A program made the translations under genes and the position numbers. Of a stretch of DNA of 64,000 nucleotides, positions 1-64,000 are shown piece by piece; within the stretch, counting starts at the first letter, position 1; each line of letters starts with the position of its first letter. The DNA is taken from positions 23,526-87,525 of the forward strand of contig JAILSC010000019.1 in assembly GCA_024697865.1 (NCBI GenBank), given 5' to 3'. The notes beneath the pieces were generated by a model, which had not been told where the DNA came from, ran no database searches, and saw nothing but the letters and a program-made list of their open reading frames with translations. Source of the stretch: Candidatus Saccharimonadota bacterium (GTDB lineage: Bacteria; Patescibacteriota; Saccharimonadia; Saccharimonadales; Saccharimonadaceae).

Positions 1-1
1 G

Positions 2-1591
2 ATCTGTTCCAGTCACCTTAAAGTCCATATCTCCGGCAAAATCCTCTGCATCCATCAAATCCGTCAACACGTAAGCCTTATCGATGTCTTTTTCAGTAAT
101 TTCCACCCCCTTAGGCACATCCACCATTAGTCCCATGGCTACCCCTGATACAGGTCGCTTTAGTGGCACACCAGCATCGAGCAAAGCCATACAGGACGAA
201 CAAGTCGCCGCCATCGAGGTTGAGCCATTTTGCGACATAATTTCGGTCACTGAACGAATCGCATAAGGGAAGTCTTCCTCTGACGGTAAGACCGGAATCA
301 AGGCTCGCTCCGCTAAATACCCGTGACCAATTTCTCGCCGACCCGGGCTACCCATTCGGCCTGGCTCACCTACGGTATAAGGTGGTGCATTATAGTGATG
401 CATATAACGACGCTTGCCATCGGTAATTTCCATCGTATCTACGTCTTGAGAGTACGACAAAGGTGCCAAAGTCACGATGTTCATCGCCTGAGTCACCCCT
501 CTAGTAAACAGGGATGAACCATGCGTCCGTGGCAAAATTGAAACCTGCGAAGATAGCGGCCTGACTTCGTCCAATTTTCGCCCGTCCGGTCGTACACCTT
601 CCTCGACAATGCCTCGCCTTACCTCTTTAAATACTGCTAATTCAAAAGCCTGGTCATAAACATCTCGCAAATTCTCATCATACCAAGCCACTTTTTCGTT
701 ATCTGTTTCGCCTTCACCCTTAGAAAGTGCAAATTCATCGTGCATCGCATACTTCATCTCATCTAGAATCTGGGCTCGCTCCATCACGTTACCACGTACT
801 TTAGAGCCAAATTTTCCATCCGTCCACTTGGCCACCTCTGCAATTACTTCTTCCGACGGCAAAACTAGCTCATATTCTTGCTCTGGAGCGTTTACTTGCT
901 TAGCTAAATCTCTCTGTAAGTCTAATACTGGCTGTACCTTGGATACTGCCCAGTGCATCGCCTCAATGATCATCTCCTCTGGCACTTCATTAGCCCCAGC
1001 TTCCACCATCATAACCTTACCATCTTTACAGGCTACCACTAGATCTAGCGGCGACTTTTCCCTTTCTTCTGCGTTTAGGAATCCCTTAAATTCACCCCCA
1101 ATCCGGCCAATTCTAATTCCCGCGATTGGTCCGTCGAACGGCACCCCGGCATTCATCAAAGCTGAAGAAGCTGCGATCATCGCAACACAATCTGGTCGGA
1201 AGTTCGGATCCATCGATAATACGGTACAAACTACCTGAATTTCCTGGCGGTATCCCTTAGGGAACAATGGTCGAATCGGTCGGTCAATCAATCGACCTAC
1301 TAGCACTGCTTCATCCGCTGGCTTGCCTTCTCTCTTAATAAAGCGCGAGCCAGAGATTTTTCCTGCTGCGTAAAACTTCTCCTCATAACTAATCGATAGA
1401 GGGAAGAAATCCTGCACTACCGGCTTAGTTCCTACTACTACCGACCCCAACACTACGGTGTCTCCATAGGTCACCAGCACCGAAGAAGTAGAGCGAAATC
1501 CTACCCTGTTCACCTCCAGCGTCAACTCTCGCCCCAACCATTCGGTAGACATCCGCACCGTCTTCTTACCGTTAGGGTTAATAATTTCCAT
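2..1591 (-). CDS. pnp: Polyribonucleotide nucleotidyltransferase (PNPase), 5' part; runs off the left edge
   Basis: Manual translation from ATG at 1591 (MEIINPNGKK...) gives PNPase motifs FFPLSIDYEEKFYAAGKISG, RLIDRPIRPLFP, RREIGHG, NGSTSMA and GDMDFKV. SD-like AGAAAGG upstream. Missing from the ORF track because it is truncated. Confidence 0.96.
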   Translation of the reverse strand, partial: MEIINPNGKKTVRMSTEWLGRELTLEVNRVGFRSTSSVLVTYGDTVVLGSVVVGTKPVVQDFFPLSISYEEKFYAAGKISGSRFIKREGKPADEAVLVGRLIDRPIRPLFPKGYRQEIQVVCTVLSMDPNFRPDCVAMIAASSALMNAGVPFDGPIAGIRIGRIGGEFKGFLNAEEREKSPLDLVVACKDGKVMMVEAGANEVPEEMIIEAMHWAVSKVQPVLDLQRDLAKQVNAPEQEYELVLPSEEVIAEVAKWTDGKFGSKVRGNVMERAQILDEMKYAMHDEFALSKGEGETDNEKVAWYDENLRDVYDQAFELAVFKEVRRGIVEEGVRPDGRKLDEVRPLSSQVSILPRTHGSSLFTRGVTQAMNIVTLAPLSYSQDVDTMEITDGKRRYMHHYNAPPYTVGEPGRMGSPGRREIGHGYLAERALIPVLPSEEDFPYAIRSVTEIMSQNGSTSMAATCSSCMALLDAGVPLKRPVSGVAMGLMVDVPKGVEITEKDIDKAYVLTDLMDAEDFAGDMDFKVTGTD

Positions 1592-1606
1592 AAAAATTAT
1601 CCTTTC

Positions 1607-1764
1607 TTGGGAAAACCTCAGATATTGAAATCAAAGCTCAATAACCTTTCCTGAGGACCATAAGCTTGGGCGAGCGCCCTCGAGCGTGTCCGAAGGGGAG
1701 GTTATGGGCTTTGATACCCATATCCGCTGTCTTCCCAGTTGTTAATGTTAGTTTTATTATACCA
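1607..1764 (-). promoter_or_regulatory. pnp extended -10 promoter (TGGTATAAT, 1756-1764) plus a nested-stem 5' leader of about 155 nt
   Basis: Complementary arms 1630-1647/1699-1715 and 1607-1616/1729-1738 read directly from the sequence. Confidence 0.6.
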
Positions 1765-1860
1765 AATCTTGCATTTTTTAGCAAAATATGCTATAATAAT
1801 ACAGTTAGGGCTAGTTTAGTTCTAAAGTATCTGTTGTTCTCGAAAAAAAGGGGGGGGTTA

Positions 1861-2478
1861 ATGACTACCGAGAGCACCATTTCAAGAGATGAATACGAAG
1901 CAGTCGAGATCGAATGTCGCGCCGCGCTGCACACTGCCGTGGCTAAGATTGAAAACGTTTATGAGTTCTCTAAGAGATCCGCCGAACATAATCCGTTCAG
2001 CGCCATCAGCAGCCGAATCAAAACTTTTGAATCTGCCACTGAAAAGTGTAAGCGTAAAAATTACAGTTCGTTCCGAGAACTGCACGACATCGCCGGCGTG
2101 CGCATTATTACGCCCTTTCGGTCCGATATTTATGCCGTGGTAGAGATTCTACATCGTATCCCCGGTATTAATATCTTTTCCGAAAAAGACTACGTCGAAA
2201 AGCCCAAACCTAACGGTTATTCCAGCTACCACATTGGGGCTCAAGTTGAAATTTTTTCTCCGAGCACAGGCGGCACCAAATTGGTACCCGTCGAAATCCA
2301 AATTCGTACCAAAATCATGGATGCCTGGGCTACAGCCGAGCACACCCTCAAATACAAGAACGATAATCCACCCGCTCCGGCCGAAGCGGAACTCAAGCGT
2401 GGCGCCGAGCTTTTAAGTGAACTCGAAGACATTCTTGAGCGTCTACATCAATACGACACCGACACCGACACCGACTAA
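1861..2478 (+). CDS. Small alarmone synthetase (RelA/SpoT domain, RelP/RelQ-like GTP pyrophosphokinase)
   Basis: Motifs RIKT, DIAGVRI, KDY..KPKPNGYSSYH, EIQIRT..MDAWA..EH. ATG at 1861 after a purine-rich A/G run is preferred over the TTG start in the track. Confidence 0.88.
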   Translation: MTTESTISRDEYEAVEIECRAALHTAVAKIENVYEFSKRSAEHNPFSAISSRIKTFESATEKCKRKNYSSFRELHDIAGVRIITPFRSDIYAVVEILHRIPGINIFSEKDYVEKPKPNGYSSYHIGAQVEIFSPSTGGTKLVPVEIQIRTKIMDAWATAEHTLKYKNDNPPAPAEAELKRGAELLSELEDILERLHQYDTDTDTD

Positions 2479-2490
2479 TTCATCTCCACC

Positions 2491-2518
2491 AAAAACCCGC
2501 CTAGATTTAGGCGGGTTT
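2491..2518. terminator. Hairpin terminator between the convergent SAS gene and rpsO
   Basis: AAACCCGCCTA-gatt-TAGGCGGGTTT. Confidence 0.75.
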
Positions 2519-2530
2519 CCTATTGCCAAA

Positions 2531-2797
2531 TTATTTCCTGAGGCCTAGTTTCGAGATAGTCTTCTTGTATAGCTCAAAATCAGTCTCTTCTAGGTATCTT
2601 AGAAGCTTCTTGCGCCTCCCTACCATCTGAATTAAACCTCTTTTGGCCATAAAGTCATGTTTGTTCTTCTTCACATGCTCGGTTACTTCTTTGATCCGCT
2701 CTGTGAGAATCGAAACTTGAACTTCAGGAGAACCAACGTCGTTCTTGTTACGAGCGACCTTGGCAATAGCCTTGTCTTTATTCTCTTTTGTTATCAT
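2531..2797 (-). CDS. rpsO: 30S ribosomal protein S15
   Basis: DVGSPEVQVSILTERI...HDF..KRGL..MVGRRKKLLRYL. Confidence 0.97.
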   Translation of the reverse strand: MITKENKDKAIAKVARNKNDVGSPEVQVSILTERIKEVTEHVKKNKHDFMAKRGLIQMVGRRKKLLRYLEETDFELYKKTISKLGLRK

Positions 2798-2900
2798 TGC
2801 TCCATTATATCACTTTTTCTTCAAGAAGTAAACCCTTGGGTTGCCCTACAATTTTTCCCTAAAATGTGTTATAATAAAAGCAATACTATTACCATACGCT

Positions 2901-4817
2901 ATGCAAACAATTTTTCAAATTTTTAAGAATGATCTAAAAAGCCTAGCGAAAAGCAAACTAGCCATGCTGGTTGTCGCTGGGATTATTGTTATCCCGGGTA
3001 TTTATGCCTGGCTTAATATTGATTCCAACTGGGGCCCTTACGACAACACCGGCAATATTCCTATTGCCGTAGTCAATAAAGATACCGGTGCCACCATCGC
3101 AGGCGAAAGCTTTAACATCGGCAATTCCCTCACTGACTCGCTTAAAGAAAATCACGACATGAAGTGGATTTTTACCGATGAAAAATCCGCTTTGGAAGGA
3201 GTAGAGCAAAGCAGCTATTACGGAGCCATCATCATTCCAGAAAATTTCAGCCAGAATCTCACCACTATTTTTAATAGCACCGAACCCTCAAAACCCACTT
3301 TCGATTTTTATATCAACGACAAGAAAAATCCTATCGCCCCCATCATTGCTAGCAAAGCCGCCGGCACCATCCAAGACGGCACTAACCAAGCCTTCGTAGA
3401 TACTTTGGTTTACAAAGCCGCCGATACGGCTAAAGCTATCGGCCTAACAGAAAAAGGCACCGACACCGCCAACAGCTTGATCGCCAAATTGACCGACACC
3501 AAAACTAAGGTCGGCCAACTCCGTGATATCAACCAAACTACCACTTTAGCTATTGATACTACCGGCAAATCTCTCTCTGCGCTTGAAGCGATTTTTCCTA
3601 CACTTGAAAACTTCAACCATACTGCCGAGCAGGGCATTATTGATGCCAGGAACGGCCTTAATTCTCTTAATGATATCTCTAATCTTTCTAGCGTTCAAGA
3701 GCTCACCGATCAAATTTCCGCCCAAATCGCCGAATTAGAGGCAATTCAAGCCTTATTGAATGAGCTCGCTCCCTCCGAACAATTAACAGACATTAAAACC
3801 AGGATTCAAACCATCACTGATAGCCTCACTAACCTTCAAAATAAATTTCAAGCCACTGCCAGCACTGAGCTAAAAAACATCTCCCAAAATGTTTCCCGCA
3901 CCCTAGACGGCGCCGAGACCATCATCTCTGATCTCAACGCTTCCCTGGCTAGCCTCGAAACCTCCATGCATTATGCCACTCAAGCCCTTCAAGGCGGTGC
4001 TCAGCTCGGACGAAACCTAGATCCAATCTTAGCCAATTTTCAATCTGACATTGACTCCACTATCACTATGATCAATTCCATCAAAGACAGCGAAATTTTC
4101 CAAAACCTCATCAACCTTCTTCAAAACAGCCCCGACACTATCGCCGACTTTATTTCCAGCCCCGTAGTTGCTAATAAAATCGAGATTTATCCCATTGCTA
4201 CTTACGGCTCTGAAATGGCTCCCTTCTATTCGGTCTTAGCTTGTTGGGTAGGCTCCACTATCCTAGTGGCCATTATTGCCATAGATATCAAAAACACCAA
4301 AATCACCAAACAGACCAAAAATTACCAAAAATTCTTGGGCCGCTTTCTCCTATTCGGCAGTATCGCCATATTGCAAGGTTTGGCCATCGGCATCGGAGAT
4401 TTAATCATGCAAGTTCAAACCGTCAACTGGCCTTTATTCCTTTTGACTTTAATGCTGTCTAGTTTAGTATTTTCTCTGATTATCTATGCCCTTGCTGCTG
4501 CCTTTGGCAAGATCGGTCAAGCCCTAGCCATCGTGATTTTAGTTTTGCAAGTTGCTGGCTCGGGCGGCACTTTCCCGATTGAATTGCTTCCTCAAATGTT
4601 CCAAGTTTTGCAGCCCTTTATGCCATTCGCTCCTGCCATGAACGCCGTGCGCGAAACCGTCGGTGGCTTCTACCAGCACGATTATTTAGCCAGCATTGCA
4701 CTACTATTAGTCTTCTTTGTTATCGCTCTCGTATTCGGCCTCATTTTCAGTAAACACACTTTCGCAGCTAAAGGTAAACTCCAGAAAGAACTCGAATCTA
4801 CTGGCTTAATTGATTAA
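2901..4817 (+). CDS. YhgE/Pip-family membrane protein (phage infection protein-like)
   Basis: N-terminal IPGIYAW.NI.S.WGPY.NT.NIPIAVVN.D.G, central helical region, six C-terminal TM segments with QVAGSGGTFPIE. Start taken at ATG 2901. Confidence 0.88.
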   Translation: MQTIFQIFKNDLKSLAKSKLAMLVVAGIIVIPGIYAWLNIDSNWGPYDNTGNIPIAVVNKDTGATIAGESFNIGNSLTDSLKENHDMKWIFTDEKSALEGVEQSSYYGAIIIPENFSQNLTTIFNSTEPSKPTFDFYINDKKNPIAPIIASKAAGTIQDGTNQAFVDTLVYKAADTAKAIGLTEKGTDTANSLIAKLTDTKTKVGQLRDINQTTTLAIDTTGKSLSALEAIFPTLENFNHTAEQGIIDARNGLNSLNDISNLSSVQELTDQISAQIAELEAIQALLNELAPSEQLTDIKTRIQTITDSLTNLQNKFQATASTELKNISQNVSRTLDGAETIISDLNASLASLETSMHYATQALQGGAQLGRNLDPILANFQSDIDSTITMINSIKDSEIFQNLINLLQNSPDTIADFISSPVVANKIEIYPIATYGSEMAPFYSVLACWVGSTILVAIIAIDIKNTKITKQTKNYQKFLGRFLLFGSIAILQGLAIGIGDLIMQVQTVNWPLFLLTLMLSSLVFSLIIYALAAAFGKIGQALAIVILVLQVAGSGGTFPIELLPQMFQVLQPFMPFAPAMNAVRETVGGFYQHDYLASIALLLVFFVIALVFGLIFSKHTFAAKGKLQKELESTGLID

Positions 4818-4820
4818 ACT

Positions 4821-5537
4821 ATGGAAGACCAAATTATTCTCATCGACAAACCCGCAAATATCTCGTCTTTTGGTGTCGTGGCCAAAGTCCGAGGGCATTT
4901 GAAAGCTCAATTTAGACACAAAATCAAAGTTGGCCACACTGGTACTTTGGACCCCTTTGCGACCGGACTTCTAATTCTTCTCACTGGCAAAAACACCAAA
5001 AAATCTTCCGATTTTTTAAAGCTCGATAAAGTCTATGAAGCCACCTTAAAGCTAGGGTTCGTCTCCTCTACCGGTGACCCCGAGGGGGAGATTCAAGAAT
5101 ATTCAGTTTCGGGGCCACGTCCCTCGCGCCCGTCTTCACGGAGCTCAGGCGCTCCCTCTCGGCAGCAGCCTCCGAAATCCCCGAAACTAAACACTCTTGA
5201 ATCCACCTTAGCATCCTTTGTCGGTAAGATAGAACAACGCCCGCCCAAGTTTTCAGCCATCAAAATCGGCGGCCAACGCGCTTATAAACTAGCCCGCCAA
5301 GGCCAAGATTTTGAAATCCCCACCCGCGAAGTCGAGATCTACTCTCTCGAAATTCTAAACTACAATTACCCAGAACTCACTATCCGTTGTCACGTTTCTA
5401 GTGGCACTTACATCCGTACTTTAGCTGAAGACATCGGTAAAAAACTCGGCACTGGTGCCTACCTCACCGCCCTTCGCCGCACTAAAATCGCCGACTACTC
5501 CGTAGACGACGCCCTTAAATTGGCAGACTTCTCTTAA
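4821..5537 (+). CDS. truB: tRNA pseudouridine(55) synthase TruB carrying an in-frame palindromic insert
   Basis: LIDKP, KVGHTGTLDPFATGLL, PPKFSAIKIGGQRAYKLAR, SSGTYIRTLAEDIG. Confidence 0.96.
   Translation: MEDQIILIDKPANISSFGVVAKVRGHLKAQFRHKIKVGHTGTLDPFATGLLILLTGKNTKKSSDFLKLDKVYEATLKLGFVSSTGDPEGEIQEYSVSGPRPSRPSSRSSGAPSRQQPPKSPKLNTLESTLASFVGKIEQRPPKFSAIKIGGQRAYKLARQGQDFEIPTREVEIYSLEILNYNYPELTIRCHVSSGTYIRTLAEDIGKKLGTGAYLTALRRTKIADYSVDDALKLADFS
5090..5203. repeat. In-frame palindromic element (core family 1) in truB
   Basis: 25-bp inverted arms (5090-5114/5179-5203, 3 mismatches) around a 64-bp GC-rich core homologous to the recX and polA cores. Confidence 0.85.
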
Positions 5538-5603
5538 AGCCGCTCTTGTTTTTTGTTGCCATTATGTTAAAATGAAACCATACGATAATTAAGGATTTCT
5601 ATT

Positions 5604-7205
5604 ATGGTCATACATGAATCCAATATTAAATCATTATCTATAATTTTCGGTGCATTTCTTATCGCTACTCTCCTCTCAGGCACTATTTCTCTAAACAACA
5701 ATGCTAGTGCCGATACTAATGAGGTAGATACAGTCAACGTAGACATCTTAGCCGCCTGTACTATGGCTAGAACGGATAGTACTGGCGGTAATTATAGTGC
5801 TTCTCTCATTCCAGGGCAATCTGTAGAACTTGGGCCTACTAGTGTTAAGACTATCTGTAATGACAATAATGGGTATGCCATCTATGCTATCGGCTATTCT
5901 GGCAATGCCTATACTGGTGCTACTCATACTGATCTGATTTCGGCTACTAATACTAGTTACAATATTCACACTAATACTCCTAGTGCCGCTGGTAGTAGTT
6001 CTTATTGGGCGATGAAACTAGCTAGTGTAGCTTCTGGCAATTATACTCCTACTATAGAAAATAGCTACAGTAGCTATAATGTAATACCTAATACTTATAC
6101 CAAAGTAGTTAGCCTAAACAAAGCTACTGATGCTGGTGCTGGTGCTACTGGCTCTAACTTCAATGCTACTTATGAGATTAAGGCTGCCAGTGATCAGGTG
6201 GCTGATTCTTATACTGGGAAAGTGAAGTATGTGTTAGTCCATCCTAACAGTTTTGCTCCTGGTACTTACTCCATCGCCTATAATGCCAATGGTGGTAGTG
6301 GGACGATGACGGGAGAATCTGGCATCAGTAACATGGCCGAGCATACACTAATTACCAATGCTTTTGCTCCACCTTCTGGCTACGGATTCGCTGGCTGGTG
6401 TACCATCCAAGACACTTCGCAAACTCCCCAAACTACCTGTTCTGGTGAGACCTACACCGATAGAGGAACTGTAGAACCAGGTACTATAGCTGCTAACAGT
6501 ACGCTAAATCTTTATGCCATCTGGGAAGTAGACCTCAGAACCTACATGCAAGATTTCACTTTAGCTCAATGTCAAGCCCAAGCCGCTGATGCTCCACTTA
6601 TCGTTTATGATCGTCGCGATAAATCAGACTACACCGTTCGCTACATCAACGGTGCTTGTTGGATGACTCAAAACCTCAGGATCACTGGTACCATTTCTGC
6701 TACTAACTCTAACTTTTCTAGTCCAGCTTCCATTAATACGGCCGCTGGTGGAGATTTAAGAGGTAGCAGCTCTACCTACACTGAACCTCAGTCTCATCTA
6801 GCAGATAGCACGGATGTTGAAGCTTCAACTAGCGCTCCCGAAGGCCCTTATACTATTACTCAATTAGGTGCTTGGTACAATTATTGTGCCACTTCAGCCG
6901 GGCAGTCTTGTAGTCAAACTATGCAAAGTGCCACTCAAGACATCTGTCCAGCTAATTGGCATTTACCTTCCGAAGCTCAATTTAACAGTATATCTAGTTA
7001 TGGGTCCAATCTTTCTGTTTTCCCAGGCGGATATTACAACAACGGCTCGATAACAGCAGTCGGAATCATTGGCTATTGGTGGTCCGCTACTGCACATTGG
7101 CGTAATGACCAATATTATTTATTTGCCCTCTCAAGTAGTGAGGTGGGGACTGGCTACTATGATAAATATGCGGGGCTCTTTATCAGATGCATGCGCGACG
7201 TATAA
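5604..7205 (+). CDS. Secreted/surface protein with an InlB-B-type (Listeria-Bacteroides) repeat and a C-terminal FISUMP (Fib_succ_major) domain
   Basis: Signal peptide; YSIAYNANGGSGTM...GYGFAGW...LNLYAIW repeat; D.RD..DY.VRYINGACWMTQNL, YNYCATSAG, DICPANWHLPS, GYWWSAT, FIRCMR. Confidence 0.8.
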   Translation: MVIHESNIKSLSIIFGAFLIATLLSGTISLNNNASADTNEVDTVNVDILAACTMARTDSTGGNYSASLIPGQSVELGPTSVKTICNDNNGYAIYAIGYSGNAYTGATHTDLISATNTSYNIHTNTPSAAGSSSYWAMKLASVASGNYTPTIENSYSSYNVIPNTYTKVVSLNKATDAGAGATGSNFNATYEIKAASDQVADSYTGKVKYVLVHPNSFAPGTYSIAYNANGGSGTMTGESGISNMAEHTLITNAFAPPSGYGFAGWCTIQDTSQTPQTTCSGETYTDRGTVEPGTIAANSTLNLYAIWEVDLRTYMQDFTLAQCQAQAADAPLIVYDRRDKSDYTVRYINGACWMTQNLRITGTISATNSNFSSPASINTAAGGDLRGSSSTYTEPQSHLADSTDVEASTSAPEGPYTITQLGAWYNYCATSAGQSCSQTMQSATQDICPANWHLPSEAQFNSISSYGSNLSVFPGGYYNNGSITAVGIIGYWWSATAHWRNDQYYLFALSSSEVGTGYYDKYAGLFIRCMRDV

Positions 7206-7229
7206 CGTATAGTGTGTTATAATTAACTT

Positions 7230-7835
7230 ATGCTAACCTACAACTCCAAGCTAATTGGTACGCCAATTCTTAGCGTTCAAGCTGGTGGTGCTATCGCTAG
7301 CATTGTTGCTCCCGTAGTTAATCCTGATAATCTTAAAATTCTCGCCTTCAAACTCCAAGGCCCCATCGTTAACGCCGCGAACAATATCCTAGACGTTAAA
7401 TCCGTTCGCGAATATTCTCCTCTTGGCTTAGTGATCGACGATAACGACGAGCTCATCGGACCTGAAGACGTCGTCAAAATCAAAGAGGTCTTAGATCTTA
7501 ATTTCGACCTTATCGGTCTCAAAGTTGAAACCAAAAAAGGCTCTAAACTCGGCAAAATCATTGATTTCTCCCTCACTTCTGAAGATTTCACCATCCAGCA
7601 AATCATCGTCAAGCGTCCCACCATTAAAAGTTTCATGGATCCAGAGCTTACCATTCATCGTCGTGAAATTGTCGAGGTCACGGATTACAAAGTTATTGTC
7701 AAAGACGAAGAGAAGGTAATCAAGGCTCGCGCCGCCAAAGAAGATTTCGTGCCCAACTTCGTTAATCCTTTTCGAACTCACGAACCCGGCTTTGCGCCAG
7801 CTGATACGAAAACCCCTGCCGACAAAGATAACTAA
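7230..7835 (+). CDS. PRC-barrel domain protein (two barrels)
   Basis: LIGTPILS...G.I, LIGLKVETKKGSKLGKIIDF pattern. Confidence 0.7.
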   Translation: MLTYNSKLIGTPILSVQAGGAIASIVAPVVNPDNLKILAFKLQGPIVNAANNILDVKSVREYSPLGLVIDDNDELIGPEDVVKIKEVLDLNFDLIGLKVETKKGSKLGKIIDFSLTSEDFTIQQIIVKRPTIKSFMDPELTIHRREIVEVTDYKVIVKDEEKVIKARAAKEDFVPNFVNPFRTHEPGFAPADTKTPADKDN

Positions 7836-8451
7836 TCAACTTCTCGTCATCATATTTGGCTCGCTTTTTGGCAATCATTTTGTCAATTTCTTCTTCGTCA
7901 TTTCGCCCACTTAGCACTTCGTCAATTATCTCCTTGACCACTCCCTTTTTTACTAGCTCCATTCTTAAACGTTTTTGCGAAATCCCTTTTTTTACGAATC
8001 GATTTTCCACATAATATTCCGCGAACTTCCAATCATCCACATAGCCCTTGGTTTTCAATTTTCTAATTATTTCTTCCGAAAAATCAAAGGAGTCTGCTGA
8101 GGATTTTGTGGACCCAACCGGGTCCACAGGAAGTGACTGAGCCCCGTAAAGACGGGCGCGAAGGAACGTATCCGCAGAAGACTTCTTGATTTTTTTGCGA
8201 AACAAATATTCTTTAACTTCTCGCTCGCTCCGCGGCCGCACCAACACCCACTCTAACGTTCTCTGATATAGCTTACCGAATTCCGAGGCTTTCTTGCACT
8301 CTATTAATTTCTCCTCTGTCAGCGTTTGCCCAATTTTTAACTTCAAATCCACTACCTGCGTCACGTCCAGGGAAAAGGCAAACTTGCCACTTACGAACAC
8401 ATTCACTCGATTTGGGTTTTTGACACCCTGTTTTAGGTCTGTAATTTCCAT
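7762..8451 (-). CDS. recX: Regulatory protein RecX carrying an in-frame palindromic insert
   Basis: RPRSEREVKEYL, GYVDD..FAE.YV, S.KRLRMELVKKGV, YL.RQGFSY; immediately downstream of recA. Confidence 0.92.
   Translation of the reverse strand: MEITDLKQGVKNPNRVNVFVSGKFAFSLDVTQVVDLKLKIGQTLTEEKLIECKKASEFGKLYQRTLEWVLVRPRSEREVKEYLFRKKIKKSSADTFLRARLYGAQSLPVDPVGSTKSSADSFDFSEEIIRKLKTKGYVDDWKFAEYYVENRFVKKGISQKRLRMELVKKGVVKEIIDEVLSGRNDEEEIDKMIAKKRAKYDDEKLISYLCRQGFSYQLAQSRVREFEKD
8079..8194. repeat. In-frame palindromic element (core family 1) in recX
   Basis: Imperfect arms 8079-8104/8170-8194 around a 65-bp core (8105-8169) that is 53/65 identical to the polA core. Confidence 0.85.
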
Positions 8452-9476
8452 TATTCTGCTTCAGCCGCAGCACGTACTTTTTCTTCGATCTCCGCCATTA
8501 ATTCTGGCTTTTCTCGGAATAGCTTCTTTACAGCTTCTCTCCCTTGACCCAAAGTTTCTCCATTATATTTAATAAATGCACCCGCTTTCTCTAACACTCC
8601 GTAAGTCACACCCAAATCTAATACGTCTCCTGGTTTAGAGATCCCCTCGTTGTACATAATATCAAACTCTGCTAATCGGAAAGGTGCCGCAATTTTATTC
8701 TTCACTACCTTGATTTTTGTTCGGTTCCCCGCAATTTTATCACCGTCTTTGATTTGGCCAATTCGCCGAATATCTACCCGTACTGACGCGTAAAACTTCA
8801 AAGCATTACCGCCCGTCGTAGTTTCTGGATTGCCAAACATCACTCCAATTTTCATCCGAATTTGATTAATGAAAATCACCGTAGCCCGCGATTTAGAGAT
8901 AATCCCCGTCAATTTTCGCATCGCCTGACTCATCAATCTAGCTTGCAAGCCCATCTGAGCATCGCCCATATCTCCGTCAATTTCTGCCTGTGGTACCAAC
9001 GCCGCTACAGAATCCACCACGATTAAATCTACTGCGTTAGATCTCACTAACGTCTCACAAATCTCCAACGCTTGTTCTCCGTTATCTGGCTGTGAAATCA
9101 ATAGATTCGCCGTATCTACGCCAATTTTCTTCGCATAGGCTGGATCCAAAGCGTGCTCTGCGTCAATAAAAGCTGCCTGTCCACCCTGCTTTTGCATTTC
9201 AGCAATCGCGTGTAAAGCCAGAGTAGTCTTACCCGAAGATTCTGGCCCATAAATCTCAATAATTCTACCCTTAGGCCAGCCCCCGCCTAGTGCCAAATCT
9301 AGTGATAAAGACCCAGAGGGCAACAATTCTACATCCATCTTTGGAGTATCGCCCAACCTCATGATTGAACCATCACCGAATTGCTTAGTAATTTGCGCCA
9401 TTGCTAATTTTAAAGCTTCGTTCTTGCCATCTTCAGCCTTAGTATTTTTCTTTTCCACCGCTTCCTTTTTTCCCAT
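8451..9476 (-). CDS. recA: Recombinase A
   Basis: [44 protein letters not shown]. Confidence 0.99.
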
Positions 9477-9629
9477 AATAGTATTACCTTTCTTTCCCTC
9501 CCATTATATTATATTTTCTGACCCCTGTCTACCATGAACCAAAATTTATTACAACCCCCCACCTTTTGGCCCCTGTCGATAAAAACAACCGCTATTCTTT
9601 AAAATCACCAAATATGCTACAATGAAACT

Positions 9630-10640
9630 ATGAGAGTCAATGAAAATATTTTAATTTCTAGTCTTACTACCATGCGCCTTGGCGGCCCAGCTCGCTACGT
9701 GATTGAAGTAGAATCGCCTCGCGATGTAGCTGACGCCTATGGTTTTGCCCGCACTTTTAATCTACCAGTTTTCGTACTAGGCTACGGAGCCAATACCATT
9801 GGTCACGATGAAGGCTTCAATGGCATTATTATGATTAATCGAATGCGTGGCATTACCGAAGAACCTACCGCAAACGGCGTTCAACTTAAAATCATGGGGG
9901 GTGAATACTGGGATAACGTTGTTGAATATAGTACCAATAAAGGCCTCACTGGCATCGAAGCTCTCAGTAAAATTCCTGGTCTAGCTGGTGCTGCTCCTGT
10001 GCAAAATATTGGAGCTTACGGCCAAGAAATCGCCGACACGCTTGTTAGCATTGAAGTTTACGACACCGCTAGTGGCACCTTCCGTACCCTTACTCACGAT
10101 GAGCTTGGTTTTTCCTATCGTCACAGCATCCTCAATACCACCGAATACGGCCGTTATTTTGTAATTTCTATCACCATCAAACTCCAGCCCGGCCAAATGC
10201 AACGCCCCTTTTATAACTCCATCGAAACTTATATCGACGAAAACGGTCTCACGGATTTCAGTCCTGCCAGCATGCGCGCCATTGTCTCCGCTATTCGCGC
10301 CGACAAACTTCCTGATCCCACCGAAAAAGCCAGCGCTGGTTCTTTCTTCAAGAATATCTATATTTCCGAAGCCGAAGCCGAAATCGCCGGAGATAAAGGC
10401 TATCCCGTTCACCGTGGCAACGATGGTATTAAAATCAGTTCTGCCTGGCTAATTGAGCAATGTAAGCTTAAAGGCAAACTCCTCCACGGCTTCCGCGTCA
10501 ATGAAAAGGCCCCTCTAGTTCTCATCAATGAGTCCGCCACCAGTTATCAGGATTTAGATAAAGCCCGAGCCGAAATCATTAACAAAGTTTATGATAAATT
10601 CGGCTACTGGCTTGAACAAGAGCCTGTGGAGATTGGCTAA
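9630..10640 (+). CDS. murB: UDP-N-acetylenolpyruvoylglucosamine reductase
   Basis: IPG..GAAPVQNIGAYG.E, F.YR.S, SAGSFFKN, L..EP. Confidence 0.95.
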   Translation: MRVNENILISSLTTMRLGGPARYVIEVESPRDVADAYGFARTFNLPVFVLGYGANTIGHDEGFNGIIMINRMRGITEEPTANGVQLKIMGGEYWDNVVEYSTNKGLTGIEALSKIPGLAGAAPVQNIGAYGQEIADTLVSIEVYDTASGTFRTLTHDELGFSYRHSILNTTEYGRYFVISITIKLQPGQMQRPFYNSIETYIDENGLTDFSPASMRAIVSAIRADKLPDPTEKASAGSFFKNIYISEAEAEIAGDKGYPVHRGNDGIKISSAWLIEQCKLKGKLLHGFRVNEKAPLVLINESATSYQDLDKARAEIINKVYDKFGYWLEQEPVEIG

Positions 10641-11425
10641 TGAAAATTCTAAACGGTTCCGAACTAGCTGGCTTTATTAAAGAGCGTCAGGCCCACGTGG
10701 TTCGCAGCTTAAATCCTAGGCCTAAACTTCTGATCATTCGCGACAACGATAATCCTGTAATCATGAAATATGTCAATCTTAAAATCAAATACGGTGAAGA
10801 CATCGGTGTCGCCGTAGAAGATTTTTGCGCTGACAGTTCAGCTGCAATCGCCACCAAAATTCAATCTGCCAATCAAGATCCCGCCATTAGTGGTATTATC
10901 ATCCAACTACCTCTCACCGATAAATCGCAAACCGACGAGCTCTGCAATCTCATCGCTCCCGAAAAAGATGTCGACGGTCTCGGCGCAGAAGCTAAATTTG
11001 ACTCCGCCACCGCCACTGCCATTAATTGGCTGCTTACTGGCTACGATATTAACCTGCAAAACGCTAAAATCGCTCTCGTCGGGCGCGGTAAGCTCGTCGG
11101 CGCACCATTATACAAAATGTTCACGAACTCCGGCTACGACATCGAACTCTTCCACCGTGGTTCAGACTTGACAAAGCTTAAACAATATGATGTAATTATT
11201 ACAGCTACTGGTGTACCTGGCTTAATTTCTAGCGATATGATTAGTCCTGGTGCCGTTATCGTCGACGCCGGTACCGCCAGCGAAGACGGAGTCTTAAAGG
11301 GCGATGTCGCTCCCGAAATTCGTGATCGTCAAGATCTCACCGCTATCACCCCAGTAAAGGGCGGTGTCGGGCCACTTACCATCACCTGCCTCTATGATCA
11401 CGTCATTCGTGCTGCTCAAAAATAA
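10640..11425 (+). CDS. folD: Bifunctional methylenetetrahydrofolate dehydrogenase/cyclohydrolase
   Basis: GIIIQLPL, KDVDGL, VGRGKLVG.P, GAVIVDAG, TPVKGGVGPLTI. Confidence 0.93.
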   Translation: MKILNGSELAGFIKERQAHVVRSLNPRPKLLIIRDNDNPVIMKYVNLKIKYGEDIGVAVEDFCADSSAAIATKIQSANQDPAISGIIIQLPLTDKSQTDELCNLIAPEKDVDGLGAEAKFDSATATAINWLLTGYDINLQNAKIALVGRGKLVGAPLYKMFTNSGYDIELFHRGSDLTKLKQYDVIITATGVPGLISSDMISPGAVIVDAGTASEDGVLKGDVAPEIRDRQDLTAITPVKGGVGPLTITCLYDHVIRAAQK

Positions 11426-11434
11426 TTTCTCAAC

Positions 11435-11470
11435 AAAAAACGAACCAATGCGTGCGCTGGTTCGTTTTTT
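11435..11470. terminator. Bidirectional terminator hairpin after folD
   Basis: AAAAAACGAACCA...TGGTTCGTTTTTT. Confidence 0.75.
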
Positions 11471-11511
11471 ATGTGAAGCGGCCCCCAACCCTACTTAAAC
11501 TCAGCTAACTC

Positions 11512-11539
11512 CGAACTGGGAGAATTAACTCCCAGTTCG
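11512..11539. terminator. Hairpin downstream of the DUF11 gene
   Basis: CGAACTGGGAG-aattaa-CTCCCAGTTCG. Confidence 0.6.
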
Positions 11540-11551
11540 AAACCTTAAAGT

Positions 11552-12805
11552 TTAAGCCATTTTGCGGCTAGCAATGAAGTAACCCAATGTAGTCACTGCA
11601 GCGCCTGCACCCACAGCCCCCATCACGATAGTACCAGGACCGGTACTGACGATCGTACCCGGGTTATCAGGAGTTGGGTTTACTGGAGTTGGTTTATTAC
11701 GACAAGTTTCGTCATCTTTAACCACAAACACCGAAGCGTCATCCTTATAAACCCCACCATTTACAGTAGCACTTGCCCAGTTTACTAATTGGTTATTACC
11801 ACAAGCCATGGTTTTGTCCACGACTTTACCAGTAAACCGTACATAAGCGTTACCCTTAGCAGCATAGCTACCAATATTCAAACCAGAAGTAGTTACTGTG
11901 TTGTCCTTAAGGAGCACACCATTCTGATATTGAGAGTTAAACAAATAGGTAGAATCTTGGACATATTCTACGTTCGTAGGCAAAATGTCCCGAATCATCA
12001 CATTGTTTACCTGATCGGCTAATAAGTTGACGTATTTGATCTGATATTCAACTTCGTCACCTACCTTAGCTTCCACAGATTCTTTCCATTCAGTGGTACC
12101 TTTCAAACGTACCTTCTTGGTAAGTTCAGCACCTACTGATTTGTGAACTTTCACATTGATAGTTACCACACCAGCATACTGATAACAACCAGGAATTTCC
12201 CCGTTCATCGTAGTGTAACCAAGGGTAGCACCGTTGATGATAATATCATCAGATAACGAGAACACACCTACGTTGTTGTTATATTGAGCCGAACCGCCCA
12301 CATATTCCAAGTAAAAATCTTGGTCAGAGGTCAAAGTTACTTCATCCCAATATCGTTTTGGCGTAGCATTGTCAGCATCCAAATAACCCACAATAGTATG
12401 AGACTTGGCCACGTTGGTTGGCAAGCTAAAAGTAGCTTTTACGCCCGTAGCAGTCATTTGTTCACCTAAACGGTTGTTGTTATGAACGTAAAGACGGATC
12501 GTATAAGTTTGACCATCTTCCACGTTGATCGTATCCGCATTCCAGGTAGTCACGGTTTGACCAGCTACCTTAGCGCCTACGAAGTTCTTTTCATCCCCGA
12601 TCGAAACATTTTGATCAGAGATAGAGTTAAAGGTGATCTTGTCATCAATCTCACCTGCATCGATTTGACTTAGTGAATAGCTAGGACGACCTTCACGGCT
12701 ACCGGAATTGTCACCCCAAGCATACACCATAGCAGGCGCAAACGTTGAAGCCGCAATTACTGCAGCACCAGTTACGCCCATAATAGATTTATAAGCTTTA
12801 CGCAT
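11552..12805 (-). CDS. Secreted surface protein with a DUF11-like (conserved repeat/isopeptide) domain and a C-terminal anchor
   Basis: Start MRKAYK at 12805 with SD GAAAGGA; signal peptide; LTKKV...AKVGDEVEYQI...NNVMIRDILPTNVEYV; C-terminal STG plus hydrophobic helix plus RK. Confidence 0.75.
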   Translation of the reverse strand: MRKAYKSIMGVTGAAVIAASTFAPAMVYAWGDNSGSREGRPSYSLSQIDAGEIDDKITFNSISDQNVSIGDEKNFVGAKVAGQTVTTWNADTINVEDGQTYTIRLYVHNNNRLGEQMTATGVKATFSLPTNVAKSHTIVGYLDADNATPKRYWDEVTLTSDQDFYLEYVGGSAQYNNNVGVFSLSDDIIINGATLGYTTMNGEIPGCYQYAGVVTINVKVHKSVGAELTKKVRLKGTTEWKESVEAKVGDEVEYQIKYVNLLADQVNNVMIRDILPTNVEYVQDSTYLFNSQYQNGVLLKDNTVTTSGLNIGSYAAKGNAYVRFTGKVVDKTMACGNNQLVNWASATVNGGVYKDDASVFVVKDDETCRNKPTPVNPTPDNPGTIVSTGPGTIVMGAVGAGAAVTTLGYFIASRKMA

Positions 12806-12916
12806 AATAATCCTTTCATTAAAAAATGATAATAAATTACTTCTGTTTGCTAGCCGAATTGTTAATTTTCGTCTGTACAAACAGCCAAATCGTCTCAAAT
12901 TTCAAACTTGGATGAG

Positions 12917-12938
12917 CCCGGCGGCAAAAGCCGCCGGG
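12917..12938. terminator. GC-rich hairpin downstream of the 566-aa gene
   Basis: CCCGGCGGC-aaaa-GCCGCCGGG. Confidence 0.6.
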
Positions 12939-12995
12939 ACATTCTGGACTAATGTGCTAGGCTCCCACCAGCCTCATCCTTTGCTATCTATCGAG

Positions 12996-14696
12996 CTAAA
13001 TTGGATCGCTACCATCTCCCCAGGCGGTAGCGGCATTGCTCGAATTATTTGTAATCGCCCCGCCACTAGCCGTTTCGGCCGGTGCGCTAACGGGCGTTGG
13101 TGTGTCAATACCACCGTATCCAGTGCCATTCGCGGCATTATTATCTACGGTAGTACCCGTCGGCGTTTCTGTCGACGGTTGGTTGGAGTCGCCTCCGACT
13201 CGTTGAGTCTGATTGACTTCCGCCAGATAATCCATATATTCCCTATAGGCATCGTAAGAAGGGAAAGAAGTGGAGTTATCGGCTCGATCCTTCGTACTAT
13301 GATTCGGATCATCACCAATCGTGTTCTCACCCGGACCACGGTTGTCGTTTGGCTCCGTGTTGATCGGAGTCAATTTCGATGGGTCCTTCTTTGGACCAGG
13401 GTCAGGAGTTGGGCCAGGCGGATTCGGACTTGGGCTCGGATTGTCCGGGCCTGACGACGTTACCGTCGACTTATCCTGAGCAGTAATCCCCATGATTTCC
13501 GCCACATCGGTCGGCTGATAGCCGCACTCAATCCGGTAAGCCACCTCAAAGGTGTTCCCCTTAATTTCAAAGGTATACACCAATTCATGGCCCGAATGGT
13601 CGTCCGTCAAGAGCACGATGATATCCGGTACTACTCCACCTGCAGTGTGCGGATTCATGTACATTTGATCGGATACCGATTTACACTCGCGTATTTCTAC
13701 CTTGGTGGCCGAATCCAAATACTTAAAGAACGCATCCAGATTCTTAGTATACGCATCCTGGCCGTTATTCATGAATCCGTCCTTTGCCGCATTCATGGTT
13801 TTGGCCCAATCGCCCTGGCAAGATTCATAGAACTCACCGAGATAGCGCGTGCCTACATTGGCATCAAGCCAAGCCGTACTTGCTGCAGCTAGCGCGGGGT
13901 CCTGCTTTAGGCGCTCGCGAAAATCTGCATCATAGTACTTAGCATCCTTTCCGTCCACATACGGATTCGGCCCAAAGTTGTAGTCATTGGACGCATCTCC
14001 GTCATTTTGGAGGTCAGAATTGTAGAATTTGTACCAAGGATCACTATTTTGATCGGTGGTAGTTTCATCTGCGCCAAAAGCGGTCTGGTGAGCAGACGGT
14101 ATTTGGCTCCAAGCCACATTCGCCAACAGACCAAACGCCAGCAGACCAGCAATCACGCTGACCACAATCGTCAGCGCTAAATCGCGCTTTCGCTCCCAAT
14201 CTGTATCATCCATCTCCTTGTAGCGGAAATAGAACAAATTGGCGACCATAAACCCGAAGGCTACCACCACCAATATACTAGGGATCACGAACCCACCAGC
14301 CACCGAAACAGTCGGCCAATAAAACAGGAGCCCTAAAATGACAAAGCGCACCAATGCCTTGCCGTCACCGCCTTCCTTGGCCCACCAAACCATCATACCC
14401 ACATAAAACGCGACCATAATGATTAGGAAAGCCACGCCGATACCAGGCGAAGGACTCTCGGCGACTACAGGAGTAAAAAAGTTAATTAACCCCGTAATCG
14501 TACCAACGCTAAATGCCCAGCGCCAACCGTCGCCGACTTGATCGAAACCAGCGAACTTCTTTCTTGCAACCGCGCCATCGCCTGCAACCTCGAAAGAGGG
14601 GTTTTCTTCGCTGGCGAACTGTTGCATAATACTCGCAATGACAAACGTCACCACGAGCCCGAGTGCTACGCTAAAAATTATGTTGATAGCAACCAT
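12996..14696 (-). CDS. Hypothetical membrane protein: about 6 N-terminal TM helices, a large soluble domain and a Pro/Thr/Asn-rich tail
   Basis: 566-aa ORF with strong SD (GAAAGGAGG) and its own TTGACA-17-TACAAT promoter; family not recognised. Confidence 0.75.
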   Translation of the reverse strand: MVAINIIFSVALGLVVTFVIASIMQQFASEENPSFEVAGDGAVARKKFAGFDQVGDGWRWAFSVGTITGLINFFTPVVAESPSPGIGVAFLIIMVAFYVGMMVWWAKEGGDGKALVRFVILGLLFYWPTVSVAGGFVIPSILVVVAFGFMVANLFYFRYKEMDDTDWERKRDLALTIVVSVIAGLLAFGLLANVAWSQIPSAHQTAFGADETTTDQNSDPWYKFYNSDLQNDGDASNDYNFGPNPYVDGKDAKYYDADFRERLKQDPALAAASTAWLDANVGTRYLGEFYESCQGDWAKTMNAAKDGFMNNGQDAYTKNLDAFFKYLDSATKVEIRECKSVSDQMYMNPHTAGGVVPDIIVLLTDDHSGHELVYTFEIKGNTFEVAYRIECGYQPTDVAEIMGITAQDKSTVTSSGPDNPSPSPNPPGPTPDPGPKKDPSKLTPINTEPNDNRGPGENTIGDDPNHSTKDRADNSTSFPSYDAYREYMDYLAEVNQTQRVGGDSNQPSTETPTGTTVDNNAANGTGYGGIDTPTPVSAPAETASGGAITNNSSNAATAWGDGSDPI

Positions 14697-14947
14697 AGCG
14701 AGCCTCCTTTCATTGTCTGTTCGGAGGCTTCAGCCCCCGAGTCGTGGGGAGTTTGTCCTTACCTTAGATAGCAATTTCAGGCTTCCATTGAAACCTGAGA
14801 TGATTTGGCTGTTAATGGTCCTCGTCGTTTTAAACACACGCAAAACTCAGACTGTCTTCATTGTATCACACTTTAGCAATTTTGTCAATATATATAATAG
14901 GTTTTTGCGCTTATGTCTAATTTATTACTAAGGTAGTGTTTTCCATC

Positions 14948-14978
14948 AGAAAAGGCCGGCTAAAAGCCGACCTTTTCT
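14948..14978. terminator. Terminator hairpin downstream of the 15030-15851 gene
   Basis: AGAAAAGG(c)CGGC-taaaa-GCCG(a)CCTTTTCT. Confidence 0.65.
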
Positions 14979-15029
14979 AACGTACTTGTAGTTCCCTTGA
15001 TATGCGGAGGACCCGGTATAGAGAAGCTG

Positions 15030-15851
15030 CTACAGATAGCATTCCATGTCTTCAGCAGACATATAGCCAAGAACGGCATCCTGCTCGGGATCGTACCAGA
15101 CATTGATGATCTTAGTCTTGCTCAGATCACCGTGGGCCGCCTGCTCAGCCTGACTAAGCCGCTGATACGGGCCGCGCCAACGCCACTTGCCGCTCTTGAA
15201 GGTCTTAGCCATGTACATTTCGCGCGGTATTGCGCCCTCCGGGATCGAAGGATCTTCCGTAGGTTCAGTCTCGGACTGATCAGGGGCGTTCACGGATTCG
15301 GCTTCAGCCATCGGCTCTACGACTTCAGGCTGTTCGGTCTCCGGCTCCAGTTCCACCGGTGGAATTTCCACCTGCGGAACCTCATCCAGCGGAATTGGCT
15401 GATCCTCATCAGGCAGCTCAGTCAAATCCAGTACCATATCCGTGCACCGCTCATCGACGGCAGTACGCCACTCTTCGAGCTCATGAATACGCCACTCATG
15501 GTCCGTCAAGACTCGGTGGTCCTGGACGATCTGATCGCCCAACTGCATAGTGAGTCCAGCCTGGTACTTGAAGTATTTCTCCATCCATTCTGGCATACCA
15601 CACTCAGCCTGACCAGAAGTCTTGGGCTCCACCTTGGGCGCCGCCTTCTTAGCAGTAGGCTTAGAAGCGGCCTCTTGGGCAGCTTTCGCTGCGTTCGTTT
15701 TTCGTGCCTTCGGCACACCCTTTCCCTTCTGTTCGCCGACTTGCACCGGCTTCACGGTCGGTTGGCTCTTGGTCTGGCCCTGTTGGGCCTTCTCTTCCTG
15801 AGCCGCAGCCATCCTTTCCTTTTTCTGGTTCCTAAGCGAGTTCTTGGTCAT
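15030..15851 (-). CDS. Hypothetical protein (basic N-terminus, short coiled coil, acidic Pro/Glu-rich linker, small C-terminal domain)
   Basis: Start MTKNSLRNQ at 15851 with SD GAAAGGAG; TTGACA-17-TATAAT promoter at 15911-15939. Confidence 0.7.
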   Translation of the reverse strand: MTKNSLRNQKKERMAAAQEEKAQQGQTKSQPTVKPVQVGEQKGKGVPKARKTNAAKAAQEAASKPTAKKAAPKVEPKTSGQAECGMPEWMEKYFKYQAGLTMQLGDQIVQDHRVLTDHEWRIHELEEWRTAVDERCTDMVLDLTELPDEDQPIPLDEVPQVEIPPVELEPETEQPEVVEPMAEAESVNAPDQSETEPTEDPSIPEGAIPREMYMAKTFKSGKWRWRGPYQRLSQAEQAAHGDLSKTKIINVWYDPEQDAVLGYMSAEDMECYL

Positions 15852-15954
15852 AGCGTTCTCCTTTCCTAGAGGTCTAATCTCGCTAGTGTATGTTAAACTA
15901 CATAACCTGATTATAGCATACTTAGCACAAATTGTCAATTCCTATAACATAATC

Positions 15955-16049
15955 CAACAAAAATGGTGCGAGTGGAGGGAGTCGCACCGCAGGTCCGACT
16001 CCCGAACCGAAAGTCTATGCAACAAAAATGGTGCGAGTGGAGGGAGTCG
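15955..16049. repeat. 30-bp direct repeat of the tRNA-Gly 3' end plus trailer, separated by a 35-bp insert (core family 3)
   Basis: CAACAAAAATGGTGCGAGTGGAGGGAGTCG at 15955-15984 and 16020-16049. Confidence 0.9.
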
Positions 16050-16103
16050 AACCCTCATCCCAAGTTTGGAAAACTTGTATACTAACCGCTGTACTACACT
16101 CGC
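16029..16103 (-). tRNA. tRNA-Gly(TCC)
   Basis: Cloverleaf; anticodon arm CAAGT-TTTCCAA-ACTTG; encoded CCA. Confidence 0.93.
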
Positions 16104-16115
16104 AACTTTTTAATC

Positions 16116-16233
16116 TGGGGTGGGATAGCGGGATCGAACCGCCGTTTGCCCCTTGGGACGCTTCGGCGGTTCCAGCCGCAATACGCCACGCTGAAACCAT
16201 TGTGTGGGGTGGGATAGCGGGATCGAACCGCCG
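16116..16233. repeat. 29-bp direct repeat of the tRNA-His 3' end separated by a 60-bp insert (core family 2)
   Basis: TGGGGTGGGATAGCGGGATCGAACCGCCG at 16116-16144 and 16205-16233. Confidence 0.9.
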
Positions 16234-16282
16234 ACCTTCGGGACCACAATCCGACGCTCTAACCATCTGAGCTAATCCCACC
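16205..16282 (-). tRNA. tRNA-His(GTG)
   Basis: Cloverleaf; GTG anticodon; encoded G-1 and C73; CCA. Confidence 0.95.
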
Positions 16283-16312
16283 AGATAAAGCACTCCCCCA
16301 TTATATCATATC

Positions 16313-16714
16313 CTATCGCGAAATACCAGGATTCCGTCGCGCTGGCGGTGGAGTCATTTGTCTAGACGATGCCATTTGGTCATTACTAACATCACCACGA
16401 CCAATACTTCCTGCTTCGCCCCTTCTACTCTCACCGAATCTCTCCCTGATTGCCGCTCGTTGATCAGTGTCACGCGTTGCGTCGTAACTCTTAATTTTGG
16501 CGCCTACGTTGCCCAAGGCATCGTTTACTACTCTGGAATCCTTATATCCTCTTACCGTAGTCCGATTTGTCTCAACTCTTTGCCTCTCCGCAAAACTCTG
16601 CGTCGAAGCCGCTCCCATCTTTCCAGCGCCTTGAGCCTCTGCATAGGCCGATGAATGCAACACGTCCTTGCTTTTATCTTTCATCAATCTAGCTAAGAAC
16701 GGGTTCTTTTCCAT
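16313..16714 (-). CDS. Hypothetical protein
   Basis: 133-aa ORF in an operon-like run with SD AGGAG. Confidence 0.65.
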   Translation of the reverse strand: MEKNPFLARLMKDKSKDVLHSSAYAEAQGAGKMGAASTQSFAERQRVETNRTTVRGYKDSRVVNDALGNVGAKIKSYDATRDTDQRAAIRERFGESRRGEAGSIGRGDVSNDQMASSRQMTPPPARRNPGISR

Positions 16715-16722
16715 TTAACTCC

Positions 16723-17337
16723 TTATTTAGGCAAAAGCAAAAACGCCACCGTCCCTGCTGCTGCCCCTAATATTATTGTTAAAATAATCGCAATAACCAT
16801 TCCTGCATGGGCTTGTTTCTCTGGCTTTTCAATGATAGTTACCGGCTCTTCAGGCTTTGCTTCTTTTACCTCTGGCTTCTTCTCGGGATATACATTTTTT
16901 GCCGATAGCGGGCGTTTAACCACTTTTTCCTGATTCACAAAAGGAGTTTTTGGCGGTTGATAAATCGTTTTCGGGGCTTCTTTTGGTTTGGACTTTTCCA
17001 CTGAGTTTTCCACCGATTTAGCAGGTTTGGCGCTCTTCATACCGATCTTTTGCGCTTTTGCCGCAGCTATCCCAGTTCTACCAGTCGTAAAATGCGCTGC
17101 CCGACTTAAAGGCCGTTTTGGGACATCTGATCTTACAAAACGCGTATTTAAATTCTCTACCGCTCCTAATTTTGGCTTATCCTCACTAGCAAATCCCACC
17201 TTATTCGTAGTTTTAATCTCGGCCTTAACTTGAGGCTTGACGGTTTTTACGGTTTTGACGGTTTTTTCTGACGCTACTCTCTTGGTAGTTTTAATTTGTG
17301 GCCTTGTCGGCACAAAATCCATGTATTGCTTTTTCAT
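16723..17337 (-). CDS. Hypothetical Lys/Pro-rich protein with a C-terminal TM anchor
   Basis: Overlaps the tpiA stop; C-terminal hydrophobic helix. Confidence 0.7.
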   Translation of the reverse strand: MKKQYMDFVPTRPQIKTTKRVASEKTVKTVKTVKPQVKAEIKTTNKVGFASEDKPKLGAVENLNTRFVRSDVPKRPLSRAAHFTTGRTGIAAAKAQKIGMKSAKPAKSVENSVEKSKPKEAPKTIYQPPKTPFVNQEKVVKRPLSAKNVYPEKKPEVKEAKPEEPVTIIEKPEKQAHAGMVIAIILTIILGAAAGTVAFLLLPK

Positions 17338-18104
17338 TCTTTCACTCTTTTAGCCACCTCTATTATATCAGTAAATTCACTCAAAATCAAACTTGCGCCC
17401 CCAATCAGCAGCCCGTTTACCCCTGGCACCGTTAAATATGCTCCCGCATTAGAAGAGCTCACGCTCCCACCAAACAATACTGGCACCGCTTTAGCCGACT
17501 CCGCCCCGTAAATATTCGTCAAAACCTCTCGAATTATCTTCACTGCCTCTGCAATCTCATCAGGACCAGCCAATTTTGCCCCCTTTACCGAAGAAATCGC
17601 CCACACCGGTTCATAGGCTATCATCACTTTATCGATATCGTCGTCCGCCACCTCCGACAATCCGCCAGTTAGCTGATCTCGAATCACGTCCGCTGTCTCA
17701 CCAAAAGCTCGTTCACTTTCCGTCTCGCCAATACATAGAATTGGTCGGATTTTATTCCGAATTGCTGCCGCTATCTTTTTAGCAATCATTTTATCGTTTT
17801 CGCCTAAAATATACCGTCGCTCCGAATGTCCCACAATTGCATAATCGACCAATCCTCTCAGTTGCGAAAAAGAAACTTCTCCCGTAAACGCTCCGTAGTC
17901 TCGGTAAAACGCATTCTGCGCACACAACTTCATCTTATGACGGTCTATTTGCAAAGACAACGGTTGCAAAGCAATGGCTGATGGCGCTACCACCACTTCT
18001 ATACCTCTGTAATTTGATGTTTTTCTCAGTAATTTATGAAGATAGATAGAAGCTTCTCCGACTGTAAAATTTAGCTTCCAATTGCCCACGATATAAGTTT
18101 TCAT
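17334..18104 (-). CDS. tpiA: Triosephosphate isomerase
   Basis: VGNWKLN, GAFTGEVS, VGHSERR, AYEPVWAI, GLLIGGASL. Confidence 0.98.
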   Translation of the reverse strand: MKTYIVGNWKLNFTVGEASIYLHKLLRKTSNYRGIEVVVAPSAIALQPLSLQIDRHKMKLCAQNAFYRDYGAFTGEVSFSQLRGLVDYAIVGHSERRYILGENDKMIAKKIAAAIRNKIRPILCIGETESERAFGETADVIRDQLTGGLSEVADDDIDKVMIAYEPVWAISSVKGAKLAGPDEIAEAVKIIREVLTNIYGAESAKAVPVLFGGSVSSSNAGAYLTVPGVNGLLIGGASLILSEFTDIIEVAKRVKE

Positions 18105-18137
18105 AGAATTATTATAACATGGTATAATCGAAGTATT

Positions 18138-18908
18138 ATGAAAAAAGTTTTAGCATTCGACATAGACCAAACCTTAAACATAGCCAAAACTCCTATCGGC
18201 GACGAAATCGCTGACTTATTGATTGGCTGTTTGGATCACTTTGAAATCTGCCCTATCTCTGGCCAAAAATTCGACCAATTTTTAATTCAGATTGTCAATC
18301 GCCTGCAAGATCGCGGAGTTAAGCCTTCTCAACTCGCTCATCTTCACCTCTTCGTAGCTCAAGGTACTCAATATTATCGCTTTAACACCGAGAAAAACGA
18401 TTGGGAGCAAGTTTACAATTACCCCTTAACCGATGAACAGGTCGCCAAAATCACCGAGACAATGGAAGGCGCCGCTAAAGAACTCGGTTTCTGGGAAGAA
18501 GACAAATTACAGGCCGGCGACGAAATCATCGAGAACCGCCTCTCGCAAGTGACTTTCTCTGCCCTCGGCCAGCACGCCGGCACCGAAGAAAAATATGCCT
18601 GGGATCCAGACTGTAAAAAACGTGAACAAATCGTCGCTCGCTGCAAAGAGCTCGCCCCCGAATTTGATTACGAAATTGGTGGCACCACCTCAATTAACGC
18701 TATCACTCCTGGCATGAATAAAGAATTCGGCATGACTCACATGTTAGAGGAACTCAAAGTCGAAAAATCCGACATTCTTTACTTTGGCGACATGACTCAG
18801 CCTGGTGGTAACGACTACCCAGTTGTCCAAATGGGCATTGACACAATTACCGTGCGCAACCACGAAGACACTGCTTTCGCTCTTCGCGGCATTCTCGGTA
18901 TTCTCTAA
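18138..18908 (+). CDS. HAD-IIB hydrolase, phosphomannomutase (eukaryotic PMM)-like
   Basis: FDIDQTL, IENR..QVTFSALGQ, IGGTTSI, FGDM..PGGNDYP. Confidence 0.85.
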   Translation: MKKVLAFDIDQTLNIAKTPIGDEIADLLIGCLDHFEICPISGQKFDQFLIQIVNRLQDRGVKPSQLAHLHLFVAQGTQYYRFNTEKNDWEQVYNYPLTDEQVAKITETMEGAAKELGFWEEDKLQAGDEIIENRLSQVTFSALGQHAGTEEKYAWDPDCKKREQIVARCKELAPEFDYEIGGTTSINAITPGMNKEFGMTHMLEELKVEKSDILYFGDMTQPGGNDYPVVQMGIDTITVRNHEDTAFALRGILGIL

Positions 18909-18988
18909 TTCATTTACGATTATCCTCAAACCCATCATAATATGCTATAATATGCTTAAGCTAATTTAATTTTGAAAGGTGATACATA

Positions 18989-19729
18989 ATGGATAATAAT
19001 CAAATATCGCAAACCCCAAACCCAGAGCCGGTATTAGAGCCTACGCCGAACCCGATACCAGAACCAACTCCGGAACCAACTCCAGAGCCGACTCCGGAAC
19101 CAACTCCGAAACCCATTCCTACTACTCCGCCCCAAAAGTCCGCCAAAAAACTTACTATCGCAGTAGTCATCTGTCTTATTTTATCAGCGGTTGGCATAGG
19201 CTTAGGTATCTATAACATTATCCAACACAATAATCTTGCAAATTCTTTCGATACCGCAAACATTACTAATGGCACCCAGAATAATTCAGATCAGTCCACT
19301 AACGCTTTTTCAGGCCAAACTACTAGCGCCAACAGTGTAGAGTACAAATGTACTCCTCCTACCAGCACAGACGATATCCTCAGCATCAACATTCAAAGTA
19401 GCCCCGAAGCCAGGTTCCTCATTACTCCTAACCCCGGCGAAATTGATTTCATTAATTACACCACCGATGAAACCGGTGAAAAAGTCGAGTCCAGCACCAT
19501 GGCAACTACTGACACCTCCGAAATCGTCAACTATGCCTATCAAAATACTCTTAACAATTTGGGCGATCCCGACTACGATCAGATCTATTCCACCGGCCCC
19601 GACACTCTTTGGTATATCAGCCTCCAAAGCAACACCAACAACAGTGAATGTATGGTCATCGGCCAAGATAACCCTCCTGCCTGGTTCACTACTCTTGTCG
19701 ACATGCTTGAAGCTAAAAGGAATAGTTAA
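18989..19729 (+). CDS. Hypothetical single-pass membrane protein with an N-terminal (PEPT)n repeat
   Basis: PEPTPEPTPEPTP repeat encoded at about 19020-19120, one TM helix, soluble C-terminal domain. Confidence 0.7.
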   Translation: MDNNQISQTPNPEPVLEPTPNPIPEPTPEPTPEPTPEPTPKPIPTTPPQKSAKKLTIAVVICLILSAVGIGLGIYNIIQHNNLANSFDTANITNGTQNNSDQSTNAFSGQTTSANSVEYKCTPPTSTDDILSINIQSSPEARFLITPNPGEIDFINYTTDETGEKVESSTMATTDTSEIVNYAYQNTLNNLGDPDYDQIYSTGPDTLWYISLQSNTNNSECMVIGQDNPPAWFTTLVDMLEAKRNS

Positions 19730-19732
19730 TTT

Positions 19733-21547
19733 ATGAACATCCTTATCGTGGGCAACATTCTTAAGGATGTCTATCTAAACCTTGACTCTCGTACCGAGAA
19801 ATTCGAAACCGACAAGAACGAGACCAAATGGCTAGATCTAGCCTTTAACGCCTCCGAACATCACTTTTTTCATCGTGAATCCAGCTATGGTGGAGCTGCA
19901 GTTACTTTAGAAGTTTTACAAAAACTCGGCCTAGATGCGGCCATATCCAACTCACACCTTAGTTTTCAACACGAAAATAATCTTAATAACCTTACCACTG
20001 CTTATCGTTATATTCTTATTGCCGATGAAGGAGTCACCTATCTCGCCCCCAGTAAATTCACTACCGCCACCTTCAACGCCCCTAATTTTCCAGTCGATTA
20101 TCTTTATCTAGATCGTTCCGCCGAAATCACCGCCACTACTGCTGGTCAAATCACAAATTTCCTCAAAAACTCCCCTAGCACTAAATTAATCATTTATGTT
20201 CGTAATTTTCATAATCATCAGCTCAATCAACTCCTCCCTCAGGCGGAACTAATCTTTACTGAAACTTCTAATGCTCCTGAATTACAGAACCTCAACCCCG
20301 CCAAAATCGTCTATCTCTCTGACAATAAATTAACCTACGCCAACATCGCTGAGCCCATCTCGGCCAATCGCACCAACGTCCTCACTCATCTTTCTCTTTA
20401 TTCTATCGTTTCTGCCACCATTTTGGGGAGCTTCATTCTTGGCTACTCAGTAGAAGATAGCCTCAAGCTCGCTCGCATCAATTTAGAAAATTCCAAGCTC
20501 AACTCCGTGCTTACTCTCACTGAGCTTCAAGAATTAGCCACTCATACCATCATAAAGAACAGTCTAGAATTAATCGCTAGAAACCTCGTTTTACATCCCA
20601 AAGGCATTCTTGCCGCTGACGAATCTGGCGGCAGTATTCATAAAAAATTTGCTAGTCTAAATATCCCAGACACCTATGACAATCGTCGTGACTATCGTAA
20701 TATCTTTTTTACTACTCCAGGCCTCGAACAACATGTCAACGGCGTCATCCTTTTTGACGAAACCGCTCGCCAGCAAGCCGATAATGGCCAAAATTTCGTA
20801 GATTTTCTCACTGGTAAGCGCATTATTCCTGGCATTAAAGTCGATCAAGGACTCGAAAAATTCCAAGCCTCCGAAGAAACTTACACTAAGGGCCTAGTTG
20901 GCTTAGAAAAACGTCTTGCAGAGTATTATCAAATGGGCCTACGTTTTGCCAAGTGGCGCGCCGCTTTCGAAATTCGCACCAACGATAATGGCGATATCCT
21001 CACCCCTACCGATTACGCTATTCACGAGAATTGCCAAATCCTCGCCGAATACGCTAAAGCCTGCCAAACAGCCGGGCTCGTCCCCATCGTCGAACCAGAG
21101 CTAGTTTACAATGGTAATTATTCTATCGAGCAATCCGCCGTCACTACTGCTAAAATTCTAGATGCTCTCTTTGCCGAATTGAACAATCAAGATATCAATC
21201 TCAAAGCCTGCATTCTCAAAGTCAATATGGTTCTCGCTGGCAAACAGCAAGGGAATCAATCTACCCCAGAAGAAGTTGGTGAAAAAACTGCCGAAATTCT
21301 CAAAAACCACGTCCCCGCAGAATTAGCTGGCATAGTATTCCTCTCTGGTGGCCAAACTCCCGAGCAGGCCACCGACAATCTTGCTGCCATCATTAAACAC
21401 GGTCCTTATCCTTGGCCTGTCACCTTTTCTTTTGCTCGTGCCCTCCAAGACCCCGCACTCTTCACTTGGGCAGGAGACAACAATAACGCCGAAAAAGCCC
21501 GCCAAGCTTTCCTTGACAGGCTTATCGCTAATACTAAAGTATTGTAA
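19733..21547 (+). CDS. Fusion: degenerate PfkB/ribokinase-like domain plus class I fructose-bisphosphate aldolase
   Basis: C-terminal half: KGILAADES, GVILFDET, PGIKVD.G, FAKWRA, VPIVEPE, FLSGGQ, TFSFARALQ. N-terminal half: VGN...D.Y and GG.A pattern of PfkB. Confidence 0.85.
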   Translation: MNILIVGNILKDVYLNLDSRTEKFETDKNETKWLDLAFNASEHHFFHRESSYGGAAVTLEVLQKLGLDAAISNSHLSFQHENNLNNLTTAYRYILIADEGVTYLAPSKFTTATFNAPNFPVDYLYLDRSAEITATTAGQITNFLKNSPSTKLIIYVRNFHNHQLNQLLPQAELIFTETSNAPELQNLNPAKIVYLSDNKLTYANIAEPISANRTNVLTHLSLYSIVSATILGSFILGYSVEDSLKLARINLENSKLNSVLTLTELQELATHTIIKNSLELIARNLVLHPKGILAADESGGSIHKKFASLNIPDTYDNRRDYRNIFFTTPGLEQHVNGVILFDETARQQADNGQNFVDFLTGKRIIPGIKVDQGLEKFQASEETYTKGLVGLEKRLAEYYQMGLRFAKWRAAFEIRTNDNGDILTPTDYAIHENCQILAEYAKACQTAGLVPIVEPELVYNGNYSIEQSAVTTAKILDALFAELNNQDINLKACILKVNMVLAGKQQGNQSTPEEVGEKTAEILKNHVPAELAGIVFLSGGQTPEQATDNLAAIIKHGPYPWPVTFSFARALQDPALFTWAGDNNNAEKARQAFLDRLIANTKVL

Positions 21548-22252
21548 TTATTCAGCCTTTTCGGCGTCAGCTGCTTCTTCTGGTTTAGTTTCTTCCGCAG
21601 TTTCTTCTGCTCCAGCTCCTGCTTCCCCTTCAGCCGCGGCTTCAGCTTCTGCCGCCGTCTCTTCCGCTGCGCGCTTCTCAGCTTCTGCAGCCGGATCGTA
21701 AAGCGAAGCTACAATTTGTTCTTGGTCTAATTCTTTATCTGCAAATTCCACGCCTTCTGGTAACTTAATATCCGCAATCGTCAATTTATCCTCGATGGCC
21801 TCTAACTTAGAAGCGTCAATTGTTAATTCTTTCGGTAAATCAGCAGGCTTAGCTTTAACCTCAAGCTCAGTCACGGTTTGGTTATAAGCCAAATGATAAG
21901 TCTTAGCTGCTTCCGAAGCCCCAAATTCAACAATCATTACTGGAGTAGTTGCCGTCACGGCTGCTCTAGCTGAAATCGCTTTAAATTCCACATTTAGAAT
22001 CTTTCGTGAAACTGGATCAACTTGCACATTCTTAACGATAGCTAACTGCTTCTTGCCCGCAATGTCTAAATCTATCGGCGAATGATAACCAGCCTTGCCT
22101 AGAACTTTCTCAGTCGCGACATATTCGCTAGCCGCCAACATTGGCTCCTTTATCCCATAAATTACTGAAGGGATCATCCCCTTGTCTCTCAAATCTTTTA
22201 ATTTCTTGCCAGTCAGCTCTCGCTTCTCTAGCGTCAACTTATATTCAGCCAT
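21548..22252 (-). CDS. rplY: 50S ribosomal protein L25 / general stress protein Ctc
   Basis: LRDKGMIPSVIYG, VQVDPV.R.ILNVEF, P.DLP.ELTID.S.L, acidic tail. Confidence 0.92.
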   Translation of the reverse strand: MAEYKLTLEKRELTGKKLKDLRDKGMIPSVIYGIKEPMLAASEYVATEKVLGKAGYHSPIDLDIAGKKQLAIVKNVQVDPVSRKILNVEFKAISARAAVTATTPVMIVEFGASEAAKTYHLAYNQTVTELEVKAKPADLPKELTIDASKLEAIEDKLTIADIKLPEGVEFADKELDQEQIVASLYDPAAEAEKRAAEETAAEAEAAAEGEAGAGAEETAEETKPEEAADAEKAE

Positions 22253-22301
22253 AAATAATTCCTTTCTAGTTCTTTTATTTTATCACTTTTCCCTATTTTT
22301 T

Positions 22302-22736
22302 TCAAGAAACGCGCTTTACCTTCACCATCGCCGGCCTAAGTACTTCCCCTTCATAATAATAGCCCGGTCTCAGAGTTTCAGCCACTACCTCCTGCTCGCC
22401 TTCACCTTCCGCCATTACCGCATCATGTATATCCGGATTAAATTCCGCCCCTTCTTTAGAGGCAATCTTGGCTAATTCCAATTCCTTCAAGGTTTTAGCT
22501 AAAGATTTTTCTAGCGGCTTCAATTCCGCATAACTATCTATCGCTCGATCTAAATCGTCTAATAGCGGTAATACTTTAGAAATCGTGGCAAATTTTACCG
22601 CTTTTTTCTCTTGAGTTTTTTGTAATTCTATTTGCTTCCGAAAATTTTCAAAATCTGCCCGTGTCCGCTGTAAATCCGCAGTTAATTCTGCTATTTTTGC
22701 TTCTGTTTCTGGCGTGTTCGTAGCTTTCTCCTTCAT
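22302..22736 (-). CDS. grpE: Nucleotide exchange factor GrpE
   Basis: R..ADFENFRK, LLDDLDRA, FNPDIHDAV, GY...GEVLRPAMVKV. Confidence 0.96.
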   Translation of the reverse strand: MKEKATNTPETEAKIAELTADLQRTRADFENFRKQIELQKTQEKKAVKFATISKVLPLLDDLDRAIDSYAELKPLEKSLAKTLKELELAKIASKEGAEFNPDIHDAVMAEGEGEQEVVAETLRPGYYYEGEVLRPAMVKVKRVS

Positions 22737-22745
22737 TAATCCTCC

Positions 22746-23507
22746 TCATAAAATATCTTCTAACATTTGTCCTGCATGTCGCACTAGTGCCATCACTCGC
22801 GCATAATTCTGTCGCGTTGGTCCTAATACGCCAATATAACTTTGGTCTGAAAACGGTGATTTAAAGCGTGAAATAATCAATGATACTTCTGAATTTTTAC
22901 CGATTGGATTCTCGTGTCCAATAAAAATATTCAAAGCTTCACCGGGCGCCGCTTCCCTTAGCCAAGGCTCTAGATTATCCAATAATTTTGCTACCGCCTG
23001 CACTCTTCGAGTATCGCCAAATTCTGGCTGAGTAAATAATCTAGCCATCCCCGACAGATATAATTGGCCATCTATTGTAGCCAAACCTAAATTGCCAGTC
23101 AATTCCACTAAAGCATCCACTGCTCCCCTAATTGCGGCATCCGCTCGCGACTGCGAATTTACTCGCACCTCTAGTGCGTGTAATCCGCGATTCAATCTAT
23201 TATCTGCTCTCGCTTCTGGCATTTGAGCTACATATGCTGCATCCATGCCATAATCTCGCCCACCCTCCTTCACTTCTAAATGGTTGACGTAATATCGGTA
23301 GCCAGCGTCTGTTGGTACTCGCCCCGCCGAAGTATGCGGCTGAGCAATTAGTCCCATTGCTTCTAGTCTAGCCATTTCCGCTCGTATCGTCGCCGGCGAC
23401 ACATGAAAAAGCTTAGCCATCGTCACGCTACCTACTGGCGATGCCGTCTCTGCATATTCCTCTATAATTTGACAAAGTATTTCTTCTTGCCGTGGCGTAA
23501 TTTCCAT
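22746..23507 (-). CDS. hrcA: Heat-inducible transcription repressor HrcA (short form)
   Basis: IIEEY.ETASPVGS, SPATIRAEMA.LE..G...QPHTSAGRVPTD.GYRYYV, GVLGPTRQNY. Confidence 0.95.
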   Translation of the reverse strand: MEITPRQEEILCQIIEEYAETASPVGSVTMAKLFHVSPATIRAEMARLEAMGLIAQPHTSAGRVPTDAGYRYYVNHLEVKEGGRDYGMDAAYVAQMPEARADNRLNRGLHALEVRVNSQSRADAAIRGAVDALVELTGNLGLATIDGQLYLSGMARLFTQPEFGDTRRVQAVAKLLDNLEPWLREAAPGEALNIFIGHENPIGKNSEVSLIISRFKSPFSDQSYIGVLGPTRQNYARVMALVRHAGQMLEDIL

Positions 23508-23524
23508 ATCTTAATTATACAAAA

Positions 23525-23551
23525 TTAGCACTAAAAACGCAAGAGTGCTAA
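23525..23551. promoter_or_regulatory. CIRCE operator upstream of hrcA-grpE
   Basis: TTAGCACTA-N9-GAGTGCTAA, one mismatch to the consensus. Confidence 0.92.
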
Positions 23552-23591
23552 TTTTGTATCTGCTTAAATAAAACTGTGTTATTATCATATT

Positions 23592-24209
23592 ATGGATAAC
23601 GAAATTACCGCCATCAAAGAGTGGCTCGGCACTGGTTCGATCAATCTCTTCGGCCTCCCCATGTCCGGCAAAGACACCCAAGGGATTAGATTAGCCGAAA
23701 CCTTAGGCGGTAAATTCTTAAGTTCCGGCATGATTATCCGAGCTATGGAAAAACAAACCAAGCAGCATTTTTCCGATCAAGGCATTCTTGCGCCTACTAA
23801 TATTTTCTACGAATGGGTTTTGCCCTATTTTAAACGTCCTGATCTCAGTCAATACCCTTTAATTCTTTCTTCTATTGGTCGTTGGCACGGTGAAGAAGAT
23901 CGCGTCATGTCTGCCGCAGCTGATGCTGGCCACGAAACCAAAGCCGTTATCGTTCTTAATGTCTCTGAAGCCGACGTCGCCAAACGTTTTGAGGCTGCCA
24001 AAGTCCTCAATGACCGTGGCGATCGCGCCGACGACAAAAACACTCAAATCTTTCAAACCAGAATTAAGGAATTTCGCATCAAAACCGCTCCAGTACTGCA
24101 ATATTATATGTCTAAAGGTTTACTTATTGAAGTTAATGGTGACCAAACCCGTGAAAAAGTCTTTCACGAAATTATCGACAAACTCTACCAACGCGCTATT
24201 ACCGATTAA
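23592..24209 (+). CDS. Nucleoside monophosphate kinase, adenylate-kinase family (divergent paralog)
   Basis: FGLPMSGKDTQ, LSSG.IIR, R.DD....F..RIKEF...T.PVL.YY. Confidence 0.8.
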   Translation: MDNEITAIKEWLGTGSINLFGLPMSGKDTQGIRLAETLGGKFLSSGMIIRAMEKQTKQHFSDQGILAPTNIFYEWVLPYFKRPDLSQYPLILSSIGRWHGEEDRVMSAAADAGHETKAVIVLNVSEADVAKRFEAAKVLNDRGDRADDKNTQIFQTRIKEFRIKTAPVLQYYMSKGLLIEVNGDQTREKVFHEIIDKLYQRAITD

Positions 24210-25656
24210 TCTTGATTTTCTTTCCTATTTTCTTGATTTCGTCTCTAAACTCCCATCCTAGATAAATCAAGCCCACACCCAGCACCCCCAATACCGCATA
24301 TAGTGCAATGAACGCTGTATTTTCATCGTAATTTTCTGGCGTCAAACCATAATCTGCACCTTTATTTTCTGTAATTCTCTTACATCGATTGGTCTCCGGA
24401 TTCAAGTAATATCCTTCTTTACAGGTTTTTTCTTTCGTATCGGCCATTTTCCTACATCGCCCCGTCAAAATATTCAAATAATATCCTTCCTGGCATATTT
24501 TCGCACTAACATTAGTCACTTTAACACAATTTCCTGTCACTTCATTTATCACTTTCCCCGCTTCGCAGGTCTTAAATTCCTGATAATTATTTGGTGCTCC
24601 TGGCGTTGGGGCGTAGGTAGTCTTCCAAATTTTATTGCCACTCTCATTATATCCTAACCACGCATAGGCAGCCCCCTTTCTTTGTCCATTCGGATATTCC
24701 ATCGTATCCACTACCTCATCATTCACATCTATCAGTTCTAGCCTATTTGCGTTTGTTGGATTTTTAGTCAGTCTAAATCCCACTGGATAATATGCATGAT
24801 AACCATCCGGTTTCACAACTCCCGAAAGTAGATATTTCTTATTTTTGTATCGCACCTTGCAGCCATCCAGATCCACCGCTCCAGTCCCCGTATTATGAAA
24901 TTCCACAAATTGTTCCGCCTTGTCAGTTTCATAATAACTTAGGATCTCCGAAAACTGCATTTCACGACATTTTGGCATCGCTCCTACTTCCATTTCATTA
25001 GAATCATCTTCCTTTACCTCTACATAATAATTTTTAGCATCATAACTTGGCTCATAAATGAATTCATGAGTAAATTCTCCTGTCTCTAAATTACGTACTA
25101 AAGTAGTCGGTTTGGCCGAATCAAAAGCCTTATAACATCCCTCCTTGCCAGTCCAACATACTTCATCTAAAACCTCCCCATCTATTATCAAAGCAATTTT
25201 TGCACTCATCGCCAAAGTCTTGCTATAAGCTAAGTTGGCTAGTTCAGCTCCAGGTGAACTAGCCAACTTGAGGAGGAGAGTCTCGCCAGTCATTTGGCTA
25301 TGCTCGGGAAACTCACGTAGAATCGAGGTATTCCCGCTTGAATTAGTATAGCTGATAGCCATTCCAGCGAGCAAAATCGGTGCGTCGGAGTTTCCAGTAC
25401 GGGCAATTTCAATCATTTCTCCGACATTATTTATCCCGCCAACCTTATAACCAGGGTTAACGGCTCTTATATATAATTCAGGCAATTCTTCGACTTCGTC
25501 ATTCAATTCATCGCCTAGTCCATCGTCCGATTTCTCTTCCGCTTCAGCATACGCGTCTAAGTTGTTTACCGCGCCCACTAAAGCCCCGATTGCTGGCCAC
25601 ACTCCACTGACCATCAACCCAAAACCAAGCATCAATATCATTATTTTTTTCTTCAT
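24199..25656 (-). CDS. Secreted protein with lamin-tail-like domains, Cys-rich repeats and a C-terminal TM helix
   Basis: Signal peptide; FSEIL...EQFVEFHNTG...VDLDG; repeated CKEGYYLNPETNRC-type motifs. Confidence 0.7.
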   Translation of the reverse strand: MKKKIMILMLGFGLMVSGVWPAIGALVGAVNNLDAYAEAEEKSDDGLGDELNDEVEELPELYIRAVNPGYKVGGINNVGEMIEIARTGNSDAPILLAGMAISYTNSSGNTSILREFPEHSQMTGETLLLKLASSPGAELANLAYSKTLAMSAKIALIIDGEVLDEVCWTGKEGCYKAFDSAKPTTLVRNLETGEFTHEFIYEPSYDAKNYYVEVKEDDSNEMEVGAMPKCREMQFSEILSYYETDKAEQFVEFHNTGTGAVDLDGCKVRYKNKKYLLSGVVKPDGYHAYYPVGFRLTKNPTNANRLELIDVNDEVVDTMEYPNGQRKGAAYAWLGYNESGNKIWKTTYAPTPGAPNNYQEFKTCEAGKVINEVTGNCVKVTNVSAKICQEGYYLNILTGRCRKMADTKEKTCKEGYYLNPETNRCKRITENKGADYGLTPENYDENTAFIALYAVLGVLGVGLIYLGWEFRDEIKKIGKKIKINR

Positions 25657-25715
25657 GCTAGAACGCTATCACGACCTCCCTAGGATTGCAACCTTTTTTA
25701 TGCTATAATTGAAAC

Positions 25716-26414
25716 ATGAGCGTTTTGACCGCTGTGGGAATTTTGGTTCTAGCCATGTTAATCATGGCTTCTCTACAACTCGTACCGGGTATTTTTGCAC
25801 TTTTTTCTCACTACGTCGCCGGCAAATATCCTCGTTCTCGAGCTACTGATTTATCAACTTTTTTCATTCTCGGCGTCGAAACTTCAGTCGTCGTCATCTT
25901 CTTCTGTACTTATGCCATTCTCTGCTGTTCACCAGCCGTTACTTTTATTGTCGATAGCGACATTTTTGCCTGGACTATGGCCGGAATCTTCATCGCTCTC
26001 ACCCTTGGCATTCTTGGATTTTATTTCCGTAAAGGCCCTGGCACTAAATTGTTTATTTCTCGTCGGTTAGCTTCTAATTTCAACGCTAAAGTTATTGCTA
26101 CCAAAACTCGTTCCGACGCTTTTACCCTTGGTCTTACCGCTAGCGTACCAGAACTCATTTTCACTTTGCCTATCTACCTCATGGCTGCTATTTCCATCAT
26201 GCGTTTAGATTCTACCCCCTTAGAGCGCGCCGGCATCATTCTTCTCTTTGCCATTGTCTCTGTCTTTCCTCTTATTATAATCCATCATTTGTCCAATCAC
26301 AATTTTGCTGATTTTATCAAATTCCGTTTCAAGAACAAGGCCTTCTTTCGCTTCGTACTGGCTTTATTTTATCTATTCATCGCTGCTTTAATTATTCTAG
26401 GAGTTACTGCATGA
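25716..26414 (+). CDS. Hypothetical polytopic membrane protein
   Basis: About 6 hydrophobic helices. Confidence 0.7.
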   Translation: MSVLTAVGILVLAMLIMASLQLVPGIFALFSHYVAGKYPRSRATDLSTFFILGVETSVVVIFFCTYAILCCSPAVTFIVDSDIFAWTMAGIFIALTLGILGFYFRKGPGTKLFISRRLASNFNAKVIATKTRSDAFTLGLTASVPELIFTLPIYLMAAISIMRLDSTPLERAGIILLFAIVSVFPLIIIHHLSNHNFADFIKFRFKNKAFFRFVLALFYLFIAALIILGVTA

Positions 26415-26656
26415 CCTCTACCCCCCTTGACCTCAAAAAACTAAAAGCTGAGCTTAAGATTCACGCTCACGCCTTAGGTATTCCCACCGGCGCTGCTGAT
26501 GACTTTATCAAACGTGCCATCCAAGATGTCACCAAGGCCCTAAAACCCAAAAAAATTATTACCGACCAAGACTTAAAACGCCTAGTTACTAAAGAATTAA
26601 AGAAATATCACAAAGATCTTGCTTATGTTTACGAAAATCATGATAAAATAATATAA
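26411..26656 (+). CDS. Hypothetical protein
   Basis: 81 aa, translationally coupled to its neighbours. Confidence 0.65.
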   Translation: MTSTPLDLKKLKAELKIHAHALGIPTGAADDFIKRAIQDVTKALKPKKIITDQDLKRLVTKELKKYHKDLAYVYENHDKII

Positions 26657-26658
26657 AG

Positions 26659-28026
26659 ATGGGTAAAAAATACGATTTCCAATACATAGTAATCGGTAGC
26701 GGTCCTGCTGGTGCTACTGCCGCACTTAAATTAGCTAAAGCCAAAAAGAAGGTAGCTTTAATCGAAAGTCGCTTTTTTGGCGGTACCAATACTAATACGC
26801 GTGACATCCCTTACGCCGCAGCATTAAGGTTTTCTCACGCTTACGCTCATATTCAAACTTTTCCCGAACTGAGAAGTCAAGATTTTCATTTTAACTTGCC
26901 CACAATTCCTGCACGTCAACTCAAAGTCGTCATTGAATCGGGCGGCAACAATAAAAAACCTTTTGAGACGGCTGGTATCACCTGTATTAAAGGGTTTGCC
27001 AATTTTCTTGATCAACACACTGTCGCTGTCAACGAAAAAAAGTTCACTGCCGAAAATTTCATCCTTGCTACTGGCGCGCATCTTAAAGTCAGCGAGATCA
27101 CCGGTACCGACACCGTCAAATGTTTAACTCCCGAATCCGCCATCAAAATCGCGCGCGCGCCAAAAGTCGCCGCCATTATCGGCGGAGGCAGTACTGGTGT
27201 CGAAATTGCTGAGTATTACGCCGAATTGGGCATCAAAGTTATGCTTTTCGAAACAGCTGAGCGCCTACTCCCTCGCGAAGATTACGAAGTCGGTAACTGT
27301 CTTGCCGATTACCTCACTCAACGCCTCGGCGTCACTGTTCTACCTAGTTGTAGAGTCACCGCTGTTGAGCAAGACGAATTTAGCAAATGCGTAATTTTCC
27401 GCCACGATAATTCTGAAAAAATGGTACGCGTAGATTGTATCGTTCTCGCTACCGGCAGCGAACCCAACCTAGATTACGGGCTCGAGAATGCCAAAGTCAA
27501 ATTCAAAAATTCCGGCATCACCGTCAACCGCTATTTCGAAACTTCAGCTAAAAATATCTACGCTATCGGTGATTGCCGTGGTGGAGAATCTTCCACCGAC
27601 TTAGCTCACGCTGAAGGTACCACTCTTGCCAATAATATCATCAACAAAGTTAAAAGCCCAGTCAATTATCAAGGTTTTATTCGTAGCGTTAACACTTTTC
27701 CGCAAGTTGCCACCGTAGGCTTCAACGAAGACGATCTTCTAAAACGCGACCGCAAATATAAAAAGGCCATTGTCAAACTTAGCGATACTTCTGCCAGCAA
27801 AATTGACAACTTCGATTATGGCTTTATTAAATTATTAGCCGATCGCTCCAACCACATCATTGGCGCCACAATCGTTGCCCCTCATGCTGAATTAATGGCT
27901 GCCGAACTAGCTGTTGCTGTTCGTCATAACCTTACTGTAATTGAGCTCGCCAGTAATCCTCACTCTATCAATAGTTATAATTATCTAATTAAACTTGCCG
28001 CCAAAAAGTTGTTGACTAAAAAGTAA
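26659..28026 (+). CDS. Class I pyridine nucleotide-disulfide oxidoreductase homolog (Lpd-like) lacking the redox cysteines
   Basis: GSGPAG, IIGGGSTGVEIA, IYAIGD; GGTNTNTRDIP replaces the GGxCxxxxCIP motif. Confidence 0.85.
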   Translation: MGKKYDFQYIVIGSGPAGATAALKLAKAKKKVALIESRFFGGTNTNTRDIPYAAALRFSHAYAHIQTFPELRSQDFHFNLPTIPARQLKVVIESGGNNKKPFETAGITCIKGFANFLDQHTVAVNEKKFTAENFILATGAHLKVSEITGTDTVKCLTPESAIKIARAPKVAAIIGGGSTGVEIAEYYAELGIKVMLFETAERLLPREDYEVGNCLADYLTQRLGVTVLPSCRVTAVEQDEFSKCVIFRHDNSEKMVRVDCIVLATGSEPNLDYGLENAKVKFKNSGITVNRYFETSAKNIYAIGDCRGGESSTDLAHAEGTTLANNIINKVKSPVNYQGFIRSVNTFPQVATVGFNEDDLLKRDRKYKKAIVKLSDTSASKIDNFDYGFIKLLADRSNHIIGATIVAPHAELMAAELAVAVRHNLTVIELASNPHSINSYNYLIKLAAKKLLTKK

Positions 28027-28052
28027 TAATACTATATAATATACAAGTACAT

Positions 28053-28129
28053 CGCGGGGTAGAGCAGTCCGGTAGCTCGTTTGGCTCATAACCAAAAGGT
28101 CGCTGGTTCAAATCCAGCCCCCGCAACCA
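28053..28129 (+). tRNA. Initiator tRNA-fMet(CAT)
   Basis: C1:A72 mismatch, A11-T24 pair, CAT anticodon, CCA. Confidence 0.92.
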
Positions 28130-28166
28130 CAATTAACGACTAGAGCGCCTCCGGGACTCTATTTTT

Positions 28167-29474
28167 TTAGAAATTCCATTCTCTCTTTACTGCATCTACC
28201 TTTCTCAGTAGATCCGAACCATCGTTATTGCCCAAGAGCTCTAACGGCCCCATAATTGACAAGTACGAACTATCCGCTGAGGATTGCAATCTAGTTTCCA
28301 CTCTTCGAAACAAATCATTCGCGCGTCCCGTTGAATCTACTTTAATTTGCACGCCATTTAGATATGCCGTATTATTATTGATAGTTTCACTACCCTCTTC
28401 TGTCTTTACCTCTTCTGTATGACAAGTTTCACCATCTCCGCACAAGAATTCTACTGCAAAATTTGTTGAAGGGTTGCCGTACGGCAAAGATACTACCACC
28501 ATAAAAGTATCCGAACTTCTAATGTCTCCGCCATTCAATGCGTCAGTAATTGGTCGTGGCAACTCAATAGTCGCTGAACAAGCGAACTCGCTATCAGAAT
28601 TTTCTGGACAGTTTACTAGATATGGCAAATTCGTAGTTCTCTTATCATTCGATTTCGTTAGCGCTTCTGCACCTATAATATTTTCACTTTTTACCACACT
28701 CCAGGCTCCATAATGGTTGTCTTCCGTATTACTAGCTGCGGCAGTTGCGTTATTAGTCGGCACCAAATATAACATTCCTCGGTTAGTCTTATTCCCCACC
28801 GTTATATCGAAATCACTTAAATTGAAGTTTTCTGCCGTCTGCAGCACCGCCACTGAAATCGTCGGCGGCACAGCTAACGCCTTTTGCGCTGCATTCCAGA
28901 ACGTCACTTTTCCACCAATAGAATTGCTATAGGCTCGCCCCCAACTAGTATCATCGTACCAACTAACCTTAATTTTCTGCACTTTGTTAGCCATACTACC
29001 ATTTTCAAATTTAGCATTAATCACTTTTAATTGATCCGAGCTAGACAAACTTGAGCGATAATCTTTCAACACAGTTTGAATTTTTACACAAGTGTATTCT
29101 TGTTGCATATTATTATTAGTGGTTGATTCCTGAATCATCACTCCGCCTTCGCTTCGCCCTAAAATCTGTGCTACCATATCACAATTCCATTTACTTGGAT
29201 CGTCGATGATTGACTTAATCGTATTACAATCACTGCTACCACCCTCATTTGCCACACAGTTTTGGTAGCTATAATAGGCCAATTTGGCGTCTTCAACCCC
29301 CGCCATTGCTGAATCATATGCCGATTGCGACAAATCTTCATTCAATGTTCTGTTAAGCTCTGAAATAATAATCGTCGCAAAGCTCGTAGCTACGATCAAT
29401 AAAATCAAGGTTGAGAAAGCTACGATATAAAACGACGCTGCACCTTTCTTAAATTGATTTCTTAACTTTTTCAT
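28167..29474 (-). CDS. PilX-like large minor pilin
   Basis: KKG|AASFYIVAF...SQSAYDSAMAGVEDAK prepilin/PilX-type N-terminus; clustered with two prepilins. Confidence 0.7.
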   Translation of the reverse strand: MKKLRNQFKKGAASFYIVAFSTLILLIVATSFATIIISELNRTLNEDLSQSAYDSAMAGVEDAKLAYYSYQNCVANEGGSSDCNTIKSIIDDPSKWNCDMVAQILGRSEGGVMIQESTTNNNMQQEYTCVKIQTVLKDYRSSLSSSDQLKVINAKFENGSMANKVQKIKVSWYDDTSWGRAYSNSIGGKVTFWNAAQKALAVPPTISVAVLQTAENFNLSDFDITVGNKTNRGMLYLVPTNNATAAASNTEDNHYGAWSVVKSENIIGAEALTKSNDKRTTNLPYLVNCPENSDSEFACSATIELPRPITDALNGGDIRSSDTFMVVVSLPYGNPSTNFAVEFLCGDGETCHTEEVKTEEGSETINNNTAYLNGVQIKVDSTGRANDLFRRVETRLQSSADSSYLSIMGPLELLGNNDGSDLLRKVDAVKREWNF

Positions 29475-29477
29475 GTC

Positions 29478-30407
29478 CTATTCTCCAGTCGCCGTAGCGG
29501 CAAAATTAAATTTATTTATCGCGCAATAATCAAAACTCTCTAAAACCGACCCGCTATTTGGGGCTTCGCAACCCATTGCCGCAACATCAATTCCCCCCTG
29601 GACCGTTCCTAAAATAAAGGAAACCGAATAGAAGATGTTGTTTGAAATGCCATTCTCAGCCGGTATCCCTGACGTCAAATCGTAAATCCGCAGATTGCTA
29701 CTCCCCTCCAGTAAGTCCGTTGCTTCACCATTTGAGGCGATGCTGGATATGTCAATTTTATTGTCTGTCAAATTTGCGAAATTCGTATTATAAGTCCCTT
29801 TACCATACCCAGTTCCTTCATTGCCTACTACATAGCCAGACGCAAGCTTACAGACTAAGCGTTCGCTATCCTGTACTTTATACAATTTGAAGTTACTTTT
29901 TTCAAAAGTACCGCCTTCAATAGTTTTATATTTTAATTTTAAGCCACCGCCAATATTGCCGCCCCCCTCTATCGTATAATCCCCATTAAATAAGTATCCC
30001 GAATTCCATAAATACGAATACTCTCCCGTGCAAAATACCCCGTAAATTGGTACTGTCATTTTATCAGATTCACTCCCGCCCCTTGGTTTAACTGTAGCAT
30101 AGCGTTCCTTGTGTACGAAACCTTCCGCCTTGGCGTTTTCGCACTTTTCAGCCTCACTTGGATCCGAATAGGCATCCGAGCATTCATCTATTGGCAATTT
30201 GCCTGGCGAATTTTGTACCGTCGTTCTCATGTCGTCAACCAACTCCATCCCCACAGTATTAACCTGGTTCAACGTCAACCCCTTGTGGTAAGCTGATACC
30301 GCATTCCCTATCATTATCACCACGATAATCGAAAGCACAGCGATAAACGCTATCGAAAGTGAAAGTTCAATCAAGGTAAAGCCCGACTTGGTTTTCTCTA
30401 TTTGCAT
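29478..30407 (-). CDS. Type IV prepilin-like protein
   Basis: KSG|FTLIELSLSIAFI class III signal. Confidence 0.88.
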   Translation of the reverse strand: MQIEKTKSGFTLIELSLSIAFIAVLSIIVVIMIGNAVSAYHKGLTLNQVNTVGMELVDDMRTTVQNSPGKLPIDECSDAYSDPSEAEKCENAKAEGFVHKERYATVKPRGGSESDKMTVPIYGVFCTGEYSYLWNSGYLFNGDYTIEGGGNIGGGLKLKYKTIEGGTFEKSNFKLYKVQDSERLVCKLASGYVVGNEGTGYGKGTYNTNFANLTDNKIDISSIASNGEATDLLEGSSNLRIYDLTSGIPAENGISNNIFYSVSFILGTVQGGIDVAAMGCEAPNSGSVLESFDYCAINKFNFAATATGE

Positions 30408-31153
30408 ACGCTCTCCTCGTCGGTCATCAATTCTACTCCAGAAGCATTTTTAGCGTTTGCCAGCAAGCGCACATCGCTTCTTAAAATGTTTTTATTGCCC
30501 GGGTCCGAATTAACGCAAAAATCTACATTTTTAATCTGATAACCATTCATATTGCTGTCATTCAGAATCGAAACCGTACCCGTTTGCAAGGCTTCATTAA
30601 TTTGCACCACATTTCCATTAAAGTAAGTATTCACCGCTCCAGAATTCGGATGGCGTACAATTAGGAGCATGCCCTTAAATTGTTGATGATCGGTGGTTTC
30701 AATCTGTGCCGACCATTTTGGCTCATAGCTATCGGCAAATCCCGCCAAAGTCTTTTTGTCGCCCGTTTGAGCTACCACATTAACCCCTAAATCCTTTAAC
30801 ATTTTCAAGGTTTGGCCGCCCTCTACGTCTCCAATCCGTCCTACTACCGAATAAGTAAAGATTTCGTTTTGATTGGCCTTAGTCCCAGCTAAATTAGCGT
30901 TTTCCCCGAACACAACCAATTTACCATAAATCGCATTTTCTGATCTACCACCGTTCTCCGTGTCATTTTGCACATTCAAAACCTCATCATAGACCCCTCT
31001 TAGAAATTCGATAAAACTCTGTACCGAATCATTTTTTCGTTGTTGGTAAATTGAGTTCTGCACCCCCAATGTAATCGCAAAAAACAAAAGTCCAGAAATC
31101 GCCAAAAACAAAGATACTTCAACCAAAGTAAAGCCCAATTTACCCTGCTTCAT
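30398..31153 (-). CDS. Type IV prepilin-like protein
   Basis: KLG|FTLVEVSLFLAI class III signal. Confidence 0.88.
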   Translation of the reverse strand: MKQGKLGFTLVEVSLFLAISGLLFFAITLGVQNSIYQQRKNDSVQSFIEFLRGVYDEVLNVQNDTENGGRSENAIYGKLVVFGENANLAGTKANQNEIFTYSVVGRIGDVEGGQTLKMLKDLGVNVVAQTGDKKTLAGFADSYEPKWSAQIETTDHQQFKGMLLIVRHPNSGAVNTYFNGNVVQINEALQTGTVSILNDSNMNGYQIKNVDFCVNSDPGNKNILRSDVRLLANAKNASGVELMTDEESVCK

Positions 31154-31175
31154 ACCTCATATTATACCATAAGCT

Positions 31176-31610
31176 TTAATATTTCGGAAACAAATACATC
31201 ATCCATTTTTCAAAATTCGAATATTCCGGTTCTTCTACAGCTATCGTCCTCAGTTCGTCTTTATGTTTATTTTTTGCCGTTTCCGAATTTTCCGGCATCA
31301 CCACCATATTCTCCCCACTCAGCTTTTTATCCAAATTTCTTCGCGCCATTAATTCTTGATATTCATTAGACTTATAGTATTCGTTTGTTAGTTCTGTGGC
31401 TTCAACCTCCAGGCTTATCAATTCCAGCTTTTTTCTTTCCTCGGTCAATCTTTCAGATAGTTCCCAGTTTCGGCTCATCGCCGCAATCGATTGGTAAGTC
31501 CACACCAAACATAATCCAATCGCTACAACAAGCACTATATTTTCAACCGTAAAAAAATCGTGCTTCAACTTAAATTTTATACGCCGCAAACTACTCTTCA
31601 TTCTACTCAC
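31176..31610 (-). CDS. Septum-formation-initiator (FtsB/DivIC)-like protein
   Basis: Single TM helix, coiled coil, E..AR..L......GE..VV.P motif. Confidence 0.6.
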   Translation of the reverse strand: MSRMKSSLRRIKFKLKHDFFTVENIVLVVAIGLCLVWTYQSIAAMSRNWELSERLTEERKKLELISLEVEATELTNEYYKSNEYQELMARRNLDKKLSGENMVVMPENSETAKNKHKDELRTIAVEEPEYSNFEKWMMYLFPKY

Positions 31611-31649
31611 GCTTAATATTATAACATTTTATGATAAAATATAATACAC

Positions 31650-31726
31650 GGGGATGTAGCTCAGCTGGTTAGAGCATGCGTCTTATACACGCAGGGTCCT
31701 AGGTTCGAGTCCTAGCATCCCTACCA
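31650..31726 (+). tRNA. tRNA with TAT anticodon (nominally Ile-UAU) on a Val-like body
   Basis: Cloverleaf; anticodon arm TGCGT-CTTATAC-ACGCA; CCA. Confidence 0.88.
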
Positions 31727-31741
31727 CCGTAGGAATCAAAC

Positions 31742-31772
31742 AAAAAATCGCCCCGAAGGGCGATTGTTTTTT
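31742..31772. terminator. Bidirectional terminator
   Basis: AATCGCCC-cgaa-GGGCGATT with A and T tails. Confidence 0.75.
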
Positions 31773-31778
31773 GTCTAA

Positions 31779-31982
31779 TTATTTTTTCTTAAGAGTCAAG
31801 AAACCATTGCGTGGGTTTTCACAGACTTCACGATCTGCTGGCAAATCACAAGGAGTACCCTTGCCACCAGTTGCTTCCTTAGTGAAGAAATAAATCGTCT
31901 GAGGTTTGCCACCGCGAAGCGTCACTTCAGATTTGTGTAGATAATATTTCACACCCTTGCTGTTGGTATGTTCGTAAGCCAT
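31779..31982 (-). CDS. Small conserved-looking hypothetical protein
   Basis: 67 aa, strong SD AAGGAGG, followed by a terminator. Confidence 0.75.
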   Translation of the reverse strand: MAYEHTNSKGVKYYLHKSEVTLRGGKPQTIYFFTKEATGGKGTPCDLPADREVCENPRNGFLTLKKK

Positions 31983-32069
31983 TTAGCTTTCCTCCTTAAG
32001 TTAATGTATACTCCTATCTTATGACCCCATGAGTAAAAAGTCAAGGGGTTTTCTCAATTTTCCCAATAA

Positions 32070-32747
32070 TTATATAAATAACAGAGATAGCCTCAAGATC
32101 ACCCACCAGATCATTCTCATCAAAATCACAACGATAATTATCAGGGTGACCAAAATCGCCAACCCTGTTATCGTAGGAGCCAAAATCGGCGAGGCATAAT
32201 TATGCCGATACAGCTCTGTAGATGGTAAACTCGCCTTGATTGTACTCTGAATATCGTCCGATGCTGGGTATTTATTAATCTCTCCCATCATACAATTAAT
32301 ATAGTTAGCGTCATCCCAGCTCCACCCATTGGCGATTGCCTGTGCCCGACAGGTTTCTGAGGCCATGCCGTAGATATTCCCATTCGGATTGCTGTCATCG
32401 GCCAATTTAGCCTCCGCTTCACTTAGGGCTTTATTAGCTGCCCGAATATAAGTATGTTCCAAATAAAACGGTCCCGTCCCAAACATTATCTTTTGATTAC
32501 CGTTGTCATCTGCCACATTTATCACGACATTGCTGAACACAAAATCTTTTAGTGCAGTCAACTTTTCCGCAATTACCTCATCCGACTCCTCAGCCTCATC
32601 CGCCGCCATTACTGCATCACGAAGCTCCGTCATCCTGATGTGGTCTAATCTAAGCAAAGTCGCATCCATAAAAAATAGCGGTATCAGTATCACTAAAAGT
32701 TGCCATGTTTTTATTTTATGGAACTTTTTTGGCCCACGCTTTTTCAT
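32070..32747 (-). CDS. Hypothetical membrane protein (N- and C-terminal TM helices)
   Basis: Start moved to ATG 32747, 7 nt after TGATATAAT; the TTG start in the track overlaps a divergent promoter. Confidence 0.7.
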   Translation of the reverse strand: MKKRGPKKFHKIKTWQLLVILIPLFFMDATLLRLDHIRMTELRDAVMAADEAEESDEVIAEKLTALKDFVFSNVVINVADDNGNQKIMFGTGPFYLEHTYIRAANKALSEAEAKLADDSNPNGNIYGMASETCRAQAIANGWSWDDANYINCMMGEINKYPASDDIQSTIKASLPSTELYRHNYASPILAPTITGLAILVTLIIIVVILMRMIWWVILRLSLLFI

Positions 32748-32800
32748 AATGTTTATTATATCATGAGATTCATGTTTTTTTAAGTCGTACCCTAAAGCCC

Positions 32801-32829
32801 TTGACATTAGCGGAAATATTTGCTAAAAT
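32801..32829 (+). promoter_or_regulatory. Near-consensus sigma70 promoter with no annotated gene downstream
   Basis: TTGACA-17 nt-TAAAAT. Confidence 0.8.
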
Positions 32830-32935
32830 AGATCGTATCGCTCAAAAAAATTTCCCAAAACTGGTGTGAAAAATATCTTCACAGGGGTGGACCAGAGGTC
32901 GTAGAGCGAAAAACATTAAGGAGAACATCGGATAC

Positions 32936-33019
32936 ATGCGTATCAAACGGCTTCGTCGCTCTCCGGAGCGCAAGCAAACTATTGCTCCTGCCGCCTGGCA
33001 AGAGTTCATCGAAATCTAA
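32936..33019 (+). CDS. Candidate 27-aa basic peptide MRIKRLRRSPERKQTIAPAAWQEFIEI (or part of an sRNA)
   Basis: AAGGAG 12 nt upstream; lies between the 32801 promoter and the 33020 terminator. Confidence 0.45.
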   Translation: MRIKRLRRSPERKQTIAPAAWQEFIEI

Positions 33020-33048
33020 AAAATAAGCCCCTTTAAGGGGCTTATTTT
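33020..33048. terminator. Bidirectional terminator
   Basis: AAAATAAGCCCC-tttaa-GGGGCTTATTTT. Confidence 0.85.
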
Positions 33049-33057
33049 AATGGCTAA

Positions 33058-33816
33058 TTATTCACCCAGTTTAGCCGCCGTGATATCTTTCAGCAATTTC
33101 ACGAAATCATCGCCCGAACGAGCCGAATCCCAACTAACAGTTTTACCATTTACCGTTACGCTACCTTCACTGCCCCAATTGATTAATTGTCCGTCTACAT
33201 AGAACGCTGGTGTGCCTTGTACGTCTACCCTCTTACCAATTCCTCCATCAAAACTAATCTTCTTTGACACGTTTTCGCTAGATATGTCATTATGAAATTT
33301 TTCCATATCGCCCTTGCCATTTGAAACTTCTTCAAAATATTTATCAAACAGAGCTGTTCTTTCGCTCGCCGAAGCATATTCCCATTCTGATTGTTCGCTA
33401 AATAATTTATCCGCATACGGCTTCCAATAGCCTTGCAACCCAGCAGCCTCTGCGGCTGAAGCTGCCGCCGTCCCGTTCTGGTGGTAAGAAAGTAAGAAGC
33501 TACGATACACTACGGCCATTTTTCCGTCTAATTGGTCAATCGCTTTATTCACCTTAGTATTGATCGATGCACACCCTGGACATTGGTAATCTGCATATTC
33601 AAAAATCAACACTGGCGCCTCTGGATCACCCTTAACGTGGTCGCCAATATTACCATTATCCTTAGTCGGTCCAATTACTGAATAAAAATCATAATTATTA
33701 AAGTCCGTTGCCTTATTATTACCGTCAATCACTGCATAAGTTGCTATACCAAGCAGCGCCACCGCCAATATTCCAATTATTACTCCTGCGACTGAAAACC
33801 CCTGTCTCTTTTTCAT
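33058..33816 (-). CDS. DsbA-family thioredoxin-fold protein, membrane anchored
   Basis: GDPEAPVLIFEYADYQCPGC, VQGTPAFYVDG. Confidence 0.9.
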   Translation of the reverse strand: MKKRQGFSVAGVIIGILAVALLGIATYAVIDGNNKATDFNNYDFYSVIGPTKDNGNIGDHVKGDPEAPVLIFEYADYQCPGCASINTKVNKAIDQLDGKMAVVYRSFLLSYHQNGTAAASAAEAAGLQGYWKPYADKLFSEQSEWEYASASERTALFDKYFEEVSNGKGDMEKFHNDISSENVSKKISFDGGIGKRVDVQGTPAFYVDGQLINWGSEGSVTVNGKTVSWDSARSGDDFVKLLKDITAAKLGE

Positions 33817-33854
33817 TCCATAACTCCTTCACTAATGATATAATATATAGTATC

Positions 33855-34442
33855 ATGCTCACCGAATTAATGCAAAAGTTTATTTCTTGGCTTGATCCCA
33901 AACTTGACCGTTTTCGTACCCATAAAACTCCCGCCAAACCCACTAAACCTACCAAATATACACCTAAAACTCTCGCCGAATTTATTGAAGTCCTAAAACG
34001 TACCCCCAAAGACGTACTTTCCGATATCGATCGCGCTCGTATTGCCGCCATCATGAGCTACGAAGATCGTAAAGTCAGCGAACTAATGATTCCTAAATCC
34101 AAAATGGCCTTCGTCAAAAAAGATGAGGTTCTCGGCCCCCTAGTCCTAGACAAACTCTATAAATCTGGCTTCACTCATTTCCCTGTAGTAGATTCTAGAA
34201 ACAAGGTCAAAGGCATCATTCATACTGAAGCCCTTAACGCTCTAGAAATCAAGAAAACCGATCGTGCCGATAAATATTTAAATAAAGATTTTAATTATCT
34301 TCACGCTTCCGACCTTCTTCCCCACGCCGTAGCGGAAATCATCCGCACGGGCAGTTATTATTTTCTCATTCTAGATGAAACCGATTCTCTCGCCGGCTTC
34401 TTCACTGTTGAAATCTTACTCGACTATTTACTAGGAAAGTGA
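33855..34442 (+). CDS. CBS-domain protein (TlyC/CorC-like cytosolic part)
   Basis: VSELMIPKSKM, SGFTHFPV, GII; start taken at ATG 33855. Confidence 0.8.
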   Translation: MLTELMQKFISWLDPKLDRFRTHKTPAKPTKPTKYTPKTLAEFIEVLKRTPKDVLSDIDRARIAAIMSYEDRKVSELMIPKSKMAFVKKDEVLGPLVLDKLYKSGFTHFPVVDSRNKVKGIIHTEALNALEIKKTDRADKYLNKDFNYLHASDLLPHAVAEIIRTGSYYFLILDETDSLAGFFTVEILLDYLLGK

Positions 34443-34455
34443 TATAATAACAGAT

Positions 34456-36255
34456 ATGAGAAAATTAGCTACTGAATTAAAAGATTTTTTGAAACAAACT
34501 GTTATGGTCGAGGGCTGGGTTAATTCCAGGCGTGATCATGGCGGCTTAATTTTCATCGACTTACGTGACCATACCGGCATCATCCAACTAGTCGTCACCC
34601 CCGAGACTGCCGAAGCTTTCAAGCTCGCCGAATCTATCCGCGACGAATTCGTACTTCGTGCCACCGGTACTATACGCGAACGCGCACCAGAGCTAATCAA
34701 CCCCAACATTCCTACCGGTAAAATTGAACTTGTTGTTGAGAATTTGGAGCTCCTCAACAAATCCATCACTCCTCCCGTCAATACTCACGATGATGGCGAA
34801 AAATCTTCCGAAGAGCTTCGTCTTAAATATCGCTACCTTGACCTCCGTCGTCCTTCCATGCAAAATTTGCTCAAGCGTCGCTCCGAGTATTATCGTTTCA
34901 TCCGTAACTACATGTATGAGCATGATTTCACTGAAATCTCTACCCCGATTCTCGCCAACTCCAGCCCCGAAGGCGCCCGCGATTTCCTCGTGCCTTCTCG
35001 TCTCCATCCCGGCAAATTCTATGCTCTCCCCCAAGCACCTCAACAATTTAAGCAACTTTTAATGGTTGGTGGCGTCGATAAATATTTCCAAATCGCCCCT
35101 TGTTTTCGCGATGAAGATCCCCGCGCTGATCGCCTCTACGGTGACTTCTATCAGTTAGATATGGAAATGAGCTTCGTCGAAGATGGTGAGACCGTTCGTC
35201 AAGCCATCGAGCCTTTATTTATTAATCTTGTTACGGATTTCTCCAACCAAAAATTAGTTTTAAATTCCGAACCTGCCCAAAAATACCTACCAGAAAACAG
35301 CCTAATTCCTCGTTTGCCTTACAAATTCGCCATGGATACTTACGGCACAGATAAACCAGATTTACGTTACGGCATGGAGCTAATCGAACTCACCGATGTC
35401 TTCAAAAATACCGATTTCAAAGTCTTCAAACAACCTTGTGTTAAGGCTCTTTGCGTCAAAGGCGCCGCCTCTCTCACCCGTCGTGGAATCGACAACTTCA
35501 CCGAAGAAGCTCGTAAACTCGGTGCTGGTGGCCTCGCCTACATTCTTTATACAGACGAAGGAGCAAAATCTCCTATTCTCAAATTTATGAGTGAAGCCGA
35601 AATTGCTAAAGTGCAAGAATTCACTAAAGCTGAAACTGGTGATGCCGTCTTCTTTGGCGCTGACGAGCGCACCAAAGTTAATAAAGTCCTAGGACAACTC
35701 CGCATCTCCTTCGCTGACCACTTTAAACTTAAAAATCCTGATGAAGTCGCTTATTGTTGGGTCGTAGACTTTCCGTTCTACGAATGGGACGACAAGGCCA
35801 AAAAGCTCGACTTCGGCCACAACCCATTCTCTATGCCTAAAGGCGGTCTAGAAACCTTAGAGAACGCCAAAACCGACGAAGATAAACTAAATATTATGGC
35901 TGACCAGTATGACATGGTCATGAACGGCTACGAAGTCTGCTCTGGTGCCGTCCGCAATTACAACCCCGACGTCATGTATAAAGCCTTCAATATCCTCGGC
36001 TACAGCAACGAATATGTAGAAGCCCGGTTCAAAGGCATGTTGAACGCCTTCAAATTCGGCGCTCCCCCGCACGCTGGCTGCGCTCCTGGATTAGACCGCA
36101 TTTTCATGGTCCTAGAAGGCGTAGACAACATCCGCGACATCGTTGCCTTCCCTAAAAACGGCTCTGGTGTTGATCTGATGATGGACTCCCCCTCCACAAT
36201 AGACCCCGAACAGCTCGAGGAGTCTCACCTCGCCTTACTTCCCGAAGAAGACTAA
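34456..36255 (+). CDS. aspS: Aspartate--tRNA ligase
   Basis: RDHGGLIFIDLRD, RLKYRYLDLRR, ALPQAPQQFKQLLM, FRDED.RADR, GAPPHAG.A.GLDR. Confidence 0.98.
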   Translation: MRKLATELKDFLKQTVMVEGWVNSRRDHGGLIFIDLRDHTGIIQLVVTPETAEAFKLAESIRDEFVLRATGTIRERAPELINPNIPTGKIELVVENLELLNKSITPPVNTHDDGEKSSEELRLKYRYLDLRRPSMQNLLKRRSEYYRFIRNYMYEHDFTEISTPILANSSPEGARDFLVPSRLHPGKFYALPQAPQQFKQLLMVGGVDKYFQIAPCFRDEDPRADRLYGDFYQLDMEMSFVEDGETVRQAIEPLFINLVTDFSNQKLVLNSEPAQKYLPENSLIPRLPYKFAMDTYGTDKPDLRYGMELIELTDVFKNTDFKVFKQPCVKALCVKGAASLTRRGIDNFTEEARKLGAGGLAYILYTDEGAKSPILKFMSEAEIAKVQEFTKAETGDAVFFGADERTKVNKVLGQLRISFADHFKLKNPDEVAYCWVVDFPFYEWDDKAKKLDFGHNPFSMPKGGLETLENAKTDEDKLNIMADQYDMVMNGYEVCSGAVRNYNPDVMYKAFNILGYSNEYVEARFKGMLNAFKFGAPPHAGCAPGLDRIFMVLEGVDNIRDIVAFPKNGSGVDLMMDSPSTIDPEQLEESHLALLPEED

Positions 36256-36275
36256 TTAAATATTTACAAAAACAA

Positions 36276-36297
36276 ATCCCGCGCTTGTGCGCGGGAT
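36276..36297. terminator. Hairpin between aspS and tRNA-Arg
   Basis: ATCCCGCGC-ttgt-GCGCGGGAT. Confidence 0.7.
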
Positions 36298-36311
36298 ACG
36301 GTTCTAAATTC

Positions 36312-36386
36312 TGGTAGGGCCGGCTGGAATCGAACCAGCATCGTAGACTTAGAGGGTCTATGTCCTATCCGTTGAACGACGGCCCC
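36312..36386 (-). tRNA. tRNA-Arg(TCT)
   Basis: Cloverleaf; TAGAC-CCTCTAA-GTCTA; A20; CCA. Confidence 0.88.
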
Positions 36387-36415
36387 GTATCATATATTAT
36401 AACACGGAGTAATCA

Positions 36416-36499
36416 GAATTTCGTAAATGTGCCCTAAGGGACATAAAGACTTGGCCAGAGCGGCCTGGAGCGTGCCCGAAGGGCACGCTTGCGAAATTC
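36416..36499. repeat. Intergenic multi-hairpin palindromic element (core family 4)
   Basis: Outer arms GAATTTCGTAA/TTGCGAAATTC; 36458-36483 matches 1672-1697 at 23/26. Confidence 0.75.
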
Positions 36500-36502
36500 T
36501 AA

Positions 36503-37252
36503 TTACTCTTCCGGCTTTCTTAATTTATAATAAATCGACGGCGCAAATCTAATTCCTGCTAATGCCTTCTGTGCCTTGTCTTCCATTTTTACTAAATTCT
36601 GTGTACCGAATATCTTTTTTAGACCTCTACTGCGGAAATTCGACACCGATAATACCTTTTCTTGCTTAAATCCAACTTTGTCAAAAATCTCTTCTACATA
36701 TTTTGGATGATAATTGTAAAATCCATCCTTTGATATTTCTTTATAGTTAGCTACTTTACGATCAAACGGATTTACCTTGCTTCGCCCAGTCACATATCGC
36801 GCAATTTTTGGCAAAGTCCGTTTGTTTGCAACCTCAATTACTGCTACGCCACCTGGTTTCAAAACTCTATATAATTCAGCGATGGCCTTATCTAAATGTT
36901 TCAAATGATGAGTCACTCGTATCATCATCAATCCATCTAATTCATTATCCTTAAATGGTAACTTATAGATATCTCCGGCTTTAGTTTCGATTTTATCACC
37001 GTAAATTTCTTTTGCCTGTTTCAGCTCAGACTTCGAATAATCAAAAATATATACTTTTCGAGCTCGCTTCAAATATTCACTAGCTAGTCTGCCATAGCCC
37101 CCACCAATATCCGCAAATTTTTCCATTCTTTTCGGCAACAATTTTCGTATTGCCATTCGGTCTGCCTGATCTTCATACTCCCGATCTGCCTTTTCCCAGA
37201 ATTCGGTTTTGTAGTCATAGCCGTTATAATCTGATACTATTTTTTCACTCAT
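36503..37252 (-). CDS. Class I SAM-dependent methyltransferase
   Basis: FADIGGGYGR, GDIYKLPFKD, L.RVLKPGG. Confidence 0.9.
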   Translation of the reverse strand: MSEKIVSDYNGYDYKTEFWEKADREYEDQADRMAIRKLLPKRMEKFADIGGGYGRLASEYLKRARKVYIFDYSKSELKQAKEIYGDKIETKAGDIYKLPFKDNELDGLMMIRVTHHLKHLDKAIAELYRVLKPGGVAVIEVANKRTLPKIARYVTGRSKVNPFDRKVANYKEISKDGFYNYHPKYVEEIFDKVGFKQEKVLSVSNFRSRGLKKIFGTQNLVKMEDKAQKALAGIRFAPSIYYKLRKPEE

Positions 37253-37260
37253 GACACCTA

Positions 37261-38883
37261 TTATATCACACGCGACACTTCTTCTAAAGTAGTTTCCCCT
37301 CTCAATGCCGCTAATACCCCTTTCTGTTCTAAGGTTAACATGCCATTCTTCTTTGCAACTCTCTCAATCGCCGACGCATCCACATCTGCTACGTCTCCTC
37401 GGATAAACGCCTGGATATCTTCGCCCACTATTAATTGCTCCATGATTACCGTCCGTCCACTATAACCAAACGGATCCGCATCGCTAGTTACCGCATCATA
37501 TAAAGTAATCTCGTTCAGATTCAAGCCTATTAATTTATTTTCCGGTACACCGTTCAATACTTTTCTTATGTAATTGATTTCTGCCTCTGTCGCTGGTCGC
37601 GGCTTTTTAGAGTCGGCCAACTTTCTCACTAATCTCTGTGCCACCACCAAACGAATCGAACTTGAGAATATCGGATTTACACCAATTAAATCAATCATTC
37701 TAGAAAACGCAGCCGCAGTTGAGTTCGCGTGAAAACTCGATAACACTAAATGCCCAGTAATCGAAGCCTGAATTGCGGTCTTAGCTGTATCTGCGTCTCG
37801 AATCTCGCCCACCATTACTACATCTGGATCTAAACGTAATACCGATCTCAACCCTTCCGCAAATGAACCACCATCATTAGTGTGGATTGGAATTTGCGAA
37901 ATTCCCGTAATGCCATATTCAATCGGGTCTTCCAAGGTAATAATTTTTCGATCTGAAGTGTTCAACGCGTTCAACATTGAATACAGAGTCGTAGATTTAC
38001 CTGAACCCGTCGGCCCCACCATCAACACTAATCCTCGTGGATGCGAAATCACTTCATCAATTTCAGCGCGTTCTTCTTTTGAAAGCCCCAAAAGATCCAA
38101 ATTAAGCAGCGACTCGTCAAAATTAAACAACCTTAGTACCGCGTCTTGTCCATACATTGTCGGAATTGTTTCTACACGAATATTCAGAATATGGGTTGCT
38201 CCATCTCGATGAATTTCTTTCTGCATATGCCCCGACTGTGGCTTATTTGACGCCATCGAAACATTCGCTCGCGAAGATAATTCCCCCATAAATATTCGGT
38301 AACGGTCCTTATCGATATTTGCTACCGGATGCAAAATTCCATCCACCCGCATCCGAATTCGAATTTCTCCTCGCATATTTTCAATATGGATATCGGAAGC
38401 TCCCAACTTATCTGCTTGATCAATTAGAAAATCAAAGACGCTCTCCGTCGATACCATATTCAAGGTTCGTGAAACGCTGGCAATCGTTTCCGAATCCCCT
38501 TCGCCTGCAATCTTGATGTCATCATATTTTACTACTTTCGGCGGATCGTATCTCAACATAAATACTTTATATGCCGAATTGGAAATCAAAAAGAAATCTG
38601 CTTTCTCACCTTCGTCTGTATATTCTTGTCGCATTCGTTCAATCACAGATCTTGGCGTCTGGCTAGTCACCATAAACTGATAATGTTCTTCGCCTCCACC
38701 CTGTTGCAACGGGATGATATGATCTCTATGCATTTGTGCTATATCTAGCAAATCTGGCACTAAGGCGATTTCGTTCTCGAAGCTTCGGGTATCTAAATAC
38801 GGTAAACTCAGGATTCTTGCTCGATCCGCCGTCGCTCTCTCTTCGTTATCACGCCTTTTCAACTGAATTTCATTTTCATCCAT
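37261..38883 (-). CDS. pilB: GspE/PilB-family type IV pilus assembly ATPase
   Basis: ASDIHIE, RMRVDGIL, GPTGSGKSTTLY, TLEDPIEY, LRLDPDVVMVGEIRD, TGHLV.SSFHAN. Confidence 0.9.
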   Translation of the reverse strand: MDENEIQLKRRDNEERATADRARILSLPYLDTRSFENEIALVPDLLDIAQMHRDHIIPLQQGGGEEHYQFMVTSQTPRSVIERMRQEYTDEGEKADFFLISNSAYKVFMLRYDPPKVVKYDDIKIAGEGDSETIASVSRTLNMVSTESVFDFLIDQADKLGASDIHIENMRGEIRIRMRVDGILHPVANIDKDRYRIFMGELSSRANVSMASNKPQSGHMQKEIHRDGATHILNIRVETIPTMYGQDAVLRLFNFDESLLNLDLLGLSKEERAEIDEVISHPRGLVLMVGPTGSGKSTTLYSMLNALNTSDRKIITLEDPIEYGITGISQIPIHTNDGGSFAEGLRSVLRLDPDVVMVGEIRDADTAKTAIQASITGHLVLSSFHANSTAAAFSRMIDLIGVNPIFSSSIRLVVAQRLVRKLADSKKPRPATEAEINYIRKVLNGVPENKLIGLNLNEITLYDAVTSDADPFGYSGRTVIMEQLIVGEDIQAFIRGDVADVDASAIERVAKKNGMLTLEQKGVLAALRGETTLEEVSRVI

Positions 38884-38917
38884 ACCATAATTATAGCATA
38901 AGTGTTATAATATGGTT

Positions 38918-39298
38918 ATGGCAATTGCTGAAATGTTTTTGTGGTGGTACGCTCATGGTTGGTCCGTCTTTATTCAAAAAATCAAAATCGGCCTCACCAA
39001 TATCACTGATTTTTTCTCTATGAGCGATCTAATTCGGACTCTCTTTCAGCCTTTCCGTCAAATCTCCGCTGATTCCGCCACTATTGACTCTTCAATCGAT
39101 CTTAAATTTCACATGTTTATTGACCGTCTCGTTTCTCGCATTGTAGGGTTTTGTTCTCGTTTAATTCTTCTAGTTGCCGGAACTATAATTATTATCGTCG
39201 GCGGTCTATTCAGTCTTGTTCTAATTATTCTCTGGCCTTTTATCCCCCTTATTCCCATCGTTGGTATTATACTAACCATTATTGGAGTTACCCTATGA
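38918..39298 (+). CDS. Hypothetical membrane protein coupled to the Clp-like ATPase
   Basis: Hydrophobic C-terminal hairpin; ATG 38918 lies 6 nt after TGTTATAAT. Confidence 0.7.
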   Translation: MAIAEMFLWWYAHGWSVFIQKIKIGLTNITDFFSMSDLIRTLFQPFRQISADSATIDSSIDLKFHMFIDRLVSRIVGFCSRLILLVAGTIIIIVGGLFSLVLIILWPFIPLIPIVGIILTIIGVTL

Positions 39299-41679
39299 AT
39301 ACTACTTTCGATCCTAAAAATCCTCGCGTCCATCAGGCTCATGAGAAACGCATTTTCAACCATCCTCCCGTTATCATTCTCAATGTTTTTCTTTTCTCGG
39401 CTTTGCTGATTGGCGGCATTGCTCTCCTCATTTTTAAAATGTCCATCGGCTGGACCCTGATCGGCTTTTCTATTCTTCCGCTCATGTTAATTTTCTGGAT
39501 CAAAAATGCTCTCGCTGAGATCCCTCTTGGCAAATCAGATGATTTTACCGACCTTCTCTCTGAAGATTTGTTGCTGAACCTCAAAGCCCAACTTACTCCG
39601 GCCGAACTAGTTAAAGTCCCCGCCAAAACTCATAGCGGCATGTTTCTCATGGCTCGTTTTGGTCTCACCATTCCGTTCTTTGATCAAATTGCTAGCTACC
39701 TACCCACCTCTACCGAGCCAATCTACGCTTCCGCCATTAAAATCCGCGACCGCACCAACTCCAAAGCCATCACCGGCGCCGTACTTGCCGTCGCCATCAT
39801 CGAAAATCTTCCCAGATTCGAACAAGTCCTCAGTCACTCCAAATTAACAATTGCCGATCTCGATCAAGGTATTATTTGGTTCAATCACCTCAATGGCATC
39901 GTTCGCGGCAACAAAAAACACCCTCACACTGGTGGCGTTGCTCGGGATTTTGCCTTTGGCTTTACTCCTACTTTACAAAGATTCGCCATTAATCTCTCTA
40001 CTCGCTATACCGGCTCAGCCAATAAAATCCTACAAGCCGAAAACACCGAAATCATCAACAAAATTATTGATATCTTCTCTCACCCCGGTCGACAAAATGT
40101 TGCCCTCATTGGGCCCTACGGCTCTGGTCGTTCCAGCCTAGTTCAAGCTTTCGCTGAAACTCTTATGAACGCCGACACCAAAATCCCCACCAACTTAAAA
40201 TATCGTCAAATTTACTCCCTTGACGCCCCCAGCCTTATTTCTGCCACCAAAAATCCAAGTGAAATTGAATATTTGATGATCAGAATCTTCAACGAAATCT
40301 ATTCCGCTAAAAATATCATTCTTTGTCTTGATAACGCTCATCTCTTCTTTGAGGAAGGCCCTGGCTCAGTTGATATTTCTAACCTTCTTACCCCCATTCT
40401 TGAAGCCGGACGCATCCGAATTATTATGATTATGGACGATCAAAAATTCCTCGAAATCTCTGCTAAAAATTCTGCCCTAGCTAATTCCCTAAATCGTATC
40501 GTTGTTCATCCTGCCGACCGCGAAGAAACTCTCAAAATTCTCATGGACCGAATCCCTATCCTTGAACATCAAAAAGGCGTAGTTTATACTTATCGCGCTC
40601 TAACTGAAGCCTATCGCCTAAGCGAACAATATATTCATGATGTTGAAATGCCAGGCAAAGCCAAATTACTCCTAGAGTCCGCTGCCAGTTTTGCTGATCG
40701 TGGTCTGGTCACTGCCGATTCCGTTCAAACTGCCGTCGAAAAATCATATGGCGTCAAAGTCAAAGTCGCCGATCAGGCCGAAGACAAAGACAAACTCTTA
40801 AATCTTGAGCAGTTAATTCATGATCGTATGATTGACCAAGAGGAAGCCGTCTCTGCCGTCGCCAATGCCTTGCGTCGCGCCGGTGCTGGCGTCAGGAATC
40901 AATCTCGCCCTATTGGGACTTTCCTCTTCCTTGGTCCTACCGGTGTAGGCAAAACCGAGCTCGCTAAGACCCTTTCCGAAGTTTATTTCAACGGTGAAAA
41001 CAACATCATTCGTCTCGATATGAACGAATTTGTTTCCGCTGACGACGTTAATCGTCTCATTCGTGACGGCGCCACCGACCCTCTCAGCCTTACGGCTCAA
41101 GTCATGAAACAACCCTTCGCCGTGGTATTGCTCGACGAAATCGAAAAAGCCCATCCCTCCGTCCTTACTACTCTCTTACAAGTACTCGATGAGGGCATTC
41201 TTCGTGATGAAAAAAATCGCGAAGTTTCTTTCCGCGACACCATCATCATCGCCACGTCTAACGCTGGCGCTAACGAAATCCGTGAGAAAATCACTGCCGG
41301 CGAACAAATCAATAATTTCAAAGAATCATTTATCGAACAGCTTATCACCTCCAATCAGTTCAAACCCGAATTCTTAAACCGTTTCGACGAAGTCTGTCTT
41401 TTTAAACCACTCTCTAAAGAAGATCTACTCGGCGTACTTGATCTCATTATTGCTTCCACCAACAAGACTTTGGAGCCTCAGAAAATCTCCGTTCAACTTA
41501 CCCCTGAAGCCAAACAACTCTTAATTAACAAAGGCTATGATCCTAAAATGGGAGCTCGCCCCATGCGTCGCATTGTGCAAAAAACCGTTGAAAACATCGT
41601 TGCTGCTTCCATTCTTTCCGGCACCGCTCAGCCCGGCTCTACCCTCATTATTACCGAAAACGAAATTAATAGTATTTAA
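39295..41679 (+). CDS. ClpA/ClpB-like AAA+ ATPase with N-terminal TM helices
   Basis: D2: RPIGTFLFLGPTGVGKTELAK, LLDEIEKAH, FKPEFLNRFD, GARPMRR. D1 degenerate. Start MNTTF at 39295. Confidence 0.88.
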   Translation: MNTTFDPKNPRVHQAHEKRIFNHPPVIILNVFLFSALLIGGIALLIFKMSIGWTLIGFSILPLMLIFWIKNALAEIPLGKSDDFTDLLSEDLLLNLKAQLTPAELVKVPAKTHSGMFLMARFGLTIPFFDQIASYLPTSTEPIYASAIKIRDRTNSKAITGAVLAVAIIENLPRFEQVLSHSKLTIADLDQGIIWFNHLNGIVRGNKKHPHTGGVARDFAFGFTPTLQRFAINLSTRYTGSANKILQAENTEIINKIIDIFSHPGRQNVALIGPYGSGRSSLVQAFAETLMNADTKIPTNLKYRQIYSLDAPSLISATKNPSEIEYLMIRIFNEIYSAKNIILCLDNAHLFFEEGPGSVDISNLLTPILEAGRIRIIMIMDDQKFLEISAKNSALANSLNRIVVHPADREETLKILMDRIPILEHQKGVVYTYRALTEAYRLSEQYIHDVEMPGKAKLLLESAASFADRGLVTADSVQTAVEKSYGVKVKVADQAEDKDKLLNLEQLIHDRMIDQEEAVSAVANALRRAGAGVRNQSRPIGTFLFLGPTGVGKTELAKTLSEVYFNGENNIIRLDMNEFVSADDVNRLIRDGATDPLSLTAQVMKQPFAVVLLDEIEKAHPSVLTTLLQVLDEGILRDEKNREVSFRDTIIIATSNAGANEIREKITAGEQINNFKESFIEQLITSNQFKPEFLNRFDEVCLFKPLSKEDLLGVLDLIIASTNKTLEPQKISVQLTPEAKQLLINKGYDPKMGARPMRRIVQKTVENIVAASILSGTAQPGSTLIITENEINSI

Positions 41680-43312
41680 TACTTTTCAGGAATTTAGTAA
41701 ATAGTGGGTGCACCGACAGCGGTCGTGATTTAAATTCCGGATGCGCTTGTGTCGCTACAAAGAATTTACACTTAGGTGCTTCGACGAATTCTACTAGTTT
41801 TCCATTTGGCGAAGTCCCCGACACGATCAAACCGCCTTTTTCTATTTCTGGCAAAAACTTCTGGTTCACCTCATAGCGATGACGATGCCGCTCCACCGTC
41901 CGTACATCTCCATTTTTCAAAACCTCCGTTCCGTCAATATAATGTTCTTTCTTTAAAGCCTCCACATAAGCCTCGGCTGTCCCCGTTCCTTTTTTCAATA
42001 CTGCCTCATAATCACCCAGCCGCATTGTTCCGCCAGTCGATTCTTTTCCTTTTTGGCCTTCCATAATATAAATCACGTTATTGTCATCTTTTTCGCTGGC
42101 CCCAAACTCTTCTGAGTTCGCTTTCTTGACTCCTCCAAGTCTTGCCGCCGCAATACAAGCCGTTTGCATGCCTAAGCAAAGTCCCAAATATGGCTTATCA
42201 TTCTCTAACGCATACGTAGCAGCTTTAATTTTACCTTCTACGCCTCGTGTGCCAAACCCACCCGGCACTACAATTCCGTCCACATTATCTAGATCTTTTT
42301 TGGTTACTTTTTCTGCATTCAGCCATTTAATCTCTAGATTTACTTCCGCCCAAGCCGCTGCCGCCTTCAAAGCCTCCGTCACGCACATATAAGTATCGTC
42401 ATTTCCGACATACTTTGCTACCAACCCCACCTTTATAGTCTTATCATGTTTAGCTGCTCGTCTCTTCGAAAACTTTTTCCATTCTCGCATATCTGGTTCC
42501 GTTTCATCATCCACAAAGTCATTTAGAATCGGTAATACTCCACTTTTCAACACGTTAAACGGGACATCATACACACTATCGATATCTGGCAAATTTAATA
42601 CTGCTTCTCCCGGAATGCCTGAAAAAGCTGCAATCTTTTCGCAAATTGCTCTCGGGCATGGTTCTTCTGTTCGTACACAAACGATATCCGGAATAATCCC
42701 GAAACCTCTTAGATCTTTCAACGCATTTTGCGCCGGTTTAGTTTTCAATTCGTTCGAAGTATGAATAAATGGCACGTACACTACCGAGACATACAGACAA
42801 TTTCGTCGCCCCACCTTGTTAGCAAATAATCGAATCGCCTCGACAAACGGCAAACCTTCATAATCGCCTATTGTTCCTCCAATTTCTACAATGTGAATAT
42901 CACTATCTTCAGAAGCCTTCTCGATCTTCTCGCAGACTAGTCCAGTAAAGTGCGGGACTAACTGCACCGTCTTACCATGAAATCCACCCGACCGTTCTCT
43001 TTCAATCAATTCTTTATAAATTGACCCCGACAAAGTAATTGAATATTTACTAGTCTCAAAATCCAAAAATCTCTCATAGTGCCCAAGGTCAAGATCGGTT
43101 TCCACTCCATCGTGCGTCACATAACATTCACCGTGCTCTACTGGATTTAAAAGCCCCGCATCCACATTCAGATACGGGTCACATTTTTGCATCGTCACCT
43201 TAAAGCCCTTAGCTTTTAAGATTGCCCCCATAGATGCAGCAGTAATTCCTTTGCCTACACCTGACAATACTCCCCCCGTCACAAAGATATATTTACATTT
43301 TTTATTTTTCAT
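41666..43312 (-). CDS. pyrG: CTP synthase
   Basis: GGVLSGVGKG, DPYLNVD, EIGGTIGD, KTKPAQ, GLCLGMQ, RHRHRYE, QAHPE; ATG 43312 follows SD GGAGG. Confidence 0.98.
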   Translation of the reverse strand: MKNKKCKYIFVTGGVLSGVGKGITAASMGAILKAKGFKVTMQKCDPYLNVDAGLLNPVEHGECYVTHDGVETDLDLGHYERFLDFETSKYSITLSGSIYKELIERERSGGFHGKTVQLVPHFTGLVCEKIEKASEDSDIHIVEIGGTIGDYEGLPFVEAIRLFANKVGRRNCLYVSVVYVPFIHTSNELKTKPAQNALKDLRGFGIIPDIVCVRTEEPCPRAICEKIAAFSGIPGEAVLNLPDIDSVYDVPFNVLKSGVLPILNDFVDDETEPDMREWKKFSKRRAAKHDKTIKVGLVAKYVGNDDTYMCVTEALKAAAAWAEVNLEIKWLNAEKVTKKDLDNVDGIVVPGGFGTRGVEGKIKAATYALENDKPYLGLCLGMQTACIAAARLGGVKKANSEEFGASEKDDNNVIYIMEGQKGKESTGGTMRLGDYEAVLKKGTGTAEAYVEALKKEHYIDGTEVLKNGDVRTVERHRHRYEVNQKFLPEIEKGGLIVSGTSPNGKLVEFVEAPKCKFFVATQAHPEFKSRPLSVHPLFTKFLKSIKYY

Positions 43313-43479
43313 TTTTTCGGGCACCTCCTCCGCCCACCAGTTATGTTTATGACCTATTTATATCCATTTTACCACAAAAAACACAATCATAAACATAAAA
43401 AATGGCGAATAACAGGATATTCATCCTAGTTCTTCTCTTCAGATTACCAAATCCAAAGCAAGCTTTGGATTTACTAACC

Positions 43480-43576
43480 TGGCGGAAAGGACAGGATTCG
43501 CACCGAAGGTCCGAATCCCCAACTAAAAAAGTCTACTGGAGACGACGGATTAACTTGGCGGAAAGGACAGGATTCG
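43480..43576. repeat. 21-bp direct repeat of the tRNA-Ser 3' end separated by a 55-bp insert (core family 3)
   Basis: TGGCGGAAAGGACAGGATTCG at 43480-43500 and 43556-43576. Confidence 0.9.
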
Positions 43577-43641
43577 AACCTGCGGACGTTTCCGTCTCTG
43601 GTTTTCAAGACCAGTGCCTTCAACCACTCGGCCACCTTTCC
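43556..43641 (-). tRNA. tRNA-Ser(TGA)
   Basis: Cloverleaf with long variable arm; CTGGT-CTTGAAA-ACCAG; G73; CCA. Confidence 0.95.
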
Positions 43642-43687
43642 ATTTTCTATTATACCATAATTCCCTAAAATATGTTATAATATCTCT

Positions 43688-43792
43688 ATGGCAAGAAAAA
43701 TTAAGATGAAACCGGTTAGTAAACAAAACCGCAACAATAATCACAAACACAGCGACAAACGTCAACATCCGCGTTTAAAGAATGGTCGCTAA
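43688..43792 (+). CDS. Candidate 34-aa highly basic protein MARKIKMKPVSKQNRNNNHKHSDKRQHPRLKNGR
   Basis: ATG 6 nt after TGTTATAAT, the same geometry as confirmed genes here; fills the gap up to the ftsA stop. Confidence 0.6.
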   Translation: MARKIKMKPVSKQNRNNNHKHSDKRQHPRLKNGR

Positions 43793-43794
43793 AC

Positions 43795-45039
43795 TTAAAA
43801 CTTCGAGAAAATCCGCTTCAATAAGCCGGATTTTTTCTCACCCTTATTTTTATTGCTCAACTTAAAACCTTTTTTGGCTGCTGGAGCCGCATAACTAGCA
43901 TCCTCTGCCGCCAACATCGCCAGTCCTACTGCTGTAGCAAATTCAGGTTTTTGTACAGCCTCCGCTACACCATTTAATCCAGATGGTTTACCGATCTTTA
44001 CTGCTGCTTCGAGAATTTTCTTTGCAAATAGTTCAATATCACGCATCTTCGCACCACCGCCCACTAAGATAACTCCCTCCGGTAATCTCTGGTCGTATTT
44101 TGCCGCCTTCAACTTCTTGCGTACTTCTTCGAAAATTTCTGAAAGTCTAGCTTTAACTACCTCTTCCACTTCCTTTCGGTCAAAGGCTCGTTCATTATTT
44201 TTACCATTACCCACCTTAATCGCTAAACTTTTTTCCGTATCAAAATCACCCGTAATAAAACGCGTTTTAATCTCTTCTGCTAATTCTGGCTCGATAGCTA
44301 AAACTATCGCTAAGTCATTCGTAATATTATTCGACCCCGCCGGCACCACCCCTACATATTGCAAATCACCCTCCTCGTATACCGCCACTGACGTCGTTGC
44401 TGCCCCCATGTTTACTACTGCTACGCCATTTTCTCTTTGCCTGTCAGAAAGTACGGCTTTAGCTGCCGCCACTACTTCCGGCACCAGACGTTCCGCCTTT
44501 ACATCGGCCGTCATCGTAGCTCGCTTCAAATTTTCACAATTCGGCGAAAGCGCCGAAATCACACAAGCACGCATTTCTAAACGAGACCCTGCCATACCTA
44601 ATGGATTTTTAATTCCGCCTTGTCCATCCAAGGCATATTCCAAAGGTATCACGTCTAGTACATCTCGATTTGCCGGAATTCGCCCCGTCACTGCTACCCC
44701 CTCCACGCGGTCCAAATCCTCATCAACAATTTCATGGTCTGCCGCTCCCACCGCGATCATTCCTTCGGTATGAGTGGAAATCACCGTTGAACCATTAATT
44801 GACACATAAGCATTCCGTACATCGTAGCCCCCCATCCTTTCGGCATCCCCCAACATCTTGTCGATGGCCTCTGCTGGACCCGCCAAATTTGCCGGAATCC
44901 CCTTCCGCATCCCTGCTGATTTTCCTTCATTATATCCCACAATCGCAATTTCACCATCTTTATTAACCGTTGCAATCACAGCCCGCACATTCTCTGTCCC
45001 TACATCTAGTCCAGTTACGAAATTCTTATTTTCATCCAT
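43795..45039 (-). CDS. ftsA: Cell division protein FtsA
   Basis: GLDVGT..V.AVIA, VVNMGAATT, AGSNNITNDLA, GVILVGGGA. Confidence 0.95.
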   Translation of the reverse strand: MDENKNFVTGLDVGTENVRAVIATVNKDGEIAIVGYNEGKSAGMRKGIPANLAGPAEAIDKMLGDAERMGGYDVRNAYVSINGSTVISTHTEGMIAVGAADHEIVDEDLDRVEGVAVTGRIPANRDVLDVIPLEYALDGQGGIKNPLGMAGSRLEMRACVISALSPNCENLKRATMTADVKAERLVPEVVAAAKAVLSDRQRENGVAVVNMGAATTSVAVYEEGDLQYVGVVPAGSNNITNDLAIVLAIEPELAEEIKTRFITGDFDTEKSLAIKVGNGKNNERAFDRKEVEEVVKARLSEIFEEVRKKLKAAKYDQRLPEGVILVGGGAKMRDIELFAKKILEAAVKIGKPSGLNGVAEAVQKPEFATAVGLAMLAAEDASYAAPAAKKGFKLSNKNKGEKKSGLLKRIFSKF

Positions 45040-45056
45040 AAGCTTATTATATCACA

Positions 45057-45833
45057 TTAATCTGGCAAAGTTAAAACTTCGTATCCGTCGGCTGTTACCA
45101 ATATCGTATGTTCACAGTGGCAGCCAATCGAACCGTCTTTCATCTTCACGCTCCAACCGTCATCTTTATCTACATAATTCGCTGGCTTGCCTAAACATGA
45201 CATTGGCTCAATACAAATAGTATCTCCCTCTACTAGTTTATATCCTGTGCCCTTGCGTCCATAGTTCGGGACTTCCGGCGCCTGGTGCATTTTTTTATCA
45301 ATCCCGTGACCGATATAGTTTTCAATTACCCCCAAATGTCCTTTTCTTAAAACTTTCTCTACCGCATGACCAATATCGCCAATATGCGCCCCCGGTCTCA
45401 CTTGCTCAATTCCTTCCCACAATGACGATTCGGTTACCGAAATCATTTTTTTCACTGCCGGCGACCCGGTATCGCCCACTAACATCGTAAACGCTGCATC
45501 CACATAATAACCCTTGTAGGAAATCACTTCATCAAACGAAACTTTGTCTCCTTCTTCTAATACTTCGTCCGACGGTGCCCCATGCACTAGTTGATCATTA
45601 ATTGATATACAGATCGCTCCCGGAAAATCTTCATCTAAATCGTCATATGCCACCCCTGCTCCTCGTCGAACAATCTCTTTTCTCACCCAAGCATCGATCT
45701 CTTTTCCAGTCATTCCTGGCTCCACATATTCTTTCAAGTCTCTAAGTAGATTTCCCAAAATCTTCCCCCCTTCTCGCATTGCAACAATCTTCTTTGCCAA
45801 CTCTTCTGACGTGCTATTCTCTTTATTCACCAT
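45057..45833 (-). CDS. map: Methionine aminopeptidase type I
   Basis: CISIND..VHGAP, Y.GHGI...MH..P, EPM, HCEHTI; start could be 45833 or 45854. Confidence 0.95.
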   Translation of the reverse strand: MVNKENSTSEELAKKIVAMREGGKILGNLLRDLKEYVEPGMTGKEIDAWVRKEIVRRGAGVAYDDLDEDFPGAICISINDQLVHGAPSDEVLEEGDKVSFDEVISYKGYYVDAAFTMLVGDTGSPAVKKMISVTESSLWEGIEQVRPGAHIGDIGHAVEKVLRKGHLGVIENYIGHGIDKKMHQAPEVPNYGRKGTGYKLVEGDTICIEPMSCLGKPANYVDKDDGWSVKMKDGSIGCHCEHTILVTADGYEVLTLPD

Positions 45834-46416
45834 AACTTCGCTCGATTTCTCCACCGTTTACGTCTTCATTTTGTTCAATGGCCTCAGGATCTAATCGCTT
45901 TACAGCATCCACCAACCTATCCGTCACTTCGCCAACTTTACCTACGCCATCTACATGCACTACTTGTACTCCAGCTTCTTCAAACATTTTTACGATTGGT
46001 GGAATATTTTCCTCAAATGCTTTAAACCGACGTTCAATACTTGCTCGTTCTTTATCGTCATCCCGCCCCCTTAATTCCAATCTTTTCAGCAGCTCTTCTC
46101 TTGGCACGTCCAACATCGCCGCCCCATTTATCTTGTCTATCATGTTTTCTACTATGTATTTAGCCTGCGTCGCACTGCGTGGATATCCGTCCAAAATCAC
46201 TTCAAATCCTTCGTCCTCTGCTTTCTCGATCTGTCTATTCATTAAATTAATTACATCTTCATCGGGGATCAATTTTCCACTGTCGGTCAATTCCCTGTAT
46301 TCGCCAGTCTGTCGAATCACTTCTCCTACGGATAACCACCGCCAGCCAAAAATTTCTGCTAACGCTCGGCCCTGAGTTCCTTTGCCAGATCCTGCCAAAC
46401 CAAATAATATTATCAT
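45823..46416 (-). CDS. adk: Adenylate kinase (short, no zinc lid)
   Basis: FGLAGSGKGTQ, LDGYPR, RGRDDD; ATG 46416 after AGGAG. Confidence 0.85.
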   Translation of the reverse strand: MIILFGLAGSGKGTQGRALAEIFGWRWLSVGEVIRQTGEYRELTDSGKLIPDEDVINLMNRQIEKAEDEGFEVILDGYPRSATQAKYIVENMIDKINGAAMLDVPREELLKRLELRGRDDDKERASIERRFKAFEENIPPIVKMFEEAGVQVVHVDGVGKVGEVTDRLVDAVKRLDPEAIEQNEDVNGGEIERSYGE

Positions 46417-46470
46417 TTCTATCTCCTTTTTTCCATTATACCTCAAAAATATCCCCTCTCGGGGATATTT

Positions 46471-46689
46471 TTACCTAAGTCCTAGCTTGATTCGCTCGGT
46501 CTTCTCGGCTTTGCGTTTCTCGCGAATAATTGCCTTCAATCTACGTTCACGTTTTGAAATAGGTTTAGAAAATCGCATCTGTGATTTCTTCAAAGGCATC
46601 ATTCCGCTTTGCAAAACCTTTCGGTTAAAGCGTCGAATGATATTCTCATTCGCTTCCCCTTGATCTTTTCTTGTAACTTTTATAGCCAT
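46471..46689 (-). CDS. rpsU: 30S ribosomal protein S21
   Basis: E..ENIIRRFNRKV..SG......F.KP.SKRERR. Confidence 0.85.
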   Translation of the reverse strand: MAIKVTRKDQGEANENIIRRFNRKVLQSGMMPLKKSQMRFSKPISKRERRLKAIIREKRKAEKTERIKLGLR

Positions 46690-46735
46690 ATTCTCCACAT
46701 TATATCACACCTTGGCGTTTTCCGCAAGATGTTAA

Positions 46736-46812
46736 AACAAAAATGGCGGAACCGTTTGCCCCTTGGGACGCTCCGGTGGAGCCGTTTTTGTGCAACAAAA
46801 ATGGCGGAACCG
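46736..46812. repeat. 19-bp direct repeat of the tRNA-Asp 3' end plus trailer, separated by a 39-bp insert (core family 2)
   Basis: AACAAAAATGGCGGAACCG at 46736-46754 and 46794-46812. Confidence 0.88.
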
Positions 46813-46878
46813 ACGAGACTCGAACTCGCGACCTCTGCCGTGACAGGGCAGCGCTCTAACCAACTGAGCTACGATTCC
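46802..46878 (-). tRNA. tRNA-Asp(GTC)
   Basis: Cloverleaf; CTGCC-CTGTCAC-GGCAG; CCA. Confidence 0.95.
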
Positions 46879-46928
46879 AGCACTTATATATTATATATCA
46901 TTTACCAAAATAAATCAACTATCAAAGA

Positions 46929-48743
46929 TTACATTCCCGGAATCTTAAACGCCCCTGGATCCATGGCCGGCTGATCTTGAACTACTGTCTGCGCATTTTC
47001 AGGCCCAGATGTATTTTCTACTACTGGACTCTCGACTGGAGCTGAAACCACATTAACCTCTGGCGCAGCTTCCGTCACCGGTACATTCATATCAATTGGC
47101 GGCGCCGGCGGTGGTGGTAAAACTTCGTCTCCGGGCATTGGCATATAATTTATTTGCGGCACTCCATTAATCTCCGGATTAGCCTCTACCGCTGGCGCGC
47201 TTACTGCTGCCGGGTTCTCAACTGGAGTTGGAGCGGTATTGCTCACGCCAGCCAAAGCATCTTCTAGCATTTGACCATATTTTTCAGTTTCACCTCCATT
47301 TGATAAATTATTCAGCATATCAGCAGGGGGTTGAATCACTTTTTCTGGTTTGTCGCTTATAAACTCACTGCCAGCAGTCTCAGTCACCGGAGCTTCAGCT
47401 AAAGCTTCAACCGGAACGGCTGGATTCTCTGCTGGAGTCACTACGCCTTCACCCATTACATTTGCATCTTGTGCCACCTCTTGTTTGACTTCTTCTGCTA
47501 CTTTCGGTAAGGATTCCGACTCTGTCGCACTATCTATTTTCAATGGTTCATTTTTTGCTTCTGGCGCAGTTTCTGCCCCTGCAGTAGCCAAACTCGCCTC
47601 TGCCGCCTTCAAGTCATCTAATAAAGAGGGGGCTTGTTCTTCTTTAGCGTTATCGCTCTCGGGCTGCGTTTCTTTTTTCGCTTCTGCTTCTGTCCCCTCA
47701 GCTACGGGCACTGCACCTTCTACCTCATCTTTCCCATCATGCTGAATATCTAATTTCGTAGGATCGCCATTCGTTTTAGGCTCGGTCTCTATCGTACCAA
47801 AACTACCTATATTCATCATTTCGTTTTCAACATCAGGCGTAATATTCTTCGACACTAATTGTTGATTCGCCCCCGAGTCCATTAATTTAGAAGCAATCTG
47901 CATTGTTTCAGATGTAGTCCCTGCACTTGAAAAACGGTTTGTTGCCGCCACAATACCCGTTAAGAAAGCCGTAGCCTCTTCTTTTTCAATTTTTACTTTA
48001 CTGTTCACGCTATACAACAATCTCGCTATCATCTCTGATACTGAGCTGGCCGTTTTATCGCTCCATTCAATTTCGCCTAACCTTCCTGGATTTCCTGTCG
48101 TAATATTAACGATCACTGCATCATGCATAATTCGTCCATGTTCTCTGAGCGCCGCATCCAAATCCACACCGTTCGCCACATCTAATGCTAATACTAAATC
48201 TACATTATAATCTCCGTACGAAAATTCCAAATCTTCTTCGGTAATCTTAGCTTTATATGGCGTAATATAAATCTTTACATAATCGCCATCTAATTTATAT
48301 CGCAGATGGTCTGCCTTATCTTTATTTAAAGCAATCACAAAATCCTGCAAAGTATCCGCCGAATTTTCAAAAGTTTCCTCTGGTTTCAAAAATTCCAAAG
48401 CATTCGGAGTTTGGCCTGAATAGATCGCTGTTGTTCGCTTACCCAATTTATCCAAATATAAAGAAAGACCAATTGCCGCCGCCATTTCGTCTACCGATGG
48501 GTCGCTAGATAAAGCCACTAATACATTTTGTGATTCGCTAATCTTTCGAGCTACTTCTGCTGGAATTTCAGTACTTACTGCCGGGGTTGTTCCTGCGTCC
48601 GTTGCCGGCACTACCGGTTCTACTACCGCACTATCAGCCACTGGAGCAGTGTCCGTCGTCGAAGTATTTGGCGCTGCCACCGTAGGCAAAGTCGGTGTTC
48701 CAACGTTCATTGGATCAGTGGTTGTGTTTGTTTCTTCAGGCAT
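46929..48743 (-). CDS. DHH-phosphoesterase-like fold (degenerate motifs) with long acidic Pro/Ala-rich extensions
   Basis: VLVALSSDPSVD..AAAIGL, SSVSEMI, ATAFLTGIVAATNRF; start MPEETN at 48743. Confidence 0.7.
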   Translation of the reverse strand: MPEETNTTTDPMNVGTPTLPTVAAPNTSTTDTAPVADSAVVEPVVPATDAGTTPAVSTEIPAEVARKISESQNVLVALSSDPSVDEMAAAIGLSLYLDKLGKRTTAIYSGQTPNALEFLKPEETFENSADTLQDFVIALNKDKADHLRYKLDGDYVKIYITPYKAKITEEDLEFSYGDYNVDLVLALDVANGVDLDAALREHGRIMHDAVIVNITTGNPGRLGEIEWSDKTASSVSEMIARLLYSVNSKVKIEKEEATAFLTGIVAATNRFSSAGTTSETMQIASKLMDSGANQQLVSKNITPDVENEMMNIGSFGTIETEPKTNGDPTKLDIQHDGKDEVEGAVPVAEGTEAEAKKETQPESDNAKEEQAPSLLDDLKAAEASLATAGAETAPEAKNEPLKIDSATESESLPKVAEEVKQEVAQDANVMGEGVVTPAENPAVPVEALAEAPVTETAGSEFISDKPEKVIQPPADMLNNLSNGGETEKYGQMLEDALAGVSNTAPTPVENPAAVSAPAVEANPEINGVPQINYMPMPGDEVLPPPPAPPIDMNVPVTEAAPEVNVVSAPVESPVVENTSGPENAQTVVQDQPAMDPGAFKIPGM

Positions 48744-48890
48744 GTTCTTCCTTTCTAACCAAATCTTACCATAAGCCTTTAGAAAAAGCAAGCGTCCTTT
48801 TCAGATTATTCCAGATTCCCCCTTTACTTTTTCAGAGAAAAGCGTTATAATAGTAATAAGTTATTAATTTTTAATTCAAATAGGAAGAAA

Positions 48891-49241
48891 ATGCCGATTA
48901 TTAAATCTGCCAAAAAGGCTGCTCGTCAAGCGGAAAAGCGCACCGAGCACAATAAAGGAATCAAGAAAGATATCAAGGCCGCTCTTAAGGCTTTCAAGGC
49001 TAAGCCTTCTGCTGAGACTTTAGCCAAGGCTCAATCTGAATACGATAAGGCCGTTAAGAAAAATCTACTTAAGAAAAATACTGCTTCTCGTCGCAAAGCT
49101 AAATTGCATCAGATGGCTAAGGCTGCCGGCGTCAAATTAATAGCTGCTAAGAAACCAGCCGCTAAAGCTACTACCAAGAAGTCTACAACGAAGACAACCG
49201 CAGCAAAAACGCAGAAATCAACGTCCAAGGCTGCAAAGTAG
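48891..49241 (+). CDS. rpsT: 30S ribosomal protein S20 with a Lys/Thr/Ala-rich tail
   Basis: MPIIKSAKK..RQ..KR..HN, DKAVKK....KNTASRRKA.L. Confidence 0.95.
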   Translation: MPIIKSAKKAARQAEKRTEHNKGIKKDIKAALKAFKAKPSAETLAKAQSEYDKAVKKNLLKKNTASRRKAKLHQMAKAAGVKLIAAKKPAAKATTKKSTTKTTAAKTQKSTSKAAK

Positions 49242-49791
49242 ATTCTTGCTTCAATTGCATATCGAGTTTAGAGAGTTCTTTTAAGGCTCTCTTTTCTTTT
49301 GTTCCTGCCCGCACTGCATAGTCTCGCAAAGCTTGACTCACCATTAAACCCAAAAACATCATCGGATCTTGTTTCGATTCTATTTCCTGTAGCATTTTTA
49401 CCGCCTTCTTACCGTCAATTTTTGCTGTTTTATAAACCTCGAATACCAACCCTGCATTTCGATCTCTCGGCATTGTAAATTCTCGAAATTCTACTCTGTC
49501 TTTCAATGATTTATATACCGCCGACCTTTTGTCTATTTTGCTTTCCAAAATCACCACCTTATGCGGCGTATCTAAATATTTTTCAATCTCACTGTAAACT
49601 TCTTTATTGTCAGCTAAATCTCGAATCAAAATCGTTCGTTCTTCTGCAAACAGTGAACTCCCCTTTAACAAACTCGGCAAATCCGTCGTCTTTAGATTGA
49701 CTCCCTCCACTATCTCATATTTATCGCCTAAAAATTTTTTAATCTCGGCCCCAGCTTGCATTCGGTTCTCGCCATAAAATATCTTAATCAT
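49183..49791 (-). CDS. holA: DNA polymerase III delta-subunit-like protein (short)
   Basis: MIKIFYGEN, SLFAEERTILIR, KIDKRS...K.L, L..LD..LK; shorter than a typical HolA. Confidence 0.6.
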   Translation of the reverse strand: MIKIFYGENRMQAGAEIKKFLGDKYEIVEGVNLKTTDLPSLLKGSSLFAEERTILIRDLADNKEVYSEIEKYLDTPHKVVILESKIDKRSAVYKSLKDRVEFREFTMPRDRNAGLVFEVYKTAKIDGKKAVKMLQEIESKQDPMMFLGLMVSQALRDYAVRAGTKEKRALKELSKLDMQLKQESTLQPWTLISAFLLRLSSL

Positions 49792-50632
49792 GTTCCTCCT
49801 TCTGACATTTTGGACAAAAATGCGTTCCTCGCCCGCCCACCTTTATCTTTACAATTTCCGTACCGCATCTTTCACACGGCTCTCCATCTCGTTGATATAC
49901 CTTCGCAAATAAATCCAAATAATTTCCTCGCGTGCCATCAGCTTTTACATAATTTCGCATCGTTGACCCACCTAACTCAATCGACTTATCCATTACCCGG
50001 CTAGCCGCTTCAAGTAACGTTGCTGCTTCTTTTTTGCTCAAATCTCCCGCCTTTCTGGCCGGATGAATTTTGGCCTGGTAGAGCGCTTCATCCGCATAAA
50101 TATTCCCTAGTCCCGATATCACTGTCTGGTCCAAGATCACTGATTTAACCGCAGAATTCTTTCGTCGTTGCAATTTCTGATATAATTCTTCACTCGTCAT
50201 CTTCCATGGTTCTTTGGCTAATTTTCGGATAAAGGCATCTTCCTCCACTTCAGCGGTCGGCAGCACTTTGATAAAGCCAAACTTCCGCTGATCGTTAAAA
50301 TAAAGGGTCCCATTTTCAAATTCTAAAATTACTCGCGTCTGTTTATTTGGTAACTTTGCCACAAAGTTCTCATTCGGATGTCCCGCCGCATAGCGTTCAG
50401 CGCCATCAAATATTAATTGTCCCGTCATCCTTAAATGCACCATCAAAGACCAGCCATTATCTAGATCAATCACTAAGGCTTTGCCAAATCTACGGATATC
50501 ACATACTGTTCCACACACCGGCTCGCCAATAAAAGACTTCTCGCACAATACTTTCACTTGCTTTATTTTCGCGTTCAAAATAAAGTCTTTTAATCCTCTC
50601 CTCACTGTCTCTACTTCCGGCAATTCTGGCAT
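49784..50632 (-). CDS. mutM: Formamidopyrimidine-DNA glycosylase
   Basis: MPELPEVETV, HLRMTG, D.RKFG, GLGNIYADE, CxxC...GRGTHFCPKCQ. Confidence 0.97.
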   Translation of the reverse strand: MPELPEVETVRRGLKDFILNAKIKQVKVLCEKSFIGEPVCGTVCDIRRFGKALVIDLDNGWSLMVHLRMTGQLIFDGAERYAAGHPNENFVAKLPNKQTRVILEFENGTLYFNDQRKFGFIKVLPTAEVEEDAFIRKLAKEPWKMTSEELYQKLQRRKNSAVKSVILDQTVISGLGNIYADEALYQAKIHPARKAGDLSKKEAATLLEAASRVMDKSIELGGSTMRNYVKADGTRGNYLDLFAKVYQRDGEPCERCGTEIVKIKVGGRGTHFCPKCQKEEHD

Positions 50633-50671
50633 ATCTCTATTTTATCATACGTCAATGAGTTTTCCACAAGT

Positions 50672-50727
50672 AATCCATATTTAGTGTTAAAAACCTACTT
50701 GACGCCACCATATGTAGCGCCTATAAT
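50672..50727 (+). promoter_or_regulatory. Sigma70 promoter (TTGACG-17-TATAAT) overlapped by two NrdR-box-like sites
   Basis: AATCCATATTTAGTG (50672-50686) and CCACCATATGTAGCG (50705-50719) against the consensus acaCwAtATaTwGtg; 33 bp apart. Confidence 0.7.
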
Positions 50728-50781
50728 AGAATTCAGGTAATATTTATAAATCAATAAACTAAACAGAAAGGTCTACGAACC

Positions 50782-51222
50782 ATGAAAAACATCATCTACC
50801 GCAATCCCTCAGACGCCGAAAATTTCGACATCAAGAGATTCGTTAAATCGCTCGGAAGGTACGCTAAAATTACTGAAAAGGAAGCTAAAGAAGCTCTTGT
50901 AGACTTTGATCATTACGATATTTTACATGTTTCTTGTTTAGTAGAAGTTGGCACCAAGCTCATCGCTAAAAAAGCTGGCCAAGAAGCTGCTGAAGATTAT
51001 TTCAATCAACACGTTGAATATTTCGACGAAGGCAAGTTCGAACGCTTGCGCCGTATCACTGGCTACCTGGTTGGGACTCTGGACCGCTGGAACGACGCTA
51101 AAAAGGCCGAAGAACACGCTCGCGTCAAACACTCCGTTAACTCTTCTATTAACGACGCTGAACGCCTTGCCGCACTAGAAACTCAGGCTATGTCCCACAA
51201 CATCGCCTACGCTAGAGCTTAA
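50782..51222 (+). CDS. Small free-standing NrdD C-terminal (glycyl radical) domain protein
   Basis: FERLRRITGYLVG..DRWND.K..E...RVKH, the NrdD C-terminal motif, in only 146 aa. Confidence 0.8.
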   Translation: MKNIIYRNPSDAENFDIKRFVKSLGRYAKITEKEAKEALVDFDHYDILHVSCLVEVGTKLIAKKAGQEAAEDYFNQHVEYFDEGKFERLRRITGYLVGTLDRWNDAKKAEEHARVKHSVNSSINDAERLAALETQAMSHNIAYARA

Positions 51223-51235
51223 CAGCTAAGTATTC

Positions 51236-51266
51236 AAAGAACCAGACTCATAATCTGGTTCTTTTT
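51236..51266. terminator. Bidirectional terminator
   Basis: AAAGAACCAGA-ctcataa-TCTGGTTCTTT. Confidence 0.75.
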
Positions 51267-51270
51267 AATT

Positions 51271-53670
51271 CTATAATTCTCCCCAATTATTACCGGTTGT
51301 AACCTCTACGGCAAGTTTTATTTCTAATTCTGGTGCCACCGACTCCATTTCTTTCTGCAAAATCTGAGCCACCCGTTCAGCCAATTTAGTTTCGCACTCT
51401 ACAATTAAAGAGTCGTGTACTTGCATTACTAATTCCGCTCCAGCAGGCAACACTGCGGCCACTTTAATCATCGCCCGTTTCATTAGATCCGCCTCCGTTC
51501 CCTGAATTGGCATATTTTGTGCCGCTCTCTCCGCTGCTTGGCGAATCACAAAATTAGTCGACTTTACGTCCGGTGTTGGCCGTCTTCGGCCATAGTAAGT
51601 CTCCACGTACCCATTTTCTCGCGCTTGTTTTAAGGTTGCGTCCAAATACTTCTTGATTGGCGCTCTTAGCTCAAAATAATTATCAATAAATTCTTTAGCT
51701 TGCCCAATTGGCATCTTTGCTGCATCCGCTAAGCCTTTTACGCTCATGCCATAAAGTATGCCAAAATTAATCACTTTTGCTGCTCGACGCTGCGCTTTCG
51801 TTACTTTGTTCAGTGATACATCAAACGCTTCCGCCGCAGTCTTAGTGTGAATGTCTATTCCTTTATTGAAATCCTCTATTAATGCTTGGTCACCAGCTAG
51901 TACTGCCGCTAGCCTCAATTCGAACTGCGAATAATCCGCCGAAACCAATACTTTCCCAGCAGGCGCTACAAAGCCCGTCCGAATTCGTTTTCCTTCTTCC
52001 GTCCTCACCGGAATATTTTGCAAATTCGGGTCCTTTGATGACAACCGTCCCGTTGCCGTTACATTCTGCGTAAAGGTCGTATGAATTCGCCCCTTCTCGT
52101 CTGCCAATTCCGGCATCGGCGTGATGTAAGTCGATAATAATTTCGCAGCTTCTCGGTATTCCATTAATTTCGGGATCACTAGATGCAAATCTTTTAGTTT
52201 TTGAAGTTCCTTCGCTCCGGTGGAATATCCCCTAGTAGTTTTTTTGATTCCCTTTACTGGCAACCGAAGATCCACAAATAACACTTCCGATAACTGCACC
52301 GGTGAATTTACGTTAAATTCTTTACCCGCTAAGTCCCATATTTCTCGCTCTAATCGCCCCACCTCTTCCGTATATTCTTTCTTCAAATTCTCAAAATACT
52401 TTCGGTCAATCAACATCCCCTTCTTTTCCATCTTGTAGAGTACCGGTATCAGCGGCAAATCAAACTCCTTATAGACTTGATAAAGTCTCGGCATTTTTTC
52501 AAACTCTGCTTGTTGTCTTGTATAAGCCTCTGTTGTATCTGTCGCCTCAAACAATGTCGCCTGTTCCCGCTTTAGAGGATTCAATAAAAACCCTGCCTGG
52601 CCCACATCCCAAAACTTTTCACCTGCTAAAATCTTCTCCGCCACCTTCTCGTTATGATGCATTAATGATTTTACGTCATAATCGATAATTATAGCTGAGC
52701 TCAATTGCTTCTGATCCGAAAATTTGTGAGCCCTGCTGGGCTCACGAGAAGTGACTGAGCCCTGTGAAGACAGGCGCGAAGGAACGTGTCTCGGAGCAGG
52801 AGCTTCGAGCTCACTAAAATTAAATTTTCTAATTAATGAATTAAACTCTAACTTCTTTAGCCCATTAACTACTTTTTCAGGATCAAATTCAAAATCGGGA
52901 ATCTCGGCTAGCTTCACCGGCGCATCAAACATAATCTGCGCCAACTGACGTGACATATATGCTGATTCTTTTCCCTTAATCAATTTTTTCTGCACCGAGC
53001 CTTTAATTTCATCAATATGCGCATAAATCTCATCCAAATTCCCATATTCGTTCAGTAGTTTTGCTGCCGTCTTTTCTCCCACTCCTGGTACTCCCGGAAT
53101 ATTGTCTGATGCGTCTCCCTTCAAGGCCTTGAGATCTAAAAATTGTGATTTCGAAATCCCATATTTTTCTTCTACTTCTTTTACGTCAATTTGTTCAATG
53201 TTAGAAAACCCTTTCAAGATCCGCCACATGTGAGTGTTATTATCTACGATCTGCAACATATCTAAATCCGACGAAATAATATAGGTCTCCCAACCCCCAG
53301 CCTCATCCGCTTGTCGGCTCAAAGTACCGATAATATCGTCTGCTTCAAATTTTGACACTTCTATAAAGGCCCAACCCAAATCATTAATTAATTCTTCAAG
53401 GAGCGGTATTTGCGCGTAAAAATCATCACCTGGCTTTACTCGGCCCGCCTTATAATCGGCAAAAATCTTTCTCCGACTCTCCGCCGAATCTCGTGAATCC
53501 CACGCTACCACTACTTTAGTTGGCGCCAACCGTTTTACAATCTCCATTGCAATCGCTGCAAAACCATACACACCTCCCGTTGGCGTACCATCAGACAAAC
53601 TCAAAGCCCCCATCGCATAATATCCTCGATAAAATACCGATTTGCCGTCAATCAGTACTAATCGCTTCAT
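51271..53670 (-). CDS. polA: DNA polymerase I (5'-3' exonuclease plus polymerase, shortened middle domain) carrying an in-frame palindromic insert
   Basis: LIDGKS..YR.YYA, EADDIIG, GDASDNIPGV.G.GEKTA, TGRLSS..PNLQNIP, SADYSQFELR, AKVINFG..YG, QVHDSL. Confidence 0.97.
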   Translation of the reverse strand: MKRLVLIDGKSVFYRGYYAMGALSLSDGTPTGGVYGFAAIAMEIVKRLAPTKVVVAWDSRDSAESRRKIFADYKAGRVKPGDDFYAQIPLLEELINDLGWAFIEVSKFEADDIIGTLSRQADEAGGWETYIISSDLDMLQIVDNNTHMWRILKGFSNIEQIDVKEVEEKYGISKSQFLDLKALKGDASDNIPGVPGVGEKTAAKLLNEYGNLDEIYAHIDEIKGSVQKKLIKGKESAYMSRQLAQIMFDAPVKLAEIPDFEFDPEKVVNGLKKLEFNSLIRKFNFSELEAPAPRHVPSRLSSQGSVTSREPSRAHKFSDQKQLSSAIIIDYDVKSLMHHNEKVAEKILAGEKFWDVGQAGFLLNPLKREQATLFEATDTTEAYTRQQAEFEKMPRLYQVYKEFDLPLIPVLYKMEKKGMLIDRKYFENLKKEYTEEVGRLEREIWDLAGKEFNVNSPVQLSEVLFVDLRLPVKGIKKTTRGYSTGAKELQKLKDLHLVIPKLMEYREAAKLLSTYITPMPELADEKGRIHTTFTQNVTATGRLSSKDPNLQNIPVRTEEGKRIRTGFVAPAGKVLVSADYSQFELRLAAVLAGDQALIEDFNKGIDIHTKTAAEAFDVSLNKVTKAQRRAAKVINFGILYGMSVKGLADAAKMPIGQAKEFIDNYFELRAPIKKYLDATLKQARENGYVETYYGRRRPTPDVKSTNFVIRQAAERAAQNMPIQGTEADLMKRAMIKVAAVLPAGAELVMQVHDSLIVECETKLAERVAQILQKEMESVAPELEIKLAVEVTTGNNWGEL
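52696..52813. repeat. In-frame palindromic element (core family 1) in polA
   Basis: Imperfect arms 52696-52721/52789-52813 around a 65-bp core (52723-52787). Confidence 0.85.
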
Positions 53671-53682
53671 CGTTTATCCTCC

Positions 53683-54249
53683 TTAAAAATCAATCTTCTT
53701 CAGGACTTTGTTTACATCTGTTTCTAGCTCTTCAATCGTCCCATTGTTTAGCACATAATAATCTGCCGCCACAATTGGCCCACCTTTTTCTAAATTCTCA
53801 ATTTCTGAACGATCTCGCTCTCGAATGGCATTGGCGTCAAAAGCTCGTCCTGGACGTTTGGCTACTCTTTCATAACGTAAATTCTTATCCACTACCACTG
53901 CGAGAAAAGTCATACATCCCGGAAATTCATGTTTCAAGGTTTTATATTCTGTCCACGAATACACTCCGTCCAGAATAATCCGTTTCTGTCCTGCTGCGAT
54001 TAAATCCTGAGCCTCAGCAATTACTTGCCGCACTACCCAGTCTGCTCCCTCTGTTTCTCGAATCATCTCTCTAAATTCTTTTTCGCTTTCTCCGTCTTCC
54101 GTACGTTCTATTCCTCGTTTTTCCATTTCCTTATAAATCATTCCCCCGAAGTATACTTTGGGATAGCCTTCATCTGTCAAATGATCTACTACCACTGACT
54201 TTCCGCTTCCACTCATCCCCACAATTGCTAAAATCTTTACATTATCCAT
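53683..54249 (-). CDS. P-loop kinase (AAA_17 / dephospho-CoA kinase-like)
   Basis: AIVGMSGSGKS, ILDGV, R.ER...R.GR, ADY.VLNNGT.EEL. Confidence 0.75.
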   Translation of the reverse strand: MDNVKILAIVGMSGSGKSVVVDHLTDEGYPKVYFGGMIYKEMEKRGIERTEDGESEKEFREMIRETEGADWVVRQVIAEAQDLIAAGQKRIILDGVYSWTEYKTLKHEFPGCMTFLAVVVDKNLRYERVAKRPGRAFDANAIRERDRSEIENLEKGGPIVAADYYVLNNGTIEELETDVNKVLKKIDF

Positions 54250-54278
54250 ATAACAAGTATAGCATGTTATAATGGGGT

Positions 54279-55091
54279 ATGGCTAAATTTTTTACTACCA
54301 AAGATCCTTTAAATCAAATTATCGCCGAAACTTTAATTGATCATCAAATTTTAAATACTGAACATATTCTTACGGGTTGGACCAATATCGTGATTGAAGT
54401 CACTACCGATAAAGGCAGTTATTTTTTCCGTTTTCCGCGTAATCCTTTTTGGTCTAAGATGATTATCAAGGATGCTGCTGTTTGTAATTTCGTTGAGGGT
54501 AAAACCAGTTTCTACACTCCTCAAATGAAACTATGTTACGATTCTAAACGTCGCCCTTTTTCTATTCATCGGAAAATCGAAGGCTATTGCTTGGGGGATC
54601 GTATTTATCACCTTTCGCATACAGCCTTAACTGGCGCCGCTTACGATGTGGCGAAATTCATCAAAGAGCTTTCCAACATCAATTTACAAAATGCCCCTGA
54701 TAAAGTTAAATATCCTCTTTCGGATTTTTTAAAAGAGCTGGATTATCAACATTACGATCAACATATCGATTCTGATCACACCTATATCAAGCAAACCGAA
54801 AAACAAAATCTCGTTCATGGCGACCTAAATCTCGGCAATATTCTTTTAGATTCTAACGATAAAGTTATTGGCGTAATTGACTTCTGTTTTGCCGGTACCG
54901 GCAATCCTAACATGGACGTAGCGCGGATGCTTTCTCGCCCTGCTCCAACAGAGTTCACTGACACTTTACTCGGCCAATTCGAAGATACTATTGAGATCGC
55001 TCGTATGAAAGAAGCTTGGCAACACATTGACGCTGGCTATGCTAATCATATCCGCGCTAATTTCCCAGAAATCAATCTAAATCAGTTGTAA
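54279..55091 (+). CDS. Aminoglycoside phosphotransferase (APH)/choline-kinase-family protein
   Basis: GWTN, YFFRFPR, HGDLNLGNIL, GVIDF. Confidence 0.85.
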   Translation: MAKFFTTKDPLNQIIAETLIDHQILNTEHILTGWTNIVIEVTTDKGSYFFRFPRNPFWSKMIIKDAAVCNFVEGKTSFYTPQMKLCYDSKRRPFSIHRKIEGYCLGDRIYHLSHTALTGAAYDVAKFIKELSNINLQNAPDKVKYPLSDFLKELDYQHYDQHIDSDHTYIKQTEKQNLVHGDLNLGNILLDSNDKVIGVIDFCFAGTGNPNMDVARMLSRPAPTEFTDTLLGQFEDTIEIARMKEAWQHIDAGYANHIRANFPEINLNQL

Positions 55092-55878
55092 GATATTCAA
55101 TTTTGGCTTCTCGCCGCTCGTCATCATCTTGAGCTGGTAATTCCGTCCTCGTCGAATAATCATCAAATTTGGCAATCACCCCCTTGATCGGCCCATCGTA
55201 TACCGGTTCTTTGTCGTAAACACTCCACAACACGATTCGCATTTCCGGTGTTTTTTCAGCATAAAATTCCAAAGCCCGTCTTGTCGCTCGAATAAATTCT
55301 AATTCCGTTTCTTTAGTATGTCGCCACGCTCGTCCTGCCAAATATTTTTCCGTCACTGCCGGCGAAACCGCAATCATCAATACTAACATTTCGTATTGTG
55401 CCTTGTTCGTCATCTCGACCAATATCCCCTCCATCTCCGGGTCCAACAAAGTCACATCCAATACTACATCGTATCCACCCTTAATTAATTCCGATAGTGT
55501 CAAAAACAGCATGATCGTACTAAACTCATCCGTCATCTTTCGGACATTTTCTGCTCCGTAAAATTCCTTAATCTCCGCGTAATGGGGATGATATTCGACG
55601 AATCGCCTTGCCGCCATCAAAATCGGCTCATAGCCATTTTTTTCACAATAAGCTTCTACTGCCGGCAAAATTTGCGTCGTCTTTCCTGAGCCCGAAATTC
55701 CCGCTAGCCTAATTAGATGTCGGTTACGTGTAGCTGCTAACGTAAAATCTTTTACTACTTTAGCTAAAATTTCTGGATATTCTACTAATCCCACCTGCCA
55801 TTCTTCTTTTGCTGGCGAAGGCCAATGCGCTCGCATATATTCGATAATTTTTACGAGTTCACGATTACTTTCACCCAT
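55072..55878 (-). CDS. Zeta-toxin-like P-loop kinase
   Basis: LAGISGSGKTT, RRF..YHPHY.E, GYDVVLDVTL pattern. Confidence 0.65.
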   Translation of the reverse strand: MGESNRELVKIIEYMRAHWPSPAKEEWQVGLVEYPEILAKVVKDFTLAATRNRHLIRLAGISGSGKTTQILPAVEAYCEKNGYEPILMAARRFVEYHPHYAEIKEFYGAENVRKMTDEFSTIMLFLTLSELIKGGYDVVLDVTLLDPEMEGILVEMTNKAQYEMLVLMIAVSPAVTEKYLAGRAWRHTKETELEFIRATRRALEFYAEKTPEMRIVLWSVYDKEPVYDGPIKGVIAKFDDYSTRTELPAQDDDERREAKIEYLTTDLD

Positions 55879-56765
55879 TTATTCGCCTTTCTAATTTCAA
55901 TTTTTTTCATATCTTTAAATACCAACGATTCTCCTTCAGCTTGAAGCTCGACTTGGCCCGATTCGACAAATTCCAAAATGTCACTCTTAGTGTCACTTCC
56001 TGGTATTCTCGCTAGAATACTCTTCGCCATCAATTTAAATAACCGCCAAAAATTCGTTAATCGGTCAGTCTCACTTCGAAACTTCCGAGCATCCCGCCAA
56101 TCTTCTCCCCCTCTCATTACTCGCGCCATACTTTTACCGTTCACTGCTGCATAATCTGAGGTTTGCTTAGGCTGCAATGCTCCGTTTAGTTTAAACTCCG
56201 GTAAAAATTGCTTCCCTCGTCGATTTTTAAAATACCACCCCATTAAATGCGTGTATGAACCAACATATCGCCCGATGCTCTTTTTCAGCACTTTTCGCAT
56301 TTTCGCTTCATCATATAATTTCACCGCCTCCGCCGTCATCCCCATCGTCACGTAACAGGTTGCATACCGAATAAATTTCTCGTCAACTAAAATCTCTAAC
56401 GGATATAATTTTTTGCACTGACGTTTATTCGCGCTAAATATATCGTCAAATTTTTTCGTACCCAATGTCCTCGCTAAATCATTAAAATTCCCATACGGCA
56501 ATACCGCTAGTTCCACATCTTTATCGGATTGCAAAATTGCATTTACCGCAATTATTGCCGTGGCATCGCCCCCCGCGGCTAATACCATATCGCCGTCCTT
56601 CAAAAGCTTTGCAAATTTCGCCGCATTTTTGTCCACATCTGTCTTTTCAATTTCGTATTTCCCCACCATGTAGCCAGTCAGTTCTCTAGCTGGAGCTAGT
56701 ACTTCCTTTTTCACATCCGCCGCTCTAGACGATCGTGGATTGTAAACAATTAATAGTCTTTTCAC
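55851..56765 (-). CDS. Diacylglycerol/lipid kinase family protein
   Basis: YNPRS, AAGGDAT, LAVLPYGNFNDLARTLG, LQAEGE. Confidence 0.85.
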   Translation of the reverse strand: MKRLLIVYNPRSSRAADVKKEVLAPARELTGYMVGKYEIEKTDVDKNAAKFAKLLKDGDMVLAAGGDATAIIAVNAILQSDKDVELAVLPYGNFNDLARTLGTKKFDDIFSANKRQCKKLYPLEILVDEKFIRYATCYVTMGMTAEAVKLYDEAKMRKVLKKSIGRYVGSYTHLMGWYFKNRRGKQFLPEFKLNGALQPKQTSDYAAVNGKSMARVMRGGEDWRDARKFRSETDRLTNFWRLFKLMAKSILARIPGSDTKSDILEFVESGQVELQAEGESLVFKDMKKIEIRKANKWVKVIVNS

Positions 56766-56781
56766 GCAAACTTCCTATAAA

Positions 56782-57162
56782 TTACGGATTAAAGCCCGGT
56801 AGCAAGAATTTCAATAACGAGTAAATCAACACATAAGCCACTAAGCCAATCACAATTTCGACCATGCGTCGCTTAGCTTTTCGTGTCTGCTCTTCATTAC
56901 CCCCTGCTGTCAAATATTGGATGCCCACAATAGTAATTCCTAGTACCCCCAAAATCCCAACCCCTACCGTCATCACGTCTACTACGGTTTGCAAAATACA
57001 CATCACCCCTTCTCCGTTTTCGCCGTCTGCCTTATCCCCACAGGTCTTCAAAATAGCCGTCTCTACCGCCATGGTTTCCGAACCATTCGTAGCTAAAGCT
57101 GGCGTCCCTAACCCTACCAGACCTAAGACTAATGTCATTATTGCTACTACCGCTTTTTTCAT
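56782..57162 (-). CDS. VirB2/TrbC-like pilin
   Basis: Signal peptide, two TM helices with the GIQY.TAGGNE...KAK...VIGL motif. Confidence 0.8.
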   Translation of the reverse strand: MKKAVVAIMTLVLGLVGLGTPALATNGSETMAVETAILKTCGDKADGENGEGVMCILQTVVDVMTVGVGILGVLGITIVGIQYLTAGGNEEQTRKAKRRMVEIVIGLVAYVLIYSLLKFLLPGFNP

Positions 57163-57170
57163 TTTGTCTC

Positions 57171-58142
57171 CTATCTTAAATACTCGTGGAGTTTTTTAGT
57201 TTCTTTATTCTTGCGCAGTTTAGACAATGCCTTAGCTTCAATCTGACGAATCCGTTCTCTAGTTACATCAAATTCATTTCCGACTTCTTCCAAAGTATGT
57301 GGCCGACCACCGCCAATCCCAAATCGCAAGCGGATGATCTTCTGCTCTCTCTCCGTTAAGGTCGCCAAAATCTCTGATAATTGTTCCTTTAGGATTTGGT
57401 TTGCCGCTGAATCTTCCGGTGAATCTCGTTCTTCATCTTCTACAAAATCACCCAATACCGAATCTTCGTCATCCCCTTCTCGTCCGACTGAAGCATCCAG
57501 CGAAGCAATGTCCTGCTTAATTCGCATCACGTAGTCTACTTTTTCGGGCTCCATATCTAGGGCTTTAGCAATTTCCTCATTAGTCGGTTCACGATTTAAT
57601 TCCGTAGTCAACTTTCGGGTAGTTCTGAGCACCTTATTGATTGTCTCTACCATATGTACTGGAATCCGAATTGTTCTGGCCTGATCCGCAATTGCCCTAG
57701 TAATCGCCTGTCTCACCCACCAAGTGGCATAAGTCGAAAACTTAAATCCCTTATCCGGATCAAATTTCTCAACCGCCCTAAGCAGCCCAGTATTTCCTTC
57801 CTGAATCAAATCTAGAAAATCCAGACCTCGTCCACCATATCGTTTGGCAATTGATACTACCAACCGCATATTAGACTCTACCATTTTGTCTTTAGCTTTC
57901 TTATCGCCCTTCACGATTCTCTGGGCCAATTTTGCTTCTTCTTCAGGGGTCAACAAAGGAATCTTACCGATTTCACGTAGGTACAGTCGCACTGAATCAT
58001 CTGCAAAAGAATCTACATTCTCTGCCGTAATTGCTAATTCTTCATCCGATAATTCTTCTTCTCTCTCTAAGTCCCCCGTCTCTGGCTCGGCAATATGTTC
58101 TAATTCTTTCGCGTTCAAAATATCATCTTTTTTACCGCTCAT
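57171..58142 (-). CDS. rpoD: Primary sigma factor (sigma70/SigA)
   Basis: [58 protein letters not shown]. Confidence 0.97.
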
Positions 58143-58221
58143 TATTCTCCATTATATCATACTTCTGGCCCCTGCAACCCTATTTTATGATTTTTCCAAA
58201 CTTTTTTCTGTCACCCCTATA

Positions 58222-58296
58222 TTAGCAGTGTTGACATGCGAGTGCTAGCGTGCTACAATAGGGGTAGACTTAGCACTCTCATGCAACGAGTGCTAA
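58222..58296 (+). promoter_or_regulatory. dnaK promoter with tandem CIRCE elements
   Basis: Perfect CIRCE at 58270-58296; degenerate CIRCE at 58222-58248 overlapping TTGACA (58231-58236); -10 TACAAT at 58254-58259. Confidence 0.92.
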
Positions 58297-58331
58297 TGGA
58301 ATCAAAGTAACCCAAATTACGGAGGAATAAT

Positions 58332-60221
58332 ATGAGCAAAATCATTGGAATTGACCTTGGTACCACCAACAGCGCCTTTGCTTACATGGTAGCCGGCAAG
58401 CCAGAAGTTATCACTAACAGCGAAGGTGATCGCACCACTCCATCAGTAGTCGCCGTCACCAAAAAAGGCGAACGTCTAGTTGGTAAAGTTGCCCAGCGTC
58501 AACGCGTCACTAACCCGAAAAACACCATCTACGGGGTTAAACGTCTTATCGGCCGCAAATTCACCGATAAAGAAGTAGAACGCGACACCAAAATCAGCCC
58601 TTACAAAATCGTTAAAAAAGGTAACGGTGTAGCCGTAGAGATGGATGGCAAAGAATATACTCCAGAAGAAATTTCAGCCATGGTGCTATCTAAAATTAAG
58701 GCCGACGCAGAAGCTTTCCTCGGTGAGCCTGTCACTGAAGCCATTATTACTGTGCCAGCCTATTTTGACGATTCTCAACGCCAAGCCACTAAAGACGCTG
58801 GTAAAATCGCCGGCCTTGAGGTCAAGCGTATTATTAACGAGCCTACTGCCGCTGCGCTAGCTTACGGTCTCGAATCTAAAAAAGACGAAAAAATCGTTGT
58901 CTTCGATCTCGGTGGTGGTACTTTCGACGTCTCCGTTCTTGAACTTGGCGACGGCGTTTTCGAAGTTATGTCCACTAACGGTGATACTCATCTCGGTGGT
59001 GAAGACTTCGACAACATCATCGTTAATTTCTTAGTCGATGAATTCAAGAAAGAATCCGGCATTGACATCAAGAATGACGCTGCAGCCATGCAACGTGTCA
59101 AAGACGAAGCCGAAAAAGCCAAAAAAGAGTTATCCAGCTCCACTTCTACCGATATCAACCTTCCCTTCCTTTCCGCTGACGCTGATGGACCTAAGCACTT
59201 TGAATATACTCTTACTCGCGCCAAACTCGAAGAACTTGTTTCTGAGCTAATCGATCGTCTAGCTGGCCCAGTAGAAAAGGCCCTCAAAGATGCCAAACTC
59301 AAAACCTCCGATATCGACGAAATCGTCATGGTCGGCGGTCAGACTCGTATGCCAGCCGTAGTCGAAAAAGTCAAATCCATTTTCGGCAAAGACCCAATGC
59401 AGGGCGTTAACCCTGACGAAGTAGTGGCCATCGGTGCCGCTATTCAAGGTGGCGTGCTTCAAGGCGACGTCAAGGACATCTTACTGCTCGACGTTACCCC
59501 ACTCACCCTCGGTATCGAAACTATGGGTGGCGTCCGCACTCCTTTAATCGATCGCAACACCACCATCCCAACCAGTAAATCTGAAGTTTTCTCTACTGCT
59601 AGCGACAATCAACCTCAAGTAGAAATTCACGTCTTGCAGGGCGAACGTGAATTTGCCGCTGACAACAAATCTCTTGGTCGTTTCATCCTAGATGGTATTG
59701 CTCCGGCTCCACGTGGTGTGCCTCAAATTGAAGTCACCTTCAACCTCGACGCCAATGGCATCTTAAACGTCACCGCCAAAGACAAAGGCACCGGCAAAGA
59801 GCAGTCCATCACCATCCAAAACTCTGGCAATATGAGTAAAGAAGATATCGAAAAAGCCAGAGAGGAAGCCGAAGCTCACGCCGAGGAAGATAAGAAGAAA
59901 AAAGACTCTGTCGATGCTAAAAACCACCTAGAAAACGCCATTTATCAAGCTGAGAAAATGCCTAATGATTTTAAAGATAAAATCAGCGACGAAGATAAAG
60001 ATACCATCAAAAAAGCTGTCGAAGAAGCCAAGAAGGTGTTAAACGACGATAAAGCCGACAAAGATGCCTTTGAAGCCGCCGCTAAGGAACTTGGCGATCG
60101 TATTATGCCTATCGGTGCTAAAATGTACCAAGCTGAAGGAGGCGATGCCCCTAAGTCCGACGATGCTAAATCTGACGATGATAAAGACGAACCTGTTGAA
60201 GGCGAAGTAGTCGACAAGTAA
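58332..60221 (+). CDS. dnaK: Chaperone DnaK
   Basis: [38 protein letters not shown]. Confidence 0.99.
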
Positions 60222-60248
60222 AAAATAGCCCCTTAAGGGGCTATTTTT
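60221..60248 (+). terminator. dnaK terminator
   Basis: AAAAATAGCCCC-ttaa-GGGGCTATTTTT. Confidence 0.85.
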
Positions 60249-60267
60249 TTATGCTATAATATTAAAT

Positions 60268-61023
60268 ATGAAAATTGTCATACCGGAACTCAAAAACCCA
60301 ACCATTCAGGAAGCTATAAAAAATTTTCCCGAAGTTGAGTTTCTGCCCGCCGATTCTCTCGAGCAGGCCACTGAAATATTAAACAACGGCGAAGCTGATT
60401 CCATCCTTTCTGGCTTGGATTATTCCTCTCGCGATGTTCTCGTCGCCATGAAAGATCATCTCCCGTTAAAATCAACTTATTTCTCCAGTTCTTTCATTTG
60501 TCAAAAAGGCGACAAAATTTATGCTCTCGCCGATGGTGGCGTTAACAAGCTCCCAACTAAAGAACAGCTTTATGTTATCGTCGAAGATACTGCCAAAACT
60601 TACCTAGCCTACACCGGCAATCAACCCAAAATTGCCATGCTCTCTTATTCGACTAATGGCTCCGGCGGCAAAAATCCCGATCTCGAAAAAATTCATTTTG
60701 TCATTGACCAAATCCGAACCCACTATCCAGACTGGCTTATTGATGGCGAAATGCAATTAGACGCCGCTATTATTCCTGAAATCTCTAATAAAAAATTCCC
60801 AGATTCAATGATCAAAGGTGATGCCAATATCCTTATCACTCCCGATCTCAATTCCGGCAATCTTCTTTATAAGGCCATGGAACGTTTCGGCGGTTTCACT
60901 ATTGCTGGCCCCATGATCCAAGGCTTCTCCTACCCTCTCGCTGATCTCTCCCGAGGAAGCACTGCTGCAGATGTTACTCTCACCCTCAAAACTTTAATTA
61001 AACAAATCGAAAGGAACTCATAA
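60268..61023 (+). CDS. pta: Phosphate acetyltransferase (short form)
   Basis: ADGGVN..P..EQL, KIAMLSYST.GS, IDGEMQLDAA, P.LNSGN..YK, GP..QG...P..DLSRG. Confidence 0.9.
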   Translation: MKIVIPELKNPTIQEAIKNFPEVEFLPADSLEQATEILNNGEADSILSGLDYSSRDVLVAMKDHLPLKSTYFSSSFICQKGDKIYALADGGVNKLPTKEQLYVIVEDTAKTYLAYTGNQPKIAMLSYSTNGSGGKNPDLEKIHFVIDQIRTHYPDWLIDGEMQLDAAIIPEISNKKFPDSMIKGDANILITPDLNSGNLLYKAMERFGGFTIAGPMIQGFSYPLADLSRGSTAADVTLTLKTLIKQIERNS

Positions 61024-61024
61024 G

Positions 61025-62344
61025 ATGCATAAATTCGGTACCGACGGCATCAGAAGTAAAGCTGAAGATTTTACTCCTGACTTTCTTGCCCGCATTATAA
61101 AGGGTCTAATTAATTACGCTGGCGACAATATCAAGATTTTCCTCGCCGGTGACACCCGTGAATCTACTGAATGGATCCTGCAAGACCTGGCTATCGCCTG
61201 TGAAACTTTTGGCATCGAATATGGTGTCGCCGGAGTTATTCCTACTCCTGGCATCAATTATTGTTTTTATGAAATGGGTTTTGATTTTGCTATTGATGTT
61301 ACAGCTTCCCATAACCCTTATACCGACAACGGGATCAAAGTTTTTGAACGCGGTCCTAGCCAGGGCACCAAACTCTGCGAACAAGGCCGCGCCAGCATTG
61401 AAGCCGTCCTTGCAGACACGAATTTTCTATACCAACCAGCTTCGCCCACCGATCGTGAGAATCTTCATGCCGAAGCCTTAGATTTATACATCCAACATCT
61501 CACCGACTACATTGGTCAAACCGATTTCACCGGACTTCACATCGGAATGGATTGCGCTAACGGCGCTACCAGTGTTATCAACAAAACTATCTTCGAAAAA
61601 TTTGGCGCCAAAGTTGAACTAATCAACTGCCAATCTGATTACAATACCGAAATTAATCGAGATTGTGGTAGCACCCATCTTGCACAGCTTCAAAATCTTG
61701 TCACCGAAAATCACTTAGATTTTGGTGTGGCTTTCGATGGTGATGGCGATCGTTGTCTAGCCGTAGATGCTGAAGGCAACGAAGTGGACGGTGACGAAAT
61801 GCTAGCCTTTCTCTCTCAATACTTCAAACTCGACGCCATTGTTACCACCGTTATGGCTAACCAAGGTTTGCTTAACTGGGCCAAAGATTCCCACATTCAT
61901 ACCGAAATCACCGCCGTTGGTGATCCTAATGTTGTTGCCGCTATGCTTTCTCAAAATATTAAAATTGGCTCCGAACAAAACGGCCACGTCATTCTGCCCG
62001 GCCTCACTTCCGGTGATGGTATGCTCACCGCCTTAATGACAACTAAAGCCGTCGCCGAATCTAACAAATCCTTAAAAGAGCTAGCTAGCATTATTACTAA
62101 ATTCCCGCAAATAATTGTTAATATGACGGCCACGCCAGAGCAAAAACAAGCCCTAAAGGAAAAAGACGCCGCCAAACAATTATTACTAGAATATAGCCAA
62201 AAACTAGAATCTGTATCGGGTCGCCTGTTAGTTCGTCCTTCCGGCACCGAAAACCTCATTCGTATTACTATGTGGGGCGACAATGCTGAAATTATCAACC
62301 AATTAGCCAATGAACTAAAAACTAAACTAGGAGAAGTTTTATGA
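61025..62344 (+). CDS. glmM: Phosphoglucosamine mutase (phosphohexomutase family)
   Basis: FGTDGIR, TASHNP..DNGIK, DCANGA, AFDGDGDR, LVRPSGTE. Confidence 0.85.
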   Translation: MHKFGTDGIRSKAEDFTPDFLARIIKGLINYAGDNIKIFLAGDTRESTEWILQDLAIACETFGIEYGVAGVIPTPGINYCFYEMGFDFAIDVTASHNPYTDNGIKVFERGPSQGTKLCEQGRASIEAVLADTNFLYQPASPTDRENLHAEALDLYIQHLTDYIGQTDFTGLHIGMDCANGATSVINKTIFEKFGAKVELINCQSDYNTEINRDCGSTHLAQLQNLVTENHLDFGVAFDGDGDRCLAVDAEGNEVDGDEMLAFLSQYFKLDAIVTTVMANQGLLNWAKDSHIHTEITAVGDPNVVAAMLSQNIKIGSEQNGHVILPGLTSGDGMLTALMTTKAVAESNKSLKELASIITKFPQIIVNMTATPEQKQALKEKDAAKQLLLEYSQKLESVSGRLLVRPSGTENLIRITMWGDNAEIINQLANELKTKLGEVL

Positions 62345-62781
62345 ACATCACTACTCTAAAAGAATATACCCCCGAAACTGCCACTCGCGTTCGCGAATTA
62401 TTAATCCAACTTTCCCGCAGCGGCAAAGACAAAGGAGAAATCCCCAAAGAATGGTTCGAGGATTTAATTGCTTCACCTTGGCATGATATGCTAATTGCCG
62501 AAGAAGATGGTCAAATTCTTGGCATCGCTACTCTTTCTATTACTATGGGTCCCGGCATTCGCAAAAATGCCTACCTCGAAGATTTCGTCACCGACTCCAC
62601 AATCCGCGGCAAAGGCATCGGTAGTCAATTATGGGACGCTATGCTCGATTGGGCCGCTAAGAAAGGCTGCAAGAATCTTGAATTCACCTGTGGCAACGGT
62701 CGTGAAGCTTCACAAGAATTTTACAAACACAAAGGCGCCGCAGTTTACGACACTAATTTCTTCCGCAAACCTATCGCATAG
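62341..62781 (+). CDS. GNAT-family acetyltransferase
   Basis: LEDFVTD..IRGKGIGSQL, FYKHKG. Confidence 0.88.
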   Translation: MNITTLKEYTPETATRVRELLIQLSRSGKDKGEIPKEWFEDLIASPWHDMLIAEEDGQILGIATLSITMGPGIRKNAYLEDFVTDSTIRGKGIGSQLWDAMLDWAAKKGCKNLEFTCGNGREASQEFYKHKGAAVYDTNFFRKPIA

Positions 62782-64000
62782 ATTACTACTGGTAGCAAAT
62801 AAATATGCAGCGCATTGGGAAGCCCCGAGAAGAACAATAGCGAAACCCCATAAGCTATCAACAAACCAATCAATACCACCCTCAAAGGGCTCTGCCAAAA
62901 AGTTCGCACCATCAAAATCAAGGTCAGCACACATAGTGCCGCTCCTACCATGCCAGTTTCTAATAGGATCGAAACGTATTGATTTTGCACAATTTCTTTT
63001 GGTGCTGACGATAATCCATTTACATATAATGCTTGTCCTGCACCGCCCAAGCCTACGCCGAACATTACCGTACTAAAATCTTGGCGCCAAACCCGAAATG
63101 CCGATTCCGACAGTTCCAGTCTCGTATCCGTTGATTCAGCCACATACCCGTCGAACACTGCCTCCGTTGAACCGTCTGTTGCGCCCACATCCCCACTATC
63201 ATTTATTCCAAGGTCAATCACACCCAATGATAAATGATTAATTACCTTGGATATTCCGGTAAAATAAGTATCGTCAGTTCTTGATACCTGTGCCATAATT
63301 CCCTGAATATTCAAAGTAAATAAGAACGACAAAACAATCACTAATCCGATCGACAACCATCGCCATTTTTTAGTTTGAACTATTTGCCAAATCATCATCA
63401 CTAGCGTAGCTACCAGTAATGCATAAATCGCCCCCCGCGAAAACGTCAAAAACAATGTAGCGGTGAAGACGAAGAAAAGGATGGTATAATGCTTCAGCGA
63501 AGCGGCATTTCGAAGCGCGGCAGCGCGAGAGTTAGCGCCGGCCGCCCGTGGCGCTCGCCCCTTGGGACGCGAATTGCCGAAGGCAAACGGGCCGGCCGGA
63601 CGCGGCCGCGAGCGAAGCATTAACCAGCCAACCACTATTGTTGGTGCCAACAATAAATTTCCCATAAACTGCGGCTCAATCGCAAATCCATCCGGATGCG
63701 GAAAGCCAAACATAGAATACGTACATCCAGCACACATCAAGCTATATTCTCGTGGCACTCCCACTAGATCCAATACACATTGAATCCAACACCACGCACA
63801 AATCAGTAGTGAGGACCCAAAAAACGCTTTCCAGAATTTGACCTTCAAGCTCTCTTTTTTAAATAGCTCACGTAAACTTATAATCCCGTCTATCGCCAAA
63901 TATAATAGCCACACAATTCCCACCACCAATATTCCGCGCAAAGCATTCAGTGACCATAATACTGACAAAGAAAGCCAGATCGGCAACAGCAACCACATCC
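62745..64000 (-). CDS. O-antigen ligase (WaaL/Wzy_C)-like membrane protein with an in-frame GC-rich insert; probably 5'-truncated by the window edge
   Basis: Multiple TM helices; EPQF.GN, LTFSRGA, FGVGLGG, NQYVSILLETG.VG. Confidence 0.75.
   Translation of the reverse strand, partial: MWLLLPIWLSLSVLWSLNALRGILVVGIVWLLYLAIDGIISLRELFKKESLKVKFWKAFFGSSLLICAWCWIQCVLDLVGVPREYSLMCAGCTYSMFGFPHPDGFAIEPQFMGNLLLAPTIVVGWLMLRSRPRPAGPFAFGNSRPKGRAPRAAGANSRAAALRNAASLKHYTILFFVFTATLFLTFSRGAIYALLVATLVMMIWQIVQTKKWRWLSIGLVIVLSFLFTLNIQGIMAQVSRTDDTYFTGISKVINHLSLGVIDLGINDSGDVGATDGSTEAVFDGYVAESTDTRLELSESAFRVWRQDFSTVMFGVGLGGAGQALYVNGLSSAPKEIVQNQYVSILLETGMVGAALCVLTLILMVRTFWQSPLRVVLIGLLIAYGVSLLFFSGLPNALHIYLLPVVIYAIGLRKKLVS
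63487..63622. repeat. In-frame GC-rich nested palindrome (links core families 2 and 4)
   Basis: Outer arms TAATGCTTC/GAAGCATTA; contains GCCCCTTGGGACGC (63557-63570), shared with the tRNA-His and tRNA-Asp inserts. Confidence 0.8.

Follow-up and report, generated by a model that had tools for sequence, protein, structure and literature searches.

What are the small, GC-rich, hairpin-forming inserts that occur in a Nanosyncoccus-like Saccharibacterium of the ruminant gut, some of them in frame within housekeeping genes, others downstream of tRNA genes or in the leader of an mRNA, and where do their long stems come from? The window analyzed here, that is, the whole stretch of 64,000 nucleotides, had been credited with ten such loci in a preliminary description, and all ten were found in the sequence where they had been placed. 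The cores have a GC content of 59-69%, compared with 44% for the window. The best reading, in which our confidence is about even, is that these are small selfish DNA elements with GC-rich cores of ~35-68 nt that form one or two stable hairpins each, and that their stems are host sequence made into an inverted repeat by template-switch or fold-back copying. The features are listed below; the PNPase gene was placed from the called genes of related strains.

1608-1738, minus strand: 5'-leader hairpin of pnp, pre-existing; outer stem formed by 1608-1625 and 1721-1738; the element is inserted in its apical loop, and alleles lacking the element have the hairpin too.
1626-1720, unstranded: pnp-leader element; arms 1630-1651 and 1694-1715; family A core ~1652-1693.
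5090-5203, minus strand: truB element; arms 5090-5114 and 5179-5203; family B core 5115-5178, reverse orientation.
8079-8194, plus strand: recX element, in frame in a gene on the minus strand; arms 8079-8104 and 8173-8194; family B core 8105-8172, forward.
15955-16049, minus strand: tRNA-Gly unit; native 3' end plus 9-nt flank 16020-16049; 35-nt family C insert 15985-16019; exact 30-nt copy 15955-15984.
16116-16233, minus strand: tRNA-His unit; native 3' end 16205-16233; 60-nt insert with family D core 16145-16204; exact 29-nt copy, spanning T stem to CCA, 16116-16144.
36402-36509, unstranded: MTase/tRNA-Arg (MT-Arg) spacer element; arms 36406-36426 and 36489-36509; 62-nt conserved family A unit 36427-36488.
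43403-43576, minus strand: tRNA-Ser array; native 3' end 43556-43576, then two tandem units.
43480-43555, minus strand: tRNA-Ser unit 1; 55-nt family C body 43501-43555; exact 21-nt copy 43480-43500.
43403-43479, minus strand: tRNA-Ser unit 2; 62-nt body 43418-43479; degenerate copy 43403-43417.
46736-46812, minus strand: tRNA-Asp unit; native 3' end plus flank 46794-46812; 39-nt insert 46755-46793, which contains the family D core and a degenerate copy of the tRNA end in inverted orientation; exact 19-nt copy 46736-46754.
52696-52813, plus strand: polA element; arms 52696-52722 and 52791-52813; family B core 52723-52790, forward.
63487-63622, unstranded: element of the waaL-like gene; 136-nt nested palindrome, 68% GC, in frame.

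Across the loci of ruminant-gut Saccharibacteria, the cores fall demonstrably into about five families, and the similarities between loci are beyond chance. Family A comprises the cores of the pnp leader and the MT-Arg gap (26 nt at 88%, E 4e-4), family B those of truB, recX and polA, family C those of tRNA-Gly and tRNA-Ser (30 nt at 87%, E 1e-4), and family D those of tRNA-His and tRNA-Asp (25 nt at 96%, E 8e-7). Within family B, the recX and polA cores match over 40 nt at 92.5% (E 5e-12), and over a longer stretch of 68 nt at 81%, where an inner hairpin shows compensatory changes, and the truB core matches both in reverse orientation (E 1e-5). The B core consists of two hairpins, the second of which displays covariation. 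All ten loci had been taken as one system, and shared cores were indeed found at nine of them; the waaL element had been put in the wrong family, its tie to tRNA-His and tRNA-Asp being a 14-mer alone (E 0.03), and it groups with a further, nested family that also occurs in truB of relatives.

Folding z-scores at the loci range from -3 to -9, and an unbiased, GC-corrected scan of the entire sequence placed polA, recX, MT-Arg and pnp as the top four most structured 130-nt windows. Fold stability tracks the orientation of the core rather than gene sense. UNCG- and GNRA-like loops are present among the hairpins. The truB, recX, polA and waaL inserts lie within ORFs, in frame and without stops, and encode low-complexity peptides rich in Pro, Ser and Arg. 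In relatives, B cores were located in TruB, RecX, PolA, LepA, Fpg and ArgRS as well as in spacers, which demonstrates an in-frame distribution over multiple genes.

No publication was found on such elements with host-derived stems in this phylum. In Rfam, only seven tRNAs reached the gathering score in the window, and at E values up to 5 no match overlapped any element. Among the called genes of near-identical strains, which cover most of the window, no Pfam family of transposases, integrases or reverse transcriptases was recorded, nor any of the Y1/HUH type. Nothing in these results contradicted the earlier statements that the window has no transposase and that the elements are not a recognized family.

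The proposed architecture, a conserved core within locus-specific inverted arms, is real and extends to 23 non-redundant copies of the B core in relatives, all of which are enclosed by 23-38 locus-specific, mostly Watson-Crick pairs. Among the arms, only a short inner motif (TTCGGGG...CCCCGAA), common to many B copies, recurs. In locus L036, the conserved 62-nt unit recurs at 93.5% identity to the copy in the window, yet the two copies have unrelated arms. A native origin of arms was demonstrated by alignment to solved TruB structures, which puts both truB arms on native residues (EIQEY.. and ..KLNTLES); the net insert is ~21 aa, the in-frame core being presumably translated, and the region spans 65-66 aa here compared with a baseline of 43-44 aa in other Saccharibacteria. 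The polA element, situated in the linker that joins the 5'-nuclease domain to the polymerase domain, likewise adds ~21-22 residues in frame relative to empty-site relatives (59 aa versus 37-38 aa). The left arm is native in the LepA of one relative, in which the core and the second arm (~17 aa, reading as an inverted copy of the native flank) are additional. At MT-Arg, the outer right arm matches the flank of the empty site and recurs, inverted, as the left arm. The suggestion that the outer stem is built from the target by copying thus stands in that the TruB, LepA and MT-Arg stems are host-derived, but requires correction at truB and polA, where the arms are overwritten native sequence and the gain is the core alone (21-22 codons). 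New sequence that is the reverse complement of its neighbour, the hallmark of template switching, is apparent at truB, in the second LepA arm and in the outer MT-Arg arm. Relatives that lack the core and already have both arms were encountered for the outermost pnp stem, which is the leader hairpin of the empty alleles; this speaks against the earlier account for that part of the locus.

Covariation of the arms was demonstrated at truB, where several alleles have perfect stems of 17-25 bp. Across nine alleles at fixed register, both sides had changed in 15 of 22 pairs, and 84% of arm cells were paired, compared with 28-43% when the partners were slid. Stem mismatches are transition-type in all but one of 23 cases, with 9 G.U and 13 A.C on the sense strand, a spectrum as expected of DNA palindromes decaying neutrally. 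Transition mismatches with no sense-RNA bias point to DNA-level fold-back or template-switch copying, and we infer both this origin of the stems and the movement of cores to new loci. An enzyme acting in trans to copy the target, as had been envisaged, is unnecessary for the stems because replication template switching suffices, and no such enzyme was found. For the inner arms at pnp and L007, the empty site offers no recognisable source, and part of the stem sequence may therefore be carried along with the element or derive from another place. Simple insertion and template switching do not on their own explain the truB site of relatives, where at least eight core types occur in both orientations within similar arms.

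Polymorphism between strains was established at three loci, tRNA-Ser, pnp and MT-Arg, at which the elements are missing from strains 97-98% identical; the empty sites that the preliminary description had recommended looking for were thereby found. At pnp, two related lineages carry 14 nt (CAGCCCCTATCTGG) where the whole block stands; at MT-Arg, ~97-101 nt are missing from two related lineages; and a 97.5% identical strain is without the entire 153-nt tRNA-Ser block. Empty and filled alleles adjoin a recombination-tract boundary, where identity falls from 98% to 93%, so the events may be old, and no insertion between truly sister genomes was caught among the strains compared. The hairpin-type empty/filled pairs showed no target-site duplication. 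The tRNA units have direct repeats of 19-30 nt instead.

Those repeats are exact duplicates of tRNA 3' ends (Gly, 30 nt; His, 29 nt; Ser, 21 nt; Asp, 19 nt), which bears out the earlier view that the tRNA arms are target sequence. Such copies accompany four of the seven tRNAs in the window and 13 of 79 across all loci examined. They start in the T arm, mostly end exactly at CCA and can accrete in tandem, and in these respects they look like site-specific recombination. At L042, the downstream copy retains the original flank, as an attR site would. The insert bodies measure 35-62 nt and have no coding content, and no kb-scale element lies between the repeats, all 13 copies being within 48-168 nt downstream. 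The tRNA-Ser locus was present as first noted, but its extent is amended to two tandem units with a degenerate third copy (43403-43555).

A cassette-like mechanism is suggested by several of these observations. In it, a tyrosine recombinase (Xer-, integron- or integrase-like) would read the hairpin structure, insert, exchange or invert cores at fixed junctions, and integrate at tRNA T loops; the variety and double orientation of cores within the same truB arms, the tRNA 3'-end copies with their occasional tandem arrangement, the attR-like flank at L042 and, in L038, one B core directly upstream of an Xer-type recombinase gene would all be accommodated. We nevertheless consider it unlikely, as the units, with bodies of just 35-62 nt, carry no recombinase gene, no conserved junction motif was demonstrated, the same repeats enclose nothing of kb scale, and the many insertion sites are unrelated in sequence. 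Quite unlikely is the view that the elements are classical non-autonomous transposons of the MITE or RPE type, in which the entire hairpin and arms would be moved by a transposase in trans and the arms would be terminal inverted repeats diverging fast with compensatory changes. Consistent with such transposons are empty sites that lack arms and core alike (the pnp inner stem, L007, L029 and L048), the relatedness of the arms of the window's pnp insertion to those of its L029 counterpart, the conserved arms of a separate family found in relatives, and the inner motif shared by many B copies. However, the TruB, LepA and PolA arms align to native residues, the net gain at truB and polA is core only, near-identical cores have unrelated arms, hairpin-type copies are free of target-site duplications, and the called genes of near-identical strains, which cover most of the window, include no recorded transposase either there or nearby.

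Selection on functional RNA structures, such as RNase III or decay-control stems, terminators or mRNA stabilisers, would account for the strong stem covariation as RNA function. One copy lengthens the pnp leader hairpin, which RNase III targets in E. coli; on the opposite strand, the sequence of the tRNA-Asp unit resembles a terminator; and the polA stem differs between strains by two changes, both of the G-C/G.U type when read on the sense strand. This explanation is still distinctly improbable given that the mismatches have no sense-strand preference (9 G.U versus 13 A.C), that fold stability follows the core and not the gene, that cores occur in both orientations within many unrelated coding regions, that Rfam is blank even at E up to 5, and that close strains lack them. 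An assembly artefact or a chance low-complexity expansion, which metagenome assemblies and Pro/Ser/Arg-rich insert peptides might bring to mind, is hardly credible beside the recurrence of the same elements in independent assemblies from many samples and sources, nucleotide similarity between loci down to E 5e-12 and folding z-scores down to -9.

Under the favored reading of selfish elements with host-derived stems, at least five sequence families would have established themselves in ruminant-gut Saccharibacteria, whose genomes are AT-rich. Copies would survive at harmless sites alone, namely housekeeping-protein loops and linkers that tolerate them in frame and stop-free (presumably translated), the pnp apical loop, spacers and positions 3' of tRNAs. 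The long stem would be no transposon end, and would be host sequence converted to an inverted repeat: in replication or repair, the nascent strand would fold back on the core hairpin and copy its just-made flank, either overwriting the opposite flank with length unchanged (truB, polA) or adding an inverted flank copy (LepA in a relative, spacers). Repeated events would keep stems paired as sequence drifts, and template switching has been reported to make and repair perfect stems (PMC8794818). Inter-strain recombination would spread filled and empty alleles. The same logic may apply at tRNA sites, where only products with an intact tRNA would survive, leaving a 3'-end copy beyond the insert.

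Among known systems, MITEs differ in that no family-conserved terminal inverted repeats are present here, the 23 B copies having different arms. The elements resemble REPs and integron attC sites as hairpin repeats read by structure as single strands, and their sizes of ~60-140 nt overlap those of attC. attC sites have conserved ends and a variable centre, the reverse of the pattern here, and neither a cassette array nor intI was present in the window. REPs travel with a RAYT gene. In contrast to REP/REPIN-RAYT systems, with their 20-40-bp palindromes, many copies here are intragenic, and no Y1/HUH Pfam family was recorded for most of the window; REPs are extragenic and have a conserved GTAG/CGTC head (PMC3733652). 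As at tRNA att sites, a direct 3'-end repeat (T arm or T loop to CCA) bounds the insert, the tRNA is regenerated and tandem accretion occurs, whereas, unlike tRNA integrative elements, the inserts are 35-62 nt and non-coding, have no integrase near and combine a short inverted tRNA-end copy with a conserved GC hairpin.

Template-switch (quasipalindrome) mutation arises when replication erroneously copies the nascent or complementary strand; it makes reverse-complement repeats and mends imperfect stems in one step (PMC8794818, PMC7202029). The perfect stems, multi-base covariation and overwritten flanks are alike, but it is a mutational mechanism and no element family, and does not account for cores reaching new loci; here the inserted hairpin would seed it repeatedly. 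Mitochondrial genes of Nematomorpha contain long, near-perfect inverted repeats inside functional coding genes, with both arms protein-coding (PMC6649704). Those palindromes are animal-mitochondrial, lack a conserved mobile central core, and encode conserved residues in both arms. Yeast GC42 clusters are GC-rich hairpins in an AT-rich genome that are strain-polymorphic, with altered flanks ("co-conversion tracts"), merging and nesting, and an unknown transposition mechanism (PMC4478555); the Allomyces DHE and sponge RHE, as summarized there, are hairpin or double-hairpin elements of the same kind (PMC4478555, citing Paquin 2000 and Erpenbeck 2009). The likeness to such mitochondrial elements, GC-rich (double) hairpins in an AT-rich genome with three strain-polymorphic loci, is one of behaviour, with no homology claimed. 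Mitochondrial GC clusters are organellar and mostly intergenic, and GC42 has a short AG target-site motif; long stems built of host coding sequence and tRNA 3'-end duplication are not known from such clusters.

Rickettsia palindromic elements (RPEs) are ~100-150 bp long and conserved over their full length, including the stems. Here, the core of 35-68 nt alone is conserved and the arms differ at every locus, which sets the elements apart from RPEs by description; the phylum is another one, and the association with tRNA 3' ends seen here is not a known feature of RPEs. RPEs are short palindromic repeats of several families in a reduced genome, often in frame in unrelated housekeeping genes and compatible with protein function (PMC10969869). 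The same in-frame palindromic insertion in unrelated ORFs is seen here in truB, recX, polA and waaL, and in LepA, Fpg and ArgRS of relatives. We read the elements as a variant of palindromic selfish DNA, RPE-like and mitochondrial GC-cluster-like in kind.

All ten loci of the preliminary description, each with a GC-rich core enclosed by inverted arms peculiar to that locus, were present at the positions it had assigned to them. Homologues of PolA and TruB identify the source of the window as a ruminant-gut Saccharibacterium near Candidatus Nanosyncoccus. The GC content of the window is 44% and its GC skew is negative throughout; seven tRNAs were the sole results of ARAGORN and of Rfam at the gathering threshold. 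Cores were sorted into families using BLASTN of each locus against the window:

Family A: pnp leader and MTase/tRNA-Arg spacer (BLASTN)
Family B: recX and polA, forward; truB, reversed (BLASTN)
Family C: tRNA-Gly and tRNA-Ser (BLASTN)
Family D: tRNA-His and tRNA-Asp (BLASTN)

The recX and polA cores match at 81% over 68 nt, with compensatory changes in an inner hairpin. The waaL-like element has only a 14-mer in common with family D (E 0.03); it is instead a member of a further family, with the peptide ..GPSPRADGANSRAAALRN.. that is found also in truB of relatives. The view of the cores (59-69% GC) as structured and recurring was upheld by the BLASTN families and by folding, in which every locus was more stable than shuffled sequences (z -3 to -9). 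When 130-nt windows across the entire stretch were ranked by structure with correction for GC, the polA, recX, MTase/tRNA-Arg and pnp loci took the first four places. The fifth was a near-perfect 16-bp hairpin (AGTTGGCTAGTTCA-GCTCCAGG-TGAACTAGCCAACT; 25231-25270) that lies inside an ORF (24199-25656) and is without a GC-rich core. The truB, recX, polA and waaL-like elements are located within ORFs, in frame and stop-free, and these inserts are presumably translated, judging from frame and conservation. Querying Rfam, as had been proposed, at both gathering and permissive thresholds (E up to 5) returned no match on any element. In the metatranscriptomes found, the organism was present as traces only.

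Relatives were compared throughout from metagenome assemblies, using a dataset of about 2.3 Mb of related loci. A census of the cores in related Saccharibacteria, also proposed earlier, yielded further copies, with about 10 family A and 53 family B matches by nhmmer. Folding delimits arms of 23-38 bp (median 31) around each of 23 non-redundant, full-length B copies; the pairs are Watson-Crick with few exceptions, and each locus has a stem sequence of its own. Hosts of the B core in the clade are TruB, RecX, PolA, LepA/EF4 (confirmed against solved structures) and spacers, one spacer core sitting immediately upstream of a Xer-type recombinase gene; from motifs in translations, we take Fpg and arginyl-tRNA synthetase (two positions) to be further hosts. 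The phenomenon is general in this clade. The B core consists of two hairpins. Conservation is high in the second, CCCGT-RAMG-ACGGG flanked by G-C pairs, where GC/CG covariation is also seen. A protein search with a chimeric 79-aa query of core-encoded peptides gave three weak candidates. A phage origin of the cores is unsupported, since the viral contigs scanned held no occurrence of the B core and six of the 16-base D motif, which was judged to be about chance level. Adaptation to openness in all six frames was likewise rejected, the elements being open in 1-3 frames only, as shuffled sequences are. Related loci also contain another family of hairpins, about 150 nt long (L002, with two copies, at 4551 and 6667; L007 at 4056; L034 at 8046; L045 at 7784), which has the opposite pattern, with conserved long arms (..CGCCAAGATAAAAATTACAAC / GTTGTAATTTTTATATGGG..) and a variable structured apex; it may represent a small RNA gene or else a further element.

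The distance from TGDPEG to FSAIK in TruB is 43-44 residues in other Saccharibacteria versus 65-66 in the ruminant clade. When aligned to solved TruB structures, GEIQE and PKSPKLNTLESTLASF fall on native residues and the surplus is about 21 residues, so that the insert is just the core and both 25-nt arms are native-position codons turned complementary. Uninterrupted relatives (L104, L106 and L107) keep EI.EY on the left and differ on the right side, and the right arm therefore looks as if the left had been copied over it in inverted form. Across nine truB alleles, the stem stands at one codon register with different sequences, both sides having changed in 15 of 22 pairs. Stem cells are paired in 84% of cases, versus 28-43% with slid partners, and values as high as those observed occurred in none of 500 shuffles. 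Of 23 mismatches in the 16 outer pairs, all but one are of the transition type; on the sense strand, 9 of these are G.U and 13 A.C. Stems are perfect over 17-25 bp in several alleles, and fold stability tracks core orientation rather than gene sense. Palindromes (re)made at the DNA level and then neutrally decaying should look like this. RNA-level removal (intron-like or bulge-helix-bulge) was rejected because every coding copy is in frame and lacks stops, and because the arms consist of native residues.

An insert is present at this site in nearly all of 120 TruB homologues, and its peptides are of eight types or more. Among these is the window's core translated from the other strand in the same frame, and the common LSEVTTENEGASPVTTGASDP type, also seen in PolA of relatives, is a homologue of core B. 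In the truB of a lineage about 92% identical in the region, the B core has the opposite orientation, is about 35% diverged (by eye) and has different inner arms. A simple inversion was rejected for the difference between the window and L167, a locus of the second lineage compared, as the cores themselves also differ. Cores are thus inverted, replaced or exchanged within persistent stems, a turnover for which fold-back copying alone is insufficient. In two other Saccharibacteria clades (truB loci L115-L126 and L128-L166), unrelated 31- and 14-residue insertions lie in the same TruB loop, which is either a general permissive hot spot or a holder of old decayed elements.

The polA linker, AT-rich and 37-38 residues long in empty relatives, has 59 residues in the window (+21-22), and its left arm aligns with Taq polymerase residues. 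Where strains share the polA element, it differs by two transitions, both in the stem. Three PolA homologues (P0029, P0007 and P0096) have tandem or nested inserts in the linker totalling about 60-70 residues, and P0029 is 895 aa long compared to about 760-785 aa for empty-site PolA proteins. In LepA of related locus L091, the left arm lies on native residues as far as Aquifex position 185, and the alignment resumes at 190; the approximately 41 extra residues are the core and a second arm that reads as an inverted copy of the native flank. Stems can therefore be added, not just overwritten.

Close strains were represented by one that is 97.5-98% identical (one 89.8-kb scaffold; L081, L171 and L174) and by a second lineage (L167 and L175). 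Empty sites, which the preliminary description had suggested seeking in orthologous loci, were found at three of the ten: tRNA-Ser, the pnp leader and the MTase/tRNA-Arg spacer. For the tRNA-Gly/His locus, exact-protein look-ups aimed at the sister strain gave no record. The empty tRNA-Ser allele reads ..CCTTTCCGCCA|TTTTTTATG. In the window it is longer by 153 nt, comprising a 55-nt body, an exact 21-nt copy of the tRNA end, a 62-nt body and a degenerate 15-nt copy, after which the original flank resumes. About 97 nt are absent from the MTase/tRNA-Arg spacer, where the outer right arm corresponds to the empty-site flank and the outer left arm is its inverted copy; the inner arm has an apparent similarity to a downstream native 8-mer. 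Together with the native residues under the truB arms and the inverted native flank in L091 LepA, these outer arms bear out the proposal that stems derive from the host. At the pnp leader, 14 nt of the empty allele are exchanged for 95 nt at the apex of the leader hairpin. The outer stem of this hairpin is shared by the filled and the empty allele and is found in more distant relatives. The inner arms have no counterpart in the empty allele, but they resemble the arms that the L029 ortholog of this insertion has. In E. coli, the pnp leader hairpin is a site for RNase III. Compared with the sister strain (L171), identity is 98.2% over 1-1625 and 93.2% over 1721-6952, and this step exactly at the pnp-leader element suggests a homologous-recombination tract ending at the hairpin; recombination may have exchanged the alleles, as opposed to their having arisen recently. 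No insertion was caught in the act between truly sister pairs among the metagenome assemblies compared. Elsewhere, a 12-nt tandem repeat inside an ORF (GAACCAACTCCG-like, 19037-19120, encoding a Pro/Thr/Glu-rich repeat) is one unit shorter in the sister strain (12-nt indel at 19078). At 11421-11435, L085, L167 and L171 have about 3.5 kb extra, including TrbL_3 (type IV secretion) and two unannotated genes, so this is an island insertion or deletion polymorphism.

Duplicated tRNA 3' ends, previously described as target sequence, were found at four of the seven window tRNAs. Across the examined loci, 13 of 79 tRNAs have their last 17 or more nt copied 48-168 nt downstream, and none has a copy beyond 168 nt. 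Copies start in the T loop (positions 56-59) or T stem and most stop exactly at CCA; comparison of L042 with L024 places the original flank and terminator with the downstream copy. At the end of each body stand a GC hairpin (TCG-GACCTNCGGTG-CGA in family C) and a short stretch of the T loop and T stem in inverted copy; the tRNA-Asp unit has this inverted copy at full length, though degenerate. This arrangement looks like T-loop integrase attL/attR and, equally, like a self-contained hairpin with arms copied from the tRNA end beside it; the tRNA-linked units have no integrase. A contig from another sample (L085) ends inside the tRNA-Gly duplicate, at window position 16001, and such repeats probably break short-read assemblies of the clade. 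The window also has a tRNA-Ile gene with anticodon TAT (UAU) at 31650-31726; this tRNA is uncommon in bacteria, in which CAU with lysidine is the usual route.

We consider it about an even chance that the cores are selfish GC-rich hairpins whose stems would be host sequence copied by fold-back or template switch, with selection keeping elements at harmless sites only and recombination reshuffling them among strains. Template switching in replication is a published route to such reverse-complement copies and to one-step stem repair (PMC8794818; PMC7202029). A putative dedicated machinery that recognises DNA hairpins by structure, inserts or exchanges cores at the hairpin apex or tRNA T arm, and primes fold-back synthesis copying and inverting the target is rather unlikely. 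The earlier proposal of copying and inversion by an enzyme acting in trans fared unevenly: inverted target copies were seen, but the genes of the strains covering most of the window have no transposase, integrase or reverse-transcriptase domain on record. Structure-guided site-specific recombination or cassette exchange, to which the core turnover at truB and the attL/attR-like tRNA units are relevant, is unlikely, integrases being absent from those units. It is quite improbable that the whole hairpin moves as a conventional transposon; in contrast to transposon-type repeats, the stems are unconserved among copies and there are no short target duplications. Selection on RNA stems is very improbable, the truB stem pattern being unlike that expected from selection on sense RNA. 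An artefact, for elements found in the window and again in relatives' assemblies, can practically be dismissed.

If the selfish-core explanation is true, ultra-small CPR genomes (~1 Mb) tolerate active selfish DNA in essential genes (TruB, PolA, RecX, LepA, Fpg and ArgRS), an inserted hairpin is able to rewrite adjacent host codons into its own stem, and template-switch mutation has a natural, repeated case of making and maintaining long stems in coding sequence. The elements serve as strain-level markers and as a handle on palindrome dynamics, protein-loop tolerance and recombination in Saccharibacteria. In annotation, they allow low-complexity stretches added to CPR proteins, and pseudo-tRNA 3' ends downstream of tRNA genes, to be correctly identified. 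An enzyme-driven process would offer a new kind of structure-guided DNA insertion tool. Dedicated machinery would mean a new transposition or cassette-exchange mode, one that remodels essential-protein loops and leaves arrays at tRNA 3' ends with the tRNA end itself as the 'repeat'.

Literature searches brought up no account of elements like these for Saccharibacteria or CPR. Rickettsia palindromic elements are alike in their working, in-frame insertion in many genes (PMC10969869), and mitochondrial GC clusters and double-hairpin elements are alike in their GC hairpins, AT-rich genomes, strain polymorphism, altered flanks and nesting (PMC4478555). Coding palindromes in Nematomorpha mitochondria illustrate that long stems are compatible with protein function (PMC6649704). 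The elements described here are members of none of these classes. REPs are extragenic, which these elements are not, and compared to attC the pattern is the reverse.

Follow-up and report, generated by a model that had tools for sequence, protein, structure and literature searches.

Small palindromic repeats that sit in frame in unrelated housekeeping genes are known from the reduced genome of Rickettsia, where they are called RPEs (Ogata et al. 2000, 2002). According to the summary in PMC10969869, RPEs are ~100-150 bp long, have ends that are conserved within a family and encode one conserved peptide per family. They are translated as extra surface segments, have no known transposase and are regarded as selfish DNA (PMC10969869). 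They are also reported to decay (PMC6649704). The Saccharibacteria element described here resembles RPEs in its in-frame insertion at permissive sites of unrelated genes (truB, recX, polA and lepA). It differs in that ~40-65 nt are conserved and read in at least four frames and in both orientations, instead of a family peptide in a single frame. Its outer inverted repeat consists of local host sequence and lies outside the family consensus, and some copies are far better conserved than the synonymous sites of the host. The RPE families were set apart by this frame use and by the host organism (Saccharibacteria), and are presumably unrelated to the element in sequence.

Paquin and colleagues reportedly described, in 2000, double-hairpin elements or GC clusters from fungal and chytrid mtDNA. 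GC clusters of mitochondria are two adjacent short GC-rich hairpins in an AT-richer genome, which are dispersed in both orientations and sometimes lie in frame in genes. Our element likewise has two hairpins (HP1 and HP2), is dispersed and GC-rich, and is tolerated in coding sequence. This likeness is one of kind only and does not imply common descent; the mitochondrial elements are organellar, their sequences are unrelated to the Saccharibacteria element and, to our knowledge, host-derived enclosing arms have not been described for them.

Mitochondrial coding palindromes of Nematomorpha have two coding arms, and species differ by their gain and loss; they have been proposed to be maintained by template switching or by conversion of the repeats (PMC6649704). 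The creation of hairpins by template switching has a precedent (PMC8794818). The Nematomorpha repeats are perfect and up to 284 bp long, and they do not surround a conserved module that is dispersed (PMC6649704), whereas the Saccharibacteria arms are 22-30 bp long, imperfect and always placed around the same core family. Coding arms, arms that change together between relatives and strand-symmetric pairing are common to both; the Saccharibacteria arms probably go back to a copying event. A further resemblance, in shape only, is to the T-shaped terminal hairpins of parvoviruses: a long stem, two small internal hairpins, a three-way junction and two inverted configurations. Those hairpins form the ends of linear ssDNA genomes, occur as flip and flop and are resolved by the Rep nickase, while the Saccharibacteria element lies within genes of the chromosome, and a Rep-like gene was not seen.

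Results

Three related cores in truB, recX and polA

The window, i.e. the whole 64-kb stretch of DNA that was analyzed, contains three related GC-rich cores of ~65 nt each. They lie in frame within truB, recX and polA, at the positions given in the initial annotation, and all three host ORFs are uninterrupted by the insert. There are exactly three copies in the window (nhmmer E = 1e-14 to 1e-20, with 1e-14 for the truB core), a density of 3 per 64 kb. A 37-nt pattern with up to three mismatches gave two matches as against 0.00 expected in shuffled sequences, which rules out chance for the resemblance of the cores. Together with two flanking arms each core forms a unit of ~115-125 nt. The features are as follows.

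4821..5537, plus strand: truB (tRNA pseudouridine-55 synthase), 238 aa; insert at residues ~98-119
5090..5114: truB arm A; pairs with 5179-5203; codes for EIQEYSVSG of the host protein
5115..5178, minus strand (the reference strand): truB core; HP2 ~5118-5152, HP1 ~5156-5176; read as PRPSRPSSRSSGAPSRQQPPKS
5179..5203: truB arm A'; codes for (S)PKLNTLES; read in a different frame from arm A, of which it is the reverse complement
7762..8451, minus strand: recX, 229 aa; insert between the first and second helical repeats
8074..8104: recX arm, 5' of the core on the plus strand; pairs with 8170-8200
8105..8169, plus strand: recX core; HP1 8108-8127, HP2 8133-8167; antisense to recX; read as TFLRARLYGAQSLPVDPVGST
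8170..8200: recX arm, 3' of the core on the plus strand; pairs with 8074-8104 (fold and pairing count)
51271..53670, minus strand: polA (DNA polymerase I), 799 aa; insert in the linker past the 5'-nuclease domain (residue ~291)
52695..52722: polA arm, 5' of the core on the plus strand; pairs with 52788-52815
52723..52787, plus strand: polA core; HP1 52726-52745, HP2 52751-52785; antisense to polA; read as VPSRLSSQGSVTSREPSRAHK
52788..52815: polA arm, 3' of the core on the plus strand; pairs with 52695-52722
Insert peptides of the three elements: PRPSRPSSRSSGAPSR, TFLRARLYGAQSLPVD and VPSRLSSQGSVTSR

A re-count reproduced the identity claimed for the recX and polA cores (53 of 65 positions). 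The 12 differences comprise two compensatory pairs in HP1, one in HP2, four loop positions and two junction positions. The truB core is present as the reverse complement and has the HP2 module in common with the other two. The peptides and frames quoted earlier for the inserts were also correct.

The insert sites are protein loops or linkers, as judged from PDB alignments and, for TruB, from AlphaFold. The PDB matches to TruB (E 1e-35) are split around the insert, and those to RecX lie on either side of it. The alignment of the polA product to Taq Pol I ends at residue 291 and restarts at 389, in a linker that is variable among orthologs. In the AlphaFold model of TruB pLDDT falls below 50 only at residues 98-117, so that the insert is predicted to be the sole disordered segment of this protein. 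The sites in RecX, Pol I and LepA are linkers.

The same sites in relatives

The interpretation of these segments as insertions is borne out by orthologs that lack them. The truB site is empty and without arms in L020, and insert-free TruB proteins have 216-217 aa; the recX site is empty and without arms in L019, L021 and L022, where it is 84 nt shorter. The segments are rich in Arg, Ser and Pro, a common linker type, and could in principle go back to an ancestral protein, or be low-complexity loops whose likeness is due to convergence. However, copies of a single nucleotide module use at least four reading frames and both orientations, and we give this explanation practically no chance; the insert-free orthologs and the nhmmer E-values already refute it.

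Each core is enclosed by inverted arms of 22-30 bp, which are roughly 80-90% paired, encode host residues and are specific to the copy; no arm sequence is common to the 11 copies. The truB arms (25 nt) are 88% complementary. The recX arms form 27 Watson-Crick and 2 G·U pairs, with 4 other mismatches and 2 gaps in 35 aligned columns. One additional copy, on a contig, has 15 complementary flanking nt. The EIQEY of truB arm A is also present in insert-free orthologs, and the residues encoded by arm A' differ in arm-less orthologs (L020, P0063, P0058 and P0073). The truB arms differ among the window, L016, L019 and L021, and the changes affect both arms. In L013 truB carries a relic that consists of the arms and of ACGCGG from the end of the core. 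We rejected the idea that the arms are pre-existing landing pads at recX and truB: the empty sites are arm-less, and the lone arms-only site keeps this remnant of the core.

Cores in the opposite orientation occupy the same sites in truB (L016 and L021), recX (L013) and polA (L045 and L046). The orientation relative to the host gene, claimed to be uniform, is indeed the same for the three copies of the window; it is opposite in these orthologs and hence not a property of the element. The bias within the window arises because the observed orientation is more often open, with stop-free frames in 8/9 cases as compared with 3/9 in the opposite orientation. A copy in L020 adds lepA as the fourth host gene, where it lies in a linker; the HP1 of this copy is mismatched and its HP2 diverged, and the same site in L022 holds an unrecognisable remnant.

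The identity of the insert does not follow that of the host protein. The truB cores of L019 and L022 are 87-90% identical to the window core, while the remaining gene is 65-73% identical. A truB with 65% nucleotide identity has an arm-core-arm block that is ~90% identical, and one with 92% nucleotide identity has a different, inverted core. When the window is compared with L022, identity is 0.47-0.83 outside the element and 0.87-0.97 over 5085-5204; with L016 it is 0.83-1.0 outside and 0.20-0.60 across the element.

The module is also present in rumen and gut metagenome contigs, within dozens of different flanks. Words from HP2 are 20-70x deeper than unique flanks, and at least 35 contigs with differing flanks came from a single metagenome run. 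No flip/flop was seen within one population; the two X1 contigs over the truB element have the same configuration.

Reading frames and translation

All 11 copies at the truB, recX, polA and lepA loci are open and in frame, and the net insert length is 66, 81 or 84 nt, each a multiple of three, wherever an empty ortholog allowed a measurement. These numbers bear on the proposal that the host proteins lack the insert, either because the segment is a mini-intron cut from the mRNA, a variant put forward in the initial annotation, or because the ribosome skips it. For this proposal speak the arms, which join the two flanks like exon-pairing helices, the position of the elements in essential genes, and the nucleotide conservation at each locus, which would be expected if removal were required. 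Yet a removed segment needs neither an open frame nor a length divisible by three. The sites are used in both orientations, and truB arm A encodes conserved residues. Around the copies Rfam (E up to 10) gave no match to group I or group II introns or to self-cleaving ribozymes, and the folds of the elements contain no bulge-helix-bulge motif of the archaeal intron type, in which a 4-bp helix lies between two 3-nt bulges. The contigs of four sequencing runs of unspecified library type span the elements and include no joined form, which has little bearing on RNA. We consider removal from the mRNA or bypass very improbable. To judge from its sequence, the element behaves like a segment that is translated through as part of the host protein and not like an intron.

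Pairing within the element

The core consists of a variable hairpin, HP1, and of a conserved and covarying hairpin, HP2, which is centred on CCCGU-NNNG-ACGGG and has fixed purine-purine positions. The covariation that had been claimed holds for HP2: 9/15 pairs are changed on both sides, a number that none of 500 shuffles reached. The folds contain continuous stems with 1-nt mismatches.

Pairing defects were counted by type, G·U against A·C. The arms have 12 and 8, HP2 has 3 and 5, and the combined 15 and 13 reveal no wobble bias. Such strand-symmetric defects argue for a palindrome at the level of DNA rather than for a structure selected as RNA. The purine mismatches of HP2 are one-sided, with 34 G·A and 0 C·T, i.e. 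the G·A is conserved on one strand.

This last result has a place in another explanation, namely that the element is a functional RNA, a long-stem three-way junction in the host mRNA or in an antisense transcript, and that this junction would serve as small RNA, as processing signal or to bind a protein. The fold z-scores of the elements are low (-4 to -7.5), the TTTG...ACGT strand folds better in all nine copies tested, the tandem G·A is conserved on that strand only, and the covariation of HP2 is what such an RNA would have. However, helices selected as RNA show an excess of G·U over A·C that is missing here, and the orientation relative to transcription flips between orthologs. No promoter elements were recognisable by eye in the GC-rich core, and the arms are copy-specific. 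Rfam contained no family at gathering score over the window, nor at E up to 10 around each copy. A functional RNA thus described seems to us rather improbable. By eye, hammerhead, twister, kink-turn, C/D box, group II domain V and sarcin-ricin loop did not fit.

Conservation of the core

Conservation at the level of the nucleic acid, as the initial annotation had proposed, was evident from the use of at least four reading frames across the copies, in both orientations. Between truB orthologs the third codon positions are 86-95% identical in the core and 30-48% in the remaining gene. The truB element is 68% GC in a window of ~44% GC.

These data could be explained by a DNA motif that is functional or has been domesticated. 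In this reading the T-shaped nested palindrome would be bound or processed as DNA, for instance in uptake, recombination, topology or replication; selection would keep it wherever proteins tolerate it, and its orientation relative to genes would be of no consequence. Conservation far above that of synonymous sites agrees with this view, as do the GC-rich composition held in a 44% GC genome, the tolerance of both orientations, the uniform length of the arms and the symmetric pairing, which DNA predicts. On the other hand, the lepA copy of L020 is decaying and that of L022 is beyond recognition, sites are empty in close relatives, the polA cores of L045 and L046 differ visibly in sequence (by eye, with no quantification), and the density in the window is low. 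Furthermore, we know of no protein that binds the element. Taken as a whole we regard a selected DNA motif as unlikely, at perhaps one chance in a handful.

Searches for enzymes and homologs

The surroundings of the copies yielded no transposase, HUH enzyme or integrase. Ten ORFs of the window (11.5-21.5 kb), picked to cover the GC-rich stretch at 13-16 kb that adjoins a duplicated tRNA end, had no Pfam matches to mobility genes, and the Pfam labels of the genes at the relatives' loci included no transposase. REP/REPIN (RAYT) and IS200/IS605-derived palindromic elements are mostly intergenic and have a palindrome sequence that is conserved between copies. The present element resembles these presumed ssDNA movers as a small hairpin repeat that lacks a transposase of its own and has one special strand. 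It differs in that it has no inverted pair of a conserved REP sequence, its arms being not conserved; nor was a RAYT or TnpA gene seen near any copy (64-kb window and relatives' loci).

Classical MITEs are dispersed in many copies and draw on the transposase of a related autonomous IS. Copies of the present element are dispersed, and no transposase was found among the ten ORFs and the genes at the relatives' loci. The 11 copies have no conserved terminal repeats, and there are no direct target-site duplications at the borders of the cores, where the flanks are inverted and not direct repeats. Because both are missing, transposition in the classical sense is not established by these data.

A search with the HP2 pattern resulted in one match in GTDB species representatives and 11 in JGI metagenome contigs. 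These were judged to be chance because the hosts have 53-71% GC and the matches have no hairpin context. A looser pattern had 22 matches in viral contigs, none of them real by nhmmer. The concatenated insert peptides from four frames had no match in the protein collection searched.

Discussion

The explanation that we favour, with somewhat better than even confidence, is that the copies belong to a selfish DNA element, dispersed and non-autonomous, that occurs in Saccharibacteria of rumen and gut. Each unit would be a nested palindrome, in which a GC-rich core of ~65 nt, with a fast-changing HP1 and a sequence-conserved HP2, lies within a 22-30 bp inverted repeat taken from the local host gene. 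Copies would persist only in inter-domain linkers and surface loops, where the protein tolerates an addition of ~22-30 residues, and only in a stop-free frame and orientation, in which they would be transcribed and translated within the host protein. The arm-core-arm block may move or be exchanged independently of the history of the host gene; a core of inverse orientation may take its place, or it may be lost so that the arms alone remain. One arm would be the host sequence of the ancestor and the other an inverted copy of it; the arms probably arise, and stay paired, by template switching during replication or by arm-to-arm conversion around the GC hairpins. The element may spread by DNA uptake and recombination, by a putative enzyme that acts on hairpin DNA, or by both.

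Three observations invite other readings of parts of this scheme. The conservation of the truB core and its retained GC content could reflect purifying selection for a function of the host or of the nucleic acid. The similar length of the arms in every copy suggests that a definite mechanism or requirement sets it, as opposed to sporadic template switching. Finally, the one-strand G·A shows that one strand is special, in keeping with a ligand of single-stranded DNA or RNA.

A bolder version of the selfish element, which we put forward only tentatively, is an undescribed class of bacterial mobile DNA. Here a two-hairpin module of ~65 nt would, at each insertion, surround itself with 22-30 bp of host flank in inverted copy, or depend on such a copy, and the resulting T-shaped flip/flop palindrome would pass between species as a cassette, always at the same sites in genes, and stay intact far longer than neutral DNA. 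If true, this would imply a dedicated enzyme for hairpin DNA or a peculiarity of replication or repair that is specific to Saccharibacteria.

Most documented cases of selfish DNA that lies in frame in essential genes are from Rickettsia and some mitochondria. What goes beyond the known cases is the enclosure by arms of host coding sequence and an arm-core-arm history that is decoupled from that of the host gene. If the arms come from template switching, the element would offer a natural system for studying the origin of long coding hairpins; if an enzyme is involved, it would represent a new mobility mechanism. The inserts can mislead the annotation of orthology, domains and structure, and they break assemblies of short reads at the repeat. 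If such a family is abundant in Saccharibacteria, which belong to the Candidate Phyla Radiation, this would demonstrate in-frame passengers in very small epibiotic genomes too, and would help to account for unexplained extra loops in many of their proteins.

Structured cores in truB, recX and polA

The initial annotation described a 65-nt covarying element inserted in frame in three housekeeping genes. Each copy has a GC-rich core with two hairpins (HP1 and HP2) between inverted arms. The three cores were found at the positions claimed.

Location of the cores in the window
8105-8169, recX core
52723-52787, polA core
5115-5178, truB core, the reverse complement of the other two

The recX and polA cores are identical at 53 of 65 positions, as had been reported. 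Of their 12 differences, six make up compensatory pairs (two pairs in HP1, one in HP2), four lie in loops and two at junctions; the second hairpin is also common to the truB core. A 37-nt pattern, allowing up to three mismatches, was found twice in the window against 0.00 expected from shuffles. The nhmmer search recovered the three copies with E-values of 1e-14 to 1e-20 and no further copy in the window.

Every core is flanked by inverted arms of 22-30 bp, the sequence of which is unrelated between copies. Arms and core together fold into a three-way junction with a long outer stem and two hairpins (z-scores -4 to -7.5). HP1 retains its pairing and varies in sequence; HP2 is the conserved portion, with the approximate consensus (A)AG(Y)GAC(Y)GAGCCCCGT-RAAG-ACGGGCGCGARGGAACGT. 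We analyzed HP2 in 11 copies from the window and from loci of related genomes. Nine of its 15 pairs were changed on both sides, which none of 500 shuffles reached, and slid registers scored far below the true register; the proposed covariation is thus real. The non-Watson-Crick cells of HP2 include 34 G·A but no C·T, and one of the G·A positions is invariant; this indicates fixed purine-purine positions on one strand. The counts of G·U versus A·C, 3 versus 5 in HP2 (no G·U excess) and 12 versus 8 among arm mismatches, show no RNA-type wobble excess; the pairing looks like that of a DNA palindrome.

The same sites in related genomes

Cores in the opposite orientation occupy the same sites in relatives, each with arms of its own sequence.

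Opposite-orientation cores in loci from related genomes
truB, in L016 and L021
recX, in L013
polA, in L045 and L046

The L016 TruB protein is 84% identical to that of the window overall and 96% without the insert. ATEPRNDGSE-type peptides, likewise of the opposite orientation, occur at the polA site in several orthologs. The orientation bias claimed as a property of the element therefore does not hold. Eight of nine frames are open in the window orientation versus three of nine in the reverse one, so that stop-codon content explains the uniform orientation of the three window copies and an RNA role is not needed. A function of the element as RNA is rather improbable, since the orientation flips between relatives and wobble pairs are not in excess.

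A fourth host gene is lepA, with a partly decayed copy in L020 and a remnant beyond recognition at the same linker in L022. In L021 (1451-3925) lepA occurs as two ORFs, a GTPase part and a C-terminal part, with a histidine-phosphatase-family gene in between. polA is called as two ORFs in L045 (9537-11936) and L046 (908-3368), with the break downstream of the element-bearing linker; a frameshift, a misassembly or genuine splitting of the gene may underlie this. Some TruB orthologs (P0042, P0069, P0110 and P0047 in alignment A1) have far longer inserts at the truB site, with up to ~50 extra residues that are partly repeated, which suggests nested or tandem insertions.

Reading frame and protein site

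The truB, recX and polA ORFs are unbroken and the insert peptides are those originally quoted. All 11 copies are free of stop codons and preserve the host ORF. Comparison with empty orthologs, where these exist, gives net inserts of 66, 81 or 84 nt, all multiples of three. In TruB, about 22 residues are absent at exactly this place from orthologs of 216-217 aa. The AlphaFold model of TruB (mean pLDDT 85.6) falls below 50 only at residues 98-117, which are the insert; the sites in RecX, Pol I and LepA are inter-domain linkers. Element-spanning contigs from four runs of unknown library type contained no joined form. From the open frames, the host mRNA is probably translated through the element. 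Together with the occurrence of both orientations, they make an intron or bypassed segment highly improbable. Of the two readings originally offered, the mobile element tolerated in protein loops is the best supported and the mini-intron is disfavoured.

Origin of the arms and history of the block

The distance between two conserved truB anchor motifs is 159 nt in five insert-bearing genes (window, L016, L019, L021 and L022) and 93 nt in the insert-free L020 gene, which has neither core nor arms. The net insert of 66 nt hence equals the core alone, and the truB arms sit on native coding positions. Arm A codes EIQEYSVSG, of which EIQEY is frequent among orthologs; arm A' codes PKLNTLES, the reverse complement of arm A in another reading frame. 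The L013 truB has arms around an 8-nt loop still holding ACGCGG of the core end, and is thus a deletion relic. In recX of L019, L021 and L022, 84 nt are missing and the arms are absent too; the net recX insert is approximately one core plus one arm. We infer from these alignments that one of the two arms is the ancestral sequence of the host. The other would be an inverted copy of it, substituted for host sequence in truB and added in recX. A replication template switch yields inverted copies of this sort (PMC8794818), and template switching has also been proposed for the coding palindromes of Nematomorpha, which the arms resemble (PMC6649704).

Identity of the window truB to relatives
L022: outside the element 0.47-0.83; across 5085-5204 0.87-0.97
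L016: outside the element 0.83-1.0; across 5085-5204 0.20-0.60

Third-codon identity among the window, L019 and L022 truB genes is 86-95% in the core versus 30-48% in the remaining gene. Similarity of the TruB insert is uncoupled from that of the host protein: some orthologs 83-84% identical outside the insert are without it, and another, with 74% identity over that part, has 20 of 22 insert residues in common. These profiles and this mismatch indicate that the arm-core-arm block has its own history. The block may have been exchanged like a cassette or inserted anew, selection may have acted on its nucleotides, or the two may have combined. A DNA-level function is the main rival explanation. 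In its favour are the high conservation at the nucleotide level and the uniformity of the arms; against it, some copies are decaying and empty sites exist, and we regard it as unlikely.

The window (GC ~44%) has a TruB whose closest proteins are named Candidatus Saccharibacteria at NCBI, and its locus occurs in runs from sheep, bovine and other gut metagenomes. The depth of HP2 words in metagenome contigs is 20-70x that of unique flanks. In one run at least 35 contigs with differing flanks carry the module, one of them with 15 complementary nt on either side. Pfam detected no mobility enzyme in ten window ORFs (11.5-21.5 kb), and none appears in the gene tables of the relatives' loci.

Other structured or repeated segments in the window

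63480-63620, minus strand (ORF 62745-63998), second, larger structured segment, GC 68%, read in frame as part of a multi-pass membrane protein
1608-1737 and 36407-36508, two long intergenic hairpins with arms of 33-34 nt
15952-15988 and 16017-16053, tRNA-Gly 3' part, duplicated beside the intact gene
43475-43504 and 43551-43580, tRNA-Ser 3' part, duplicated beside the intact gene
16117-16191, 75-nt GC-rich segment between tRNA-Gly and tRNA-His
31650-31726, tRNA-Ile, anticodon UAU

The segment at 63480-63620 reads RSRPRPAGPFAFGNSRPKGRAPRAAGANSRAAALRNAAS, has its own complementary flanks (GGTATAATGCTTCAGCGAAGC / GCGAGCGAAGCATTAACC) and appears to be a further family of inserts of this type. The GC-rich centres of the intergenic hairpins have GAGCGTG(T/C)CCGAAGGG in common, which is similar to the core 3' end, reading GAGCGTGTC in L016 and L013. 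Both hairpins are possible intergenic relatives of this element; no Rfam family matched them at gathering score.

Elements that integrate into tRNA genes leave 3' duplications such as those at tRNA-Gly and tRNA-Ser. The 13-16 kb stretch adjoining the tRNA-Gly copy has a GC of 52-54% and ORFs without Pfam matches. The 75-nt segment includes the tRNA-T-arm-like GGGATCGAACCGC, but no tRNA was called there. A recurrent motif, CCTTGGGACGCTTCGGCGG, is present at three places (16117-16191, 46761-46784 and 60875-60898) and partly within the 63.5 kb insert. tRNA-Ile with a UAU anticodon is uncommon among bacteria. GC skew is negative in all 1-kb bins irrespective of gene strand (cumulative -13.9), which places the window inside a single replichore, with respect to which the three cores differ in orientation.

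Relation to known systems

Conserved terminal repeats and direct target duplications are absent, unlike in a classical MITE, and the one conserved peptide of a Rickettsia palindromic element proper is lacking. No Rfam family matched the element, either above the gathering score or with the E-value relaxed to 10, which sets it apart from introns and ribozymes. It works like the Rickettsia palindromic elements (PMC10969869) and the mitochondrial double-hairpin or GC-cluster elements. A core that is conserved and dispersed, arms of host-derived coding sequence, two orientations at the same sites and a block whose history is uncoupled from that of its host gene look like a new combination.

We consider it slightly more probable than even odds that the element is selfish, non-autonomous, nested-palindrome DNA. 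Permissive protein loops would tolerate it and ribosomes would read through it within the host gene. It would be turned over or exchanged apart from host-gene descent. Template switching, or conversion of one arm by the other, would generate its arms and keep them paired.

Follow-up and report, generated by a model that had tools for sequence, protein, structure and literature searches.

The hairpin within the truB gene analyzed here is a copy of a GC-rich palindromic family that is specific to Candidatus Nanosyncoccus, and the host codons on both sides of it have been re-coded such that they prolong its stem. The window, i.e. the whole stretch of 64,000 nt that was analyzed, harbors truB coding for the tRNA pseudouridine-55 synthase (238 aa) at 4821-5537 on the plus strand, where the ORF list gives a frame that stays open across the insert. 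Inside this gene, two 25-nt arms (5090-5114 and 5179-5203) separated by 64 nt form an inverted repeat, in which 22 of the 25 positions (88%) are complementary. All three remaining positions, A5099.C5194, A5101.C5192 and C5104.A5189, are A.C mismatches on the coding plus strand and correspond to G.T pairs on the minus strand, while a fourth mismatch of the same polarity, C5130.A5142, is situated in the core hairpin. The arm coordinates, the three mismatches and the arm translations of an earlier note on this DNA could thus be reproduced in the open frame 4821-5537. Among ungapped inverted repeats with at least 22 of 25 matching positions and a spacer of 20-120 nt, the truB repeat is the only one in the 64-kb window, and three shuffled versions contained none. 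Folding as RNA yields -67.4 kcal/mol (z -5.1) for the minus strand and -49.9 kcal/mol (z -4.0) for the plus strand of the hairpin. As read from the codons, synonymous changes (GAA to GAG, AAC to AAT and CTA to CTG) would suffice to restore pairing at each of the three mismatched arm positions, and the mismatches are therefore not forced by the function of TruB.

The repeated unit comprises the central 80 nt only (5107-5186), namely an 8-bp inner stem and a 64-nt core with the shape of a three-way junction. Iterated nhmmer searches identified 17 copies in the host genome of the truB window (709 kb on 26 contigs, 95% complete), which is labelled G000 in the following, with L and G numbers denoting loci and genomes of its relatives. 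From 16 of the 17 copies the covariance model R1 was built, which includes the inner stem and the three-way-junction core. Of the 101 genomes of the genus, 90 contain matches to this model, over 1,100 altogether, and outside the genus a single weak match was obtained among 119 genomes of the order from about 97 other genera. The relatives carry the names Candidatus Nanosyncoccus or Candidatus Saccharibacteria and are mostly ruminant-gut MAGs. The truB copy matches the model over its full length (5105-5189 on the plus strand, 77.2 bits, E 4.9e-20), and the RNAalifold consensus of the core displays compensatory changes in 12 of 16 modelled pairs. Three sister copies are found on the minus strand of the same window, all of them in frame: one inside recX (8093-8180; cmsearch 79.3 bits; 232-aa ORF) and one inside polA (52711-52798; 77.9 bits; 800-aa ORF), each with its own arms, and a composite copy in an O-antigen-ligase-like gene (63495-63615; 49.6 bits; 499-aa ORF), whose 121 nt span 87 model positions and bear an extra module at the tip. 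Searches of Rfam 15 with E up to 1 gave no match on either strand for the truB copy or 11 other copies, and we found no description of the element in Saccharibacteria in the literature. The copies of G000 in leuS, a uvrD-like gene and trmD (C5:8120-8206, C26:7126-7212 and C2:5033-5119; loci L036, L038 and L039) share an identical 73-nt stretch and differ at one base over the 81-nt unit, while the genes that host them show a divergence of 13-20% from the nearest relative. These identical (type-B) cores may have arisen either by recent spread or by gene conversion between copies.

Read along the plus strand, the truB copy starts with the left outer arm (5090-5106), which consists of the truB codons (E)IQEYS; its sequence is copy-specific and not common to other copies of the repeat, and GEIQEY also occurs in the core-less orthologs L004, L190 and L192. 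It is followed by the left inner stem TTTCGGGG (5107-5114), which is conserved between copies and lies inside the covariance-model match 5105-5189, and by the conserved 64-nt core (5115-5178) known from the nhmmer family of 17 copies, in which the RNAalifold consensus places the hairpins P2 (5123-5148, tip 5128-5144) and P3 (5161-5170). The right inner stem CCCCGAAA (5179-5186), again conserved between copies, encodes P-K, and the copy-specific right outer arm (5187-5203) with the truB codons LNTLES carries C5194, C5192 and A5189. The core is predicted to be translated as a disordered loop of TruB: the AlphaFold model shows a mean pLDDT of 86 with values below 50 solely for residues 98-114, and in this model the left outer arm falls on strand 91-93, while the right outer arm coincides with the beginning of helix 123-131. 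The earlier note had regarded both arms as TruB-like sequence. This holds for the outer 17 nt, which occupy positions that exist in insert-free orthologs, the left one as the GEIQEY strand and the right one as the helix start; the inner 8 bp (TTTCGGGG/CCCCGAAA, translated as S-G and P-K) belong to the element instead.

The position inside a coding sequence is the rule for this family. In G000, 15 of 17 copies sit in frame in housekeeping genes, whose long ORFs are not interrupted by the element; 11 of these genic copies have the core in sense and 4 in antisense orientation. Likewise, 95 of 109 copies from 18 genomes are located within ORFs that remain uninterrupted. Several reading frames are used in each orientation of the core. 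Judging from their first residues, we take the affected genes to be argS, lepA, uvrB, recX, leuS, polA, trmD, priA, mnmA, truB and der as well as genes for a UvrD-like helicase and a FemAB-like protein, among others. Such insertions are probably tolerated because they would be translated in frame as disordered surface loops.

Outside the unit, the arms differ from copy to copy, with unrelated sequences of 17-60 nt that form an imperfect inverted repeat around the common core. Orthologs of truB were obtained from 39 of 41 relatives. Between TGDxEG and FxGxxxQ, the loop measures 43 aa in this gene as opposed to 21 aa in naive orthologs; the net gain of 22 aa (66 nt) is below the size of the 80-nt unit, and the outer arms therefore sit on native positions with a few native loop codons displaced. 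Both GEIQEY on the left and [ILV]-E-S-x-L-x-S-F on the right are present in core-less orthologs, one of which comes from another family of the order, and in insert-free orthologs with [ILV]-E-S before x-L-x-S-F (L080, L228 and L029) the DNA is non-complementary to the left flank. The inverted-repeat score at this site is 8-20 in insert-free orthologs versus 38 here. The outer 17 nt of each truB arm are truB codons re-coded to pair, and each arm can be divided into an outer third that is native at the protein level, a middle third of remodelled loop residues, and an inner third formed by the element. Neither arm is a simple inverted copy that replaced native sequence in a single event, the outer thirds of both arms being native as protein and paired by codon choice; likewise, the comparison with insert-free truB proposed for finding the ancestral arm identified the outer third of both as native, whereas the inverted repeat is absent from the insert-free DNA, so that the arms do not occur there unchanged.

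In principle, a palindrome could have existed in truB beforehand, with both arms native and the element landing in the middle of a hairpin. The outer arms indeed look native as protein (GEIQEY and [ILV]-E-S), the E-I-Q codons can pair with the L-E-S codons over about 8 nt, and several palindromic cores of unrelated sequence use the truB site as a hot spot. Nevertheless, we give this explanation hardly any credence, because insert-free orthologs are at background, the exceptions L190, L237 and L010 being remnants with core pieces, and because the empty sites of leuS, trmD, uvrD and mnmA in the nearest relatives are also without inverted repeat, their scores corresponding to the within-gene background. 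A pre-existing palindrome as target of insertion was hence rejected for all five genes.

Alternatively, the stem might be made in one step, if the element inserts together with an inverted copy of its flank (an inverted target-site duplication) and later decay introduces the mismatches. Such an event would be in line with the ortholog L005, which keeps the native GEISPYSVES in addition to a separate left arm, and with net gains of 26 aa in L003 and of about 31 aa in uvrD compared to G135. Against it, the gap corresponds to the 27-codon (81-nt) unit alone in three of the leuS/trmD/uvrD comparisons (18-37 aa across all 11), the gain at truB is smaller than the unit with arms on native positions, and arms of up to 60 nt cross conserved motifs by using synonymous sites, for example the HYIIL motif in trmD, which is better explained by patchwise conversion. 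Direct target-site duplications were not visible at the leuS, trmD, uvrD, mnmA and truB junctions, whose flanks are rewritten. Overall, an origin of the stem in one step seems unlikely, while an inverted target duplication remains a rival for those copies with a net gain above the unit.

The comparison of truB orthologs also revealed how the arms change together. Nine orthologs share the identical 43-aa spacing, but the core is in sense orientation in two and in antisense orientation in seven of them, and both orientations at identical spacing are expected from spacer inversion. The arms of these nine orthologs differ and yet match within each genome, i.e. IQEY is found with TLES, IQPF with TVES and ILPY with MVKS. 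In the alignment of the ortholog arms (A3), 84% of the cells are paired and 15 of 25 pairs are changed on both sides; none of 500 shuffles scored as high, and slid controls reached 30-54%. Hence, the idea that the arms co-adapted is supported, as the insert-free orthologs are devoid of the inverted repeat and the insert-bearing ones covary in both arms. Core-less orthologs with an inverted repeat (L190, L237 and L010) are remnants: L010, the truB of G010, lacks a core, its 31-nt arms enclosing a loop of 6 nt; L190 retains the arms plus the last 12 nt from the 3' end of the core, and L237 has kept RRDPERN. In the remnant L192, the right inner stem has been kept and is translated as PKLD. The single-gene TruB tree based on 200 columns is poorly resolved (50 of 104 forks open) with intermixed core states that need 46 changes, and we therefore do not claim any order of gains, losses and flips.

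In other species of the genus, at least four further, unrelated types of palindromic cores occupy the identical codon position of truB (L015, L218, L234; L070, L195, L200; L220, L223, L226; L009, L012, L023), each of them closed by arms that consist of the GEI(T/Q)E flank and its complement. The truB loop is thus a genus-wide hot spot for palindromic cores.

The wobble polarity is real and tied to the element, and it depends neither on the mRNA nor on the direction of replication. For the tally, 109 copies from 18 genomes were oriented by their core, and the left flank was aligned to the reverse complement of the right one with equal penalties for both transition types. On the C-rich plus strand of the core, which is the coding strand at truB, 149 A.C stand against 58 G.T mismatches, although the significance of this difference is overstated because copies from related genomes are not fully independent. 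The polarity is not the one-in-eight accident that the earlier note had conceded for its three mismatches, as it holds over the 109 copies, and the genome-wide tally it had proposed did find a strand bias. Counted per copy, 67 have more A.C and 12 have more G.T; at the level of genomes, A.C prevails in 15 of 18, the other three being a tie, a reversed case and a genome without mismatches, and G000 alone shows 29:12. The ratio of A.C to G.T is 77:30 for copies in sense, 56:22 for copies in antisense orientation to the host gene and 16:6 for intergenic copies. The polarity is the same whatever the direction of the host gene, and it therefore follows the element and not the mRNA; the suggested link to the coding strand had to be dropped, since the bias is unchanged when the core is antisense to its host or intergenic. 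Transcription was rejected as cause on these grounds, and so was a replication-linked mutation bias, because the sign is the same in flanks of opposite GC skew (113:50 and 36:8).

The bias is confined to the vicinity of the core, with 45:6 and 63:12 in the 20 nearest columns, and is gone further out. Unpaired extra bases are also distributed unequally, 98 in the right versus 43 in the left arm with a peak 7-10 columns from the core, and in 102 of 109 copies it is the minus strand that forms the better fold. The helices of the core itself show no polarity (19 A.C versus 17 G.T) and are 94% Watson-Crick. At the truB site, no polarity relative to the core was found among 37 antisense-core orthologs (27:35), which are related and hence not independent, while 7 sense-core orthologs gave an A.C:G.T ratio of 12:4; this difference would fit cores that flip inside older arms. 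The C-rich strand of the core lies on the G-rich strand of the flanks (+-4 kb) in 82 of 109 copies, including 27 of the 43 copies that are antisense to their host gene, and the orientation of the element therefore seems to be biased relative to replication.

Collectively, we consider it fairly probable that the truB hairpin represents a coding palindromic insert, whose re-coded private stem was built by template switching and whose G-rich strand folds as ssDNA. In this scenario, the GC-rich hairpin of the element itself would nucleate template switching during replication (quasi-palindrome correction), by which one arm is copied from the other without a change in length, so that pairing could be created, extended and repaired. 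The same process could flip the core, and selection on TruB, the host protein, would decide which arm conversions survive. In vivo, the folding strand would be the G-rich minus strand of the element, probably exposed as ssDNA at the replication fork. Template switching as cause of the private stem is what we infer from arms on native positions without a change in length, matched multi-codon changes and the inversion of the core at constant spacing, all of which fit this process. Correspondingly, the gap equals the unit alone in three comparisons, 15 of 25 pairs show double-sided changes, and both core orientations occur. Template switching has been reported to homogenise and extend inverted-repeat arms, to invert spacers and to cause multi-codon changes in yeast genes (PMC8604942), as well as to create and maintain stems (PMC8794818). 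No such event was caught between near-identical strains, and selection for pairing that acts on ordinary point mutations would give the same covariation. Furthermore, G.T-specific repair on a plus-strand hairpin could also give the polarity, which would reverse the conclusion on the folding strand.

With regard to the folding molecule, ssDNA or antisense RNA had been suggested. The first is favored and the second is less likely, as the polarity follows the element; the G-rich strand is most simply seen as ssDNA because the orientation of the host gene is irrelevant to the polarity. One-sided G.U pairs are, of course, a classic mark of a transcribed RNA strand, and the minus strand of the truB hairpin folds 17 kcal/mol better than the plus strand, which could be expected if a functional RNA was made from the antisense strand of truB. 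However, the polarity does not differ between the 52 copies whose G-rich strand is antisense and the 43 copies whose G-rich strand is sense to the mRNA, and intergenic copies show it, too; Rfam gave no match on either strand, and the helices of the core lack an excess of G.U. Moreover, the sole promoter-like site that could drive antisense transcription is weak (a 9 of 12 match about 400 nt downstream), and a single such site is no more than chance would give (1 found, shuffle mean 1.0). An antisense RNA from the truB hairpin is thus unlikely. If the hairpin were instead a signal within the transcript of truB, for instance an RNase III site or a spliced-out segment, the host frame would not need to stay open, but every genic copy keeps it so. 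Taken together, we regard an origin of the structure as functional RNA of either kind as very improbable.

It might also be possible that the long stem is selected, because the folded G-rich ssDNA serves as substrate for an enzyme that copies or moves the core. The G.T wobbles and the one-sided bulges would then be features for recognition or tolerance. The ends of IS200/IS605, the target hairpins of Ssn, the bottom strands of attC and REP-RAYT can be used as models for comparison. Several observations point in this direction, namely the strand polarity that is tied to the element, the one-sided surplus of unpaired bases with its peak close to the core, the preferred position of the core plus strand on the G-rich flank strand (82/109), and the tetranucleotide CGTC, which immediately precedes hairpin P2 in 10 of the 16 aligned copies, truB among them, with CGTT, CGCT, GGTC or CACT in its place in the remaining six. 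This tag recalls the CGTC-tagged REPs/SRMs (PMC11893778), where CGTC lies just 5' of a 20-50-nt hairpin. On the other hand, a partner enzyme did not emerge. Y1 (HUH) transposases (PF01797) gave no match in the 95%-complete G000 while controls matched, and a TnpB domain was absent as well. With the exception of three marginal short frames (70, 77 and 136 aa), the 101 genomes of the genus yielded no small single-domain GIY-YIG nuclease of the Ssn type (about 94 aa), nearly all GIY-YIG frames having 287-602 aa. The single GIY-YIG match of G000 (C2:37554-37772) belongs to a 419-aa frame; in most genomes of the genus the sole GIY-YIG domain resides in a frame of about 420 aa, which is shorter than a typical UvrC of 600 aa. 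In addition, daughter copies do not inherit the arms, and any selection on them would be indirect. We therefore view the enzyme substrate as a possible but doubtful reason for the long stem, which is compatible with template switching as the maker of the arms. It can be proposed only tentatively, and with little confidence, that host codons are recruited to lengthen the stem in a strand-specific manner, with G.T wobbles and bulges on one strand of the element whatever the direction of gene or replication, and that the folded G-rich ssDNA is the working form of a copying or cutting system that is neither of the HUH/RAYT nor of the Ssn type. If true, the private stems would belong to a new mobility mechanism instead of being generated passively during replication.

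In its behavior, the element of Nanosyncoccus corresponds to the Rickettsia palindromic elements (RPE-1 to RPE-10; Ogata et al. 2000/2002, reviewed in PMC10969869), which likewise are short palindromes inserted in frame into unrelated housekeeping genes of a small genome and add peptide segments that the fold of the protein can accommodate. In-frame, read-through insertion into coding genes was also found here, as judged from the open ORFs and the loop in the AlphaFold model. The likeness refers to the way in which both work and not to sequence membership. The Nanosyncoccus element occurs in a different phylum, has a unit of 80-81 nt and uses both orientations and several frames, and it differs from RPEs by a private, host-coded stem with strand-specific wobble bias, a feature which is not described for RPEs in the review PMC10969869.

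Quasi-palindrome template switching according to the Ripley model (PMC8604942, PMC8794818, PMC7202029) resembles the situation at truB with regard to the homogenisation and extension of arms without length change, multi-codon replacements, double changes that look compensatory, and spacer inversion; however, it is a mutational process and not an element. In published cases from coding genes, the arms measure about 5-16 bp and the spacers 2-5 bp (PMC8604942), whereas the Nanosyncoccus case would be nucleated by a mobile GC-rich hairpin, extend over 17-60 nt and affect essential genes in the whole genus. Many-copy, strand-specific DNA hairpins are also known as REP/REPIN-RAYT and as CGTC-tagged REPs or Ssn motifs, which are cut by the GIY-YIG ssDNA nuclease Ssn, and a CGTC tag reminiscent of theirs adjoins a GC-rich hairpin in most Nanosyncoccus core copies. 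But those elements lie outside genes, their stems are conserved from copy to copy, and the genome contains a partner gene for them (PMC3733652; PMC11893778), while the Nanosyncoccus copies are intragenic and have private stems as well as neither a Y1 transposase nor a small Ssn-type gene. Unlike MITEs, which have terminal inverted repeats conserved between copies, the element has only the inner 7-8 bp in common, and the outer 17-60 nt are private.

The attC sites of integrons are likewise imperfect inverted repeats that work as one folded DNA strand with one-sided wobbles and extrahelical bases. In attC, however, it is the ends that are conserved and the centre that varies, and the sites are positioned at cassette ends beside an integrase, whereas the Nanosyncoccus element has a conserved centre, private ends and copies inside genes.

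These findings imply that essential genes across a genus of ultra-small, host-dependent bacteria carry selfish DNA that is apparently translated, and that the element rewrites neighboring host codons, whereby TruB, TrmD, UvrD and other proteins are altered at several residues simultaneously. Should template switching be responsible, the insertion sites would provide a natural and highly replicated record of a mutational process acting on proteins, and compensatory double changes in a stem would not need to mean a functional RNA. Moreover, the strand-specific wobble bias offers a testable handle on the question of which DNA strand folds in vivo. For genome annotation it is relevant that the inserts inflate the protein length and may be misread as introns, frameshifts or new domains. 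Some otherwise intact matches contain in-frame stops, four TAG in L112 (G061) and two TAA in L115 (G135) for trmD, which are probably upstream of the true start, as well as one TAA in L075 (the truB of G132) and one TAG in G139:C2:230054-230704 for truB, which may be errors or broken genes. Finally, a second insert of about 37 aa, absent from G000 and G135, is located near residue 238 (G000 numbering) in leuS of G091, G162, G061 and G012 (L108-L111).
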